From the NCBI RefSeq assembly GCF_902459465.1, contig NC_047081.1:10230001-10294000 (forward strand): 64,000 nucleotides of DNA, given 5' to 3'. The stretch is from Asterias rubens. Lineage: Eukaryota. This document shows, one piece after another, positions 1 to 64,000 of this stretch. The stretch's first letter is position 1; each line of letters opens with the position of its first letter. The position numbers and the translations under genes were made by a program. Below the pieces are notes generated by a model that did no database searches, was not told the origin of the DNA, and saw only the letters and a list, made by a program, of their open reading frames with translations.

Positions 1-3000
1 ACTTTGCCTGAGATGGGTGGGCAAACACGTGCCCCTACCAACGACGTTTGCGCCGTCGTCAGCAGCGACAGCAGCAACGGGTAGATTTAGAATATCAACA
101 TCAGTCATTGCAGCAACTAGCAAAATTGACTTTTCTTCGCACCATGGATTCCTTCCTTCATGTTCATACACATCAATCGTGAGAAGACATTCTTCTTCAT
201 CGACTTTTGTACAAGGAATGAGACATTTACAAAAACTCAAAGAAGATCAAGATGAAGACTTTTGCAGAGAGTCGTGGGCAAGCGGAAGATTTTTAGTTCT
301 GTACGACATGAAACCTGTACTTAAACAATTGGAAGATGGGAAACAGTGGGGAATAGCATGGAGTAATGTAAATGGTATTGGTCAATTTATTTATTGCAAT
401 TTTGGCTAGGGATAACTTTCCGTATGGCGCCACCACTTTTTCACTCATTTTTACAAAAAGGGATATATCAATCAGGTAAATTAGATACTATATTATTTTA
501 TTTCGAATGAAAAAGTGGTGGCGCCATACGGAAACTTTTCCTTGGCTAGATACAGATTTGCGTGAAAACTTACATTTTTAGTTATCTTATTTAATTAAAT
601 CATAATTGATTTGAAGAAGTCAGATTGTTTCATTTCTTCTGTCTTTAATTAAGCTTAGTCACCTCTAGACCCAGTAACTGGGGCACTGTACTGTACTCCT
701 TTTTACTGGGTCTAAGTTACCTCTGTGACCCCAGTCCAAATCCTTCCTAGAGTTGTTTACTTCCATAATTCAGAAACAAATAATATTTCTTTTCTCAGAT
801 CTTTGTGACATTCTTCAAGAGGCTCACCAAAGCACAGTGGAAGAGTCGATTGTCTTAAATTGTATTAGTTCTGACACCAGTGGCCCAGCCAAGTTTGCAT
901 TCAACATTCCTGCCAAGACTGATCCAGAGCATAAGAGGGAAATTGAAGAAGCCTTGGGAGGCTTTGCAGTCAGTGAAAGAAAAGCGTTCTTTGTTGTATC
1001 GAGGGAAGATGCTCGGGTTTTATCTCAGGTACTCTGTCAATCCTAATAATTTTTTTGTTTGTTTCATTGTTATTTGATTCTACGGAGCCAGAAGAGATAA
1101 TTCATAATAAAGTTTCCTTCCCTCAAAATTGTACACTTTTCAGGGAATGAACTGTTCTTTTTAGGAAACAAAATGAGGTAACAAAATCTCAATCAATCAT
1201 TAAAAAGCAACTTGATGGATGTTAAAAAAAACTATAAATAAATAGTCAACTTGCAGGTACAACCATGTGCAAATCTCTTTTGTGTGAGTGTTGGCTCTGA
1301 GAATATTTACACATGGTTCTTGCAATTTTTACATATTCTATGGATGTCTTCAAACACTACCTGATGGTTGTGGGGTTTTTTTTTGCAGTGTTTCGCACTT
1401 CTTCAATGGCATTCCAAGAATGGGTTTTGCTCCAACTGTGGCAGTAAGACGAACAAAGACCCCCCTGGTGCAAAGAGGGTGTGTCCAAATTGTGAAGTCA
1501 TTCACTACCCAGCAGTAAGTAAACAAATCTTGAAGACAGGTTCATGTTCAATTTTATGATGCACTCAATTACCAACATAGATACATGTAGATGACAATGT
1601 GGATAACAAGTCTTTAACCTCACAATGAAGTGATATAAAGTAAAATTGTAATTTTTTTTTTCATTCAGAATGAAATGTGATTCATGGAGTCATTGAATGT
1701 CAACAATTTACAGGTACCTTTTGTCAAAAGGTCAAATTCAATGTAGTTTTGATTTCAATGTCAGGAAAATTCACGATAAACTAAAATGTTTTGTTCATTA
1801 GCCGAAGCTGAGGATCTTGGCTTGGGTGCTCGACTGGTACTACTCCCCCTTTTCATGTTTTTTAATCTTCTGTGTTTTTAACTTCTTGTGTTCTAGTGTT
1901 TTTATTGTTTGCTTTGTTGTTTTTTCCCCACTGTTCATTGGGAAAGTTGCTTTGTTTTTTTTGTAAAGCACTTTGAGGCTCTACGTAAGGTGCTTTATAA
2001 ATCCTTTTTATTGGCTTGGTTCAGGTGTAGATTTAAAAAATTATAACATTTTGTGTTTTCTTTTCTTGGTTTGCTTTAAAGGTGAGCCCAGTTGCTATAG
2101 TACTAGTAACCAACGGAGATAGATGTCTCGTTGTACGACAGAAGAAGTTTCCACCGGCCATGTATAGCGCCATCGCAGGATTCTGTGAGCCAGGTAAGTG
2201 CTGATGTAACGCCTAATATTATTTTGAGTTTTGTCCCGATTTTAGGATTTTTCATGTAGGCCCCTTCACCTTCAAGTTTTATTGAAAAGGAAAGGTGAAG
2301 AACCAAGACAAACCTTTTCCTTGTTGTGATCAAACATTTGCCTCCGATTTCACTTTGTGGGTAATTTCTCTAGGAAGCAATTTGAGAATGTCTGCAGGGG
2401 CCTGATAATAATTCTAATATAATATAGCGCATTTCCAAAAAAATTATCAATGCGCTTTACATACAAAAACAATAGCAATTATAATGCACTAGAATAAATA
2501 AGTTTTGAGGTTGCGTTTGAAAGCAAAAACAGTTGGAGAGGATCTTATGGTACGAGTGATAAATCGCTGTAGTGATGACCACTATACTTTGGATTTTAGG
2601 GTGTTTGTGAAATGGTTCTACTAGCCTTACAAACAGAGCTTTCTTACATTTTTGCCAAAATACTTTGACAAAGTGTTAATTTAGTAACTATAGCCTTAGG
2701 GGCTACTATACAAAAAGCTTGTGCAAATAACCTGACATGAATCCTGCGTATTAATTCTTCCTTTTTATTTAATCAGGAGAGGCATTGGAAGCAACCGTTA
2801 GACGAGAAATTGCAGAGGAAGTCGGCCTGGAGGTTGAGGACGTTACTTTCTTCTCCTCTCAGCCATGGGCCTTCCCATCCAGTACACTGATGTTAGGATG
2901 CCACGCCCATGTCAAGCAAGGAACGGCAGATGAAGTGGGTTTAATAACGGACATTATCTTTTTCGATTAGTAGAGATGAATACTAAGCCAATGGGCTGGG

Positions 3001-3729
3001 GAGGTCTCTATTTTAAAGAGATTCTTAAGCAGAAAATATTACTTAACAGAGCAATATCTTTTGTCTAGAAAATATTGCTCAACAATTTTCTTCTAAGCAG
3101 AAATGAGCGGGATACCAGTCACAGAGTGTGCATTTGACATAGTAGTTTGGCTTGTAACCTTATTCTTGCCTACGTTTGACAAAAGCACATTTTTCTGTAG
3201 GTTTTTCATCTACCATGTTGTAAGCTACACATTGCTGAAACTGGTAAGCAGAGCCATGACATTGGAGCATAAAGTGTTGCAAATGTTTAAAATAATGCGG
3301 TTCACCTAATGGCATGTGCATGATATCATCAAGTCAGTGCAACAATGTTGATTTTGCAAACGTCATATGTCAGCATGTTTTTCTTTTGCGTGTACAACCA
3401 GGTTATTAAAGGGACATAAAATGCTTCAACAATTTCAAATTGTGTACAATTCAAATGCTATTTTAGGAGATACAATGGTTTTACACTGTCATTATGATAT
3501 AGGGCTGCTGGGATTTATATTAGCATTTCCTTATGTACGTTTCTCTGGTTACTGTGTTGTACAGGTAAATCTTGATGAGGCAGAACTTGAAGGATCAAGA
3601 TGGCTCCATCGAGATGAAGTCAAAGCAATTCTTAAAGAGAATACTCCAGGGCGAGGTGATGGAGTATGGTTCCCTCCATCCAGAGCTATAGCACACCATC
3701 TTCTAAAAAGTTGGGCATCTCAACAATAA
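1..3729 (+). CDS. NUDT13: NAD(P)H pyrophosphatase NUDT13 (NudC-like Nudix hydrolase), 5'-truncated. Exons <1-374, 799-1028, 1389-1514, 2082-2193, 2777-2934, 3565-3729
   Basis: Frame is open from position 2. The N-terminus is Ser/Arg-rich like a mitochondrial presequence and is followed by RHLQKLKED (human RYLFELKED). Contains a CSNC..CPNC zinc ribbon, YSAIAGFCEPGE, the Nudix box GEALEATVRREIAEEVGL and the SQPWAFPSS NADH-pyrophosphatase signature. All introns are GT-AG and phases close. Confidence 0.92.
410..541. mobile_element. 132-bp MITE (family R2) with ~34-bp TIRs and 8-bp TSD
   Basis: TIR GGA(T/A)AA(C/G)TTTCCGTATGGCGCCACCACTTTTTCA. TSD TTGGCTAG at 402-409 and 542-549. Confidence 0.9.
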
Positions 3730-4181
3730 AAAGGATGTGTCTCAAAGGTTCCCCATCGACCCAGTTTCATAGAGCTGCTTAAAGGGACACGATGCCTTGG
3801 ATTGGACAAGATGATTTATGTAACGCATTTTGAAACCGTTTGTTATAATATGCAATGGTTCAAAGATGTTTTAAAAGTAGAATTTAAGGATCCACACAAA
3901 TATGACCCCAACTTTTTAAAACATGGAGGAGAAGGATTTCATGACATAATTTGCAACTGGTATAAAGTTTTTTGTGAGTATTTGGCAATAAATGTCAGGG
4001 AAATTAATATTTTTATTTAAAAAATGTTATCACAAGATTATAAAAGGACAATTTAAAAGAACATAATAAAAAAAGTCAATAAACAAGTTCTTGTTGGTAA
4101 ATTTGCATTTTTTTTGCACCATATACAACCCACCAGCTCTGTGTTGGATTCACTCTATGGACATTCCTTTGTTCTGTGCAC

Positions 4182-4471
4182 TTAAAGGCAGTGGACACTA
4201 TTGGTAATTATTCAAAATAATTATCGGCATTAAACCTTACTTGGTAACGAGTAATGGGGAGAGGTTGATAGTATAAAACATTTTGAGAAACGGCTCCCTC
4301 TGAAGTGCCATAGTTTTCGTGTGACGGGTGTTTTTTCTTTCATTATTATCTCGCAAGTTCGATGACCGATTGAGCTAAAATTTTCACAGGTTTGTTATTT
4401 TATGCATATGTTGAGATACACCAACTGTGAAGGCTAGTCTTTGACAATTACCAAGTCTCCACTGCCTTTAA
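4182..4471 (+). mobile_element. TTAA-flanked MITE (family R1, Kolobok-type)
   Basis: ttaa-AGGCAGTGGACACTATTGGTAATT...AATTACCAA..TCCACTGCCT-ttaa. TTAA TSD with RR..YY termini is the Kolobok pattern. Confidence 0.8.
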
Positions 4472-7400
4472 GGAAAATACTTCAGGACATAAGTAAGTCC
4501 ACACAGTGTTTCATTATCTGGACCTCCCTTGTTCTCTGGTCCACACTTCAAACCTAGCACTAAAGCAGGCAGTCGATTGGTTTCAAATGCTTGCAGACCT
4601 TAAACTTCAAGGGAGCAATGAAGGCTATTGCCTCCATGCCCACTGGTCATTGCCTTGGTGCCCTTGAAATGCTATGTAGAAATTTATTTTCCTCATAGGG
4701 TAGGATGCCCTTCATCAAGGAGTAAATGCTTTGGTGCCCTTTCAAAAAAGAAGAATCCATGCCTGTGGTTGGTCAACTCGTTGGAAAACAAAAGTAATAG
4801 AAATACACCATGCCATTTATTTTCTTTTTGTAACATTTATTGTGTCCACTCCTGAGATTTAGCCCCAAGTTTTAAAACAAAAAGATACCATCGCCTTCTG
4901 ACATCAAAACAAAACAAAGAAAGTTTAACCCATGCTGTTTTATGAAGGTGTTAACAATCCAAACACCTGTTACCTTATTTAAAAAAAAAAAAAATAATAA
5001 TAAATAAACAAATAAATTAAAATTCATCTTAAGTAGACACCCGGCAACAAATTAGATGTTAGAAAAATGTCACCACAGATCATTCAGGCAAAATTGTTTT
5101 TTTAAAGGAAATACATTCCCTATCAAAAAGAAATCTTGACTTTTGCACGTCGGATTTGACATGAAATGTGTCTTTTCTTTACCCATGAATTTACAGTTTT
5201 CTTTACATTTAAAAAAATTGCACCATATTCCTCTTTGATTTAAAGGCAGAGTAATCCTCCGCAAGTTGACATCGATATTTTTTATCAAAATCATCTTTTT
5301 ATCTTTATGTACAGCCAACCGATAAACAGGTCAGCTTGTTTTAGTTTTTGTTTTTCCTTTCAAATTCTGTCATCTTATAAGAGAAATCCATTATCCGTCT
5401 CGTCAACAGCCTGGGGCGAAATGACAAAGGCAGGCACAGCCTCGGCCCATACCATTTTGCCGCAAGGGGTTGACAAGGCAAAACATCAAGAGAGAGGGGC
5501 AGATATTTTGACTAATATTTATCAGTCTCAAATACTTTACTTTGACTTCTGGCGACCTAAAGTATCTTTCTCTGACATTTAACCAAAAAAAATGTTGTTT
5601 TTTTAAGAACGTATTTACAAGTTTAAGGGGACAAATTCCATACTGGGAATGTAAGTGACACATGAAATCAAGAGAGGAAAATAAGCTGACATAAAGTTGC
5701 CTATGGTCAGTACACATTTGGTCATTTCCCAACATTGCACAAGTCAAAAGTGTGATAAGTATTAGTTTTCATTCAGTAGCTTGGGACTACTACATGAGCA
5801 TCTATTATATATTCACAAGAAAAATATTCTTCTATATAATGACAAGAAAAATATTTGTTTACCCCCCAATGAAAAATGAGACACACTCCTCAACTCTGTT
5901 AAAACCTCCTTAATACTTTAAACTAATTTAAATGAATTCCCAGTAGTTGGTTATCTTTGCATTGCTCAGTGTTGTTAAGGAGATGGAGGTGAACGTACCA
6001 AAACTAAGACAATTATAAAAAAAAGTGTTAACATTTTCCTGACCGTTCAAATCATTTGTGCAATTCTAGGCACTAGAATTCTAGGCACTGTTCACCTAGG
6101 AAAAAAACAAACAAATGAAACTTGGGAGTAGTATTGTTTGAAACTTAACTACTGGAGAGGAACAAAGAACGATCTGGGAGGGGGAAGTGGGAGGAGGGGC
6201 ACTAAAATACCTGCCTCTCTCTGTCAGTTTTAACATAAAACTTTGTGAAGATATGACACATATTTACAAGTGAAAGGATTCTTCTAAAGCATTTGACAGA
6301 ATCTGAGGTCTGAATTACCAGAACAGCATGGGTATTTGTTCTGAAATTCAAAAGGCGTTGGCAGTGTTTCATAAAATTTCCACAATTACTTAATATCACT
6401 TTAAAGTTCATTTTTCCCCGACAGATAAACAAAGCAGTTTTTTGTACAAAAAAAGGAAACAAAAAATGTAATTTTTAGCAAATCAAGTGCAAAACGTATT
6501 AAAATATTAATTATATTTTGCTTCACAATTGTGACAAAGATATTTTTAAAAAATTCCTAAATTTGCTACAATGAAAAATTGGGAGTGTTCCATTTGATGC
6601 TACAAAAAGGAAGGTGGGATTACACAAGCTAGTTTGTACAAAAAGAGTTTAGTAATTACTGATCCCACCTATAATCAAATGGAACAACCCTAATTTTACA
6701 TTATAATACTGTAATAAGAACTATCCACTCATCCCTTGAGGGGGGATTTATAACAAGCTACACACACCTACAAAACTAAATCAAAAGGACACTAGTTTAT
6801 AAATAAAAAAGGTTTGCTTTAAAAAGATGCCCGTACACATCGGCAAGACAAAACTGAATAAGCCATGATTCATTTTCAATGTTTGTATTTTAGCGTTGAA
6901 CTTAACCTAACCAGTTTTGGGGGGAAAAAAATATTCACAAAAACACACTTTATGGTTCACTTCATTGAGTTTTGAAATTGCATTTGAATAAAGTTTTTAA
7001 TTTATTTTAAATTTAGATTCAATTTAATATTCACACAAAATTGGCCGTTTCATTTTATCTTGGTATTTTGAGGTGCGTCAATTTGAATTTCTAACTGTTT
7101 TGTTTCGTCCAACATATTTTTTTTCTGACCAATATTTCCTTCAATAATTTGAATAAAATACCGAGTTCACTTCTGGCTTTTTGCGAAACAGAAAAAGTTT
7201 GCATTTTAAATGTATTGCACCCAGCTGTTACTTTCTCTCCAATTCCCCTTCAAATAAATCCTGTAAACTTGACCAACTCTGAAAGTCTGATTTGAACATG
7301 TTTCTCAGATCACTGTAGGTCAGACACAAGGTCAACACAGGGTCAACAAAAGGTCAAACTATATAAACACAGGTCAAAATAACAACAACGACATTTCGAT

Positions 7401-8863
7401 TTTAGTAAGTAGTATAACACATAACTGTGTGACAAAACATGGCTAAGCATCAATGACCATCAAACAAAACGATTGCGTTCACAGAATGGAACACTTTTGC
7501 ACAACCCCAACCCTCTTACAAGTGTTCCTGTTCTTATTACCTAGTTTTAACCCCTATAAATTAGACTGTGTGTCAGGGGCCATGATCTTGATACCATTGC
7601 TGATTAGAGTCAGCCACTTTCCAGTGATTTTGTCACACCATGTTACAAATTTTGGTCCCATGAACGAACATTCAAGACAAAATACTGGGGAAAAAAAAAA
7701 AGGTTTTGCTTTTGCTTATTAATACCGTCATTATGATAAAAAATGAAGGGGCATTTGGAATTGCTTTAATATAAAACAATCACTGCTCATTCTGAGAACA
7801 ATAGGTCACTGACCTGGAATGACATGGTGGCCACAGAGGTCATGGCCTCTATTGCCTCGATCTTGGCCTTGGTGCCCCTTCAAAAAAATTCCCATAGACT
7901 TTCCAATGTCAAACTTTTGTCCAATGGAAGTGCCCCTTCCAAAGTGAAGATGAACTTGCACACTTGACAGTTGCCAAACAAAATTTTAAAATTCAAGCCA
8001 ACTACAAAGTTATCCCCAAATTTATGACAGATAGAAAGCATCAGTCAGCCAAAGAAGGGGAGGGAAAACATACATTCTATACACAGTTTAAACTACAGGT
8101 AAAAAAAAACAAAGAAAAAAAAACAGGAAAATGAATGATTTAACGTCACTGGACAATTATTCAAATTATTACACATTCAGTTAATTGTGGCTGTTGCCCA
8201 AAAAATCTATTACATAGAAAACCACATTGAGTGCCAAAATTGGTGCTCCTATCAACATTCATAATTTAATCAAGAAGCACTTTTTAAAAGTGAGAGGACA
8301 TTTTTGCCATTGCTATTTCGAGAAGAAATATAAGAGCAAGTCAAAACCCTGCAAAATGTTGATCCCTTAATGGTGACTTCACAAATCTCAAAACAAAAAA
8401 GGGTCCCCCAAAAGATTTTCTTTGGGGAGAGAGAAATAAAAGAAACCCAAGCTCACAAAAAGGCAATCGCTTACAAATCCCCCTTTTTTTGTTAGTTTTT
8501 CCCTTCTAATTAATTTTTGTCTGAAACGGTTGGAAAACATATTTTACATTTTGTATAATGTGTTACAAAAAGCTTGTGTCATTATTTTGAATTTCCTTGG
8601 TACATAATAAACCAATTTCTGTACACAATTCGACCATCATACATGTACAATATTATATCCATTCTAATAATTATTCAACAGTGGTAGCATAAGACCAACA
8701 ATTATAACAGAAACATCCCACTCGTTAGTTGTATTATAAAAAAAAGAAAAATCATAAAAGCTTTTCACTTTTGTGGTTGCTGCAAAGTTTCTTTAAAAAA
8801 GAATCTTGAAAATGCAAAAATTAGATTTTCTGCCTCACTATTTGTTCACTAACCTTCACAAGG

Positions 8864-8941
8864 CTATGACCTTTGACTATGACCTTTGACTATGACCTTT
8901 GACTATGACCTTTGTCTATGACATTTGACGTTGACCTTTGA
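8864..8941. repeat. 13-bp minisatellite (CTATGACCTTTGA) x6
   Basis: Six consecutive units; the last three carry substitutions. Confidence 0.92.
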
Positions 8942-10048
8942 ACAAGATGATGTTTAATTCAAAATTGGTTTTACAACATCTGGGCTCAGTTTCATAGAGC
9001 TGCTTAACAACAAAAAGTAGCTTTGGCTAACAGTTTTTTTATCCAGCTCCAGTAAATCAGATTTGTCCAACTCAAAAACATTTGCAGGATTCAAACAGCT
9101 GTGGTGTTTCCATCAACTAAGTAAACACAATTATTTGTACAAGATAATTACGCCAACAAACAAGAGGATGGAAAAAAACTACTTGCCAGAATGGTGTAAA
9201 TCACGAATTTGCATAAAAAATATATTGACAACTTAAAAAAAAACTGTTTCTACAAAGAATGAAACCATGTAAGCAAAATAACGACCACTTGTGTAGCAAG
9301 GCACAATCAACTAAACAATGAAAAGTTCGTTGAAAACGAAAAGAATGCAAAATTTGAGACTCGATCATTCCAACCAGACCAAAAACCCACACAAAGTACT
9401 GATCCACTAAACACGTACCTAAAACGATAAACAGGTTGTAAAACACATCACACAGAGCACACATAATATCGTTAGTTTCCCGCCGCTTATCTTTAAATTC
9501 AGAGACCACGAAAATTCCGAAAATCAAAACAAACATATGTAAAAAAAAACTAGAAACTACGTGCTATTTGATGACAATCTTCCACGACCAAAGCATGAAT
9601 GCCTGTGAGTCCACAGTACAAGTTATTTTGGTGAATATTTCCCAGATTCAGAATTTCTGAAATATTTTGAATCCCATAACTCTGCCAAAAGTCTCAAATC
9701 ACCACCACTCCAAAAAAACATTGCTTTTCAAAACCGACACAAGGACTTAACAAATGCATGTTTCTAAAAAGACCACTGAATGAACTACTTAACACTCAGG
9801 AAGAGAAGACATGACGATTTTAAATAAAGTTAACTATTACAAACATCAGTTGTTGTTTTTTTAATCGACCCCCCCCAGCCACATTTCTTAAAATATTCTT
9901 ATTTTTACAGCCTGTACAAGTACAAATTGGATAATACACCTAAAAAGTTTGGGGGGAGGGCGGGGTTTGTCCAGCCTTCTGAAAATGGCCCGACGACAAA
10001 AAAAGTATTATTCACAGTGCCCTTGGTTGGAGAGAGAAAAACTCACTA

Positions 10049-13000
10049 CTACCGTCTGATCAAGTAGTTTCCTCCCCCTCCGCCTCCCCCGCTGCTGCTG
10101 TTGGTGTTGGCGTTGGTGCTGTTGGTGGTACCTGGGGTAGTGTAAGGCATCTCAAACTCAGTCAGTAAGGAGAAGTGATCAGAAGGGACGCTGGTGTGCG
10201 GGCAACCGACAATTTTCGACTGTGGATTTGGAGAGTGAGAAACAAATAAATAAGAAGTTAGTTTGTAGCTGCCGAGAATCTTCAAAGGAGTACATCGTCA
10301 TCAAGGTGCACCAAGGACTTCCGATTCATCTTGAGATGAGTTTTCAATATTGCCGTTGTGATTTGTATCGTGACACCACACTTTGCTTAGCAATTAAAAG
10401 TGATTCGCACTTACTATCAATCTAATGTCTTTGAGCCGATTTCTTTTTCTCCTGAAATGGCGTTTACTTGAGATGTCAAAGTGTCAAAGTATTGTATCTC
10501 TTGCCTAAAATAACCCGGATGCAGACAATAAGTATGTGACTTGAAATCAAGCACCATCCTTTTTTTCTCTAAATGAAAAAATTAAAACCCTAGCATACCT
10601 GATCTAACCAATCTTGCTCCACGGGACCCAACACTCCCAGCGTCGACATGAAATTCCTCGAAGTGAAGATGTAATCGATCACCCCCTTGAAGTCATAGGT
10701 GTAGTTGGTGTACTGTACCGCCTGGTTGTGGTAAGCCCCCTGCAGCGAGAAGGAGTGAGTAATATGTCCGTTCTGCTCCGTATTGCTGGAGAAGTTGCGC
10801 AGGACCTTGTAGTGGATGTCCTTGAAGTCCTCGTGGTGGACGGAGACCTTGCCATGCTCCAGGTACTCGATCACGCCTACAGCCCAGAATCAAAAAGTAT
10901 TTGTCAACTGAAGCATGAGCCAAGCAACCTTCTCATCCACATGAATACATCATCCATGTCGTGCAGGGATGAGATTCAATTCAATTCAATTCAACATTTA
11001 TTTCATACTACTCTTCTCAACACATAACATATACAAAATATCACATAGATAAGCAAAATAATAAGCACAGAGACGAGAGGGAAAATAGTTAATCCATGTA
11101 AACCAAACATAAAGGGAGTAAAAGGCTAACACCTCCAAAAGAAGGTCTCTGAGCGCTCAGGGGAGGGGTCTACTTACCCCCAACCCTCCTCACCACCACC
11201 ACCCCTCCTCACTCACCTGAGTCTGGTAATGAATTCAGATCTCCACACAGTACGAGAGGAATGGGCGTGTTCTCTGGGGTGCGCGAGACTCCGCTGCCAC
11301 CACCGGGTCTAAAACTGATGGACTCCTCGTCGACGATCTTCTTCAGCTCGTTCATGAACATGATGGTCTGGATCAGCTTGACGTCACTGTACTCTGGATC
11401 CCAGTGGATGTGAACATTGGCCACTAGCATCAGCTGCCGAGTGTTGTCTGGTACAGGTACTGCGGAAGGTAAGATTTGTATACTTACATTATTAGTCCTC
11501 TCACAGTTTGACCATTTAATATTATCCATTTGGTTTTGAATGTTAGGTGCACTATCCTGTTTGTAGGTCATTGCGCCGCACATACCTGCGTATCTGCCGC
11601 ATGGCCAAAGTTTTCCAAAGCTACTTCCAGCCCACAAAACCGACATATATTGTGAAATTTTACCAAAAATATTGTTAGCAAATCCTACCTTTATGAAGAG
11701 CAATCAGCCTCTCCCGTTTTTTTTTAAGTTGTACTTTTTCTTTATATTTGCCCCATTGGGCATTATTATTTATTCTTGATATTTACCTTGTGGCCATTAT
11801 TACTACATGTAGTTGTTTATATTTGCCCCATGGGGCATTATTACTTTTTCTTTGTAATTGCCCCATGGGGCATTACTACTTGTTCCTGATAATGCCCCAT
11901 TGGGCATTATTTCTCACCTGTGCCCTCGTAGCATCCTGGTCTCGTCTCCAGTAACACCGCCAGCCCAATGTTGTCCTTGGGCATGACTCTGTTGAGCATG
12001 TCTTCATTGCCGTCAGCGTTGGCAAGGGCAAGTTGGTTGAACTCCACAAGGTGTTCCTTCACCAAAGCAAACCTGAATTTGGGAGATTGTTTGTGAGCAA
12101 CCTTAAAAGTGTGTCCGAGGTGAGTCAAGACTCAACCTCATTATTAAAGGCTTGGGGCCATTCAGAAGAGTGAATGTTGACAATTTTTAATTTTTTTTTA
12201 AAATTGATCCACCGATCCACCCCAAAATTTGATTTGGATATATTGAATGGCTTCATAATATAATCTACATAATACACTGCAGAACAAAGAAATGCCTCAA
12301 AACGAACCAGATATTCTAGGTCAAAGGTCTGCAACATCAGTTGTTTTCAGTGGCCTTTCCTGGCTTAAACAAACAACTTTGTATCTAAGTCAGAAATGAT
12401 GACAATCTTGCCAGCTTGGTCAGCTGGGTACTTTGTCTTCTTGTCCATTTGTCAAACAATAGATTTTTTGGGTGGTCAACGTTAAAACGAAACATATTTC
12501 CGATGTTGCTTTATAGTAACAATCCAAAGGGGAACGTTATCTTTACTCACTTATTCACTCTGAAGAAGATGGCACAGCCGTCCACGTACTTCCTCTCATG
12601 TTCCGACATCGTCTTGGCCCTCGACTTGGGGCTGAACACCCCCTCGTACCCGTGCTGTTTTAAAGTTGGGTAGAAGAATGTGAAGAACTGGTCTGTCTCC
12701 ACCTCCTGCAAGCAGATGATGTCTGCGTTTGCGTGCAGTATCTCGTCCATGATCCCTTTCCTCCGGTACTCCCAAGCGAGCGCCCACGTCGGACAGTAGC
12801 CGTAAAGCTGTTTGGTGGCATATTTCTCGCAGAGAACGTTGTAGCTCATTACTGAAAATATTGCTGCGTAATGAAATGAGGGAAAACAATAAACAAATGG
12901 AAGTAAACATCAACCAAAGTTGCAGGTCCTCCAAACATTTTGTACCTTCTCCAACTCTTCTACTGTCTGACCTTTCAATGGCATCCACTATGGTATTGAA

Positions 13001-16000
13001 GGATTGATAGGTAAACTATGCCAGCCTAAAATATGATACCATGTGGAGATTGCAACTAACAAAGCACAAGGTCAACCCTCCTACTGTTTTACCAAAAGTT
13101 TAAGTGTCGTTTGTCCCTAAAATCAGAAAAAAACTTGATTAAGTCCAGACCTGCTAGAAAATAAATTAATGGTATCTGACCTGACTTTACTTTTGTATTT
13201 CATATTCCTAAAGCATACTAAAAAAAATAAAGCTCTTGCAAAATAAATGTTTGTAAATGTATGAATATCTCTAACCTTTATTATGAGTATGGAATCCGAG
13301 TAGATTGTTCTTTCGACACGCAAAACTAGTTTGCGGGAATTAAATAAATTGAAGCGATGTAACATGACACTGACCACTATGGCAATTTAATAATGGAGGG
13401 CAATATGAAATGAGACACCGATAACCTCAGCTGAGATTTCACTCAACAGTAATTAATTTTAAAAAAGGGAAAACAACTCAGAATTTAATGAACAGTATGT
13501 CAGAGTCTTACAACTGCACACAAATTACACATTTTTAAGAAAAATGTGGAAGTGTAAAATTTGAGCTGCACAATACCAATTTCATAAAGCTGTTAATCAG
13601 TGATAAATTTAAAATATTGAGTTGGGTCGGGCACCAGCCAAAACAATACAAACTTAAAGTAATTTGGGCTGGTAACCTGATCCTGCTAAGCAATACTATT
13701 CTTTGCTTACAGACTTCATGAAATTGGGCCCTGATAGTTATAGCATTATCTAAATTGGGTCAAATTCTCAAAAGAACATAATCTACCTGGCAAGTAGACA
13801 CACACATGGTTTTACCGCACAAATGTAAGAGTTTCTTAAACCATGCTTAAACCAAATTAAAAGGGGAATGAATAAGTTATAAAAAATCATAAATGATTGT
13901 TGAGGGTGACTTACCAGCTAACCTTGACCTGTCGGGGTCCTTTATGTGTATCCATGGTCTCGTTGGTGGCAACGTTGATGGAGCTGTTAAAGGGAGCGTT
14001 AACAAAAGTGAATGTGAAGCAAAAATTTCATGTACAAACCCCTCCCTAAAAAAATAATAATAATAAACATATCATAAATCCACAATAAACACATCAAGTT
14101 TACATCAATTCTGTCATTCACTTTTGACATTCAAGAAATTCTGTGCTTACCGCGCCCGGCAAAGCGCATAATTCTATAGTAGGCTGTGAGCACAGAATTC
14201 TGCAGTAAGCAGAGCCATGAAATTGGGCCCTGTTCACTGTACAGACAAATTTCAGCAGGACTTGGTGAGAGGTGAAAAAAAGAATGAACTTACGAGGTGA
14301 GAGGTGAAAAAAAGAATGAACTTACGAGGTGAGAGGTGAAAAAAAGAATGGACTTACGAGGTTAGAGGTTAAAAAAAGAATGAACTTATGAGGTGAGAGG
14401 TGAAAAAAAGAATGAACTTACGACTGATGTTGTCCAGCATGTACGAGAGTAGCCTAGGTACACCATTGTGTTCATTATACAGACCCAGCATGTCTGTGTT
14501 TAGCGGATTACCCTTCAACCCAAGCACTTGCAGTTGGAATAATCGACCAAGCTCAAACGGGAGATTACGCAAATAGTTGTTGTTCAACAACAGTTCCCTG
14601 CAGAGAGGTAAAACAAAAAACGAGGTAAAGTGACCGTTCCAATGTGTATTTAATGCGTTCATTTACTTTTAAACTTGATTAATCCAAACTCCCAATAGAC
14701 ATTCCACATGCATGTACATGTATGCACTCTATTCTACATCATATAACCGCACTCTGTACAATTTCATGAAACAATGTCCGATTGTCAACGTTTGTACCTA
14801 ACATTACTAGTGACTGGCCAGCAGGATACAGCACTCCCTGCCATCAGCTTTTTCACAAATCCATATTTCAAATGATGGTAGTGTCAGGCCTGTATGCTTC
14901 GTTTTTGAAAAGGCAAGGGCACCAAGGCTGTTTCTCTTAAGCAAAGGGCACCCTATGAGGAAATTGTAAATTTCTACTGGAGCATTTCAAGGGCACCAAG
15001 GCAATGTCAAGGGGCAACGGAGGCAATCGCCTCCGTTGCCTCCGTGAAGTATCAGGCCTGTAGTGTTGTTTTTCAACACATGTAGCCAGCTGGACCATGC
15101 CACTGTGGGGTGAATTTTGACTGATCTTCTCGTGATTTAACTGGCATTTAGCCAGTGAGCCACTGCTTGTATAAAATTAGTCCGATTCTAATAAAACTTT
15201 CTGCCCTATGACTCTCTGCCAAAAAACATAACCATGGCTCAATTTCATAGAGCTGCTAAGCACAAAAATTTGCTAAGCATAAAATTTCTTCCTTGATAAC
15301 AACAGGATTACTAACCAAATTTCCACGTGATTTTCAGGATAAGCAAACAGCAGCTGAATACCAGTAACAAGCAATATGTAACAAAAGGAAATTCGGTTGG
15401 TAATCCTGTTTTTATCAAGGAAGAAATTTCATGCTAAGCAAATTTTTGTGCTTAGCAGCTCTATGAAATTGGGCCCAGATTACGGTAAAGAGACACAAAC
15501 CTTGGAGAAGTTTTCAGAAACATGTTACATTTTAATCAAGACCACCTTGCGATGAGGTTTTGTTTCTCTGCATACATTTTTCTGATCTGATTTTATCGTG
15601 CACATAAACAATGAATTTGAATACTTTACACCAAATGTGTACTTTTTCATAAAAATACACAGGTCTGCATAAGACAAAATAATATATTAAGGTGTTCAGC
15701 AAACATGTGCACAAACACCTCTTGATTGTTTTCTGTTTTGTTGTTGTTGTTATTTTAGCAGATGTCAATACAATAAATCCATGTGACCAGTTGGCATTTC
15801 CAGCTTATAGGCTGTGTAATTGCAATACTTACATCAGCATGCATTCATTCCATGTATTGTGTACGAGTGTCTGAATGATACATGTACTTAACATAATTGG
15901 GGCTCAAAATTAACACTAAACTGCAAGTTCAATGCCAGTGAATTTAACATCAGGCTAGTACATATTCATGACTGGACAAATCCAACAGTCTTGTGTTTTT

Positions 16001-17974
16001 GTTCAAATGTTGACTTTCACTCGTGAAATATCTTTCAATTATGAATAATGTGTATAGAAGGATTCTTACTCCATTTTATAAAAATGCATTTAATTTTCTT
16101 CATTAGCGCACGTTCAAATTTAGAACAGTTCAAATAAAAAATAATTAGATAGTATTTCAAATCTAGCATTATAATCGGCTCAATGGGAGGCAAGTCTCAG
16201 TGGTTTACAAGACATTCTACCTCCTTGATAAGACCGACCTCGCTAAGTGCATAACTTGTTTTTGTCATTTAAAAATTAACTTCCTCTCTGATACTGAAGC
16301 CAAATGATGGATTCAGAAATTTGTCAAATCTCCTTGGTGGAATAGAGCAATTTATAGCACATAGAGGTCATTCACACGCCGTACTAAAGTTGGTCTAACT
16401 CAACTTAGACCGGTTCGGGTTTAACTTTTGTGCGTCTGAATGCATAAAAAATGAGACCGGATCGGGTTTAAGCCCCCAAAGTTAAACCATCCAGTAAAGG
16501 CTATAATCTGAATACAGTAAACAAATCTGGCAGATTCAAGGACCCCCCCCCCAACCTTTGTACGAAGGTTCTTGTTATACTGTACAATGTATATTAACAG
16601 TTTATAAAACCTAGTCCATTTCAGCCTAAAAAAACATGTAGATTGCCTGTAAAAGACACACCTATTGTATTGCTTTGTGTACAAGGGAGTGCCTTTGTTA
16701 TTGTAATCCAATAAAGACACCCATAATGTATCAATATTTGGACACGTATGCAGTCATTGTCTACAAACTAGGAGTGTGAACATGTACAAGGTTACATGCT
16801 GTTATGGTTCTTCCGCATGAGTAGTTTAGCTGAAAGCGTTCGATTAAACCATACCATGATTAAATTAACTTTTGCATCACAAGTCTAGTATACGTGTACT
16901 ATAATGTACACTGATTGTGGACAGATGCACATAATGCATCAATATTTCATTTCATTTCTGGTTGGCAAATGACTTGCTCCTAGCAAAGGGAAATTAATCA
17001 CAACCCAATGGAGAGAAGATTTATAAGGAAAGAAGTTTCAGTTTCAGCAAGGGGCGATACGAGCAATCATGTAGGGACTGTAAACCCAATCAAATAGTGA
17101 CCCCCGGGGGAGATTCAAACCACATTATTCAATTCATTACAACATCCTAAAGAACATCAAGCACATGCAGTTTGCATTGAAAAACAACCTTTTAAGAACT
17201 ATTAATAGGAGGCCTACAGGGTATAAATCCTTTCACGCTAAACCCCTAAAGACTGTGGATCATCTTGGAAACTGCCTATTTATCAGGTAGCTTTTAGCAA
17301 TAGTTCGCTAAAAACACTGCCAAGATTCCCTTTTTGTGAAAAATTGAAACCCTCCCCCTAAGAAAAAAATTATAATACTAATAAAATCGTAAATTTTTAA
17401 ATTTTGTACACTATGCAGAAGAAAACTATTGTAAGTAGATTTCGAGACAACTGTAAAAATACTAATAATAATTTGGAGTTTAAAAAAGAAAAATTTACTA
17501 GAGTAGGACTTGAACTTGTGACCTCCGGATTGATGTGACCTCCGGATTGATGTGCCAGCGCTCTACCAACTGAGCTACCTAGCCCCTATGTTGGAGGTCT
17601 TTCTATTTTGTCAAAACTTTTGTTGGCAGTGAAAGTAAGAGTAAAATAGCCTTGTTCAAACTTTACCTGAGCGTCACCAGATCCCCAAGTTCCACGGGAA
17701 GGCTGCGTAGTTTATTAGCCGATAAATCCAAGTGCATCAGGGAGGTCAGCTTGCAGATCTCCGGCGGTACCCTGGTCAGGTTGTTGTCGTTCAGGTAGAG
17801 CGCCGTCAGGAATTGAAGACTCCATAGCTGGGGGCTGAGATTGCGGATTGTCCCTACGATCTCCAACTGCTCCCAGTGGGGCTTTTTGCCGGAGACGATG
17901 TCGTCGGGGGACATGATGCGGTACTGCCGCCGATGGTTGTTGTGGTTGTTTTGTTCATAACGATCCTTAGGCAT
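10049..17974 (-). CDS. CNOT6: CCR4-NOT deadenylase subunit 6 (CCR4; LRR + EEP nuclease), 570 aa. Exons 17974-17667, 14597-14422, 13983-13915, 12863-12551, 12072-11918, 11459-11217, 10876-10599, 10219-10049
   Basis: MPKD start, LRR repeats (LTALYLNDNNL, LDLSANKLRSLPVELG), and EEP motifs SYNVL, ICLQEVE, HIHWDPEYSDVK, LCGDLNSLPDSG, YTNYTYDFKGVIDYIF and VPSDHFSL. The spliced length of 1713 nt closes in frame. Probably the single pro-orthologue of vertebrate CNOT6/CNOT6L. Confidence 0.96.
10975..11175 (-). mobile_element. Probable LINE 3' end with AATAAA and a (TTGAA)n tail
   Basis: Minus strand ends AATAAATGTTGAATTGAATTGAATTGAATC. A similar AATAAA + (TATC)n tail lies at about 23155-23200. Confidence 0.45.
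11748..11910. repeat. Degenerate ~35-bp tandem array of the palindrome TGCCCCATGGGGCA
   Basis: Copies at about 11749, 11824, 11859 and 11893, plus a decayed copy near 11790. Confidence 0.8.
14264..14421 (-). repeat. 32-bp tandem repeat x5, each copy beginning at the CNOT6 exon donor sequence
   Basis: Unit on the minus strand is GTAAGTTCATTCTTTTTTTCACCTCTCACCTC. Copies start at 14421, 14389, 14357, 14325 and 14293. Confidence 0.95.
14885..15060 (-). mobile_element. CAGGCCTG-ended ~175-bp MITE (family R4; hAT-like termini, superfamily unresolved)
   Basis: Same element at 4594-4765, 24191-24373, 30750-30914 and 51334-51493, and degenerate at about 7840-7965 and 40365-40530. All share GCCTTGGTGCCCTTG repeats. 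Confidence 0.75.
15236..15475. mobile_element. Harbinger/PIF-type MITE with ~90-bp TIRs
   Basis: GGCTCAATTTCATAGAGCTGCTAAGCACAAAAATTTGC... is mirrored at the right end, which is followed by CAG. Related termini occur at about 3760, 8981, 13575-13730, 14229, 42222 and 47050-47210. Confidence 0.8.
17471..17627 (-). mobile_element. tRNA-like repeat (family C), reverse copy with an internal 17-bp duplication
   Basis: Reverse complement aligns with 59495-59632. GTGACCTCCGGATTGAT occurs twice. Confidence 0.75.
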
Positions 17975-18024
17975 CCTGGAGGTTTTTTCTGTAGGGAAGA
18001 TAGTTCAAAAGTGGGTTTAAAAAC

Positions 18025-18358
18025 CGATAGTCTGAAGGTCCGTTAATCCAAAGGTTCGATAGTCCGAACGCACAAATTTCCCATAACAGGGGGTTCATTA
18101 GTCCAAAAATGAAATAGGGTTCTTTAATCCGAACATTTGATGCGATAGTCCGAAGGTTCACTAGTCCGAAGGTTCATTGATCTGAAGGTTCATTGATCCG
18201 AAGGTTCACTGGTCCGAAGGTTCGGTAGTCCCCATAGTTAGGGTAAGGGACCTAACTTATTGTCAATTCGGACTATCGAACCTTCGGACTATTGAACCTT
18301 CGGACAAACGAACCTTCGGACTAACAAACCTTCAGACCATCGAAACTTCAGACTATCG
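18025..18358. mobile_element. Foldback-type element with arrays of TAGTCCGAAGGTTC subrepeats in inverted orientation
   Basis: Forward subrepeats at 18025-18230, a central GTTAGGGTAAGGG, and reverse-complement subrepeats GAACCTTCGGACTA at 18265-18358. Confidence 0.75.
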
Positions 18359-19143
18359 AGCTGTGTAACTCATTTTACACATGTCACAACATAAAAGACA
18401 AGCGTTTCCTCCGTAAATTACTACGTTTGCTGTTTTAAAAACTCTCATAATAAAGGGAATAATTTCCGATTAAAAAAAAGAATCCCTAACTTTGGTTTAA
18501 AATGTAAAAAAAAAAAAAAAAAAAAAAAAAAAGGTTTCACTTTCTTCAATGTTTCAATAACCGTAACCAATTCGAGTATGACGTGACTCTGGTACAAAGT
18601 GACTTGGGTATGAAGTGACCGACGGTCCATCAGCAGACTCGGGCCAGGAGCAGGACTCAGCTCATCAGTTTGTTATTAATTTAATTTAATTAAAAGCATG
18701 GTATTGTTGTAGAACATTGTTAAAATCAAATGACTAAAAAAAGACAAAATAAACTTTGTAACTATTATTAATATCAAAATAATGTCATTCAATTCAAATT
18801 CAATGAGTCGATGATCTCAACACAAATATAGAATTATCATATCTATAAACCCAATGCAAATGACAACAAAATTGTTTTTGCCAATGTGTTGGAAGAAGTA
18901 TTCAATCAACGACAACACAAAATACATACAGCTGTGCAGTTTCTCACACACGAATTCCGTATCGCGTACGTACACACTGCACGGAACAATGGGAACAAGC
19001 AGCCAATGAATGAAAACAGTAAAAGCAAGCGAACAGTCGGTAGTAATTTATTCGCTTCGGAATAAACTCAAATTTCACCCTGTGTAAACGCACACAGCGA
19101 TATTTCAAAACAAGAAAATGAAATACCAAACACTATACGTTAC

Positions 19144-19260
19144 CTTCATTGAGTACACTTTGATGTTAAAAGTGATTAACCGTCTAAAAATGCATTTATT
19201 CGGCACGTATTTTCTACGGCAATTCTAACAGAAAATCCAAAATGGCAGGCAATAAGCGAA
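19144..19260 (-). other. Probable non-coding first exon of CNOT6 (5' boundary approximate)
   Basis: Minus-strand donor AAG|GTAACG at 19144/19143. The first coding exon has an acceptor (ccctacag, 17990-17989) 14 nt upstream of the ATG, so an upstream exon is required. Confidence 0.55.
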
Positions 19261-19825
19261 GCGAAGTAACGCATGCGCACTTCTTGATTGGGTAATCCAT
19301 GGACCGTTCCATTATAAAGTTATCAAGCTTTCAGCCAATAATTATCAAAAAAGTCTCCCATTGTAGAATTCAAGGAAAATAAAATTATGCGTTTCATAAA
19401 AAAACAAACATTATTTTGACAACGTGATTTATCTTTAACTTATAAATGTGAGAGTTTGAATAAGACAGAGAGTAAGATGGTAAAATCATGGGAGGCAGAA
19501 TTAGAGCTTTCTAAAAGCTCAAAAGTACAATGGAGCAATAAAAGTACAAAACTCATCCCACCGCCCTCCTCCAGGCCCAATGTTTGTCAAATGTCTTCTA
19601 AAAACCGAATTCTGCCATTGGTTGCGTTTTAATTCAGACCCATTAAACACTTTTCACTTTCCATACTGAAGTAATTTCCTCTGTTTTGTGCCATTATTGA
19701 AGAGGAAACACTACCCATCCCCACCCCACCCCCTACATAAACCCCATCCCAGTTAAGTTCACCGCACTTTCGCGCTTCGGCATTTTCCGTGAGTGTTCGG
19801 GTTTGTGTTGTGACGAAAATCCAAG
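19240..19825. promoter_or_regulatory. Divergent CNOT6/MRPL1 promoter region
   Basis: Short interval between head-to-head genes. Contains an NRF1-like CGCATGCGCA (19270-19279), a reverse CCAAT (GATTGG near 19286) and CpG-richer DNA near 19760-19830. Confidence 0.5.
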
Positions 19826-22800
19826 ATGGCAGCCTCCATGAGCACCGTGCTTGCTTCTTTTGCAGCAACAAAGTCGCGAGGTAAGCTTTCTGATTTAGTC
19901 TGACAATTTGTATCCTTTCATCGAATGTCGCGAGAATACTCGGATAACTTTCCGTATGGCGCCACCACTTTGTGAAAGCTTGACCGCACTCTGCCTGCTG
20001 GATTTCTTTCATTCTCAATTTCAAAATTTGATTTGCAGAATTATCAATAAACAAAGTTTTGTAGCCGACGGTGTCTTCTAAATATACTAAATCTTATCTT
20101 TTGTTTACGTTGTTAAAATTTATTTAAGTTCTTAATCTTAATCTTGTTTTTACAAAAACATTTAATAATTCATTCAAATGTCTCTTCAAATCGAATGTTC
20201 AAGTTCAACTTTCAATTTTGGTTGATAAACAACTTTGTTTACTTAATTAAATCAAATTTTGTCAAGTTTACAAATTATTGATTGTCATTATAATTTGAGC
20301 ACTTTTTTATATTTCAAAACGACACAATACTACTATATACTTATGAAAGTTGTTTCAAATTCGATGCAGTAGTTTACTGCAAGCAGTTGACGACTGTATT
20401 CCGACTTCACCATGGAGCTGCGATGGGACCACATCACGAGAAAAGAACGTTGACTGCAACTCACATCTCCAAAAAATTTACAGGTTCGCTTCATTTGCAT
20501 AAGAGAAGGTGGGTATTTTTTTATATGTCGGTCAGCTTGGTTATGTATTACAACAATTCTATAGCCATGACGACAGGTAATGAGTCGCATATGAAATAAA
20601 TGTTTGTACCAATTAGTTTTTCCAAATTGTTCTGAAACAGGCGAGGAGGTTACTTTTCTTAATTTGTTGTATGTTTTGAATTCAATTGAAAACTTGAGAC
20701 ATTCACCCAAAATTCTTTGACATTCTAATATTTCAGGGCTCACCCTTAACTCGAGTACGGAGTACAGTAAAAATTGCTACGGGCTAGTACAGTAGACACC
20801 ACTTCTAACCTGCCCTTTATCATAATTGCTTCTCTCCACCCAGGAGTGCATATTGGTACCATGCGAGAGCTGGGGAGTAACCTGCGATGGACTGGCATCC
20901 TGTCCAGGGGGAATAGAAATATTCTCAGTCGTTTATTGCCAAGGAAACTGGATTTAAACACTGGCCGCCCGAGCCATATTGGTTTGGGACAGATTTAACT
21001 TCAAGCTAATGAGGATGATTGGACAGCATTTATACATCTTTTTAACCTTCTCTCTTTCACACAGTTTCGCAACTGAAGTATCCCACCAGCTGGAAGACCC
21101 AACCATTGACCAAACCCCAGAGGAGACTCTGCTGACCATTAAAGAGAAACCCAAAGGCTATCTAGCCTGGAAACCAGTGGATGACGTCTACATGCGTATG
21201 CATTATCCACCCCAGTTACAGACATTTCAGGATGCTATGGAAACATTAAGGAAACAGGACAAGTGGATGTTTTGTCGTCGAAAGAGTAAACATGAAGACA
21301 GGACGGTAACCATCTCTATGAATCTCGACATGGCTCTACAGAAAAAGGTTAGGGAGACAAAATAATGATATAGTAATAATAGTTTTTGGTTGAACAAAGA
21401 AAAAATGAGTGGGAGGTGGGACTTCCAAATTATCTGCTGTCTATTCCTAATCTTATCTTCATCTTCCTTTCATATGCCTCAGAGTTTAGCACGTCAATAC
21501 AATAATAAAATGTCCCATTCAGAAATATTTGACAGAAAAATGTGTAAACTTTTCAGCTTTCTCTTTCTCTCTAGAAAAAAGTGGAGCCATTCCAAGGTGT
21601 AGTACTTCTTCCTCACCCCTTCAAGTCGGACAACAGAATTCTTTGCTTTGCAAGGGTAAGTCTAAGACCATATGTGCATCTACAGTTTTTACATTTTACA
21701 CATAAATGGTCAGACAGTAGGATGGTTGGCTCTGTGCTGTGTTAATAAATTCACCAAATGATGTCGTTTTGCATAGTTTATCTATCATTAATAATATCTC
21801 AGCGAGTTTGTGTAGTTTGATATTAAAAAGTCAAAGATTTTCACATGGGGGTGTATTAAGTTGACTCCTAAAGACCGGTTCATACTTCCTGCAAATGTGA
21901 TACAATTTTTGACGTCACAAATTCGCAACAAATAACTCGCATCAACTGTCCTGTGCTCAACTCCTGCGAAAAACGGCCCGTCCGTGACGTCAACACTCAA
22001 ATCGCATTTGATTTTACTCTCTTAGAGTTCTCATTTTGAAGTGAACATTTTATTTCACAGGGCACAGATGAGCAGAATGCTATCGATGCTGGGGCCGACA
22101 TTGTTGGTGATGAGACCATCGTTCCAAAGGTCCTCAGCCGGAAGATCAAGAACTATGACTACTGTGTGTCGACGCCTGACATGATGCCGGAACTGGTCCC
22201 ACTGAAGAGATTGCTCAGGAAGAAGTACCCAAGCTCCAAAAGAGGTGAGAGGGTTATTTGTATTCCTATAAACCCTTGCAGCATAGATTGGTGAATTTTG
22301 ATTCTAAAAAATTGGAGTTTCTAGAAAAAGATTCTTGGTGAAAAGCACTGCAGCTGTTGATAATTTAGACTATTTTGAGAAAGTGATATAGTATTAAAAA
22401 TTAAAAATGTTCACACAAAAAAACAATTGTATCTGAGAAGGATTCATACATGAGTCCTTTCTCAAATTTCTGAGGATTGGTGTCCATTCCTGAATGCTTT
22501 GGCCAGAGATGCGGTTGGTACCTGATGTCACTTCGCTTAACACTTCGCTTTGACCTCGTGGAATTAATGACAAATTTTAAAGTGCTCTGTGGATCTATTT
22601 GATACTATTCCCTTTTTAACACTTTTTCTTCCAGGTTCGGTTGGGCTGGATCTTCGGAGTATGATACACAGATACAAGAAAGGACAGGAATATAAATGCC
22701 AGATTAAATGGGCCCATGTCAATGTTTCAATCGGAAAGGTAAACCCAAACGTAGACATTTTTTTTGTGACTTTTAAACTTCTCAACCTACAGGGTTTTCC

Positions 22801-24075
22801 TTGGGCAATTTTAGAAATGTGGGAGACTTCGAATTTCTTCAAATGCTTCATCATTTGTTACCAAAGGATGTCCTGAACTTGTTTAAAAAAATAAATAACA
22901 AATTTTATTAACTGCTCTGGTGATCTATTTGAAGCATGTTTAATAAAGGGTATGTGTCGTCATGACCGCCAAGTTATAGCCTACAAGCACTCGCTCTAAG
23001 CTTGGGCGGTTCCTTCGATTACCCGGTTCTACCCGGTTCCAAATTGGAACCGGAACCGAGCCCCAAATTTCTGGAACCGCCCAAGCTTAACTCGCTCTCC
23101 ATTCACATGATATGGATGTCATGGCATGCAGTAACAGGAAGTTTTCCATGATATGATAGATAGATAGATAGATAAAAGGTTTATTGACAATAGCCATCAC
23201 AGCATAAAAACTGAATTGCAACTATGATACAATATTTTTAAAAAGTTAAAAGGACATCATTAAGAGAACAACAATATTATTTACAATTATTATATAAAAT
23301 TCACAAGCAAAAAGGGGAATAAAAACGAACAGCAACCACACACACCTTTGGCAAGACACACACCACACCATCACACACATAAAGGAACAAAACCGCACGT
23401 ACACACCCGAACTAAACAAAACAACACAATACCAATGTTGAATAACCTGTAATGACTTCTGACCCTTTACAGCTGAGCCTGACTAATGAGCAGCTTGAAG
23501 AGAACATGCAGTGTATCATAACAGATGTCAGTAAACACAAGCCAGCTGAATTCAGTAAGCATAATCTGCATTAATTTTTTTTCTCTTAGCTGAACATAAT
23601 TTGTAATGCAATCGACATTTCAACAAAAGTGTTTCTGCTTGCTTAATTATGTGTTAGGGTCTTGGTGACCATCTCCCCTCCCTTGTCCATGCTCAAGCAA
23701 GGACAGCTCAGTAGGCACTACCTCATGTGGCGCTACAGTAATAAACATCCCCCTCCTCCAATTCTAGGGGAGAGGGCGGAGGAATGTTTGTAGTGTAAAT
23801 TGTTTTGAATAAACCTGCCTTGATGATAAAACCAAATCCAACTGCTTTTCCCAGTTTTATTATAAGTTTCAGGGAAGGTATACATTAATTTTTAAAATAA
23901 ATGGCAATAAAAACCTATGGTTTACCACATTGCAGGTCCACTTATCACAAAGATAACGCTGAATGCTTTCCTTCTTGACGGAGTTGCCCTGGAATTTGAG
24001 AAGTATCTGCCGAAGCGAGAGGACGAGTTCAGTGCCTTGAGGTCGAGTCAAGAACCTGAGACAAAGCAACTCTAA
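19826..24075 (+). CDS. MRPL1: Mitochondrial ribosomal protein L1 (uL1m), about 355 aa. Exons 19826-19880, 20370-20508, 21065-21347, 21575-21655, 22061-22244, 22635-22738, 23473-23554, 23936-24075
   Basis: MAAS start with a presequence ending HKRSFATE; KPVDDVYMRMHYP (human EPEDDVYLKRLYP), LDMALQKKKKVEPF, MMPELVPLKRLLRKKYP, GSVGLDL and DVSKHKPAEF. The exon 2 boundaries are inferred from phase only. Confidence 0.9.
19942..19971. mobile_element. Solo terminus of MITE family R2
   Basis: GGATAACTTTCCGTATGGCGCCACCACTTT, identical to the start of the copy at 410. Confidence 0.75.
20800..20998 (+). mobile_element. SINE remnant with a conserved central domain (Deu/Nin/V-type, unresolved)
   Basis: CTCTCCACCCAGG..TGGTACC..CCTGCGATGGACTGGCATCCTGTCCAGGGGG resembles, from recall, central domains of widespread metazoan SINEs. 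Confidence 0.5.
22997..23089. mobile_element. 93-bp hAT-type MITE
   Basis: TIR TAAGCTTGGGCGGTTCC. Perfect 8-bp TSD ACTCGCTC at 22989-22996 and 23090-23097. Confidence 0.88.
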
Positions 24076-25101
24076 CATGTACAGAGGCAGTTGAAATATT
24101 AATTCAATAGGGATGGGATTTGATGAATGTTGATATTCCTGAAAACAGGCTTGGGTCCCCCTTATTCTAGGCAACCTCTCAGACACGACACAGGCCTGGT
24201 ACTTCACGAAGACAATGGAGGTAATTGCCCCCATTGCACCATGGTCATATTGCCTTGGTGCCCTTGAAATGCTCGAGTAGAAATGCACAATTTCCTCATA
24301 GGTTGCCCTTTTCCAAAGAGAAAATGCCATTGTGCCCTTGCCCTTCCAAAATCGAAGCATGCATACAGGCCTAAAATTGATCTCTGGCCGCACCAAGAAT
24401 GCTGCGGATTTAACATTCTTGTAAAAATTATGTGGCTGTTTTTTTGCTGTTTCTCAACAAATAGACACTGTATGAAGCTAAAACTGCCACAGTGAGTTAT
24501 TGTATCTCAGCATTATGTTGACAAAACCAATCTATGACCCTACCTTTAAAATCAAAACTTTACAAGGTTGTACGAACATTGTATATGCAAAGCTATTACA
24601 ACAGTTACTTGGAAAACTTCATGCAATATTCATGGTTCCGATTTCCAACTAGAAAGTTGTAAAGTTTCGGTTGTAAATAAAAACAAACAAGTAAAGGACA
24701 TTGCATTTGGTATAACTATCATTTTTTGTTTGTCTTTTAAGTGTATATAATTATGTGCGAATAGTGCAAAAAAAGGGAAATTCAAGGAATCACTTTCAAC
24801 AATTGTTTTCACCTACTTGTTGGCATATTCCAAAATCCAACTTAATGTTATTATAAATGTTGATCTTTGAACATCAGGCACAAAAACACGAGTGCAAATT
24901 TATACCATTTCTCTGAGACACGTTCATACAGGATCTCTATGACCATTTTTCAGTTTTAGATGTGGGAGGAAAACCTCAAAGGGGATCAACCTTTATAATA
25001 ACTCAGATACTCCAAATCCTAAGTCGACGCCTCTGGTCCGAGGCGAGAACTAGGGTCCACAGAGACGAATGGGGTATCATTTAATAAGAACACACGTGAA
25101 A

Positions 25102-25256
25102 GCCCCCAGTCCTTTAAGACTAGTCCTAGGCAATGATAAGAGATAGGACTGGTCCTAAGTTAGGACCAGTAACCCATCCTAACTTAGGACTGGTCCTATC
25201 TCTTAGCATTGCCTAGGACTAGTCCTAAGTTAGGACTACCTTTGTGAAATCCACCC
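25102..25256. mobile_element. Palindromic Harbinger-type MITE (GGGTGGATTTCACAAAG terminus)
   Basis: Internal TAGGACTAGTCCTA palindromes and right terminus CTTTGTGAAATCCACCC-cag. Further termini lie at 25320-25410. Confidence 0.7.
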
Positions 25257-25551
25257 CAGGCATGTTACTTGAGGCAAGTAAGATTAAAAGTATTTCATGG
25301 TGTTGAAAGTGGGAATTAAAATGGATATGGTTGTAAATTTGTGAAATCCACCCCTGGAAATTCATTATTTGTCAAAATATACATAATACTGGGGTGGATT
25401 TCACAAAGGCTGGTAACCTGATTTTACTAAGCAATAATTTTTTTAGCTTCAGCAAATTGGGCTAAATTTTGTATTTAGCACCAACATTCACTAGTCAGTT
25501 GTCAGTTAAAGGTATAGTGTCAATTCTGGGCTCAACATTCTGGGACAGTCC

Positions 25552-27821
25552 TTACAGTTGGTAGTTTCTAAACTTTCGGAGGATGTCGTTTGCAGGTTCA
25601 CTGGTCCAACCAGAAGGTCTGGAATATTCTGAAGACAAACAATACACAAGACTTAAGTGGAAAGACAGAATTGACTCAATGCACACAACCAACATATTTT
25701 TCAAACAAAAATAATGAAGACAAAATACCCAGCTGGCCAAGATCGTCAGTTTTATTCCTGATTAAACTACAAAGTAAAAGTGGTCGGTCTAAGCCAAAGG
25801 TAGTAGGGTAGGTCCAAAAAAATAAATAATAATTATTGTGTCACACAATCCTCAATTAAACAGTAAAAGCGTAGATAAACTCTTACCATAGCTAGAGGGC
25901 GGTGTCACAGTGTATGCGCATGCATCTGTTTCACTCTTTCCAGCTCTGCCATCTACTGACTCTGCCTCTTCTTGCTGATGCTCAAGCATTAGATCTTTCT
26001 TCTTTCTTACTGCCCAATGCATTGACTGAAATGATCATAAAATTGATGCTTACGGATGAAAGAAAATAATAGAGAAAGATAAAGGTTTAATAAATGTTAT
26101 TTTGCATCAGAGATAAAGAATATCATTTGTTTTTACCCTTACTCTGATGTGTATTAAGCACTGTATACTCGGTATTTTCTCGAGTTCTGTGAAAATAATC
26201 GACAAGCAAATCATTTAGGTGGGATTAGAACCTGTGACCTTTGCATTGCTCTAAGCAGAAACCGGGGCAAACCCCTTCTCTTAAGACAAATGTACTGGGT
26301 TCTTTTACGTGCATCAATTGATAAATTTTAATAACAACACACAGAAAATGTGACTTTACATCCCATCCAAAGGACAAACCAATGGTTTAAAAGCGTCTTG
26401 TTTTTAAAAGATTACAAGTGTCAAGACCTCAACTCAAATCCAAACTCCGCTGATCAGAAACACCAGGGCTCAAGTCCAGTGAACCTGACTACTCGGCCAC
26501 AACACGCAAGATTCTCATTGCGGCCACAGCTTTTGTAGCCATTGTGAAGTGCCTTTGGAGCCAGATGGTTTGTATGGGGTAACGAACTGGGACATCATGA
26601 GCTTCAACACTGGCTTCAACGGGGGCCTTTCTCAAACCTTGGCTTTGGCTCTGGCTCCAGGCTCCGACACTCCTGCTGATATTCAAACCGGCGCATGCTA
26701 AAAATACATGCTGCTCCAGAGGCTGGTTCATTCTGTGTTTCCACTGCATACGCAGCACGCGGAGCTCAAGTCAGAGACAAACCCAAGCTGGAGACGAAGC
26801 CCACTGGAAACTAAGGTTTGAGGAAGGCCCCCCTACCCCTTCCATATCACTCTTTCTCATACCGTGTGCATTGAGTCTTTCATCGCGATCCAAGAAGTGT
26901 AAGGTACCGCCAGTCCACTCCGTCTCCAGTAGTCATACTCTTTTCGTTTTTTCTCATCTGTCAGAATATCCCGAGCCCTCTGCAGTTTGGCAAACTTATC
27001 GGCTGCTGAAGGATCGTCGGGATTCTTGTCTGGGTGCACATCAAGCACTCTGACTTTAAACTCTACATTAATTTGTTCTGTCTGCAAAAAAAAAAAAATC
27101 ATGAGTTAGAACAAGGATCATGCCTGAATTATAACTTTAAAGCAACAATAGTTGTATGCTGACATAATGGCTGAGCCTTTTGGTACAAGAGTTGGGAAAC
27201 ACATCCCCACCATGGTTTTATATTACTAGTTTTGTTGTATGGGAACATCAGGTGGAAGATACTGCCCATTTGGTAGTGTCGCAAGTTGTGGGCTAAGTTT
27301 AAACTAAAATCAATTGACTATATCCTTGTGGGGATGTTGATCCTATCCTCGACAAACACGTTACAAATAGAATAATAGGCATTCATAGAACTGAATATAG
27401 AGTGGTGATAAATTAAAAGTGTCTGAAACATTTTAGCCATCTGAACAATACTACAGTCTACAACTCTAAATCTAACGACCAATCATTAACCATTATGTTG
27501 AGAATTTTTTTATATTAACAAAACTGTGAATCACATAATATAAATAAGGACTATCCTTTTAATTATAAAACACATGCCTTAACTGGGTGATAGTGTTGGA
27601 TAACTGTTTGTTAACATGCAACGTAGAGTCAAATCTGGGCTAGGATATAGGCTATTTTGTATAACTATAGGGGAGAGTGTGCATGGCATGGGATTGGGCT
27701 AGCCTTGGTGAGGTGAGGGTTTTTTGTTGCAATCAAAACTTACCGATGAAAGCTCATCAGCTCCGAGCAATTTGTAAAAGTCATCATCTTCAGATCTCTG
27801 ATTATTGAAAAGCTCTTCCAT
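25552..27821 (-). CDS. DNAJC12: DnaJ homolog subfamily C member 12 (JDP1), 170 aa. Exons 27821-27744, 27081-26863, 26025-25887, 25628-25552
   Basis: J-domain with DFYKLLGADELSS and HPDKNP; YDYWRRSGL, SMHWAVRKKKDLMLE and the diagnostic C-terminus ILRKFRNYQL (human LLRKFRNYEI). Confidence 0.95.
26254..26506 (-). mobile_element. tRNA-derived SINE (family A), reverse copy
   Basis: Reverse complement reads GTGGCCGAGTAG..CCTGGTGTTTCTGATCAGCGGAG.., shared with 59908. Confidence 0.7.
26621..26832. mobile_element. Harbinger-type MITE in a DNAJC12 intron
   Basis: Inverted termini GGGGGCCTTTCTCAAACCTTGG / CTAAGGTTTGAGGAAGGCCCCC. Confidence 0.7.
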
Positions 27822-28584
27822 AATTTTGAACGTAAAGTTTTAATCGATGTCGGAAAACAGTGCTTGTTAAAACAGAAGCTGAAATTCTTTAAAGACTTTT
27901 TGTGTAAGCAAAATTTCTAATTACAAACAGTTTAAAAAACAAACAAATTGAAAAGTTTTGACTTTTTGGGTAGCACCACCCTCATTCACAGTCAACTTGT
28001 CATTTGTTTAAACTGTTCTTTTCTTAACACAGCACAGTACACCCATCATCTTGAGTTATGTGGTCACTATATATGCCCATCTATGGACGGTGTTTACAAG
28101 TTTGAACCAAATTTCATGTGAAATACACGAATTATTTGCCCCAGAGATTCTTAATCAACACCTCAGTTTTCAGCTGGAAGTAGTTCCTCATCTGCACTGA
28201 CCAATCATCACTGAAAATCCTACTGAGGCAAAAAGTTTTAACCAATCAAAGTTTCGTATAATGTGTGAACACCAAATTCTTATCCAGCTTTGTGTAAGCA
28301 CGCAACAGTCACAACATTCGGCAGAAGTTGCGCACCCTATGGAAAAAGAACGGCAGATTGGGGGCAAATGTTAAGAGTAAAGACATGTTTTATTTTAATT
28401 TAATTTTAATGCAATTAATAATATAATTGTAATGTGTATTAGAAATATAAAATATTAAAAGCTGTATTTATGTAACATAAAAACAATTTTATGAGTTGTA
28501 TTATTAAAAAAAGGTTTATAAAAGTATTCGAAAGTTACTTCAATTTGGTCGAGGGTACTCATCACGGGTCAATTTAAGTTCAAG
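27822..28584. promoter_or_regulatory. Divergent DNAJC12/SIRT1 promoter with CCAAT boxes
   Basis: The two start codons are 763 bp apart. CCAAT at 28201 and 28242, ATTGG at 28357. Confidence 0.55.
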
Positions 28585-31500
28585 ATGGCCGACGTAGTCG
28601 ACAAAAGTTCTTTGGAATCACCAAAAAAGCGTCCCCGACTCGAACATAAAGAGCCACTTATCATTTCCCCAAATTCAGTAGAAGCAGAAAAGTCTCACGT
28701 ACCGACAGGGACTGATAAAAAAGCAATTTATTCATCGAGAGAGAGATTTTCGAAGGGAAAAGATTCGCTCAACTTCGACCCCGGATCTGGCGCTGGATTC
28801 GAACATGGACTTCCGCCCGACGAAACTCACGTCTTATCAGAGAGATTCACTTCAGATTTGGATGATGATTTTCTTCCAGAGCAAAACGGTTGGTGTGAAC
28901 TTAACGTTACCTAAACTTCTGATACATTATTTGAGGTGGATTTGACGAGTTGTAAATTAGTTTGTTTGAAAAAAGAATTAATTACAAAATTATTAAAAAT
29001 AAAATAAAATTTTTAATTAATAATAATATTAATTAACTATTGGAAAAGTTTCCGTATGGCGCCACCACTTTTTCATTCGATATGAAATAATATAGTATCT
29101 AATTTACCTCAATGAGATATCCCTTTTTGTAAAAATGAGTGAAAAAGTGGTGGCGCCATACGGAAAGTTATCCTTTATTTGTTACATAATTGAGGCCCCT
29201 ATATAATTATAATATATAAATATAAAATTAAATTTTTTGTTGACATTTCTTAATTATTTTGTGTATTTATAAATTTACTGTTTATTTCTTTCTTTATTTA
29301 TTGAATGTTATTGTTATTGTTAATAAATGTTTGTAATTGTTCATAATATGAACCGTGACGGGCAAATAAAATAAATTCAGAAAGTTAAATTGTATTCCAA
29401 AAACAAATTTAAACTAATCAAATGAAAGTTGAACTTGAAGGCGGCCTAGGCAGGTATGGTAGTTTGGATTTAAGCTGGCACTGGCTACAAATTATTATAT
29501 AGCAAAAAACTATGTTCTCTGGGGTGGATAAAAATTAAGCCAATAGTTCGCGATAATAATATTAACTGAATAATTAATATTGTCTTTTTTTGTTGTGTAA
29601 TCATTGACTGCAGAGGGGAGGTAAAAGAGGAGTTCATGCTTGATAATGGACGCTTTAGGATACTGTATTTACATGTGATTGGTTACAATAAATATAACGT
29701 GGGTCGTTCGATACTCGCCGAAGCGTTACAATTATTGTAACTAAATTGTGATGACATTTCATTTGACACTCTGTGTTTTAATTGCCTTTCCAGGTGACTG
29801 CCACAGCGTTTTGCGCCGGGCATCTTCCAGCAGTCCAATAGCCGCCGACACCAACAACACTTCCCCAAGGTTTGAGGAGTCTGATGCGGAGAGTGATGGG
29901 GAAGAGAGCAGCTCTGTGAGTGACGAGGGAAGCTTAAGATCCCTCGATGGTGATCTAGATCTTGGCTTGGGTGATTGTGACCTGGTACAACCAACGGGTA
30001 AGATGTAATCCTAGGCTAATGGAAGTCTTCATCTCACCCCAAAGTTGGATCCGGATTGACAATTTGTTTTTTGTTTTTAAAGAAAATTAGAGGGGATGGG
30101 CAAAAGCTATTAACTTGTCGTAAAATAGCGACAAACAAAAATTAGGATTTTGTGTCAATCGATTTTAAAAAAAAGGTTTTACAAAAATTGACGAACCAGT
30201 CAAAACCTAGCGAATCGAAATTCAAACCAACTGGTCGTGCTGGCTAGTTGAAAAAAGTGAAGAGCAATAGTGTACAATTCAGTAATTTAGATTGACTTTT
30301 TTCCCCTTGCTTTTATTCAGTTGGTCCAATGGGCTGGCTTCACCGGCAGATGATGTCAGGCGTCCATCCACGTTCCATCCTCTCAAAGCTCATACCGAAC
30401 ATGTCTGCATCCCTGCCGCAGGATCTAGATGAGTTTGAGGTGTGGTCTATCATCGCTGATTACTTCAACATGCTGCGGGAGCCACCGCGGCGGAAAAAGC
30501 TGCAAGACGTGAACTCGTTTGAAGACGCCTTGAATCTGTTGCGGAGCTCCAAGAGGATCATGGTGCTGACAGGGGCAGGGGTGAGTTCTATGCCTTTAAA
30601 AATGTTGGGGTTAACAAGCCAGGGACTTTCATATTTTTTTCTATTTTCTCAACTGAAAATATCACAGGTAACTTTTATTGAATCTTTCTAGATAATGTTG
30701 CCTATAAATCAGCATTACATTGATGAAAAACCAATCAAGATTACAAAGCCATGCCTGTAAGTCATCTTTGAGAGGGCAAGGCCATTTTCATTTTGCCCAG
30801 GGCACTTCCATTAGAAAATCTTGAAGTCAAAAGGGAAAGTTTTGAAAAGACCAAGTAAAGACCAGGAGCAATGGAGGCCATGGATTCCACGGCCTGCGCT
30901 TAATTTCAGGCCAGGGTTCAGTTGTGGGAACCAGACCGCTGTAACAGACTCTGCCTTAGATTACTCCAAAATCCATACACGGTTCATTGGTTTTGAATTC
31001 CGATGCTTTTTATTTCCTCAGGTTTCTGTATCGTGTGGCATCCCTGACTTCAGATCAAGAGATGGTGTCTATGCCAGACTTGCTGTGGACTTCCCAGACC
31101 TCCCAGATCCACAGGCCATTTTTGATATCAACTACTTTCGACGGAACCCCAAGCCTTTCTTTAAATTTGCAAAGGTAGGCGGACGCTTTCCGGGTTTCTT
31201 TGTCTCTCTTTTTGTTTCTTTACTTGTGCACATTCTTTTTTTTTAGGGGTTGGTACACAAACTACTAAGTACATAAATCAATTTACAAAGCACTAAGCAA
31301 CTTTGGGTTATTTTTATTGATGTTAGCCACTATCAATATCAATAACATATTTTTGGGGCTGGTAACCTGTTTCTGCTAAGCAAGATTATGTCTTTTCTAA
31401 GTATTATTTTTAACAGCCATGATGAATTTTAAATCAGACACTGTTCTTTGTTTCCCAATGTAGGAAATCTACCCCGGTGAATTCAGACCATCCACATGCC

Positions 31501-34395
31501 ATAAGTTCATCGCTCTCCTTGAGCAACACGGCAAACTTCTACGCAACTTCTCTCAGAACATTGACACCTTGGAACAGGTGGCTGGCATTACCAAAGTCTT
31601 GCAGTGTCATGGTGAGTCAGTCGTGTAGTCAGTCAGGCCTCAAGAAAACCCAAGGCACCAACAGCATTTGCCTTGGTGCCTAAGACAGGGCGACTAGTGT
31701 CGAAGTCGCGACTTTTTGTTGCTTAGGGGAGACGCGACCACTGTTTAATAACTACTCGGTTAATCGTGCCGCCACGACTACTTAAAAAATTTAACCAATT
31801 GTGTCGCTAACGACTATTCACGACAATATATTTTACTGACGAAACACAATCAGACATCAGTGGCACAATCCTTCAATCCTTTCAATAAACCTATCCAGTT
31901 CTTCTCGGAACTTTTCCTAAGCCATCAGTTCTTCAATGACTTTAATAGCTCAAGATTTAAAACTTTAAAAAATTGCTTTTTCAAAGCTCAAAAAAGAAAG
32001 TCTCTGTTTCTTGCCAAAGGTTCCTTCGCAACTGCACACTGTACGAACTGCAACTACGAGGTGGATGCGGACGCCATCCGACAAGATATCTTCAACCAAG
32101 TGGTACCCCACTGCCCTCACTGTCCCAGGGACCCGGACGTCCTGGCCGTTATGAAGCCCGATATCGTCTTCTTTGGTGAAGGGCTGCCTAAAGATTTCTA
32201 CCATTGCTTAGATGAGGATAAGGATAAGATTGATTTGCTTATAGTCATTGGATCTTCGCTAAAGGTGCAGCCGGTAGCAACCATTCCAAGTAAGTGTCCA
32301 ATAGAAACATGTCGGCTGGTTTTAGTGTTTGAGTTTTTTTCATTGGAGGGGTAGCCAGAGACACTTTATCTATATTCAGGCATGGTACTCTTCCTACAAT
32401 TTTGTTTGCCTTTTGAAAAATCAGATTTTCTTTTTAATAAGACAACCTACATCATGTGTACATGTAGGTCGCCCCTTGTACTTTTTTCCTCAATATTGAC
32501 TCACCAACGAAAATTCACCTTAAATAATTTTGCTTGTTTTTTTTGTGTCGCTGCTTTTTATTAGCCTTCTTCAAATTTGTTCTTTTAATGACCATTTAAC
32601 TTACCTAAATTAAACAAAATTATCTGTGACCAGAGTGTACAAATGTCTATGATATTATTTTTGTTTGTTTGGTTCTTGTAGATGCTGTACCAGGCAATAT
32701 CCCTCAGATTCTCATAAACAGAGAGCCACTCCCCCACATGAACTTTGACATAGAGTTGCTAGGCGATGGAGACGTCATCGTCAACGAAATCTGCCGCCGC
32801 CTCGGCGACGGCTGGGATCAAATCTGCGATGGCAACCAGCTGGAGGAGACATCCGAAATGCCAGACGTGCCAACTCCTGCGGGTTCCGACTCGGTGGGGA
32901 GCGATTTTGAAACCATGGTTACGCCAAAGAGGCCTGAGGAAGGATTTGAAGGTGCTGATAGCACCAGTTGGGTCGGTCGGTCATCGGACGGTTCGCTGCA
33001 GTCTTGTGACGACCACGCAGAGGCAACTCATCAAGATGACAACTCTAAGGGAGAAGGACAAGGAGACATCAAGAAATCAACGACGCCTGAAAGACTTTCC
33101 AAATCGCCGCATATGTGTAGTTCCGCTGAAAGGGCCTCATCAGCTGGCACTACTATTAAAATCAATACTGAAACTAACACAGTCAATTCAAAACCTGAAC
33201 TTGATGAATCCTCAGTCAGTGAAGATGACACCCAGCAAGATCAGAAATCCCACCCCAACCGCTGTCTTCAGAGTAGAGACACCAAGACCGTCAAAGATAT
33301 TCGTGTAACGGATAAATCTCAGCAGCAAGACGGTGTCATTTCAAGCACAGTGTGTGAGGACAGCAAGCCACAGGGTGCAAAGCCTAACTGCACAAATGCC
33401 AATCAGTTGAAGAACGACCAAATCAGTCAGACAAATGAAGCCCAGAGGCAACAAAAACGGGAAAATCTAGAGGCTGAGAACATTGAAAACACTAAAGATG
33501 CTCATACCGTAGCCAATAGGAGAGGGGACAACGACAACAATGAAGGCGCAACAGAGGAGGGCTCTCGAAGCTTGAGTAAGACGAGTGCTGACCACACAAC
33601 TCAACCAAAGAGGAAACGAAAAAGCAGCATTGCCTTATACTTACAATGTAAGTGGTTTTAAAATACAAAGTGGCGAGTAGCTCTTCAAGAGTATAAAATT
33701 GTTGTACAGTGTTTTAAAGAATTATCAATTTTTAAAATAAAATCAGCCTTTGAGAAAATTGTTGTTGAGGTTGGAAAGTGAGGCCACTATTAACAGTATT
33801 TGGGCATTTTTACTGTTTATTTTGGTTAGTAAGCAGTTTAAAACAGCAAACAACTTTACTGAAATATTTACCGGGACATTTCAAGTGGCTCCGTGGCGAT
33901 GGGAGAGGGCTCTGTGTAGGCATGAGGTCTCTCCCATGTTACTGCTGGACAACCTGTTTGACGATAATTTGAAATTGACCCATGATTTTATTTTTGATCA
34001 CTACAGCATCTTCCTATCTGTTTGTTCCTCCAAACCGCTATATCTTCCACGGGGCTGAGGTATACCCCCCTTCCAAGTCAGTCAGCCCCTGCAATGACAC
34101 CGATGACATCAATGACAGACATTCTGTCGACGACCATGACAACAGTGACATCGAGGACCACCTCCGTGACGTCATCGGCCATAGCGAGGTACCGTCAACC
34201 AGCAATGCTCTGACTGGTGATCGTCAGCACGGGGACCTGCCCCCAGCGATGGATAGCCCTGTATTGCATCTCGGAAAGGGAGGCTCGTGTGAACCACAAG
34301 GTGACCCAGTGTTCTCAGATACCCACAAGGAACAAGAAAGATCTGAACTGCACGCTGAAAAAACTCCACTCAGCGAGGCAGACGAGGGGGTATAG
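28585..34395 (+). CDS. SIRT1: NAD-dependent deacetylase sirtuin-1, about 897 aa. Exons 28585-28888, 29794-29997, 30321-30580, 31022-31174, 31464-31611, 32020-32289, 32682-33647, 34007-34395
   Basis: [10 protein letters not shown]; [10 protein letters not shown]; [21 protein letters not shown]; QNIDTLEQ; QCHGSFATA; zinc-binding CTNC/CPHC; KPDIVFFGE; GSSLKV; ILINREPL; C-terminal regulatory segment [17 protein letters not shown]. The exon 1 donor is the least certain boundary. Confidence 0.96.
29042..29173. mobile_element. MITE family R2, full copy (opposite orientation to 410)
   Basis: Both TIRs and the same internal sequence are present. No intact TSD is visible. Confidence 0.9.
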
Positions 34396-35376
34396 GGTGA
34401 GTTCTTTGGGGGGTAGGTGGAAACTGGACGTTTGTAAAAACCAACAAGAAACACTTTTCGAATGGGTAGGACATTTTCATTGGTGAAACTGGACAAACTG
34501 ACCAAAAAAAAAGAGGGATGTTCAGTTAACAAAAATGTCTTTAAGATAGACTAAAATGAAAATATTCAGACATAAATTTCGACATACAGTATATTTATCA
34601 GACGAGTTTTCTAAATCGAGGTAAATGACTGCTAAGGGGATGGTGTGCCATTCTATCATTAAATGCGGACAGGTTCTCACAACACCTGTCTTTATGCTTT
34701 GTCTAAAAAGAACAATGAATTTGGAAAAATTATATTAGCAGTAATTGTTAAGAAAATAATTTATGCCCTCCAAAACTCATATTCAAAGTTTTTGACTAAA
34801 GTGATTGGCCTACAAATTACCTCATACAATAGTCTGAATGAGAAACAAGGGTGCTTAAAGGTCACCCATTCTCTTTCCTTTTTCAACGCCATTATTTCAA
34901 AGGTATTCTAGTTTTACTTGAGTTTTTAGTTAGAGTATTTAAGATTTAACCTGACTTTGTTTCTTGTGTGTAATTGAAGATTGGCAAAAAGGTGATTGCT
35001 GATGCTGATTGAAACGATATCCAGAAAAATGTTATTTTTTATAAACATTTTCAATACATGTAATTATAACCGGGTTTGTGATATGACTTTAACGTTAACA
35101 CTTTTTGCATGTTTTTAAATTTTTACCTGAAAAGAAAAAATGTAAATAATTATTGTAAATATTAGTATCTTCAACAGAAATACATTTTTATATAGCAAGA
35201 GGTGTGTCCACCATGAGGGCCATTTGAAATTTTTCATTCATACGATGTAAATAATTTAAACAATAGTTGTGTTATTCTGCTTTTTAAAGATTAACCTTGG
35301 TGATTTCACCACAGGATTTTTGGCCCTTGGAAAGAGTCAGAAAAACTGTGACTAAACAGCTGGATTAAACTGTCTA

Positions 35377-35722
35377 TTAAAGGGAAGGTACACATTGGGT
35401 AATTACTCAACTCACAACAAATATTAGCTTAAAAACTGACTTGGTAACGAGCATTGGAGAGCTGTTGATAGTATAAAACATTGTGAGAAACCGCTCCCTC
35501 TGAAGAAGCGTAGATTTTGAGAAAGAGGTAATTTTTCACTAAGATATTAAAAGACTTCTAGCCAGATTGTCTTTTATTCCTATCTGAAAGCACACATTTT
35601 CTCGCAACTTCGATGACCAATTGAGCCCAAATTTTCACAGGTTTGTTATTTTATGCATGTTGGGATACACCAAGTGATAAGACTGGTCTTTGACAATTAC
35701 CAATAGTGTCCACTGCCTTTAA
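35377..35722 (+). mobile_element. R1 (Kolobok-type) MITE
   Basis: Same internal sequence as 4182 and TTAA at both ends. Confidence 0.8.
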
Positions 35723-35985
35723 TGCCTTGGCCTGACATGTAGTCCTTGTACAATTTTCCTACTTTTTTCCAACGGACCAAATACCATGTCTGCAATAACC
35801 TTGCTCTATGGTATTACTTAGTAAAGTTGTTATCGAGAAAATTAGCTGTTCAAAGTTACAAGATTATATTTATTTTATTTGACATGTAATGATGACGTTT
35901 TTAAATTTACAATTACACTGCCATTGAATTTCTTCTAGAGTAGATGTTATGTGCACAAGGGAACAAGACGATTATGACTACACCC

Positions 35986-36379
35986 TTAAAGACACTGGAC
36001 ACTATTGGTAATTACTCAAAATAACTGTTAGCATAAAAACTTACTTGGTAAGAGCAATGGAGAGCTGTTACATTTAAAAACAATGTGAGAAACAGCTCCC
36101 TCTGAAGTAACATAGTTTTTGCGAAAGAAGTAATTTTCCACTAAAATATTTGAATTTGCTTTGGAGACCTCGGAATTTTATTTTTGAGGTCCTGAAATCA
36201 AGCATCTCAAAGCACACAACTCAAGTGACAAGGGTGTTTTTTTCTTTCATTATTATCTCGCAATTTCGATGCCGAATTGAGTTCAAATTTTCAAGGGTTT
36301 GTTATTTTGTGCATATGTTGAGATACACCAAGTGAGAAGACTGGTCTGTGACAATTACCAATAGTGTCCAGTGTCTTAA
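35986..36379 (+). mobile_element. R1 (Kolobok-type) MITE, longer variant
   Basis: ttaa-AGACACTGGACACTATTGGTAATT...AATTACCAATAGTGTCCAGTGTC-ttaa. Confidence 0.8.
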
Positions 36380-37492
36380 AAAAACAAATTGGTCTGTAGT
36401 TTAAACTTAGACAGTGATATTTTGCAGGTAGAAAAACAAACAAATGTCAAACAAATATCCAATGGGTTGGTAGTTATGTTTGTATTAAATTATAGGGTTT
36501 TCTGTTGTTATTTTGGAAGGTTCAAACCAGGGCTTAATTTCCCAGAGCTGCTCAATCAGGAAACATTGGTTAACAAGTAATGATGTGCTTATAGCACAAA
36601 TAAGCAGAAAACCCTCAACATTGAGCAATGGGCATCATACATCTTTAAAACTACCACTAGTTAAATTTTATCAAAAATTTTACTCAGTTTGTTTTGTCAC
36701 AACTTTTAACCATTATAAATTGAATTGAACCAATTTTGTGGTGTGGTTTTTTTGTTAATAATAAAGCAAAATGGCCAACCATTTCTTCCTCATATTATTT
36801 CAAACCTATGAGTACGACTGCTGCATCCTAGAGCACATGTCTCAATTAAGAGTAGTCTTGAAATCAAGTCGGTAATTGTTAAGCGCGGTGTGGTCACGGG
36901 GACGATACACTCATCCTCGAGCCAGTATGTGTGTGAGTCAGTCGACAGCTGCCACGTGCTACCTATGACCGTTGCATGGATGTATAATCGCACTGTGACT
37001 GTTGCATGACGGCAGAATGTGTGTTTGTAACTAATAGGCAGCGCCTAACGACTTGTCATCAAGTCTAAATAAACAGGGGCTCCAAGGTCAAATTGAGCTT
37101 TGTGATGCAATCAATTTTTTTTTTTTTTTTGGATCTATAGTCCTCATGAAAGCAGGGACAAAATTAAAAGTCTCAAATCTCACAATAAAAGGTTGTAATG
37201 GATGCCATTTTATTTAAACTCTTTCAAAACCAATGGGTCAGTACATTCCAAACGGGAGTTTCTGCACCAGTCATAACCACAAACTCGATGCTGATGTTTC
37301 GATTGAATATCATCAGAGTTCAGGCATGAACTGACAATTCTTTCTGAAATGAAATTGCTCTCTTGAAGGGTATCAAAGATACATGTAGTAGCATTTTACA
37401 CCTGTTATTTTAACCCAAGGTTATACACTTTGTGCTTTATTAGGTGACTTTGCAGACTTGTAATTTTGTCCAAATATTCGTAAGGACTCTAT

Positions 37493-37720
37493 CAATAGAC
37501 CCTTCCCATAAAATATGTAAATTGCACTTAGCGTGTGCGCACTAACGTTTTGGTTGGCAAAATGAGGGAAAATTGTGCTGTTTTGTACACGGCTAATGGG
37601 TGCGTGACGCACACGCGATTGCGCGTCTGCTTAGTGCACAACTCTATGGTGTTTGCCAACCAACAAGGTCTGTACGCATGCGTGAATGTAATTAGCATAT
37701 TTCATGGGAAGGGTCCATTG
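37493..37720. mobile_element. 228-bp MITE with ~31-bp imperfect TIRs
   Basis: CAATAGACCCTTCCCATAAAATATGTAAATT versus the reverse complement of AATTAGCATATTTCATGGGAAGGGTCCATTG. Confidence 0.75.
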
Positions 37721-38247
37721 TAAAATGAGTCGGTTTGATCATTGCTGATCACACCAGTGAAGGATAATTTAACCAAAAATAATATTTTCTAAAAAGCATG
37801 ACTTGGTTATTTAAATTTTTTGAATCAAAACATAGCTAGGGTAACAAAAGTTTAGTTATTTAATTATGTATGTAGTTAAACGTTTAGCCTGTTCATACTA
37901 TGTTTGTGACTAACATGAGAGGAAATTAAAATACATTTATTTATATAGGATAATTTGAGTTGATTGTTTGTTTATTATTTGTTTTGTAATAATTTCTATC
38001 GTTTTATTTGGGGCATTGTGCCTGTTTTTAACTATTTCATTCAGATGATTTGTGTGTTGTTGTTTTTTTTGGGTTGGGGGTATTTTTTATTAGAAACGCC
38101 ATTTTCTTAACTTTGTGGAAGTGTTTTTTCTCTATTGGGGGCGGGGGGGGGGGGGGCGCTGCACTTGGGACGGTACAGATTGTGAACGAAATAGGACTGA
38201 CTTCCAAAGAATTATATAGCGCCCTCTCTAGCCTAACTATTTCCAAC

Positions 38248-39442
38248 ATGGCAGAATCTACGGAAGAAAATGCTGTGGCTAGCAGACGAACTTTAGACAA
38301 GATTTGCTACTCGTATTTACCCGTATTAGGGGCTGCAAGTCACACGCTGTTTGCCGTACACATGCTTGACAGGAATCTACTACCAAGGTATGAAATATTT
38401 GTGATTATTGTAGCAATAAACGCAAAATAATGGCTTACATTGTTTCGCGTTGTTCGCCAAAAAAAAGGTACAACGTTGAGCGTATCCGTATGGGCCTGAA
38501 AATGAAACGAAAGTCCAACAAGACTGGTTTATTATGCACAAAGATTGAAATGGACCGTGGTAAGGGAAAAGGTACCTAGGTATACAACTAAACATTTTCT
38601 TTGGGCATGAGCTGCCCACCTTCCTTTGGCTTTGCTTGGTTGAATTGTCCTTTTAACTGGGTCAAAGTTGCCACGCCCAAAAAAATAAAAATATTTAACA
38701 TGAAAAGTGTGTTGTTATAACTTAAGACTACATGTATATTCATTAAGTAAACAACTGCTGATATATATTTCCATTGCTTTTTAAACTTTTTAGCCGCCGA
38801 AAAGATGATTTACGCTACTCAAACAAGTTAAACACATTTTAATAAATTTGACAAAACACTCTAGACAGCAGACTAAAGTTGAAGTAAGAAAGCTAGTTTA
38901 CATCTGTATGCCTGCTAATTACTTGCTGCAGAAGTCTCCCGAATTCCAAAAAATCTGCTCCACGGTAGAATACGGAGCAAGACAAGTTCTCAAAAGAACA
39001 TAATCGACCTGGCAAGAAAATATACACGTGGTGTTACCGCAAGCCAGTATTGATACCTCACCATGCATTGCTCAAATCCAACAGAACTCTGCTCATTTTC
39101 AACAAATCTAATCACTGTTTATGATTTGGTCTTCCCTCTCGCAGGTTGTTCCCAAGATGGCATCTCGGTGTCGCCAACAGTCTTCTCTTCAACTCTCACC
39201 TCGGCGTTGGGCTCTACATCTTCAATCGTCCCTCTCTGCGCGCCGCTACCATGCAACAGCGCATCCTCTGGAGCGTTTACAGCAGTGCCATGTTTAACTT
39301 TGGCTCTGTGCTTCTGTTTGCGACGGGGAAGCAACTGCTGACGGAAGACAGATTTGTTGGGACTCTCTACGCCATGTCGGCCAGTCTGTGCTTTCTGGTC
39401 GTTGGAAAACAGTTCTTTGATTTCTTGGACTCTCGAATATGA
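38248..39442 (+). CDS. Uncharacterised small multi-pass membrane protein, 145 aa. Exons 38248-38387, 39145-39442
   Basis: ATG in good context (caacATGG), strong donor AG|GTATGA and acceptor ctctcgcag, and the phases match. There are four hydrophobic, small-residue-rich segments. I cannot name the family. Confidence 0.8.
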
Positions 39443-40544
39443 AGATACTCTGGGGAAAAGGATGGCTCAACTCAAACCCTCTTAGTCTTGAATCAAGACT
39501 CCTCCTATTATTGATATATTTGCCCATGATCTATGGCCACAAGAGGGCTCCCTTCCAACCTTAATACATTTATATGGCGCTTAATCTGTTTGCTCTAAGG
39601 TGCTTCACAAGAGTAATAATAATACTATAGCATTTATTAGGCGCACTTTACTGAAAACATTCAAAGGCGCCAGTCTTGAAGAAGAGTCATAGCAGTTTAT
39701 GATAGCGATTATTTGCTTACAGAGCCCTCTATCGACAAGGCATTAAACAACAGGAGTAGAGCTTTCTCGATTATAAAACAACAGGAGCGTCTTGAACGAA
39801 GACTACAAACCCATTCGTGGGATAGGTTGCTCAAAATGTAATTGATTCATCTAATTTACCCAATTTTACATTTGTTTATCTGCATTATTGCAAATTACAG
39901 CCCTGTAGCCTAATCATGGCCTTTTGCTTGATGAGCCATTATTAGCCTTAATGTTCTGTTTTTTCACCCCTCTTTTTTACTCTCATTTTTTGACATAAAC
40001 AGTAACCAGTACTATGGAAGTTAAAGCCTAGGGGTTATTATCCACTGCATGCCATGTAGCCTTCTAGTTGCAGTGTCATTATAAAAGTAGATGACATATC
40101 TAGGAGGACAAGTGCATTAATTGAAAACATATGTATATTTTAAATAATAATTCTCTTCAAAACTAAGATATCTGTATCACAATGGCTGCCAAAATTAGCA
40201 AAACTTGTCTAGCTTGACTATGCACAAAGTTGAAATTAGATTAATTTAATGATCATTTAAAACAAATTTAAACTTCTAATTATTTTTAAAGCAGTAGTAC
40301 AGGTGTGGAGTTTCATCTTTGAGAGTGCAACGGCACTTCCATTAGTAAATCTTAAAGTCTATGGGAAACTTTTGAAGGGGCACCAAGGTCATGCACAGAA
40401 GACAACAGAGGCTATGTCAGCAGGCGGGCCTGGAATTTCATATAATATGAGAGGGCAAGGCCAGTTTCGTTCTTCCATTGGGAAATAATTATTAGTTATG
40501 GGAAACTTTTGAAGGACAACAGAGGCTATGGCTTCCCTTACCAG

Positions 40545-41075
40545 GGGCGGATTGCAATAAAACGGTCTTAGTCAGCGGTCTAAGACCAGTCAGTTATAGC
40601 AGGCTATCTGCCTTAGACGGTCTTAGCTTAGTCAGTCATAAAGCCTGTTGCAATAAGACAGTCTTAGATAAGTCAGCGAAAAGTAATGCAATACGAACCA
40701 TCGTCCCATAAGCACTTCTGCAGGCACTGGCGGTATGGCATTGTTCTTATTGCTTTGGTTTGAATCATCGGATATCCAATCTCTGAGTTGTATAATTTTT
40801 ACTGTTGGGAACATGACACTTACGATACAAAGTATCATCATCATAATGCCTCTAATGGGTGTAATCTATTTCTAAAACACAATCTCATCCTAGAGCTCTT
40901 TGTATCAAATCATCTACAACTAACAAATGCAGCACCAGGCTTAAGATTTAAGACTGGCTATAATTATAGACCACGCTATTGCAATCGGTCTATAATTAAA
41001 GACTGTCTAAGCGTGTTTCAAGTTAGCCGGCTATAGCGCATAGACCGGCTTAAGACCGCTTGGTGCAATCCGCCC
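40545..41075. mobile_element. 531-bp Harbinger-type MITE with CAG TSD
   Basis: cag-GGGCGGATTGCA...TGCAATCCGCCC-cag, with subterminal GGTCTTAG/CTAAGACC repeats. Confidence 0.8.
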
Positions 41076-42574
41076 CAGGTCTTGTAGTATGGTAAGATGC
41101 ACTTGCCTTTTTACTTCTGAAATAATAATATAAATAATAAAAAATAATGGATAATTGTTTTTGCAAAGGATATGATGGTGTTGAAGCACGGAACATAAAA
41201 TAATGTGTAGACAGTGTGCAAAGCAAAGCTGACTTTGTTGGAATTATTTTACCAATTATCAGTAAAAACCATTGCCTAATTATTAGAAATAAACACAACT
41301 TTTAACTAAAACACCAACAAATGTGAAGTGATTTGAAAAGTCTTTGTGTCACATAATAGCATATTTTGTTGTTAAACAACCTACACTGGGCATTGTATGG
41401 AGATTATTGCTTGAAACACTTCACTGTAATTATTTTGTAGTATTTCGTCACTCTAAAGCATGGAGCAATAAAGCCGCTCTATAACAAAATATAAAACATT
41501 ATGCAACTTATTGTTCCGGCCAAACTTTAATAATTATGCCTAACTATTTAAAAGGGATCAATGGGACAGACTTGGTTCAAAAATTTCCCACATTCAAGTT
41601 TTAATTTGGCTAGCGCGAATTTTAAAAAGGACAACTTCAATTGCGGCCAACATCCCTGTCATTGATCCTCTTTAGTTGCCGTGTGATACAAACATGTAGC
41701 CTACACACATTGAGAAATTTCAGACTTTTATGTCTGTCTGAATTCTACAGGGTTTTTTTAAAAGATGTTTGCGGCCTGGCTATAAAACGTGGGAATAATC
41801 ATGTTTTCTTCACTCAGAATAAAGAACGGGATTGGGGAGGGGACAGGGCGCGCGGTGCCCCCGGTAAAAATTTTGAAAACGGAACAACTTTATAAAATCA
41901 TCCCAGCCAGAACCCCAACGCAGGCTTTGGTCTAGACCTCTCAATAGGATGAACAGAAATTCCCCAGTTTAGAAGATTGATTTGGGTCTGAAATGCCGTT
42001 TAAGGCTGACCCTATAGCTGGACAAAGCACCATGCCCGCTTTTTGTTTTTGTTTAGTTTTTTAGTGATGACCCGCCCGATGAATGCTAGTGCGCCGTTGC
42101 TCCTTGAAATCACTATAATAAAGTCGCATGCCACGGTTTACCGAACTTTTGATTGTAGTTCTGACCTTTTGGTCGGCAATTTCCCATACTGCTCATTAGA
42201 GAAAAAAAATTACAATTCATTATGGCCCAATTTCATAGCAGCAAAAACTGCTTGGGGAGCCGGGGGGGGGGGGGGGGGGGGGGACAACATTTCCTTGCTA
42301 ACCGAAAAAAGGGAGGCCTACGGGGCTGCTGCAGCAAAAAGTTGATAAAGTTATTTGTAAACTTACTTTTTTTCTAGCAGTCTACGTGATCATTATATTA
42401 GGACGATGAAGGAATAAATCAACGGGCCAAAAACGGTAATTAGTTAACATTGATGAAAACAAAAAAATTGTGTTTTCATACAATATTGCACATGGGGGGG
42501 GGGGGCGACAGTCCATACAATCCCGTCCACGAGAGGGCGCCCTCTTCAAGACTGCCTTGTGGACACGACGTTCC

Positions 42575-42700
42575 TTTAACGTGATTGGTCAACAAATATT
42601 CCCTGACGCCTTCTGATTCGCTACTTCGAACTTGGCGGATTGCATGAATGACATTCTACGAGCTGGAAGTTTAAATGGTCGCACGGTGAGTTTTGAGCTG
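42575..42700 (+). promoter_or_regulatory. Candidate CDK1 core promoter / non-coding first exon
   Basis: ATTGG at 42584, TTGGCGG (E2F-like) at 42632, TTTAAA (CHR variant) at 42670, and CG|GTGAGT at 42685/42686 which is a possible donor. CpG-rich relative to the flanks. Confidence 0.55.
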
Positions 42701-43375
42701 CCCGTTTTTGTATTTTTTAAAAGCATTTTGACGACCTTTACAGTCGATTTTGTTTAAGAATGTTTGATGAATCAAACGATCAGTATATTGATGTACATTA
42801 CTGTGAGAGGATGTTTGTTGAAGCATTAGATTTACTCACTTTTTAAAAAGAGAGATTTTTGGGGTTGTATTTTTGTCACTCTTCCCTTCGTCTTCGACGA
42901 CCTCCTCAGCCCGCAGTGTTCACAATAAATCCATTGTTCTCACTGTTATGATGGTTATCCTTCAATACAATTGAAATCTGGTTGGAATATTGGGCATGTA
43001 TGTATACGTATGTGTAGAGCAAGTTAGAGAGCTAGGCATTGTACATACAATTAATGACAAAATGTTTGAACTTGTTGATGGGCATTTATTTGTTTAAATT
43101 ATATTTTTTCAATCCATTCTATCTTAAATAAATAAAATAGCCTAATAGGCCTATAAAGTTTTACTTAAAATTTAAATTTAAATTAAACTTAAGATTTAAA
43201 TGAACTGGAGAAAATTCCTTTTTTTTTCATTTTCTAATTCTTTTGTTTAAAAACTATTATATTATTATTAAAACTACATTTGTAACTAACAGGCTGGGCT
43301 GGGTAGATTTTAAACTGAATTATTCAATTGTGCCTTGGTTGAATGAATTTTGACTTTGATTGAGTTATTAATTAA

Positions 43376-43470
43376 ACAAAGACAAATTTTACAAAAAAGA
43401 GCATGTCTCAGGACATTGGTTCAACATGTTCAATCCCTGCAACCTGCTCTTTTGTAAATTTGTCTTTGTG
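43376..43470. repeat. Degenerate ~95-bp hairpin element in CDK1 intron 1
   Basis: ACAAAGACAAATTTTACAAAAAAGAGCA ... TGCTCTTTTGTAAATTTGTCTTTGT. Confidence 0.65.
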
Positions 43471-43814
43471 GAGTGCTTATTTATTGCCTCAAAGAAAAGA
43501 ATTGTCAGGAAAATAACATGAATAATAACTTCCAAAAGTCCCAGGTACAACTGTACGAAGAATGCGTTAATAAATTAAAATAGTTTGTCAAACTTAGTTA
43601 GCCGTTACTCGTTAGCCTCATCGCAATTTTTTATGATTAATTGTTTTATTTAAAAAGAAATTTGGATTGTCATGATTGTACTCTAAAATATGTCATAAAT
43701 AAATTTTGTCTTATGAAACTGTTCTCGTTTCAGGTACAAACTGTGTTTACAGTCGTCATTTTTGTAAATAGTTGTATTGTAAACAAACAAATCAAAATGG
43801 ACAAACAACCCACG

Positions 43815-46800
43815 ATGGAGGACTATGCGAAGATCGAGAAAATCGGAGAAGGTACATAAGAAATGAAAAAATAAGAACAAAAATCAAAAGATGATTACTG
43901 AAGCAGGCAAACCTAAAAAAAAAAACAGACAAAAGTATAAAAAAAAATGAACTATTCAAAGTTTCACATTATTTGTAGTGTGAATCACAATAAATAACTT
44001 ATTTTAAAATAATTTCCAACCACAATTAATTTCATAACATTACCATACTATTTAAAAAGTCACAGAAAGCTGATAATACTGAAACGGGTACCGGTAATCT
44101 AAAAAAAAAACCAATTTAACCAAAACAAATAACTTGGAAACAGATTAAAAGTTTCACAACAAAACTACTACTTCCAAAATATATTTTCATCCATATTGAT
44201 TTCATACCTTTAAGTTTTAATACCCCCCTCCCCCCAAATGCAGTGAACGATTTCCCTTGTTAAGCAGAGCAAAATGCTATGAAAAAAAATGTATTGTTTG
44301 CTAATTCAAAAATCATTTTTCTTATTATTCAAAATAACTATTCAGTGTGCACAATTTTCTTTTCAGTCAAAATGTTTTGCTATAAAGCAAAAATGCTGGA
44401 TAAAATCATTCCCTGCAATGCTTTTTAAAGTCGAAAGTCCAATCCAAAGCCTATGTTATCGAAATGTTATAATGTATTCCAAAATTTGTTATTGTTTGCA
44501 GGCACGTACGGTGTGGTTTACAAGGGACGCTGCAAGAAGGACGGCACCATTGTGGCGCTAAAGAAGATTCGTCTTGAAAGTGAGGAGGAAGGAGTTCCAA
44601 GCACTGCCATCAGAGAGATCTCCCTCCTCAAGGAGCTACAACACCCAAACATTGTCAAGTGAGTTTACTCAACCACTTTCAAAATAACCGAAATAACCCT
44701 TACTTGAACTTTTTCCCAGCACTCTGAGCAAAATACACTGTGCTGCCCCCAGACTTCCCCCAGATTGCCACTTCAGCAATGATGGCAACCTCGGTAGTCT
44801 AGTTGGTAAGACACTGCTCTAGAATTTGCAAGGGTCGTGGGTTTGAATCCCACACGAGTAAATATGCCTGTGATATTTTGTTCACAGGGCTCAGGAAAGA
44901 ACTGAGTATACAGTGCTAACACACATTGGTGTACGGGTAAAAACCAAAATTAATATTTTCTTAATGTCCTTGTTGCAGCTTGAGCAACGTCTTGATGCAA
45001 GAGAGCAGGTTGTACTTGGTCTTTGAATTCCTTAAAATGGACCTGAAGAAATACATGGAGACGCTACGAGGCACCGTCATGGACCCCGCTCTTGTCAAGG
45101 TAAGCGTCAGATCTCACACTTACGAACATGTCCTAAAATAATCTCACAGGAGGGTCTATTGTTTTCTATAGACCTAATCTAGGAAAGAGTGTACAAAATA
45201 TTTGGAAAAAATGCGATACAAATTTTCAGGGAGAAAATAAATTGTTGACTTTTGTTTCTACAGAGCTACCTCCACCAGATAGTACAGGGCATCCTCTTCT
45301 GCCACTGCCGTCGGGTCCTTCACAGAGATCTCAAACCGCAGAATCTTCTCATCAACGAGAAAGGTATCATTAAGCTGGCAGACTTTGGGCTAGCGAGGGC
45401 GTTTGGCATCCCTGTCAGAGTATACACGCACGAGGTAATTTCAGTTTTGTTCTTTCCTTTTGGCTGAATAGTTTGTTTTAAAAGCTTTCAAAAAAAAAAA
45501 AAAAAAATGCATTCGTTTGGATTGCAAAGTAACTATAACCCTTTCATTCTCCATTTCATTGAGCATAAGGACACATTTTATGTTGATTCATTTTTTAAGA
45601 AAAAAAGCAACAACAAAAAAAGGGTCACCGACACGATAGCACCCTCAGGAGTCCTCTTTCTCATTCTGAAAACTGTGTGGTCGCGTGATCTTTATTTTTA
45701 CAATTTTAACACTTATAACTTTTGTAATGATTTGAATCTATTAAATCTATTCTTTTGACACTCAGGTGGTGACCCTATGGTACAGGGCCCCCGAGGTGCT
45801 ATTGGGTTGCCCGCGGTACTCTACACCTGTTGATGTCTGGAGCATAGGGTGCATCTTTGCCGAGATGGTCACAAAGAGACCATTGTTCCACGGAGACTCA
45901 GAGATTGATCAACTCTTTAGAATATTCAGGTCAGTGAACAAAATGACTTCAATATATAACATTTGGTTTGGGGTAACACCATGTGTGTGCTTACTTGCCA
46001 GTTAGATTTTGTTTAGAGAACTGTCTTGCTACATATTTTTCTACAATGAAGTAGATGTTCGGATTTAGGGAGACATATCTCTTCTGAACTTCAGACTTTT
46101 CAGTTCTGAACTGAAAAGAACTGACCTGCCTTTTAACTTCTACCTAGGCAGAAGGTAGAAAATCGGCCGGCACTACTATTTTGAGTTTACAGTGGATCGT
46201 TATTTAATTTTAACTTGATTTTTAATTCTTCAAATCTTGTAATTTCTTTAATGACTACAGAACTCTAGGAACTCCGACTGATAAGACATGGCCTGGAGTC
46301 ACGGAGCTCCCCGACTACAAACCGACCTTCCCCAACTGGAGCACCAATAATCTTGCCAAGTCGGTCAAGACGCTTGACCCACAGGGTCTGGATCTCCTGC
46401 AGGTCAGTGGGGGCTGAGAGCCCTTAAAAAAAAAAAATTGTAATTCAATTGGCTAAGCCACAAACAGTTGTTAAAATTTCTTTAGACCGGACTAAGATGT
46501 CACCTGAATACTATGGTGCTTTCCTAATGCTCTGCTTTTAACATTGAAAAATTAACCCGGGCCATTTTTTAAAATTTTGTTGAACACAAACACTTCAGAA
46601 ACAATGCAAGGTGTTGACAAGATTCTTCAAATAAACAGGGGCTAATTTCATAAACCCCGTCAGCACAAAAACTTACTAAGCACAGAATAGCATAGCATCG
46701 CATAGCAAATACAGGCTATCAGCCAAAAGTACGTTAAGTTTGCTTTTTGTGGCTTATGAGCCCTACTCAGTTTTTGCTTGGCAAAGAAATTTGTCTTTGT

Positions 46801-47015
46801 CAAGCGTATTTTTTTGGCTCAACAGCTTTATGAAGTTGGGCCCTGATTCCCTTCTATGATCCTTTTTTTTATATAAATATTTTTGTTTCTTTGCAAAACA
46901 ACAGAAAATGCTGATCTACGACCCATCAAAGAGAATCTCCTGCAAGGCAGCGCTTACTCACCCGTACCTCCGAGATTACGACAGCACCGTAATGCCGGCA
47001 AGACTTGGTCAGTGA
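43815..47015 (+). CDS. CDK1: Cyclin-dependent kinase 1 (Cdc2), 300 aa (306 aa from the in-frame ATG at 43797). Exons 43815-43851, 44502-44658, 44979-45099, 45264-45434, 45766-45929, 46261-46402, 46905-47015
   Basis: [53 protein letters not shown] and [12 protein letters not shown]. The exon sizes of 37/157 nt match vertebrate CDK1 as recalled. The C-terminus RLGQ matches starfish Cdc2 as recalled. Confidence 0.97.
44785..44958 (+). mobile_element. tRNA-derived SINE (family B)
   Basis: Cloverleaf-like head CTCGG-TA-GTCT..AGAC..GTGGG TTTGAAT CCCAC-ACGAG followed by a unique tail. Reverse copies at 63565-63727 and 26130-26250. Confidence 0.75.
46639..46842. mobile_element. Harbinger-type MITE in the last CDK1 intron
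   Basis: cag-GGGCTAATTTCATAAA...TTTATGAAGTTGGGCC-ctg. Confidence 0.7.
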
Positions 47016-48442
47016 AGCTGTCCCATCCCAATGCAATCACAATAGAGCTAACTTCACAAGAGTTCACTAATAATATGCTAAGCACAGAAACATTTTCCAA
47101 AGTTGAAATGAGTTTTACAAGTAAAAATACCATGTATGTTTGCAACTTGTACCATGCTAATTCAGCTAAACAGATACTTTCTTCTGCTTAGCAGCTCTTG
47201 TGAGATTGGATCGAAGTCATGAAGCGTTGTACATAACGGACTGTATATGATTTGTACATATCCTCTTGTTTATTTGTATTCGTTGCAGAAATCATTAGCA
47301 AAATTTAAAGTGAAATATTGTTGCGTGTGTAGTTTTTGTATGAATAGTGTTTGTTGATTTTCCTAAAAAGATGCATAAAAGAGGGGGGTAGGGGGAATGC
47401 TAAGAATCCTCTGAATGAAAATTGGCGTCGAAGGCGCAGCGACTATTTTGCTTTTTTTCTAAAATGGGGTTACTCGGGAGCACTATGCATCAAGTGTGCT
47501 TTTATTTCTGAACTTGCTTAAAACAATTGATACATTTGTAGAGAATTGTGTTAAAAAATCAATGAAACTATCACTATTTTGCTGGAACCATATTATGTCT
47601 GGTAGTTTAAAGTATAATTCATTATCATAGGTAGCAAAAGACTAGGGTTACACCCCAAAGATGCATTACTTGATACAGTTAGATCCTTCTCAGATTATTT
47701 CACTATTTTATCGCTCATGTACGAGTCCCTAATGTCATAACATACACACACACCGAAAGCACTGTGTGGCAGTCTCTGTTAAAGCCATATTGTTTTTCAA
47801 GAACGAGTTCAGTTTGAATTTGCAAACTATTATTGTGACTCCAAATTAATTCAGTAAGAGTAGGCTTATAGATATTCATATTATTTACCATGATATTAAA
47901 AATTGAATTTGAAATCGTGGAGTTTTTCAAACGTCCTAACTATTGTTAAGTTAAATGTGTATTGTAGTTAAATATTTAGGTATACAATTCATCTGGAGAA
48001 AATTCAATTTCATGGTTGTGGTTTCAGGGTCGAGTAGTTGCCTACAGAAATCATAATACACTGTACACGTACAGGGAACTTGTTGCTCTCCAACACAACA
48101 ATTAAGTATATGTTTAGTAACGACTTATTAGATCCTACCGAGATAATGTACAGTTCAACACTACACTAAACCTGTACTATATAGGGCAAATGTACAGAAC
48201 AACATCAAGAAATAAACAAACGAAAAATGTATGATCTGGTGTGACTAATTGACTTTATTTATTATACAATACTTGCATGAAGACAAAATTAATGAAAATA
48301 GGTATAACAATCCATATGAATTTAAAACAGTAAAAAAAATCAACAAGAATAAAATAGGGTTGATACTGTGGGAAAGAACAATAATTCAGAACAATGGAAA
48401 ATGGCACAAATATGGACTTTGATTTGTCTGTGCGCAAAGCAG

Positions 48443-48587
48443 GGGTGGATTTCATAAAGAGTTAAGACTAGTCTTATCTCAAGTTAGGACGAGTTACTCA
48501 TCCTAACTTGGGACTAGCCTTAAGTTTTTAGTACCTCCTATGACTAGTCCTATGTTAGGACTAGTCTTAACTCGGTTAAATTGACCC
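48443..48587. mobile_element. Harbinger-type MITE between the CDK1 and LARP7 3' ends
   Basis: cag-GGGTGGATTTCATAAAG...AAATTGACCC-cag. Same family as 25102. Confidence 0.75.
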
Positions 48588-49399
48588 CAGATTTAATGTT
48601 CAGGACTTCAGAATGTACTCTTTATGTATGAACAAAAAAAAATCTTCCGTATAAAGAGAGCCGACTACATGTACATGTAGTGTACAATAAAAAAAAAGGG
48701 AATACTCACATAGGGACAGTTGGAATTTCATAAGTCATGGTCTTCAATGATTTGATCCCAATCATAGCAACTGCCTTTACATGTGAAAGGAACACGTGGG
48801 AAGGGTATGGGACACTCTAGTATTGTTCTTTACACACAAACAACACAATAGTATAATCCAATATTGAAGAATTTTGTATGAATTTAATGTCAAGAAATTG
48901 GGGCGTATGTACACTGTTGATTGGTCAATGCGTTAACCAATTCACGTCAGACGTATTTATTTATCCCTTATTTGTGAGACTCTTTAATGTTTTTCATTTG
49001 TCAAGTCAAGCTTTCATTGTGGCAACATTATTTAAAAAAAAAAAATGCACTAACTCAAGAAGCTAAAAAAAAATAAGAAAATTAAAACCATGGCTGGGCA
49101 CGGACAATTTGTCAGGGTATCAACATGCTGTGGTGAAGGGGCACAAGGAGCTCGGATTTTCACACACAATGCCCCTTTCCGAAGAAGGGAAAAAAAGTTC
49201 AGGACTGCAGACAAAATAAAATATGAATTGGTAAAAATTAAAAGCATAAAAATGTTAATCTCAAACAATCAAGTGCCGTCTAGACAAAAACAAATATCAC
49301 AGCTACAGTCAGGCCGTACATCGTCTCGAAGTCAGGAAAATATTGAAACATATTGAACTGACGTTACTACAACATTTCTGCAGCGGTCAACAAATCAAT

Positions 49400-52300
49400 C
49401 TATTCAAATTGTTTGTGACCCTTACTCTTCTTTGACTTAGTCAAGCCAGAAGCCTTCTCTGTCTTATCCAGTATCTAAAAAAGGAAAAAAAAACAGAGAT
49501 AAACAAAATGTTAAATGAGATACGTATGTGTGAAATGACAAGTGTAGTTCTAATTTGAAGATAAAGAATGTTGGGACTAAACGTTTGTAGAATAATAAAC
49601 ATTTACATACCCTGTCAACTCCACGCTTCTTCTTCTTCCTTCTTGCCTGGTTGAGCTTGGACACCCGGTCTAATTTCAGTTTCTTCCAGTAGCTGTCCTC
49701 GTCCTCGCCTGTTAAAAAATGTTCAAAATAATCCAAATAATCTTGGAATACACTAGACTTTCACAAAATTCCTTTGAACAACTTTCACAAAATTTACTGT
49801 TTTTTTGTATTGTGCTTTTATTACCATGTATTGATTAGTTTTGATTAAAAAAAACAGTGCATGAATGAATGCATGGAAATAAATAAACAAAAAAACAAAC
49901 AAACACACAGAAACACACCTGACAAAAGGGTCACTTTAAATTGGACGTCCTCGTTCTTGAGCTTGCTCGCTTGCTCAAGAACAGCCTTAGCGCCCTCGGC
50001 TGATTCCAACCGCACAAAGCCACCCTTGTCCCCGTCCTTGAGGTCAACATAAGCCACTGGAGACATCTCCTGTATCTGCTCCTGTGAAAATAAGGGAGGC
50101 CAATCGGATCAGACGTAGGGGGGAGAACACTCTCAACAAAGACGACGGGGCTTACAACCTCCAGAACATTTACGACCATTTAGTCCAAACCATGCCTACA
50201 ACGCCCTCCATGTCCACTAAGCTTGGGCGATATCGATCTATTTTATTCACAATGTATCGCCGACAATATATCGCGATATTCGATATAATGGCGATTAATT
50301 AAATTTGACATCATCAGTCTTCAAACTCCAAGTGAAAGTTGTATAAGAGACAGTCATAGCATAAGAGAGGTGTTCTAATGACCTATTCTTCTGGTTTTAC
50401 TCCAAACCTATGGGGTGCAAGATGTCTCAGCTAGGAAATACATGCGAAATTGCGATACTTAATCGATATCGCGATATATCGATATTTCGAAACCATTTTC
50501 AAACTAGTATCGCGATATTCGATAATATCGTGGTATCGCCCAAGCTTTATGTCCACCAAGAAAGGGTATAAAAGGCAGTTGGGTATTGTACATCGTCACC
50601 AGTCTGTCGAAGCTCCTAGCTTAGGAGTGAAGCGTAACTACTAAATTATATGTTAAGTAACATCATACATAATATGGGATTTGTAAAAACGAATCTTTTT
50701 AATTCATAATAACCCAACCTTTCAGTTTAATTTAACACATTTACTTCCATATTGATGTGAAAGAAAAGGAGCGTGTGGACATACTCGGACATTCTTGCGG
50801 GATGCAAACGGTTTGTTGCTGTCAATTTTCAGGACTACACCGGGAACAAACTCTGGTTCTGTAGATTTCGTTTGGCTGACAGCTGCCTGTAAATAACAAC
50901 AACCAAGTATTTTAGTATAACCCTAGTACCTCAAAGCAGTATCTGTTAATACAAATATTACAAAATTGTTACAGAATTAACAAACCAACATTTTTAAATT
51001 ATTGGTTAAATTGAACGTCTCAACTGCCTTCTTAAAATATCACCAGATTTTCTCAAATGTTGAGAACACCTAAAGAAATAAGAGGAATAACTGGATGAAA
51101 ATGATGAGGGAAAGCTACTAACAACATCTGATTTGAAGATGCAGAACAGAGGTGCGTTTTGACAATCATAACCAGTGACCTTGGCCAGTGATATAACCAA
51201 TTGGCAATTCAATCAAAACATTTATCGGTTTTGACTGCCAAAACGCATCCCCAGGGAAAGACGCGGTAAGATGGAAACCAACGATGTTTTACATGGTTTT
51301 TTTAGAGGCTACTAACATAGGGGTTGATTAGAGCAGGCCTGAAACTTCACGGAAGCAACAAAGGCGATTGCCTCCATGCAATGCCCTTGAAACAATCCAG
51401 TAGACATTTTACACTTTCCTCATAGGGTGCCCTTAACCAAGGAGAAAATAGCTTGGTGCCCTTGCCCTTTCAAAAACAAAGCATACATGCCTGTTTAGAA
51501 ATCACCCTGGGGTGAGTTAGGTGGTTTATCAGAAAGGGATGAGGAGTGGACGTCAGATTTAATTAAAGGCAGTGGACACTATTGGTTATTATTCAAAATA
51601 ATTATTAGCATAAAACCTCACTTAGTAACTGGTAAAAACGGAGTTTTCGAGAAAGAAGCAATTTTCCACGATTTTGATTTCGAGACCTCAGATTTTGAAT
51701 TTGAGGTCTCGAAATCAAGCATCTGAAAGCACACAACTTCGTGTGACAAGGGTGTTTCTTCTTTTCTTATTATCTTGCAACTTTGACGATCGATTGAGCA
51801 ACAATTTTCACAGGTTTGTTATTTTATGCATATGTTGAGATGCACCAAGTGAGAAGACTGGTCTTTGACAATTACCAAGTGTCCAGAGTCTTTAAACAAA
51901 AAAAACTTCTTACCGCCTTTTTCTGCTTGTGGCCATTCTGACCCTTCTCTTGCAAGACCTTCTTCATATCCTTTCTGCTCGTCTTCTGCATCGCGAGGTA
52001 CTCTTTCTTCAGTTCTAACCAATTCTTCCTAAAAAGATTGCAAGATTAATATTCCGTATCACTTTCAGTGCACTGTACTGTCGAGCTGGCTCTGCGAGAC
52101 TAGATTTAAATTAGACTTATTTTGGTTATACACAAGTAGGCCTACAATATGTTTATAATAGAAATTGCCTATAAGCTCTCATGCTTAAAATACATAAAAA
52201 TATGATACAAAGTAATAATAATAATAATTAATAATAATAAAGAACAATTTATAAAGCGATAAACAAAAGCAGAACGATTCCGCCTCAATGCGCTGAAACA

Positions 52301-55300
52301 AACAAAATAAAAGTCTGGACAAGACAAGTTCATACAAAGCAAAGTTTTACACAAAAATATAGCAAAATAATTAATGAAACTAGATAATATAGAAAACTGA
52401 CAAAAAGTTACAATGTAAATCAACCTGTTAAAAAAGAAAAGATGAGACTTACAATAGAAAACACAATATAAAAAATACTGTTAAAAAAACACAATTCTAA
52501 CAGCATATTCATTTTACAATGTTACAAACACAGTTAAAAAATGGCAATACTGTATTCTTTAGAGCACTTAAAAACACCCGGGCATTATCAAAGCGCTCTC
52601 TATTTGCACCAACAGGATGAGCAGAATAAGAGCAACTACAAATATACATATTAATAGTAAACTTGCGGGTACAACCGTGGGTAAAATCTCTTTTGAAGGA
52701 GTGGTGGCTCTGAAAGGAGCCGGTTTGGTCTCGACGTTTCGAACAGTACACTCTGCTCGTCTTCATACACCATTTAGGATGAGCAGAGCTGCTATGTTCT
52801 GAATCATGCGAACTTTTAAGTAGCTCCTTCTAATGTTTTATTTTACCTACGACTTTACATCGCATTCAAAGCATGAAGAACAGTATGGTTAAGTGTCTCA
52901 CAGCACTTTTAACCACCCAACCTACAACAATAACATGCACACAAAGACATGTTGATACAAAACCTGACAATTCCCGCGTCTGAAATAAAAAACTTACTTT
53001 GGAATGACCCTAATCTGCAGCACGGGTGCTTCCAACTCATCTCTCTTATGCTTCCGGCCACGGCTTCTCTTCTTCTTCTTATCACCGTCCTCACCTCCCA
53101 ATGCCTCCGAGTCGGTCCTCGTCCTCTTTGCTTCCCCGCCGGCAATCCCCGCCTCCTTGCGACTCTTCTCCTTCACGCTGTCGACGCTGCTGATGGATTC
53201 ATCTCGTCTCCTCTTGTTTGCTTTGTCCTTTTGTGCACTTTTTGCCTCAAAGTCCAATCTGTCGTCTTCCCCGGACTGTTTCCGCTTTTTGGCGCTCTTT
53301 TGCTCTTTCGGTGTCTGCGCGTCTTTCTTGTTGGGCGTCTTTGTTTCTACTTCACGAGATGCCGTCGACTTCCTCTTTGACTTCTTCTCAAGCTGTGCTC
53401 CTTCCTCGACGTCTTGTGTCGCCTCGCTCGTCTCCCTCTTTCTCTTTAACAGTGTCGGCTCTGTGAGGATCAACCGTCCTTTCCTTGTCAGCGGGAATCT
53501 GCCGTCCAAAGGTTTCTCAGTTGTAGGATTGTCTAGAAGCTATAGTGAAAGAAAAAATGCCAAAGTGGCAATTATTAACTGAATTTAATAAATTTAAAGG
53601 TGTGTTACTTGTAGGATTGTTGAGAGAAAACAAAACAAAAACACCAATACAGGGCTACATAAATAAAAAAAAAATAAAAAAAATGACTGCCAAATAGAAA
53701 ATTTGATAAAACCTTTTTACCTTGCAGGCATTTGCAGCTTCATCAGGGGTCGTGAACTCTACAAAAGCAAATCCCTTAGTGTCTCTTGTGTACCTGTACT
53801 TAGGTATACTAATATAAGCAATGTTTCCACACGGGCTGAACATCTTCCTCAACATCTCCAAGTCCACATTATGAGGCAAGTTTTCCTTTTGGGTAGAAAA
53901 AGAGGAAAACATGTTCAATCATCAGGCATGATCTTTGGTCCTTGGGAAAAAATATACTTTATCGAGTAAGGCCGACTTAACTTACCTACATGTACACATG
54001 GTGTAGGCTTTAAAGACACTGGACACTATTGGTAATTGTCAAAGACCAGTCTTCTCACTTGGTGTATCTCAACATATGCATAAAATAACCAACCTGTGAA
54101 AGTTTGCACTCAATTGGTCGTTGAAGTTGCGAGATAATTATAAAAGAAAAAACACACAAAAATTGTGTGCTTTCAGATGCTTGATTTCGAGACCTCAAAT
54201 TCTAAATCCGAGGTTTCAAAATCATATTCGTGGAAAAATTACTTCTTTCTCGAAAACTATGTCACTTCAGAGGGAGCCGTTTCTCACAATGTTTTATACT
54301 ATCAACCTCTCCCCATTACTCATTACCAACTAAGGTTTTATGTTCATAATTATTTTGAGGAATTACCAATAGTGTCCACTGCCTTTAATCATGTTGCAAT
54401 GCCCTGAAATATTCTAGGTTCCTTACCACGTATACAGTTAAATCATTCTCATCGTATTTTGGTTTCTTCGGTGGATTCTTTCTCTTCACCCGTTTCTTAT
54501 CCTCACTGACCTAAATATCGTGAAAAGATAAATAATGTTATTTTAAATGTCACAATAAGACGGAAAAAAGTATATATAATAATCCATAATCTATTCTTCA
54601 AAATGATCTCACATGTTTTTTACAAGAAAATTTCCACTGAACCTAGAAGTTTTAGTAAAATATAAATTCAAGAAAAAAAGACGGTCAGGTTTCTGTAAAA
54701 CAATCGGAGCGTTAGAAAGCTGTTGTGTAACAGCCGTTCATCATCGTGTTGCCATGACTACTGCCAAACATGCACAGAAACTTGAACACCAGGTTACAAG
54801 ACGGCTATGACTGAGTTGTGCGTGTATTGCAAACTGGTTAAGATTACAGATACCGGTTTACAATACCTCTAAAAGATCGCAGTTTTCCATTGCTCTGACG
54901 ATGAGTGATGGATCTTTTGTCAGCAATTGCATACGGTTGAAGTTGGCGATGACAGAAACGTCAATACCTGGGGGAACAAAAACAATACTTGTTATTATTT
55001 TGTCATGAACTGTCCTCAACCAAGCAAGTTTTTGGCACACAGCAATCAAGAGTTTGGATACAGATAAGATTGTAGTACGATGTTACATCCCACATTTCTG
55101 CTCATTTCTTAATCACCATCCTATTGGCGCTTGCATTGTTGGATTCAAATCAACATCACGGGTGAGAGTCATTACTGACGAAAAAGTATGAAACTTGGAA
55201 ACAAACTCAAAGGTATGTTGAAATGATGCCATTTCTACCGATTGGCAACACCTGGGGTTATAGACTCCAAGGAGCTTTTGATAACAGTATCCAAAGCACT

Positions 55301-55883
55301 AGCCCACCTTGTTGAGCTGTCAATGGCTCCGCTTTTAACATCTGTCTCATCACTGTGATGAGACAGATGTTAAAAGCGGAGCCATTAACAGCTCAACAAG
55401 GTGGGCTACCAAAGCACTAGAGAAGTAGACAATTGAGCAGGATTTCTTTATTCGTGGAAAAAAATATTGTGTGATTTTCTTTTAGTCTGAATTCAGACAA
55501 AAGTCTGAACAATATCATCCCTGCAACATTTATTTCCATAGTATTGCACAATGAACAAGACACAAAATTATAAAGTTGGCCTATGAGGCGTAGTCATGTG
55601 TAATGAAACTCATTGTTAATTATTTACCCCCTCCCCAATTAGTCATTTGTGAATGTTCGGTGTTTTCATTTTTGTTTTTCTTACATCCGTCATCAGCTTT
55701 TTCCATCTCCTGTTTTATGAATCGATCTTTGCGGAGATTTGAATCGCCGAAGTAGAACTCGAGCTGCTTCTGGATGTCGCTCAGAACTTTCTTCAGACGC
55801 TTTCTCTTCTGCTTCTTCTCTTCGTTGCTCACACCCTCCGCACTTTTCGTTTTCGCGTCCATGGTAACACCTTCAGTAGTCAT
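49400..55883 (-). CDS. LARP7: La-related protein 7 (7SK RNP), 547 aa. Exons 55883-55685, 54967-54867, 54510-54427, 53885-53721, 53539-52998, 52028-51914, 50886-50785, 50081-49919, 49708-49611, 49474-49400
   Basis: La motif QLEFYFGDSNLRKDRFI; RRM1 TVYVENLP..YISIPKY..KGFAFVEF; basic linker; WLELKKEYLAMQK; EFVPGVVLKI; xRRM YVDLKDGDKGGFVR and EDSYWKKLKLDR. The spliced length of 1644 nt closes in frame. Confidence 0.93.
50084..50640 (+). mobile_element. Penelope-like element remnant: GIY-YIG C-terminal coding fragment plus a downstream decayed hammerhead
   Basis: KIREANRIRRRGENTLNKDDGAYNLQNIYDHLV fits the end of PLE GIY-YIG endonucleases (K.EAI.IR...MN.D.G.Y.L...Y..L). After removing the hAT insertion, CTGTCGA-a-GCTCCT/AGGAGT-GAAGC-GTA follows at 50604-50636. 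Confidence 0.75.
50218..50548. mobile_element. 331-bp hAT-type MITE inserted into a Penelope remnant
   Basis: TIR TAAGCTTGGGCGATA, perfect 8-bp TSD ATGTCCAC at 50210-50217 and 50549-50556, and CGATATCG subterminal repeats. Confidence 0.88.
51563..51895 (+). mobile_element. R1 (Kolobok-type) MITE in a LARP7 intron
   Basis: Family termini and internal GAGACCTCAGATTT segment, with TTAA ends. Confidence 0.8.
52648..52770 (-). mobile_element. Penelope-type pseudo-LTR fragment with a hammerhead motif mutated at C3
   Basis: Minus strand reads aTGAAGA-c-GAGCAG agtgta CTGTTC-GAAAC-GTC-gagacc, then hairpin GGCTC..GAGCC and ...GTACCCGCAAGTTTAC. Confidence 0.65.
54010..54388 (-). mobile_element. R1 (Kolobok-type) MITE, inverted, in a LARP7 intron
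   Basis: Reverse complement of the 35986 copy, with TTAA ends. Confidence 0.8.
55300..55408. repeat. 109-bp near-perfect palindrome (54-bp arms, 1-nt centre) flanked by a 9-bp direct repeat; probable hairpin MITE
   Basis: Arms 55300-55353 and 55355-55408 carry a single mismatch. CCAAAGCAC occurs at 55291-55299 and 55409-55417. Confidence 0.92.
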
Positions 55884-56273
55884 GGTTGTCCAGACCTTTT
55901 TAAAAATACAAAATCAAGTTTAGTATTTAACATGATATAAGAAGCATTTTATTTTCACATTTGTGTTGACTGGTTGTGGTTGGACGGTCTAGAGTAGTTT
56001 TAACGATTGCCTAATGTAGAGGGCCTAGCGATTTCTCACCTTACTATCATGACTACATTAATGTATGTAGCATTTACATAGCAAAGTCAGACCATCAATT
56101 AATCAATCAATCATCAGGAAAAATGTCCGCATTCCGTATTACAAAACTTTAAAAAAGGGAATCTCATTTTTGAGCATGATGTTTATTTGATAAATAAACT
56201 AGATACGCAATCAACATCATGATACTCATTCATAACTAACAAAAGAAAAAATGTTGCCAGAACATGGAAACTG

Positions 56274-56903
56274 GGTCGATTTCACAAAGATCTAAGATTG
56301 ATCGTAACTGCAAATCAATCGCAGTTGCTATGAAAATGGTGATGTCACAATACTAATTACTATGCCGGTGATACTGAAAAATTGTCTTGCGATGAATTTT
56401 ATGGGTCCTACTACTTGCCGTCAACTCGCCGTCAACTCACTTGCGCCGTCAACTCGCCGTCAACTCCTCCAATATACATTTAAAATCCACAAAAGAAGCA
56501 TAGAACTGTAAAGTATCAGCTCAAAGAGCATTCGCGTAAGTTTTAGGTCATATTTCGGAATAAAAATTGATTTTTTTTCTCGTGAAAAAAAATTCTCGAA
56601 GCCAAAAAACTGTCGGCCGCCATCTTGCTTTTTCACAATGATTAGTCTTGGCCCAAGATGTCAATGATAGGTACTTTTTTTTTATCAACACAAAGTCGTT
56701 TTTGTGAATGAATTTGTACCGAAAACCATGAGAAATATCTAGTTTAGCCCAGACTTAACACTTCCGTGCCCCCTTTTTATAGATTTTTCATGTAAATTTA
56801 ATGAGTTGACGGCACGAAAATGAGTTGACGGCGAGTTGACGGCAAGTCAGCGAGTTGACGGCAAGTAGTAGGACCGAATTTTATTGCTTTGTGAAATCGG
56901 CCC
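56274..56903. mobile_element. Harbinger-type MITE (CTG TSD) interrupted by a second element
   Basis: ctg-GGTCGATTTCACAAAG...CTTTGTGAAATCGGCCC-ctg. Confidence 0.75.
56404..56875. mobile_element. 472-bp nested MITE with perfect 26-bp TIRs, subterminal 11-mers and a 9-10-bp TSD (Mutator-like)
   Basis: TIR GGTCCTACTACTTGCCGTCAACTCGC. GCCGTCAACTC x4 on the left and its complement x4 on the right. Flanks are GAATTTTATG / GAATTTTATT. Confidence 0.85.
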
Positions 56904-57923
56904 CTGTTCCTCGTTCTGAGATGATAGCAGAACAAACCTCATATTATTAACTACAGTCACGATAGTTCTAGCCCCCCCCCCCCCCCATTAATATGATTAA
57001 ATATAAGCACTCTGCACTGTGCTGCAGCAGCACTCTGCTCTTCCATCCCACGCATGGCCCAGCGGTGCGTATTTTCACGTGTCTCTTTTCATTGGCACTG
57101 TAAATGTAATACTAATATTTAATTAATAAGTATAGCTCGTTATAAAGCATACAATTATTAGTTTATCTTTGCTGACTAGTGCAAGCTATGAACAAGTCTA
57201 AACATAGAAAAAAGTAAACCTTTATAAATACTGTACATTTTCTTACCAAAACCAGCTAGCAGATTAATCAACCACCACGAGAACTTGAGAATTAAAATCC
57301 ACATGCAACATGTGCTGCTGAAAGTGAAACACTTGACTTTTTCATGTAACCTGCACAACGTCCATGAAATGGTAATTGTCATGAAACAGCCGTTTGTTTA
57401 ACCCCATCAAATATATTTTGTCCTAGGTAAGTATAGACTTTATTGTATGTAAAACGTTAACCCTTTATTGATTCAGGGGAAATGTTTTCTCGTTTACCAC
57501 TGAAATTAAACTCGTTACAAATGTTTTGAAAATTGATGTATTTATTGATCTGGACTTTGTCAATTTATTTAACTTTTTATCACTAGTGAAGTTAAAATGC
57601 ACACAATTTTAGTATAAAACAATCATTAAATTCTTGCGGATGACTGACAAAATACCTAAAATATAGTGTAACACTTGTTAAAGTTTAGACAAAACATGTA
57701 AGGACTAAGTAATTTTGTGAAAGTCTAAATCTGATTGTATTTCAATGGTAACCCACCATCTGCATTCGAATGAGTACATGGTGAAACAGGGAATCACCCA
57801 AATCTGGGCCACGTATCATTTGCACGCAAGTACCGTATGTGGTACAAAATAGATCACTCAAAAATCACTTTAAAATCATCTTATTTGATTGTGAGTAAGA
57901 TATAAACACCACCGGAGTCAGAA

Positions 57924-60900
57924 ATGAGTTGGTTAAGATCCGTACTGGGCTCGAATGAGGCTTCAGCTCAGCCGTCTGGGGCAGAAACAGTAAGTTTTGG
58001 TGGGCTGTCGATAGGCCGTCTGCTCTCTCGCTCTGTGTTTTTCTGTTTCTGTGGATTTGTTTTGTATTGCAATTTAGCATTGTATTTTTGTAATATTTTA
58101 TGTGACCGGCGTAAATTATAACAATAACAAGTCAACTCGACTTTGACTTTTTTGATTGGAAAAGTTTCCGTATGGCGCCACCACTTTTTCATTCGATATG
58201 AAATAATATAGTATTTAATTTACCTCAATGAGATATCCCTTTCTGTAAATATGAGTGAAAAAGTGGTGGCGCCATACGGAAAGTTATCCTTTTGATTTCC
58301 TCTCTAAGTTGTATATCTATTTTTTTTTTAGATCAAATGAAAATCAACAAAGAGAATATAGCAGCGCACAATAAGTATACCTTTACAAAACAAAAATAAA
58401 AAGGAAAGATTTCCATATTTGATTGTTATAAATAATAATATCTTGCCACCACCACACGGGCACGGCAAGCCAAAAGGAATATCTCATTAATTGTTGAGTA
58501 AAATTGAACATATGAAAAAAGGATAGCAGGATACAGACATTTTTGTCAAATTTTAAAACAATAAATTTGAAGCCAAATAACTGTTTACTTTTCTCTTTTT
58601 CTGATTTATATTTTGTATGGATTCTTTTTTTCTTTTTTTCTAGGTTGCTCGGCTTTGTGACCGAGTACAGTCTTCAACCTTACTTGATGACAGACGAGAT
58701 GCTGTGCGTGCCCTTAAGTCACTCTCAAAGGTAAGCATTCTTGCCCCTCCCACAACTACTGTGCCCTGTGCCCCTGCGGCAGTGATAATTGAGTGACTGC
58801 TTCAATTCTAAAAAAGGGGCTGGGCAGGTTTTGACGAGACTTACACACTTCATTTGAAAATCTTTGAGCTTATATAACAAAGAGAGAGCACTTTTTAAAA
58901 GTCTCCCCAAAGGACATAACTTGGAGACAGGAATTATTGACCTTCTGCGATGACAAAAAGCAATGTTTTCAGCTTGTAGTTAAAAACTTATTTTCCAAAA
59001 AGACCAAAAAAGTGATAGTTGGGGGAAGAAACCGCCGAACTAAAGCCTGAATGTATCAAATAAAGATATGTCAATAATAAACAATGAATGCTGTTGGAAG
59101 AAAAATTGTGTTTTTAACTTTGTTTTACAATTCTGCAAACTTTGTTTATATTCTTATCTGCCCTAGAAATTTCGCCTCGAGGTGGGGACCCAGTGCATGG
59201 ATGTGTTGCTCGGTGTCCTGCAGACAGACCGTAACGATTCGGAGATAGCGAGTTATGCAGTGGAAACACTTCTTAATGTCATTGCTCCTATCGTGGAAGA
59301 GGAAGATGGTAAGAAAGGTAGACCAGTACTTGCTTAAAAAACCCTCAAAATCTAAGGTTTAATCGTCCTGATTTTGCTTGGTGCAGGACTTTGTAATAAA
59401 TGCAGTACAAAAGTGTGAGGCCCTATTACTTGCCAAATAAACCTCTAAGTATCTATAAAAAGCAAACTCTTTTACCATGGCTTCTGACTGGCCCCCAAAC
59501 AAAGATATTGACAAAATAGGGAGACTGTCAACATAAGGCTTGATAGCTCAGTTGGTAGAGCCTCGGATGTAAACTCGGAGGTTGTTGGTTCGAGTCCCAC
59601 TCTAGTAAGTTTTTCTTTGTTCAACTCCAAATCTTTTACAATGAGTCAAAACAAAAAATTCTGAGAAAATCTAAAAAAACACCTTACGAAATATTTGAAG
59701 TTTCAAAACCTTTTCAGGGGAATTTCGCTCAAGCAATTAACCCTGCTGTTAATGATCTGGTTGATGTTTCAGAAGAGTTTCAGCAAGTGGATGTGGAGGC
59801 GAAGGAGCGAGAGAATCGAGTTCTCAGTGAGCAGTTCATTGATATCTTCCTTAAGAAGACGGACAATGTGTCCCTCTTGCTGAGCCTGCTAGAGGTAAGT
59901 TACTCAATCGTGTCATTCGGCTGAGCGGAGAAGAACACCGGACTCAAGCTCTAGTGTTTCTGATCAGCAGAGTGAGGGTCGAGTCCCGGGCATGACGCTT
60001 GTGTCCTTTACAAGCAAGACACTTAAAACCATTATTGCTGTGTCCTTTGGATGGGACAGAAAGTCGTTGGTCCTGTGTGTTGTTGTCCTATCAGGATGTT
60101 TGAGCGTGAAACCAGAGCTTGTTCTCACCAATACACTCTTGCTTTGCTGAGATGTAGACCAATGAGCCATTCCAATAGCTTTAATCAACATACTGCATCT
60201 CTTTAGAATCCCTTGCTAGGTGCATGCTTCTATCCTACAATCTAGACTGTTTTAAGAGGAATGTCAATTGCTACCTTCTCATGTTGAATGTGTGCTTCTT
60301 GTAGCCCCTTACCAAGAGTGGCTCTTAGCCTTGTTTGGGACAAACTTGCATTACAAAATAAGCAAAATAATATTTAGGTATTCTATTCCAACAATACTTG
60401 TAATTATTAAAAAAGGAATTATATGTTGTGCTCTCGCTCTCTCTCTCTCATCATTTCAGGAGTACGAGTTCCGAGTCCGGTGGCCAGCCATCCGTCTGAT
60501 GACCGCTCTTATTAACTTCCGGTCATCTCAAGTCCAGCAGAGCATCTTGGTCAGTCCCATGGGTGTCTCCAAACTGATGGATCTGCTCTCTGACAGCCGT
60601 GAGGTCATCCGTAATGATGTGAGTGTAGCAACATGGGTACAAGAGGGGTACAAGAGGGGTACACGAGGGGTACAAGAGGGGTACACGAGGGGTACAAGAG
60701 GGGTACAAGAGGGGTACAAGAGGGGTACAAGAGGGGTACACGAGGGGTACAAGAGGGGTACAAGAGGGGTACAAGAGGGGTACAAGAGGGGTACAAGAGG
60801 GGTACAAGAGGGGTACAAGAGGGGTACAAGAGGGGTACAATAGGGGTACAAGAGGGGTACAAGAGGGGTACAAGAGGGGTACAAGAGGGGTGTTGAGGTG

Positions 60901-63900
60901 TCTTTCATAACCTGTGAAGTCTTTGTCATCTTGTTTAGAATTCAGACGCCCTGTTAAGAATTGGGTCACCCTGTTTCGAATTTGGACACCCTAGATAAAG
61001 TGGACACCCTGTTTCTAATTCAATGTCCCTGCAATCTATTTATTGTAATTTTTTTGTTCATTTGTAGGGTCTCCTGCTCCTTACTGGTCTGACCAAGGGG
61101 AATGCCAACATCCAGAAGATTGTGGCCTTTGAGAACGCCTTTGATCTTCTCCTGCGAATCATCATGGAGGAAGGGGCTAGCGATGGAGGCATCGTTGTGG
61201 AAGACTGCCTCATGCTTTTGCTGAACCTTCTCAAGAAGAATAGCTCCAATCAAACGTTCTTCAAGGAGGGAAGGTGAGGGATGTTTGAAGCTTTAAATAG
61301 TACAGGGATGTAATTTCTCCATTTTTAAACGAAAATACTTTATTTTTTAAACCCCTACCCCCCCCCCCCCAAAAAAAAAAATTAAGATGAAGTCGTATGG
61401 AACACCCCAGGTTGTTGAGTAGGGCTGTCAAAACCAAAGATAAATGTATGTAAGCAGGCTTTGCACTTTGTTTACTTATAAATTGAAATCTTGAAGTTTT
61501 CTATTTTTTTGCATTCACAGTTTCGTTCAGCGTTTGTCCCCGTTCTTTGATCTTCAAACGATGATTCCTCAGAACCAAGACGGCACTTGGTCGACACAGA
61601 AAGTCCAGAATGTCCACTTTATGCTTCAGGTATGTATAGGATAATGCCCGAGGTGCGCGCCATGCGTGGGTAGAAATAGCAGAGGGTGAAGCTCAAGGGC
61701 CATTCGTATCCCACGCATGGCACGTACACCGGTGGCATTATTTGTTGTAAACCTCCACCTGTGACATTCCAGCGCTCCCTTATTTCGCACAAATGGCCTG
61801 ATATTGTTTAAAGGTAGCCATCTCCCCATTCGCGTGAAATAATGGTGGAACAATGGCAGGATGTCACAGGTGGACGTAAATACAAGAAAACCTCCTTCTA
61901 CTTCAGACCTTTTTGTTTTTCTAAAGATAAAATTGTTTCCTGTAATTTTTTTAACTTTTACTGTTCGTAGGTGGTTCGGAGTTTGGTCTCCCCGAACAAT
62001 CCCCAACAAGCAACGAGTGGTTGCCAGAAGTTAATCCACTCGTGCGGACTGCTGAAACAACTCTGTGGTATCCTGATGGCCAGCGGGGTACCAGCCGATA
62101 TCCTGACGGAGGTAAAGGGTTTTCAAATTTTCAGAAATTCAACTGAAGGAAATAAATTGTCTAGAAGTGGTGAAGAAAACTAAAAGCTCTTTCTGGATAA
62201 TCGGATTACTGTGATTTTTTTGTTTGGTATTCGTAGACGATCAACACAGTGTCAGAGGTCATCAGAGGCTGCAAGGTCAACCAGGATTTCTTCGCAGCCG
62301 TCAACGCCCCTTCCAGCCCTCCAAGGTACTAAGTTATTTCCAGTATTTTTAACCCTCCTACGTGAGTTGCTAATCCATCCGAGAACAAACCCTTGTTTTT
62401 TGGTTTTTTTTACCATTTTTTTCAGCCCCAAAGTTTAATTTAGTAGACTGTACAAAATACCCTGCTTGAGCCCCAATGTCACTTTAGTTGACTGTGCATC
62501 TTACAGAACCGATTCCTTCAGCTGATAAATGTTTTATCTTGAACATTCAAGGATCGTGATATACATGTGTATGCCAGAGATCTGCCATTGAGCCCATCAC
62601 CATAGCCACATTTGACCTCGCATCCTTTTCCCATGGCTTTCAAGGTTCTGAAGATTCGCAGTTAAATCTGATGTGCAAGTGTATACATATAAACCAATAC
62701 CTGTCTTTATCCTTGTGGATCAGGACAGGGGACCAGTCTAGTAAAAGTAAAGTAGGATTTGAAACTTTGCATGGTGGAAAGATGGAATGGAAAGGTTTGC
62801 GGTAACACCATGTAATGACTATCTCTAAATGAGCTGGGGCGGTTCTGAAAAGAACCGTTGGTTTCAACTCGACGTTTCGATCAGTAGCCTATGCTCTGAT
62901 CGTCTTCAGGAGAAAACTGGTAAATGCTGTTTTTTCTGCTCATGAATACAGGCCGGCCATTGTCGTTCTTCTCATGTCCATGGTGAACGAGAAACAACCT
63001 TTCATCCTCCGCTGTGCCGTTCTCTACTGCTTCCAATGTTTCCTCTACAAGAACGACGTGGGACAGGAGCAAATTATATCAACACTCCTCCCTGCCACTG
63101 CAGATGGTACGTTCCGATTTGTGTAGGAGATATATACGGGTCTGGTTATACCATTTGAGTTCAAAGGGGAAAAGCATGGATTGATATTCTGCCGCACGTG
63201 AACAAAAGTGTAATTGCTCAGAATTAGTTAGACCTTTGCCATATTGCAATAATACAGGGCAAAAAATATTAGCTTTTCTATGTTGTTTTAAGCCCATACA
63301 CTGGGTGCTTTCTCATACCTACAAAACAAAACCACAGGTTACACATTTATTTTACTCCTTGAACCACATCAGCTCCATGTGGAGCATACAGCCTGTGTTT
63401 TGGTTGTGGGAAAAGATAAACACAACTTATTGTTGGAACGTAAACAGTAACTGGATGACTTCTTTACACCAATGAGATCACTAACATACGGAGGAGCCAC
63501 ATGTAAACCACGTTAAGTTTTGTATGTTAAAATCAGAACTTTCAAATCAATACGAAATCTTAATTTTGTTTTACCCATACACCGATGTGTGTTAGCACTG
63601 TATAGTCAGTACTTTCTCGAGTCCTGTGAACAAATATCACAAGCATATTATTACTCGGGTGGGATTCGAACCCGCGACCCTTGCAATTCTAGAGCAGTGT
63701 CTAACAAACTAGACTGCCGAGGTTGCCTGGTAGCTAAAGGCAGTTCAAATCCTATGTTTTGGCAGCGGGTACCGCAACGTTATATAATAGACGCTAAATT
63801 TGCATCAGGGATAAAGAATATTAATTTGGGTTTTACGAAATTTGATAGGCAACTAATAAATCAATTCTTGGTTTCAGTGTCGGCCGTCACAGCGGGTCAG

Positions 63901-64000
63901 CTTCTCTGCGGAGGTCTCTTCAGTCAGGACCCGTTGTCCAACTGGTGTGCCTCAATCGCCCTCTCCCACGCCCTCAAAGATAACAACGTACAGAAGGAGC
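57924..64000 (+). CDS. USO1: General vesicular transport factor p115, 3'-truncated. Exons 57924-57989, 58644-58730, 59167-59308, 59773-59894, 60460-60618, 61068-61273, 61521-61629, 61971-62111, 62237-62325, 62952-63106, 63878->64000
   Basis: LCDRVQSSTLLDDRRDAVRALKSLSK, ILVSPMGVSKLMDLLSDSREVIRND, IQKIVAFENAF, SDGGIVVEDCL, GVPADILTETINTVSEVIRG, PAIVVLLMSMVNEKQPF and AGQLLCGGLFS. These are armadillo-head segments matching human p115 as recalled. Confidence 0.96.
58158..58289. mobile_element. MITE family R2, full copy with 8-bp TSD
   Basis: Both TIRs present. TSD TTTTGATT at 58150-58157 and 58290-58297. Confidence 0.9.
59495..59632 (+). mobile_element. tRNA-like repeat (family C) with a conserved 5' leader
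   Basis: A box TAGCTCAGTTGG and B box GGTTCGAGTCC. The leader TGACAAAATAG..CAACATA is shared with the reverse copy at 17471-17627. A 3' fragment lies at 21383-21425. Confidence 0.75.
59908..60095 (+). mobile_element. tRNA-derived SINE (family A)
   Basis: Degenerate A box (GGCTGAGCGG), B-box-like GGTCGAGTCC and GTGTCCTT..GCAAGACACTT core. A reverse copy lies at 26254-26506. Confidence 0.7.
60635..60891 (+). repeat. 11-bp G-rich minisatellite (GGGGTACAAGA) x~23
   Basis: Begins 16 nt after the USO1 donor at 60619. Variant units are GGGGTACACGA and GGGGTACAATA. Confidence 0.97.
61641..61887. mobile_element. Double-hairpin interspersed element in a USO1 intron
   Basis: Hairpin 1: ATAATGCC..GCCATGCGTGGG / CCCACGCATGGC..GGCATTAT. 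Hairpin 2: TCCACCTGTGACAT / ATGTCACAGGTGGA. A fragment of the same sequence lies near 57045. Confidence 0.6.
62772..62925 (-). mobile_element. Penelope-type pseudo-LTR fragment carrying a hammerhead
   Basis: Same architecture as 52648-52770 with a different primary sequence; ends ...GGTGTTACCGCAAACCTTTC. Confidence 0.7.
62861..62917 (-). ncRNA. Candidate minimal type I hammerhead ribozyme (palindromic ACGU stem III, dimer type)
   Basis: GUUUUCUC-CUGAAGA-C-GAUCAG[11 nt]CUGAUC-GAAAC-GUC-GAGuuGAAAC. The core is intact and stem II has 6 bp. Predicted cleavage is between 62871 and 62870. Confidence 0.65.
63565..63727 (-). mobile_element. tRNA-derived SINE (family B), reverse copy
   Basis: Reverse complement matches 44785-44958, with an intact B box GGTTCGAATCC. 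Confidence 0.75.

What the first reader, a model, noticed from the sequence alone, without database searches (positions are those of the whole stretch)
410..58289. A MITE family found only just behind first coding exons (4 of 4 copies)
Seen: all four R2 occurrences lie in the intron following the first coding exon, 35 nt (NUDT13, 410), 61 nt (MRPL1, 19942), 153 nt (SIRT1, 29042) and 168 nt (USO1, 58158) after the donor. Both orientations occur and two copies have perfect 8-bp TSDs. The other MITE families in this window are scattered. The TIR carries GTATGGCGCCACC, which contains a YY1-like ATGGCG core and a GGTGGCGC CTCF/E2F-like string. Inference: either an 8-bp-TSD transposon with P-element-like targeting of promoter-proximal open chromatin, or selective retention as a regulatory module. 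NUDT13 exon rank is assumed because its start is off-window.
Basis: partly seen in the sequence, partly recalled or inferred. Interest (0 to 1): 0.7.

Follow-up and report, generated by a model that had tools for sequence, protein, structure and literature searches.

The report
Starfish mini-transposon favouring first introns
A young 132-bp "hitch-hiker" transposon of the starfish Asterias rubens (about 1,900 copies) really does sit unusually often a few hundred bases behind an exon, usually a gene's first exon where that could be checked. This is a strong bias, not the all-or-nothing rule that this window suggested.

Summary
The four copies are real and sit 35, 61, 153 and 168 nt after the donor site of the first coding exon of NUDT13-like, MRPL1-like, SIRT1-like and USO1. 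One copy is only a 30-bp end remnant. Two copies have perfect 8-bp target-site duplications.

The family has about 1,900 copies, many identical to each other. Its 8-bp duplications, GG...CC ends and ~37-bp inverted ends fit Merlin-type elements. I did not find the autonomous partner.

"Only behind first coding exons" does not hold genome-wide, but a real bias exists.
- A consensus splice donor pointing at the element is 2.5-3.3 times commoner than one pointing away, at 35-95 nt and at 300-360 nt. The pointing-at count is the same at 440-500 nt.
- An abundant control MITE family loses this asymmetry by 300-360 nt (208 vs 230). At that distance R2 has 58 pointing-at donors against 22 expected at the control's rate (p about 2e-10).
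- In 20 independent loci, three copies lie 140-350 nt behind homology-verified first coding exons (PIGL, RMDN, a ubiquitin-like gene). One lies in the FKBP2 promoter.
- 15 of 85 loci are multi-hit hotspots.
- CpG enrichment of the flanks is small.

Best reading: insertion is targeted to the start of genes, and selection then leaves mainly first-intron copies. Another first-stage note (s1-175585) probably flagged the same family elsewhere in this genome.

The parts
410..541 (+). R2 MITE copy 1, full length (132 bp), flanked by the 8-bp TSD TTGGCTAG (402-409 and 542-549). It starts 35 nt after the donor of the NUDT12/13-like N-terminal exon.
   Evidence: It is 100% identical to at least 40 other genomic copies.
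19942..19971 (+). Solo 30-bp terminal remnant of R2 (left TIR only), 61 nt after the donor of the MRPL1-like first coding exon.
   Evidence: The junction with the downstream sequence is unique in the genome.
29042..29173 (-). R2 MITE copy 3, full length, 96% identical to copy 1, TSD decayed. It starts 153 nt after the donor of the SIRT1-like first coding exon.
58158..58289 (-). R2 MITE copy 4, full length, 94% identical to copy 1, TSD TTTTGATT. It starts 168 nt after the donor of the USO1 first coding exon.
2..374 (+). N-terminal coding exon of a NUDT12/13-like NUDIX gene, with the donor GT at 375. The frame is open to the window edge, so its rank as the first coding exon is assumed.
   Evidence: NUDIX box at 2773-2967, zinc ribbon at 1365-1556 downstream on the same strand.
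19826..19880 (+). First coding exon of the MRPL1-like gene (ATG at 19826, intron starts at 19881), inside a CpG-dense stretch.
   Evidence: Weak Ribosomal_L1 exon hit at 22052-22246.
28585..28888 (+). First coding exon of the SIRT1-like gene (ATG at 28585, intron starts at 28889), inside a CpG-dense stretch.
   Evidence: SIR2 domain exons lie downstream. There is a weak DUF592 hit at 30329-30688.
57924..57989 (+). First coding exon of USO1/p115 (ATG at 57924, intron starts at 57990).
   Evidence: Uso1_p115_head exons lie at 62953-63117 and from 63883 onward on the same strand.

Best explanation
R2 is a young, non-autonomous cut-and-paste DNA transposon (a MITE), most likely of the Merlin superfamily. 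It is mobilised in trans by a transposase that I did not identify.

New copies land preferentially in a narrow zone at the 5' end of genes that are active in the germ line: the promoter, the first exon and the first few hundred bases of the first intron. Such zones usually carry open, H3K4me3-type chromatin. Insertions into the core promoter, the 5' UTR or coding sequence are removed by selection. What survives piles up just behind the first exon, with a minority just upstream of the start codon.

The same zones are hit again and again, which gives hotspots and copies nested inside copies.

Shown here: the element's anatomy, its copy number and youth, the hotspots, the genome-wide excess of upstream donors pointing at the element relative to a control family, and first-exon identity in the cases that could be verified.

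Inferred: that the bias arises at insertion, that chromatin is the cue, and the Merlin assignment.
For: Anatomy and age
- 8-bp TSD: 14 of 30 full copies have a perfect TSD and 18 of 30 have at most one mismatch.
- The ends are GG...CC and the TIR is ~37 bp.
- There are 3,801 exact ends, or about 1,900 copies.
- All 40 scored full-length hits are 100% identical to copy 1, while the older copies in hand go down to 78%.

Hotspots
- 15 of 85 consecutive loci on contig 1 have two or more hits within 2.5 kb, against 0.75 expected.
- Copies of different ages share loci, and some are nested.

Genome-wide donor test (donor motif G|GTRAGT at a set distance from the element's ends; sense = pointing at the element, antisense = pointing away)
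- Sense vs antisense: 56 vs 17 at 35-95 nt and 58 vs 23 at 300-360 nt. Sense is 57 at 440-500 nt.
- Control MITE family (35,750 ends): 346 vs 138 at 35-95 nt, then 208 vs 230 at 300-360 nt.
- At 300-360 nt, R2 sense is 58 against 22.1 expected at the control's rate, p=1.7e-10.
- R2 antisense rates equal the control's. So copies are close to an upstream exon but not to a downstream one, meaning they sit in the 5' part of long introns.

Independent loci
- PIGL: the exon matches PIG-L profile positions 1-36, and a cluster of three copies lies ~240 nt behind it.
- RMDN: the exon is 100% identical to residues 1-100 of a 361-aa RMD1-3 protein. One copy lies 143 nt behind it, and two lie 531 and 856 nt upstream of the ATG.
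- Ubiquitin-like gene: the exon aligns to ubiquitin residues 1-33, and nested copies lie ~350 nt behind it.
- FKBP2: the signal-peptide exon is verified, and nested copies lie 375 nt upstream of the ATG.
- All four verified loci are multi-copy hotspots.

CpG
- In 18 of 20 loci the insertion site lies within 300 nt of a CpG-dense segment, against 43% of far-flank positions.
Against: - Genome-wide, CpG density of the flanks is only ~9% above the control family's (2.61 vs 2.39 per 100 nt at 200-260 nt). Other R2 copies sitting in the flanks may inflate even that. This fits a minority of copies, not a majority, lying in CpG-rich promoter surroundings.
- At 35-95 nt the control family shows almost the same sense/antisense ratio (2.5 vs 3.3).
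- First-exon identity is homology-verified for only 3-4 of 20 independent loci. I found those by looking for ATG-initiated exons, which is an ascertainment bias. My automatic first-exon scans were not discriminating.
- Some CpG-rich flanks are other repeats (L006 and L020).
- No annotation, RNA, chromatin or population data were available.
- Only one adequately sized control family was used. A second gave just 16 hits.
Confidence: 0.58

Rival explanations
1. R2 prefers the 5' ends of long introns behind any exon. The cue would be exon-proximal chromatin, or better tolerance of insertions near donors than near acceptors. On this reading the link to transcription starts is incidental.
For: - The donor statistics cannot tell first exons from internal ones.
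- Genome-wide CpG enrichment of the flanks is small.
- Several loci have a strong upstream donor but no recognisable start codon (L004, L006).
Against: - Every upstream exon that could be verified is a first coding exon: 3 in independent loci and 3-4 in the window. If exons were drawn at random, only about one in eight would be first exons.
- Some copies sit upstream of the ATG in promoters (FKBP2, RMDN).
- The insertion sites cluster with CpG-dense segments in 18 of 20 loci.
Confidence: 0.2
2. There is no special targeting. R2 is distributed like any intronic MITE, and this window's 4 of 4 is a chance cluster that the scan happened to pick out.
For: - The window is an outlier: 4 copies where 0.29 are expected, and it was selected by a reader looking for patterns.
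- A control family also shows a 2.5-fold sense/antisense excess at 35-95 nt.
- The CpG difference from the control is small.
Against: - At 300-360 nt, R2 has 58 sense donors against 22 expected at the control's rate (p=1.7e-10). The Fisher test on the sense/antisense ratios gives p=6e-5.
- Close pairs of copies are 20-fold more frequent than expected.
- Three of 20 independent loci lie within 400 nt behind verified first coding exons, against ~2.4% expected (p=0.011).
Confidence: 0.12
3. Copies are kept by selection as regulatory modules in first introns. The TIR core (palindrome TGGCGCCA, with YY1/E2F-like strings) would act as a transcription-factor site.
For: - Placement next to the promoters of housekeeping genes.
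- The TIR carries two CpG-containing, GC-rich boxes in otherwise AT-rich DNA.
Against: - Many copies are 100% identical, which is too young for copy-by-copy selection.
- Both orientations occur.
- Copies nest inside each other's TIRs (L012, L014), which destroys the supposed sites.
- One window copy is a decayed 30-bp stub.
- TIR conservation is already explained by transposase binding.
Confidence: 0.08

Closest known systems
Merlin superfamily DNA transposons and their MITEs (Feschotte 2004, as summarised in PMC8101967)
   Same: - 8-bp TSD.
- Terminal 5'-GG ... CC-3'.
- TIR length within the 24-462 bp range.
- The genome holds about eight intact 312-aa DDE_Tnp_IS1595 reading frames with near-identical scores, so a young Merlin is present.
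   Different: - No Merlin copy carrying these TIRs was found. None of 69 variant-TIR hits lies within 5 kb of the 16 transposase hits.
- I found no published target-region preference for Merlin in the papers I searched.
Drosophila P element
   Same: - 8-bp TSD.
- Insertions concentrate in a narrow zone around transcription start sites and open chromatin.
- Germ-line insertions are enriched at promoters but depleted in exons.
- The same promoters are hit repeatedly (PMC10018349).
   Different: - P ends start with CATG and its TIRs are 31 bp of unrelated sequence. R2 ends start with GG.
- P clusters on both sides of the TSS and is tied to replication origins. Surviving R2 copies lie mostly downstream of the first exon, out to about 500 nt.
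Other 5'-biased cut-and-paste elements: maize Mutator and Ac/Ds, rice mPing, Tol2, piggyBac (from my own knowledge, not checked here)
   Same: All prefer gene 5' regions or open chromatin, which gives MITE-rich promoters and 5' UTRs.
   Different: They belong to different superfamilies with different TSDs and ends. Most are described as favouring the region upstream of genes or the 5' UTR, not the first intron.

Membership tests
Merlin superfamily (non-autonomous member) | 8- or 9-bp target-site duplication | tested here: met
   14 of 30 full copies have a perfect 8-bp TSD and 18 of 30 have at most one mismatch. All 100%-identical copies in hand have perfect TSDs.
Merlin superfamily (non-autonomous member) | TIRs of 24-462 bp with conserved terminal 5'-GG | tested here: met
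   Both ends read GGAWAASTTTCCGTATGGCGCC... inward, and the TIR is ~37 bp. The criterion comes from PMC8101967.
Merlin superfamily (non-autonomous member) | An autonomous partner with the same TIRs that encodes a DDE_Tnp_IS1595 transposase | tested here: inconclusive
   Sixteen PF12762 hits, about 8 with intact 312-aa frames. None has an R2-type TIR variant within 5 kb. That pattern would miss partners that share more than 44 nt of subterminal sequence with the MITE, and no more genome letters could be fetched.
hAT superfamily | 8-bp TSD plus short TIRs that usually start YARNG | tested here: not met
   The TSD length fits, but the ends start GGAWAA and the TIR is ~37 bp. The hAT end rule is from my own knowledge.
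P superfamily | 8-bp TSD plus ends starting CA(TG), with a THAP-type transposase partner | tested here: not met
   The TSD length fits, but the ends do not. I did not search for a partner.
TSS-proximal (promoter/first-intron) targeting transposons, as a functional class | Insertions enriched near transcription starts relative to random sites and to other element families | tested here: inconclusive
   Proxies agree: sense donors against the control family, hotspots, verified first exons at 4 of 20 loci and local CpG-dense segments. Genome-wide CpG enrichment is small, and neither annotation nor chromatin data were available.

The most novel reading that the evidence does not exclude
The transposase that moves R2, or a host factor it binds, reads a mark anchored at the first exon-intron boundary. 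A candidate is the H3K4me3 peak, or a state tied to promoter-proximal transcription or U1 binding. That would make R2 a natural 'first-intron' integrating element, and the first target-region preference described for a Merlin-type transposon.
Probability: 0.2. Interest if true: 0.75.

Novelty: new member of a known kind. Interest (0 to 1): 0.45.

Why it matters
If the bias arises at insertion, this family gives about 1,900 natural integration events. Together they mark the promoter-proximal zones open in the starfish germ line, so they can stand in as a free proxy for germ-line open chromatin in an echinoderm.

It would also add a fifth or sixth superfamily to the cut-and-paste transposons known to aim at gene starts. 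That would strengthen the view that this is a general strategy of DNA transposons.

In practice, recurrent insertions in first introns and promoters of housekeeping genes (PIGL, FKBP2, RMDN, USO1, SIRT1, MRPL1) are a ready source of regulatory and splicing variation to look for in populations.

The idea itself, 5'-biased MITEs, is well established, so the finding is solid but not surprising.

Tried and rejected
1. Fetching 85 loci plus random controls. I did not try to get round it, so all wider tests use pattern counts only.
2. Naive and scored scans for 'ATG-open frame-donor' first exons. Controls scored 28%, and real first exons ranked only in the 70th-95th percentile. I dropped them as not discriminating.
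3. A self-trained codon-usage score was too weak.
4. Pfam on about 60 long open frames near the copies gave almost nothing. N-terminal exons rarely carry domains.
5. Promoter-motif scans (YY1, NRF1, CRE, ETS, DRE and others) gave too few hits.
6. Four attempts to link the MITE to a Merlin transposase all came back negative or empty:
   - the solo-TIR junction search;
   - the variant-TIR list against the transposase positions;
   - the degenerate Merlin fragment in L003;
   - a look-up in the scan's notes by sequence.
7. A shared-flank artefact as the cause of the donors at ~80 nt is rejected. The flanks are unrelated to each other.
8. 'Uniform placement within introns' as the explanation for the donor excess is rejected. 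Antisense (downstream-exon) donors are not raised for R2 at 300-360 nt, and the control family behaves as that model predicts.
9. A second control family had too few exact ends (16 hits).
10. The look-up of encoding contigs for the RMDN protein and the search for homologous proteins for the L009 frame returned nothing.
Exons were searched one by one.
Full report
**What is in the window.** A 20-nt core of the terminal repeat occurs seven times in the window, against none in shuffles. That gives three full 132-bp elements (410-541, 29042-29173, 58158-58289) and one 30-bp terminal stub (19942-19971).
- Copies 1 and 4 have perfect 8-bp target-site duplications. Copy 3 does not.
- The stub's junction is unique in the genome, so it is a decayed or truncated copy and not the end of another family.
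  - USO1: ATG 57924, donor 57990. p115-head exons lie 5 kb downstream on the same strand.
  - SIRT1-like sirtuin: ATG 28585, donor 28889. SIR2 exons lie downstream.
  - MRPL1-like gene: ATG 19826, donor 19881. Only a weak L1 hit at 22052-22246 supports the name.
  - NUDT12/13-like gene: its N-terminal exon ends at 374. The NUDIX box and zinc ribbon lie downstream. The frame is open to the window edge, so its rank is assumed.
- The distances of 35, 61, 153 and 168 nt are correct.
- Earlier notes of this scan name the genome as the starfish Asterias rubens. I did not test that.

**What the element is.** It is a MITE with ~37-bp terminal inverted repeats that start GG and end CC, and with an 8-bp TSD (14 of 30 perfect, 18 of 30 with at most one mismatch).
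- The genome holds 3,801 exact 22-nt ends, or about 1,900 copies.
- All 40 scored full-length hits are 100% identical to copy 1. Two subfamilies and older copies down to 78% identity also exist. So the family is long-lived and has burst very recently.
- These structural features are the published hallmarks of Merlin elements (PMC8101967). The genome also carries about eight intact 312-aa DDE_Tnp_IS1595 reading frames.
- I could not show that any of them carries these ends. The Merlin assignment therefore rests on structure alone.

**Does the placement generalise? Local evidence.** I fetched the first 20 R2 loci in positional order on contig 1 (10 kb each).

Homology-verified cases:
- L002: a cluster of three copies lies ~240 nt behind the PIGL first coding exon (PIG-L profile positions 1-36).
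- L011: one copy lies 143 nt behind the first coding exon of an RMD1-3 protein (100% identity to residues 1-100 of a 361-aa protein). Two more copies lie 531 and 856 nt upstream of its ATG.
- L014: nested copies lie ~350 nt behind a ubiquitin-like first exon (aligned to ubiquitin residues 1-33).
- L017: nested copies lie 375 nt upstream of the FKBP2 start codon.

By reading only, L005, L013, L020, L018, L003 and L010 also show ATG-initiated exons with a donor 77-670 nt before the copy. My objective first-exon scans could not separate such calls from background, so I give them little weight.

Other local observations:
- Other loci show no exon nearby (for example L001, L007, L012).
- Three verified 'behind first exon within 400 nt' cases in 20 loci, against about 2.4% expected, gives p=0.011.
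- In 18 of 20 loci the insertion site lies within 300 nt of a CpG-dense segment, against 43% of far-flank positions. Some of those CpG-rich flanks are other repeats.

**Hotspots.** Among the first 100 listed hits, 15 of 85 loci carry two or more hits within 2.5 kb, where 0.75 are expected. In the fetched loci, 9-11 of 20 hold several copies of different age, including copies inserted into another copy's terminal repeat. All four homology-verified gene-start loci are such hotspots. Repeated hits over time argue for a bias at insertion.

**Genome-wide test by pattern counts.** I counted consensus 5' splice sites (G|GTRAGT) at fixed distances from the element's outer ends. 'Sense' means the element lies in the intron behind the donor. 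'Antisense' means the donor points away.

| Family | Distance (nt) | Sense | Antisense |
|---|---|---|---|
| R2 (3,801 ends) | 35-95 | 56 | 17 |
| R2 | 300-360 | 58 | 23 |
| R2 | 440-500 | 57 | not run |
| R2, hexamer GTRAGT | 100-160 | 163 | 121 |
| Control MITE (35,750 ends) | 35-95 | 346 | 138 |
| Control MITE | 300-360 | 208 | 230 |

The control is an abundant, unrelated ~390-bp MITE family. It behaves as uniform placement in mostly short introns predicts: the sense excess fades with distance while antisense donors rise.

R2 differs in three ways:
- Its sense rate stays at ~1.5% of ends out to 500 nt.
- That rate is 2.6 times the control's at 300-360 nt (58 observed, 22.1 expected, p=1.7e-10). 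The Fisher test on the sense/antisense ratios gives p=6e-5.
- Its antisense rate equals the control's.

So R2 copies are close to an upstream exon but not to a downstream one. They sit in the first several hundred bases of long introns.

About 19-33% of real donors should match the 7-mer. On that basis roughly 6-11% of copies fall in each 61-nt bin, which puts a third to three quarters of all copies within 500 nt behind a donor. The flanks of the local examples are unrelated to each other, so this is not a shared-repeat artefact.

**A caution from CpG counts.** Genome-wide, R2 flanks hold 2.24 CpG per 100 nt at 10-70 nt and 2.61 at 200-260 nt. The control family holds 2.39 at 200-260 nt.
- The difference is significant but small. 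The share of ends with at least one CpG is 73.1% against 69.8%, p=0.002.
- This fits a minority of copies lying in CpG-rich promoter surroundings.
- It leaves room for the rival reading that R2 favours intron 5' ends behind any exon.
- The donor test itself cannot tell first exons from internal ones. The first-exon claim rests on the verified loci, where I searched for ATG-initiated exons and so introduced an ascertainment bias.

**Mechanism.** The most economical account is insertion targeted to the open, promoter-proximal zone of germ-line-active genes, followed by loss of insertions that hit promoters, UTRs or coding sequence.
- The first intron is then the nearest tolerated landing place.
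- This parallels the P element. [quoted passage not shown]
- From my own knowledge, active-chromatin marks peak at the first exon-intron boundary. That would fit the position, but it is untested here.
- Retention as a regulatory module is unlikely, given the many identical copies, both orientations and self-nesting.
- The TIR contains the palindrome TGGCGCCA, which is most simply a transposase-binding site. The YY1/CTCF/E2F idea could not be tested.

**Verdict.** The window observation is real and non-random. The family-level rule 'only behind first coding exons' is too strong. A genuine family-specific bias toward the 5' ends of (probably first) introns, and toward gene starts, is well supported.

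This makes R2 a new, very young member of a known kind of element, showing a known kind of behaviour that has not been described for Merlin-type elements in the papers I could search.

Another first-stage note (s1-175585) describes a 'Merlin-like MITE family' with two 132-bp insertions 82 bp apart elsewhere in this genome. It is probably the same family and another hotspot.

No contig looked human.

Noticed in passing
window 35695-36380 and 54010-54388: An abundant ~380-395-bp MITE family with 28-bp TIRs starting TTAAAGACACTGG. It has 35,750 exact ends genome-wide and 56 local hits in the 264 kb I held. I used it as the control family. Its placement fits uniform insertion into mostly short introns.
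   Followed up: partly
window 56404-56875: A 472-bp element with 26-bp perfect TIRs that also start GG (GGTCCTACTACTTGCC...), about 1 kb upstream of the USO1 start codon. It may be a second Merlin-like MITE in a promoter region. Similar strings appeared in the flanks of R2 copies elsewhere.
   Followed up: no
L003:3093-4022 (G000:C1:79460-80389): A frameshifted Merlin-type transposase remnant (DDE_Tnp_IS1595 positions 72-151, E=7.6e-9), about 900 nt from an R2 copy. It has no recognisable TIRs.
   Followed up: partly
L010:4840-5116: Two R2 copies 24 nt apart in opposite orientation. Their right flanks, CAAACGGG and CCCGTTTG, are reverse complements of each other. This looks like an inversion or recombination between copies and not two clean insertions.
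   Followed up: no
L006:4500-4680 and L020:5095-5260: The same CpG-rich ~200-nt repeat lies next to R2 in two unrelated loci. Part of the CpG richness around R2 sites therefore comes from other young repeats.
   Followed up: no
window 18025-18358: A dense array of direct and inverted ~13-nt units (TCCGAAGGTTC...) in the CpG-rich zone between an LRR gene on the minus strand (17663-17971) and the MRPL1 start.
   Followed up: no
L007:5086-5890: A minisatellite that reads through as repeated 'DTPMFRHPYVPTPLCS' peptides on both strands, right beside an R2 copy.
   Followed up: no
The genome search pattern counts: With variable gaps, forward-strand matches are merged per start position (one per site), while reverse-strand matches are counted per distinct span (all occurrences). 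Forward counts therefore mean 'sites with at least one match' and reverse counts mean 'total matches'. This matters for anyone who uses these counts.
   Followed up: yes
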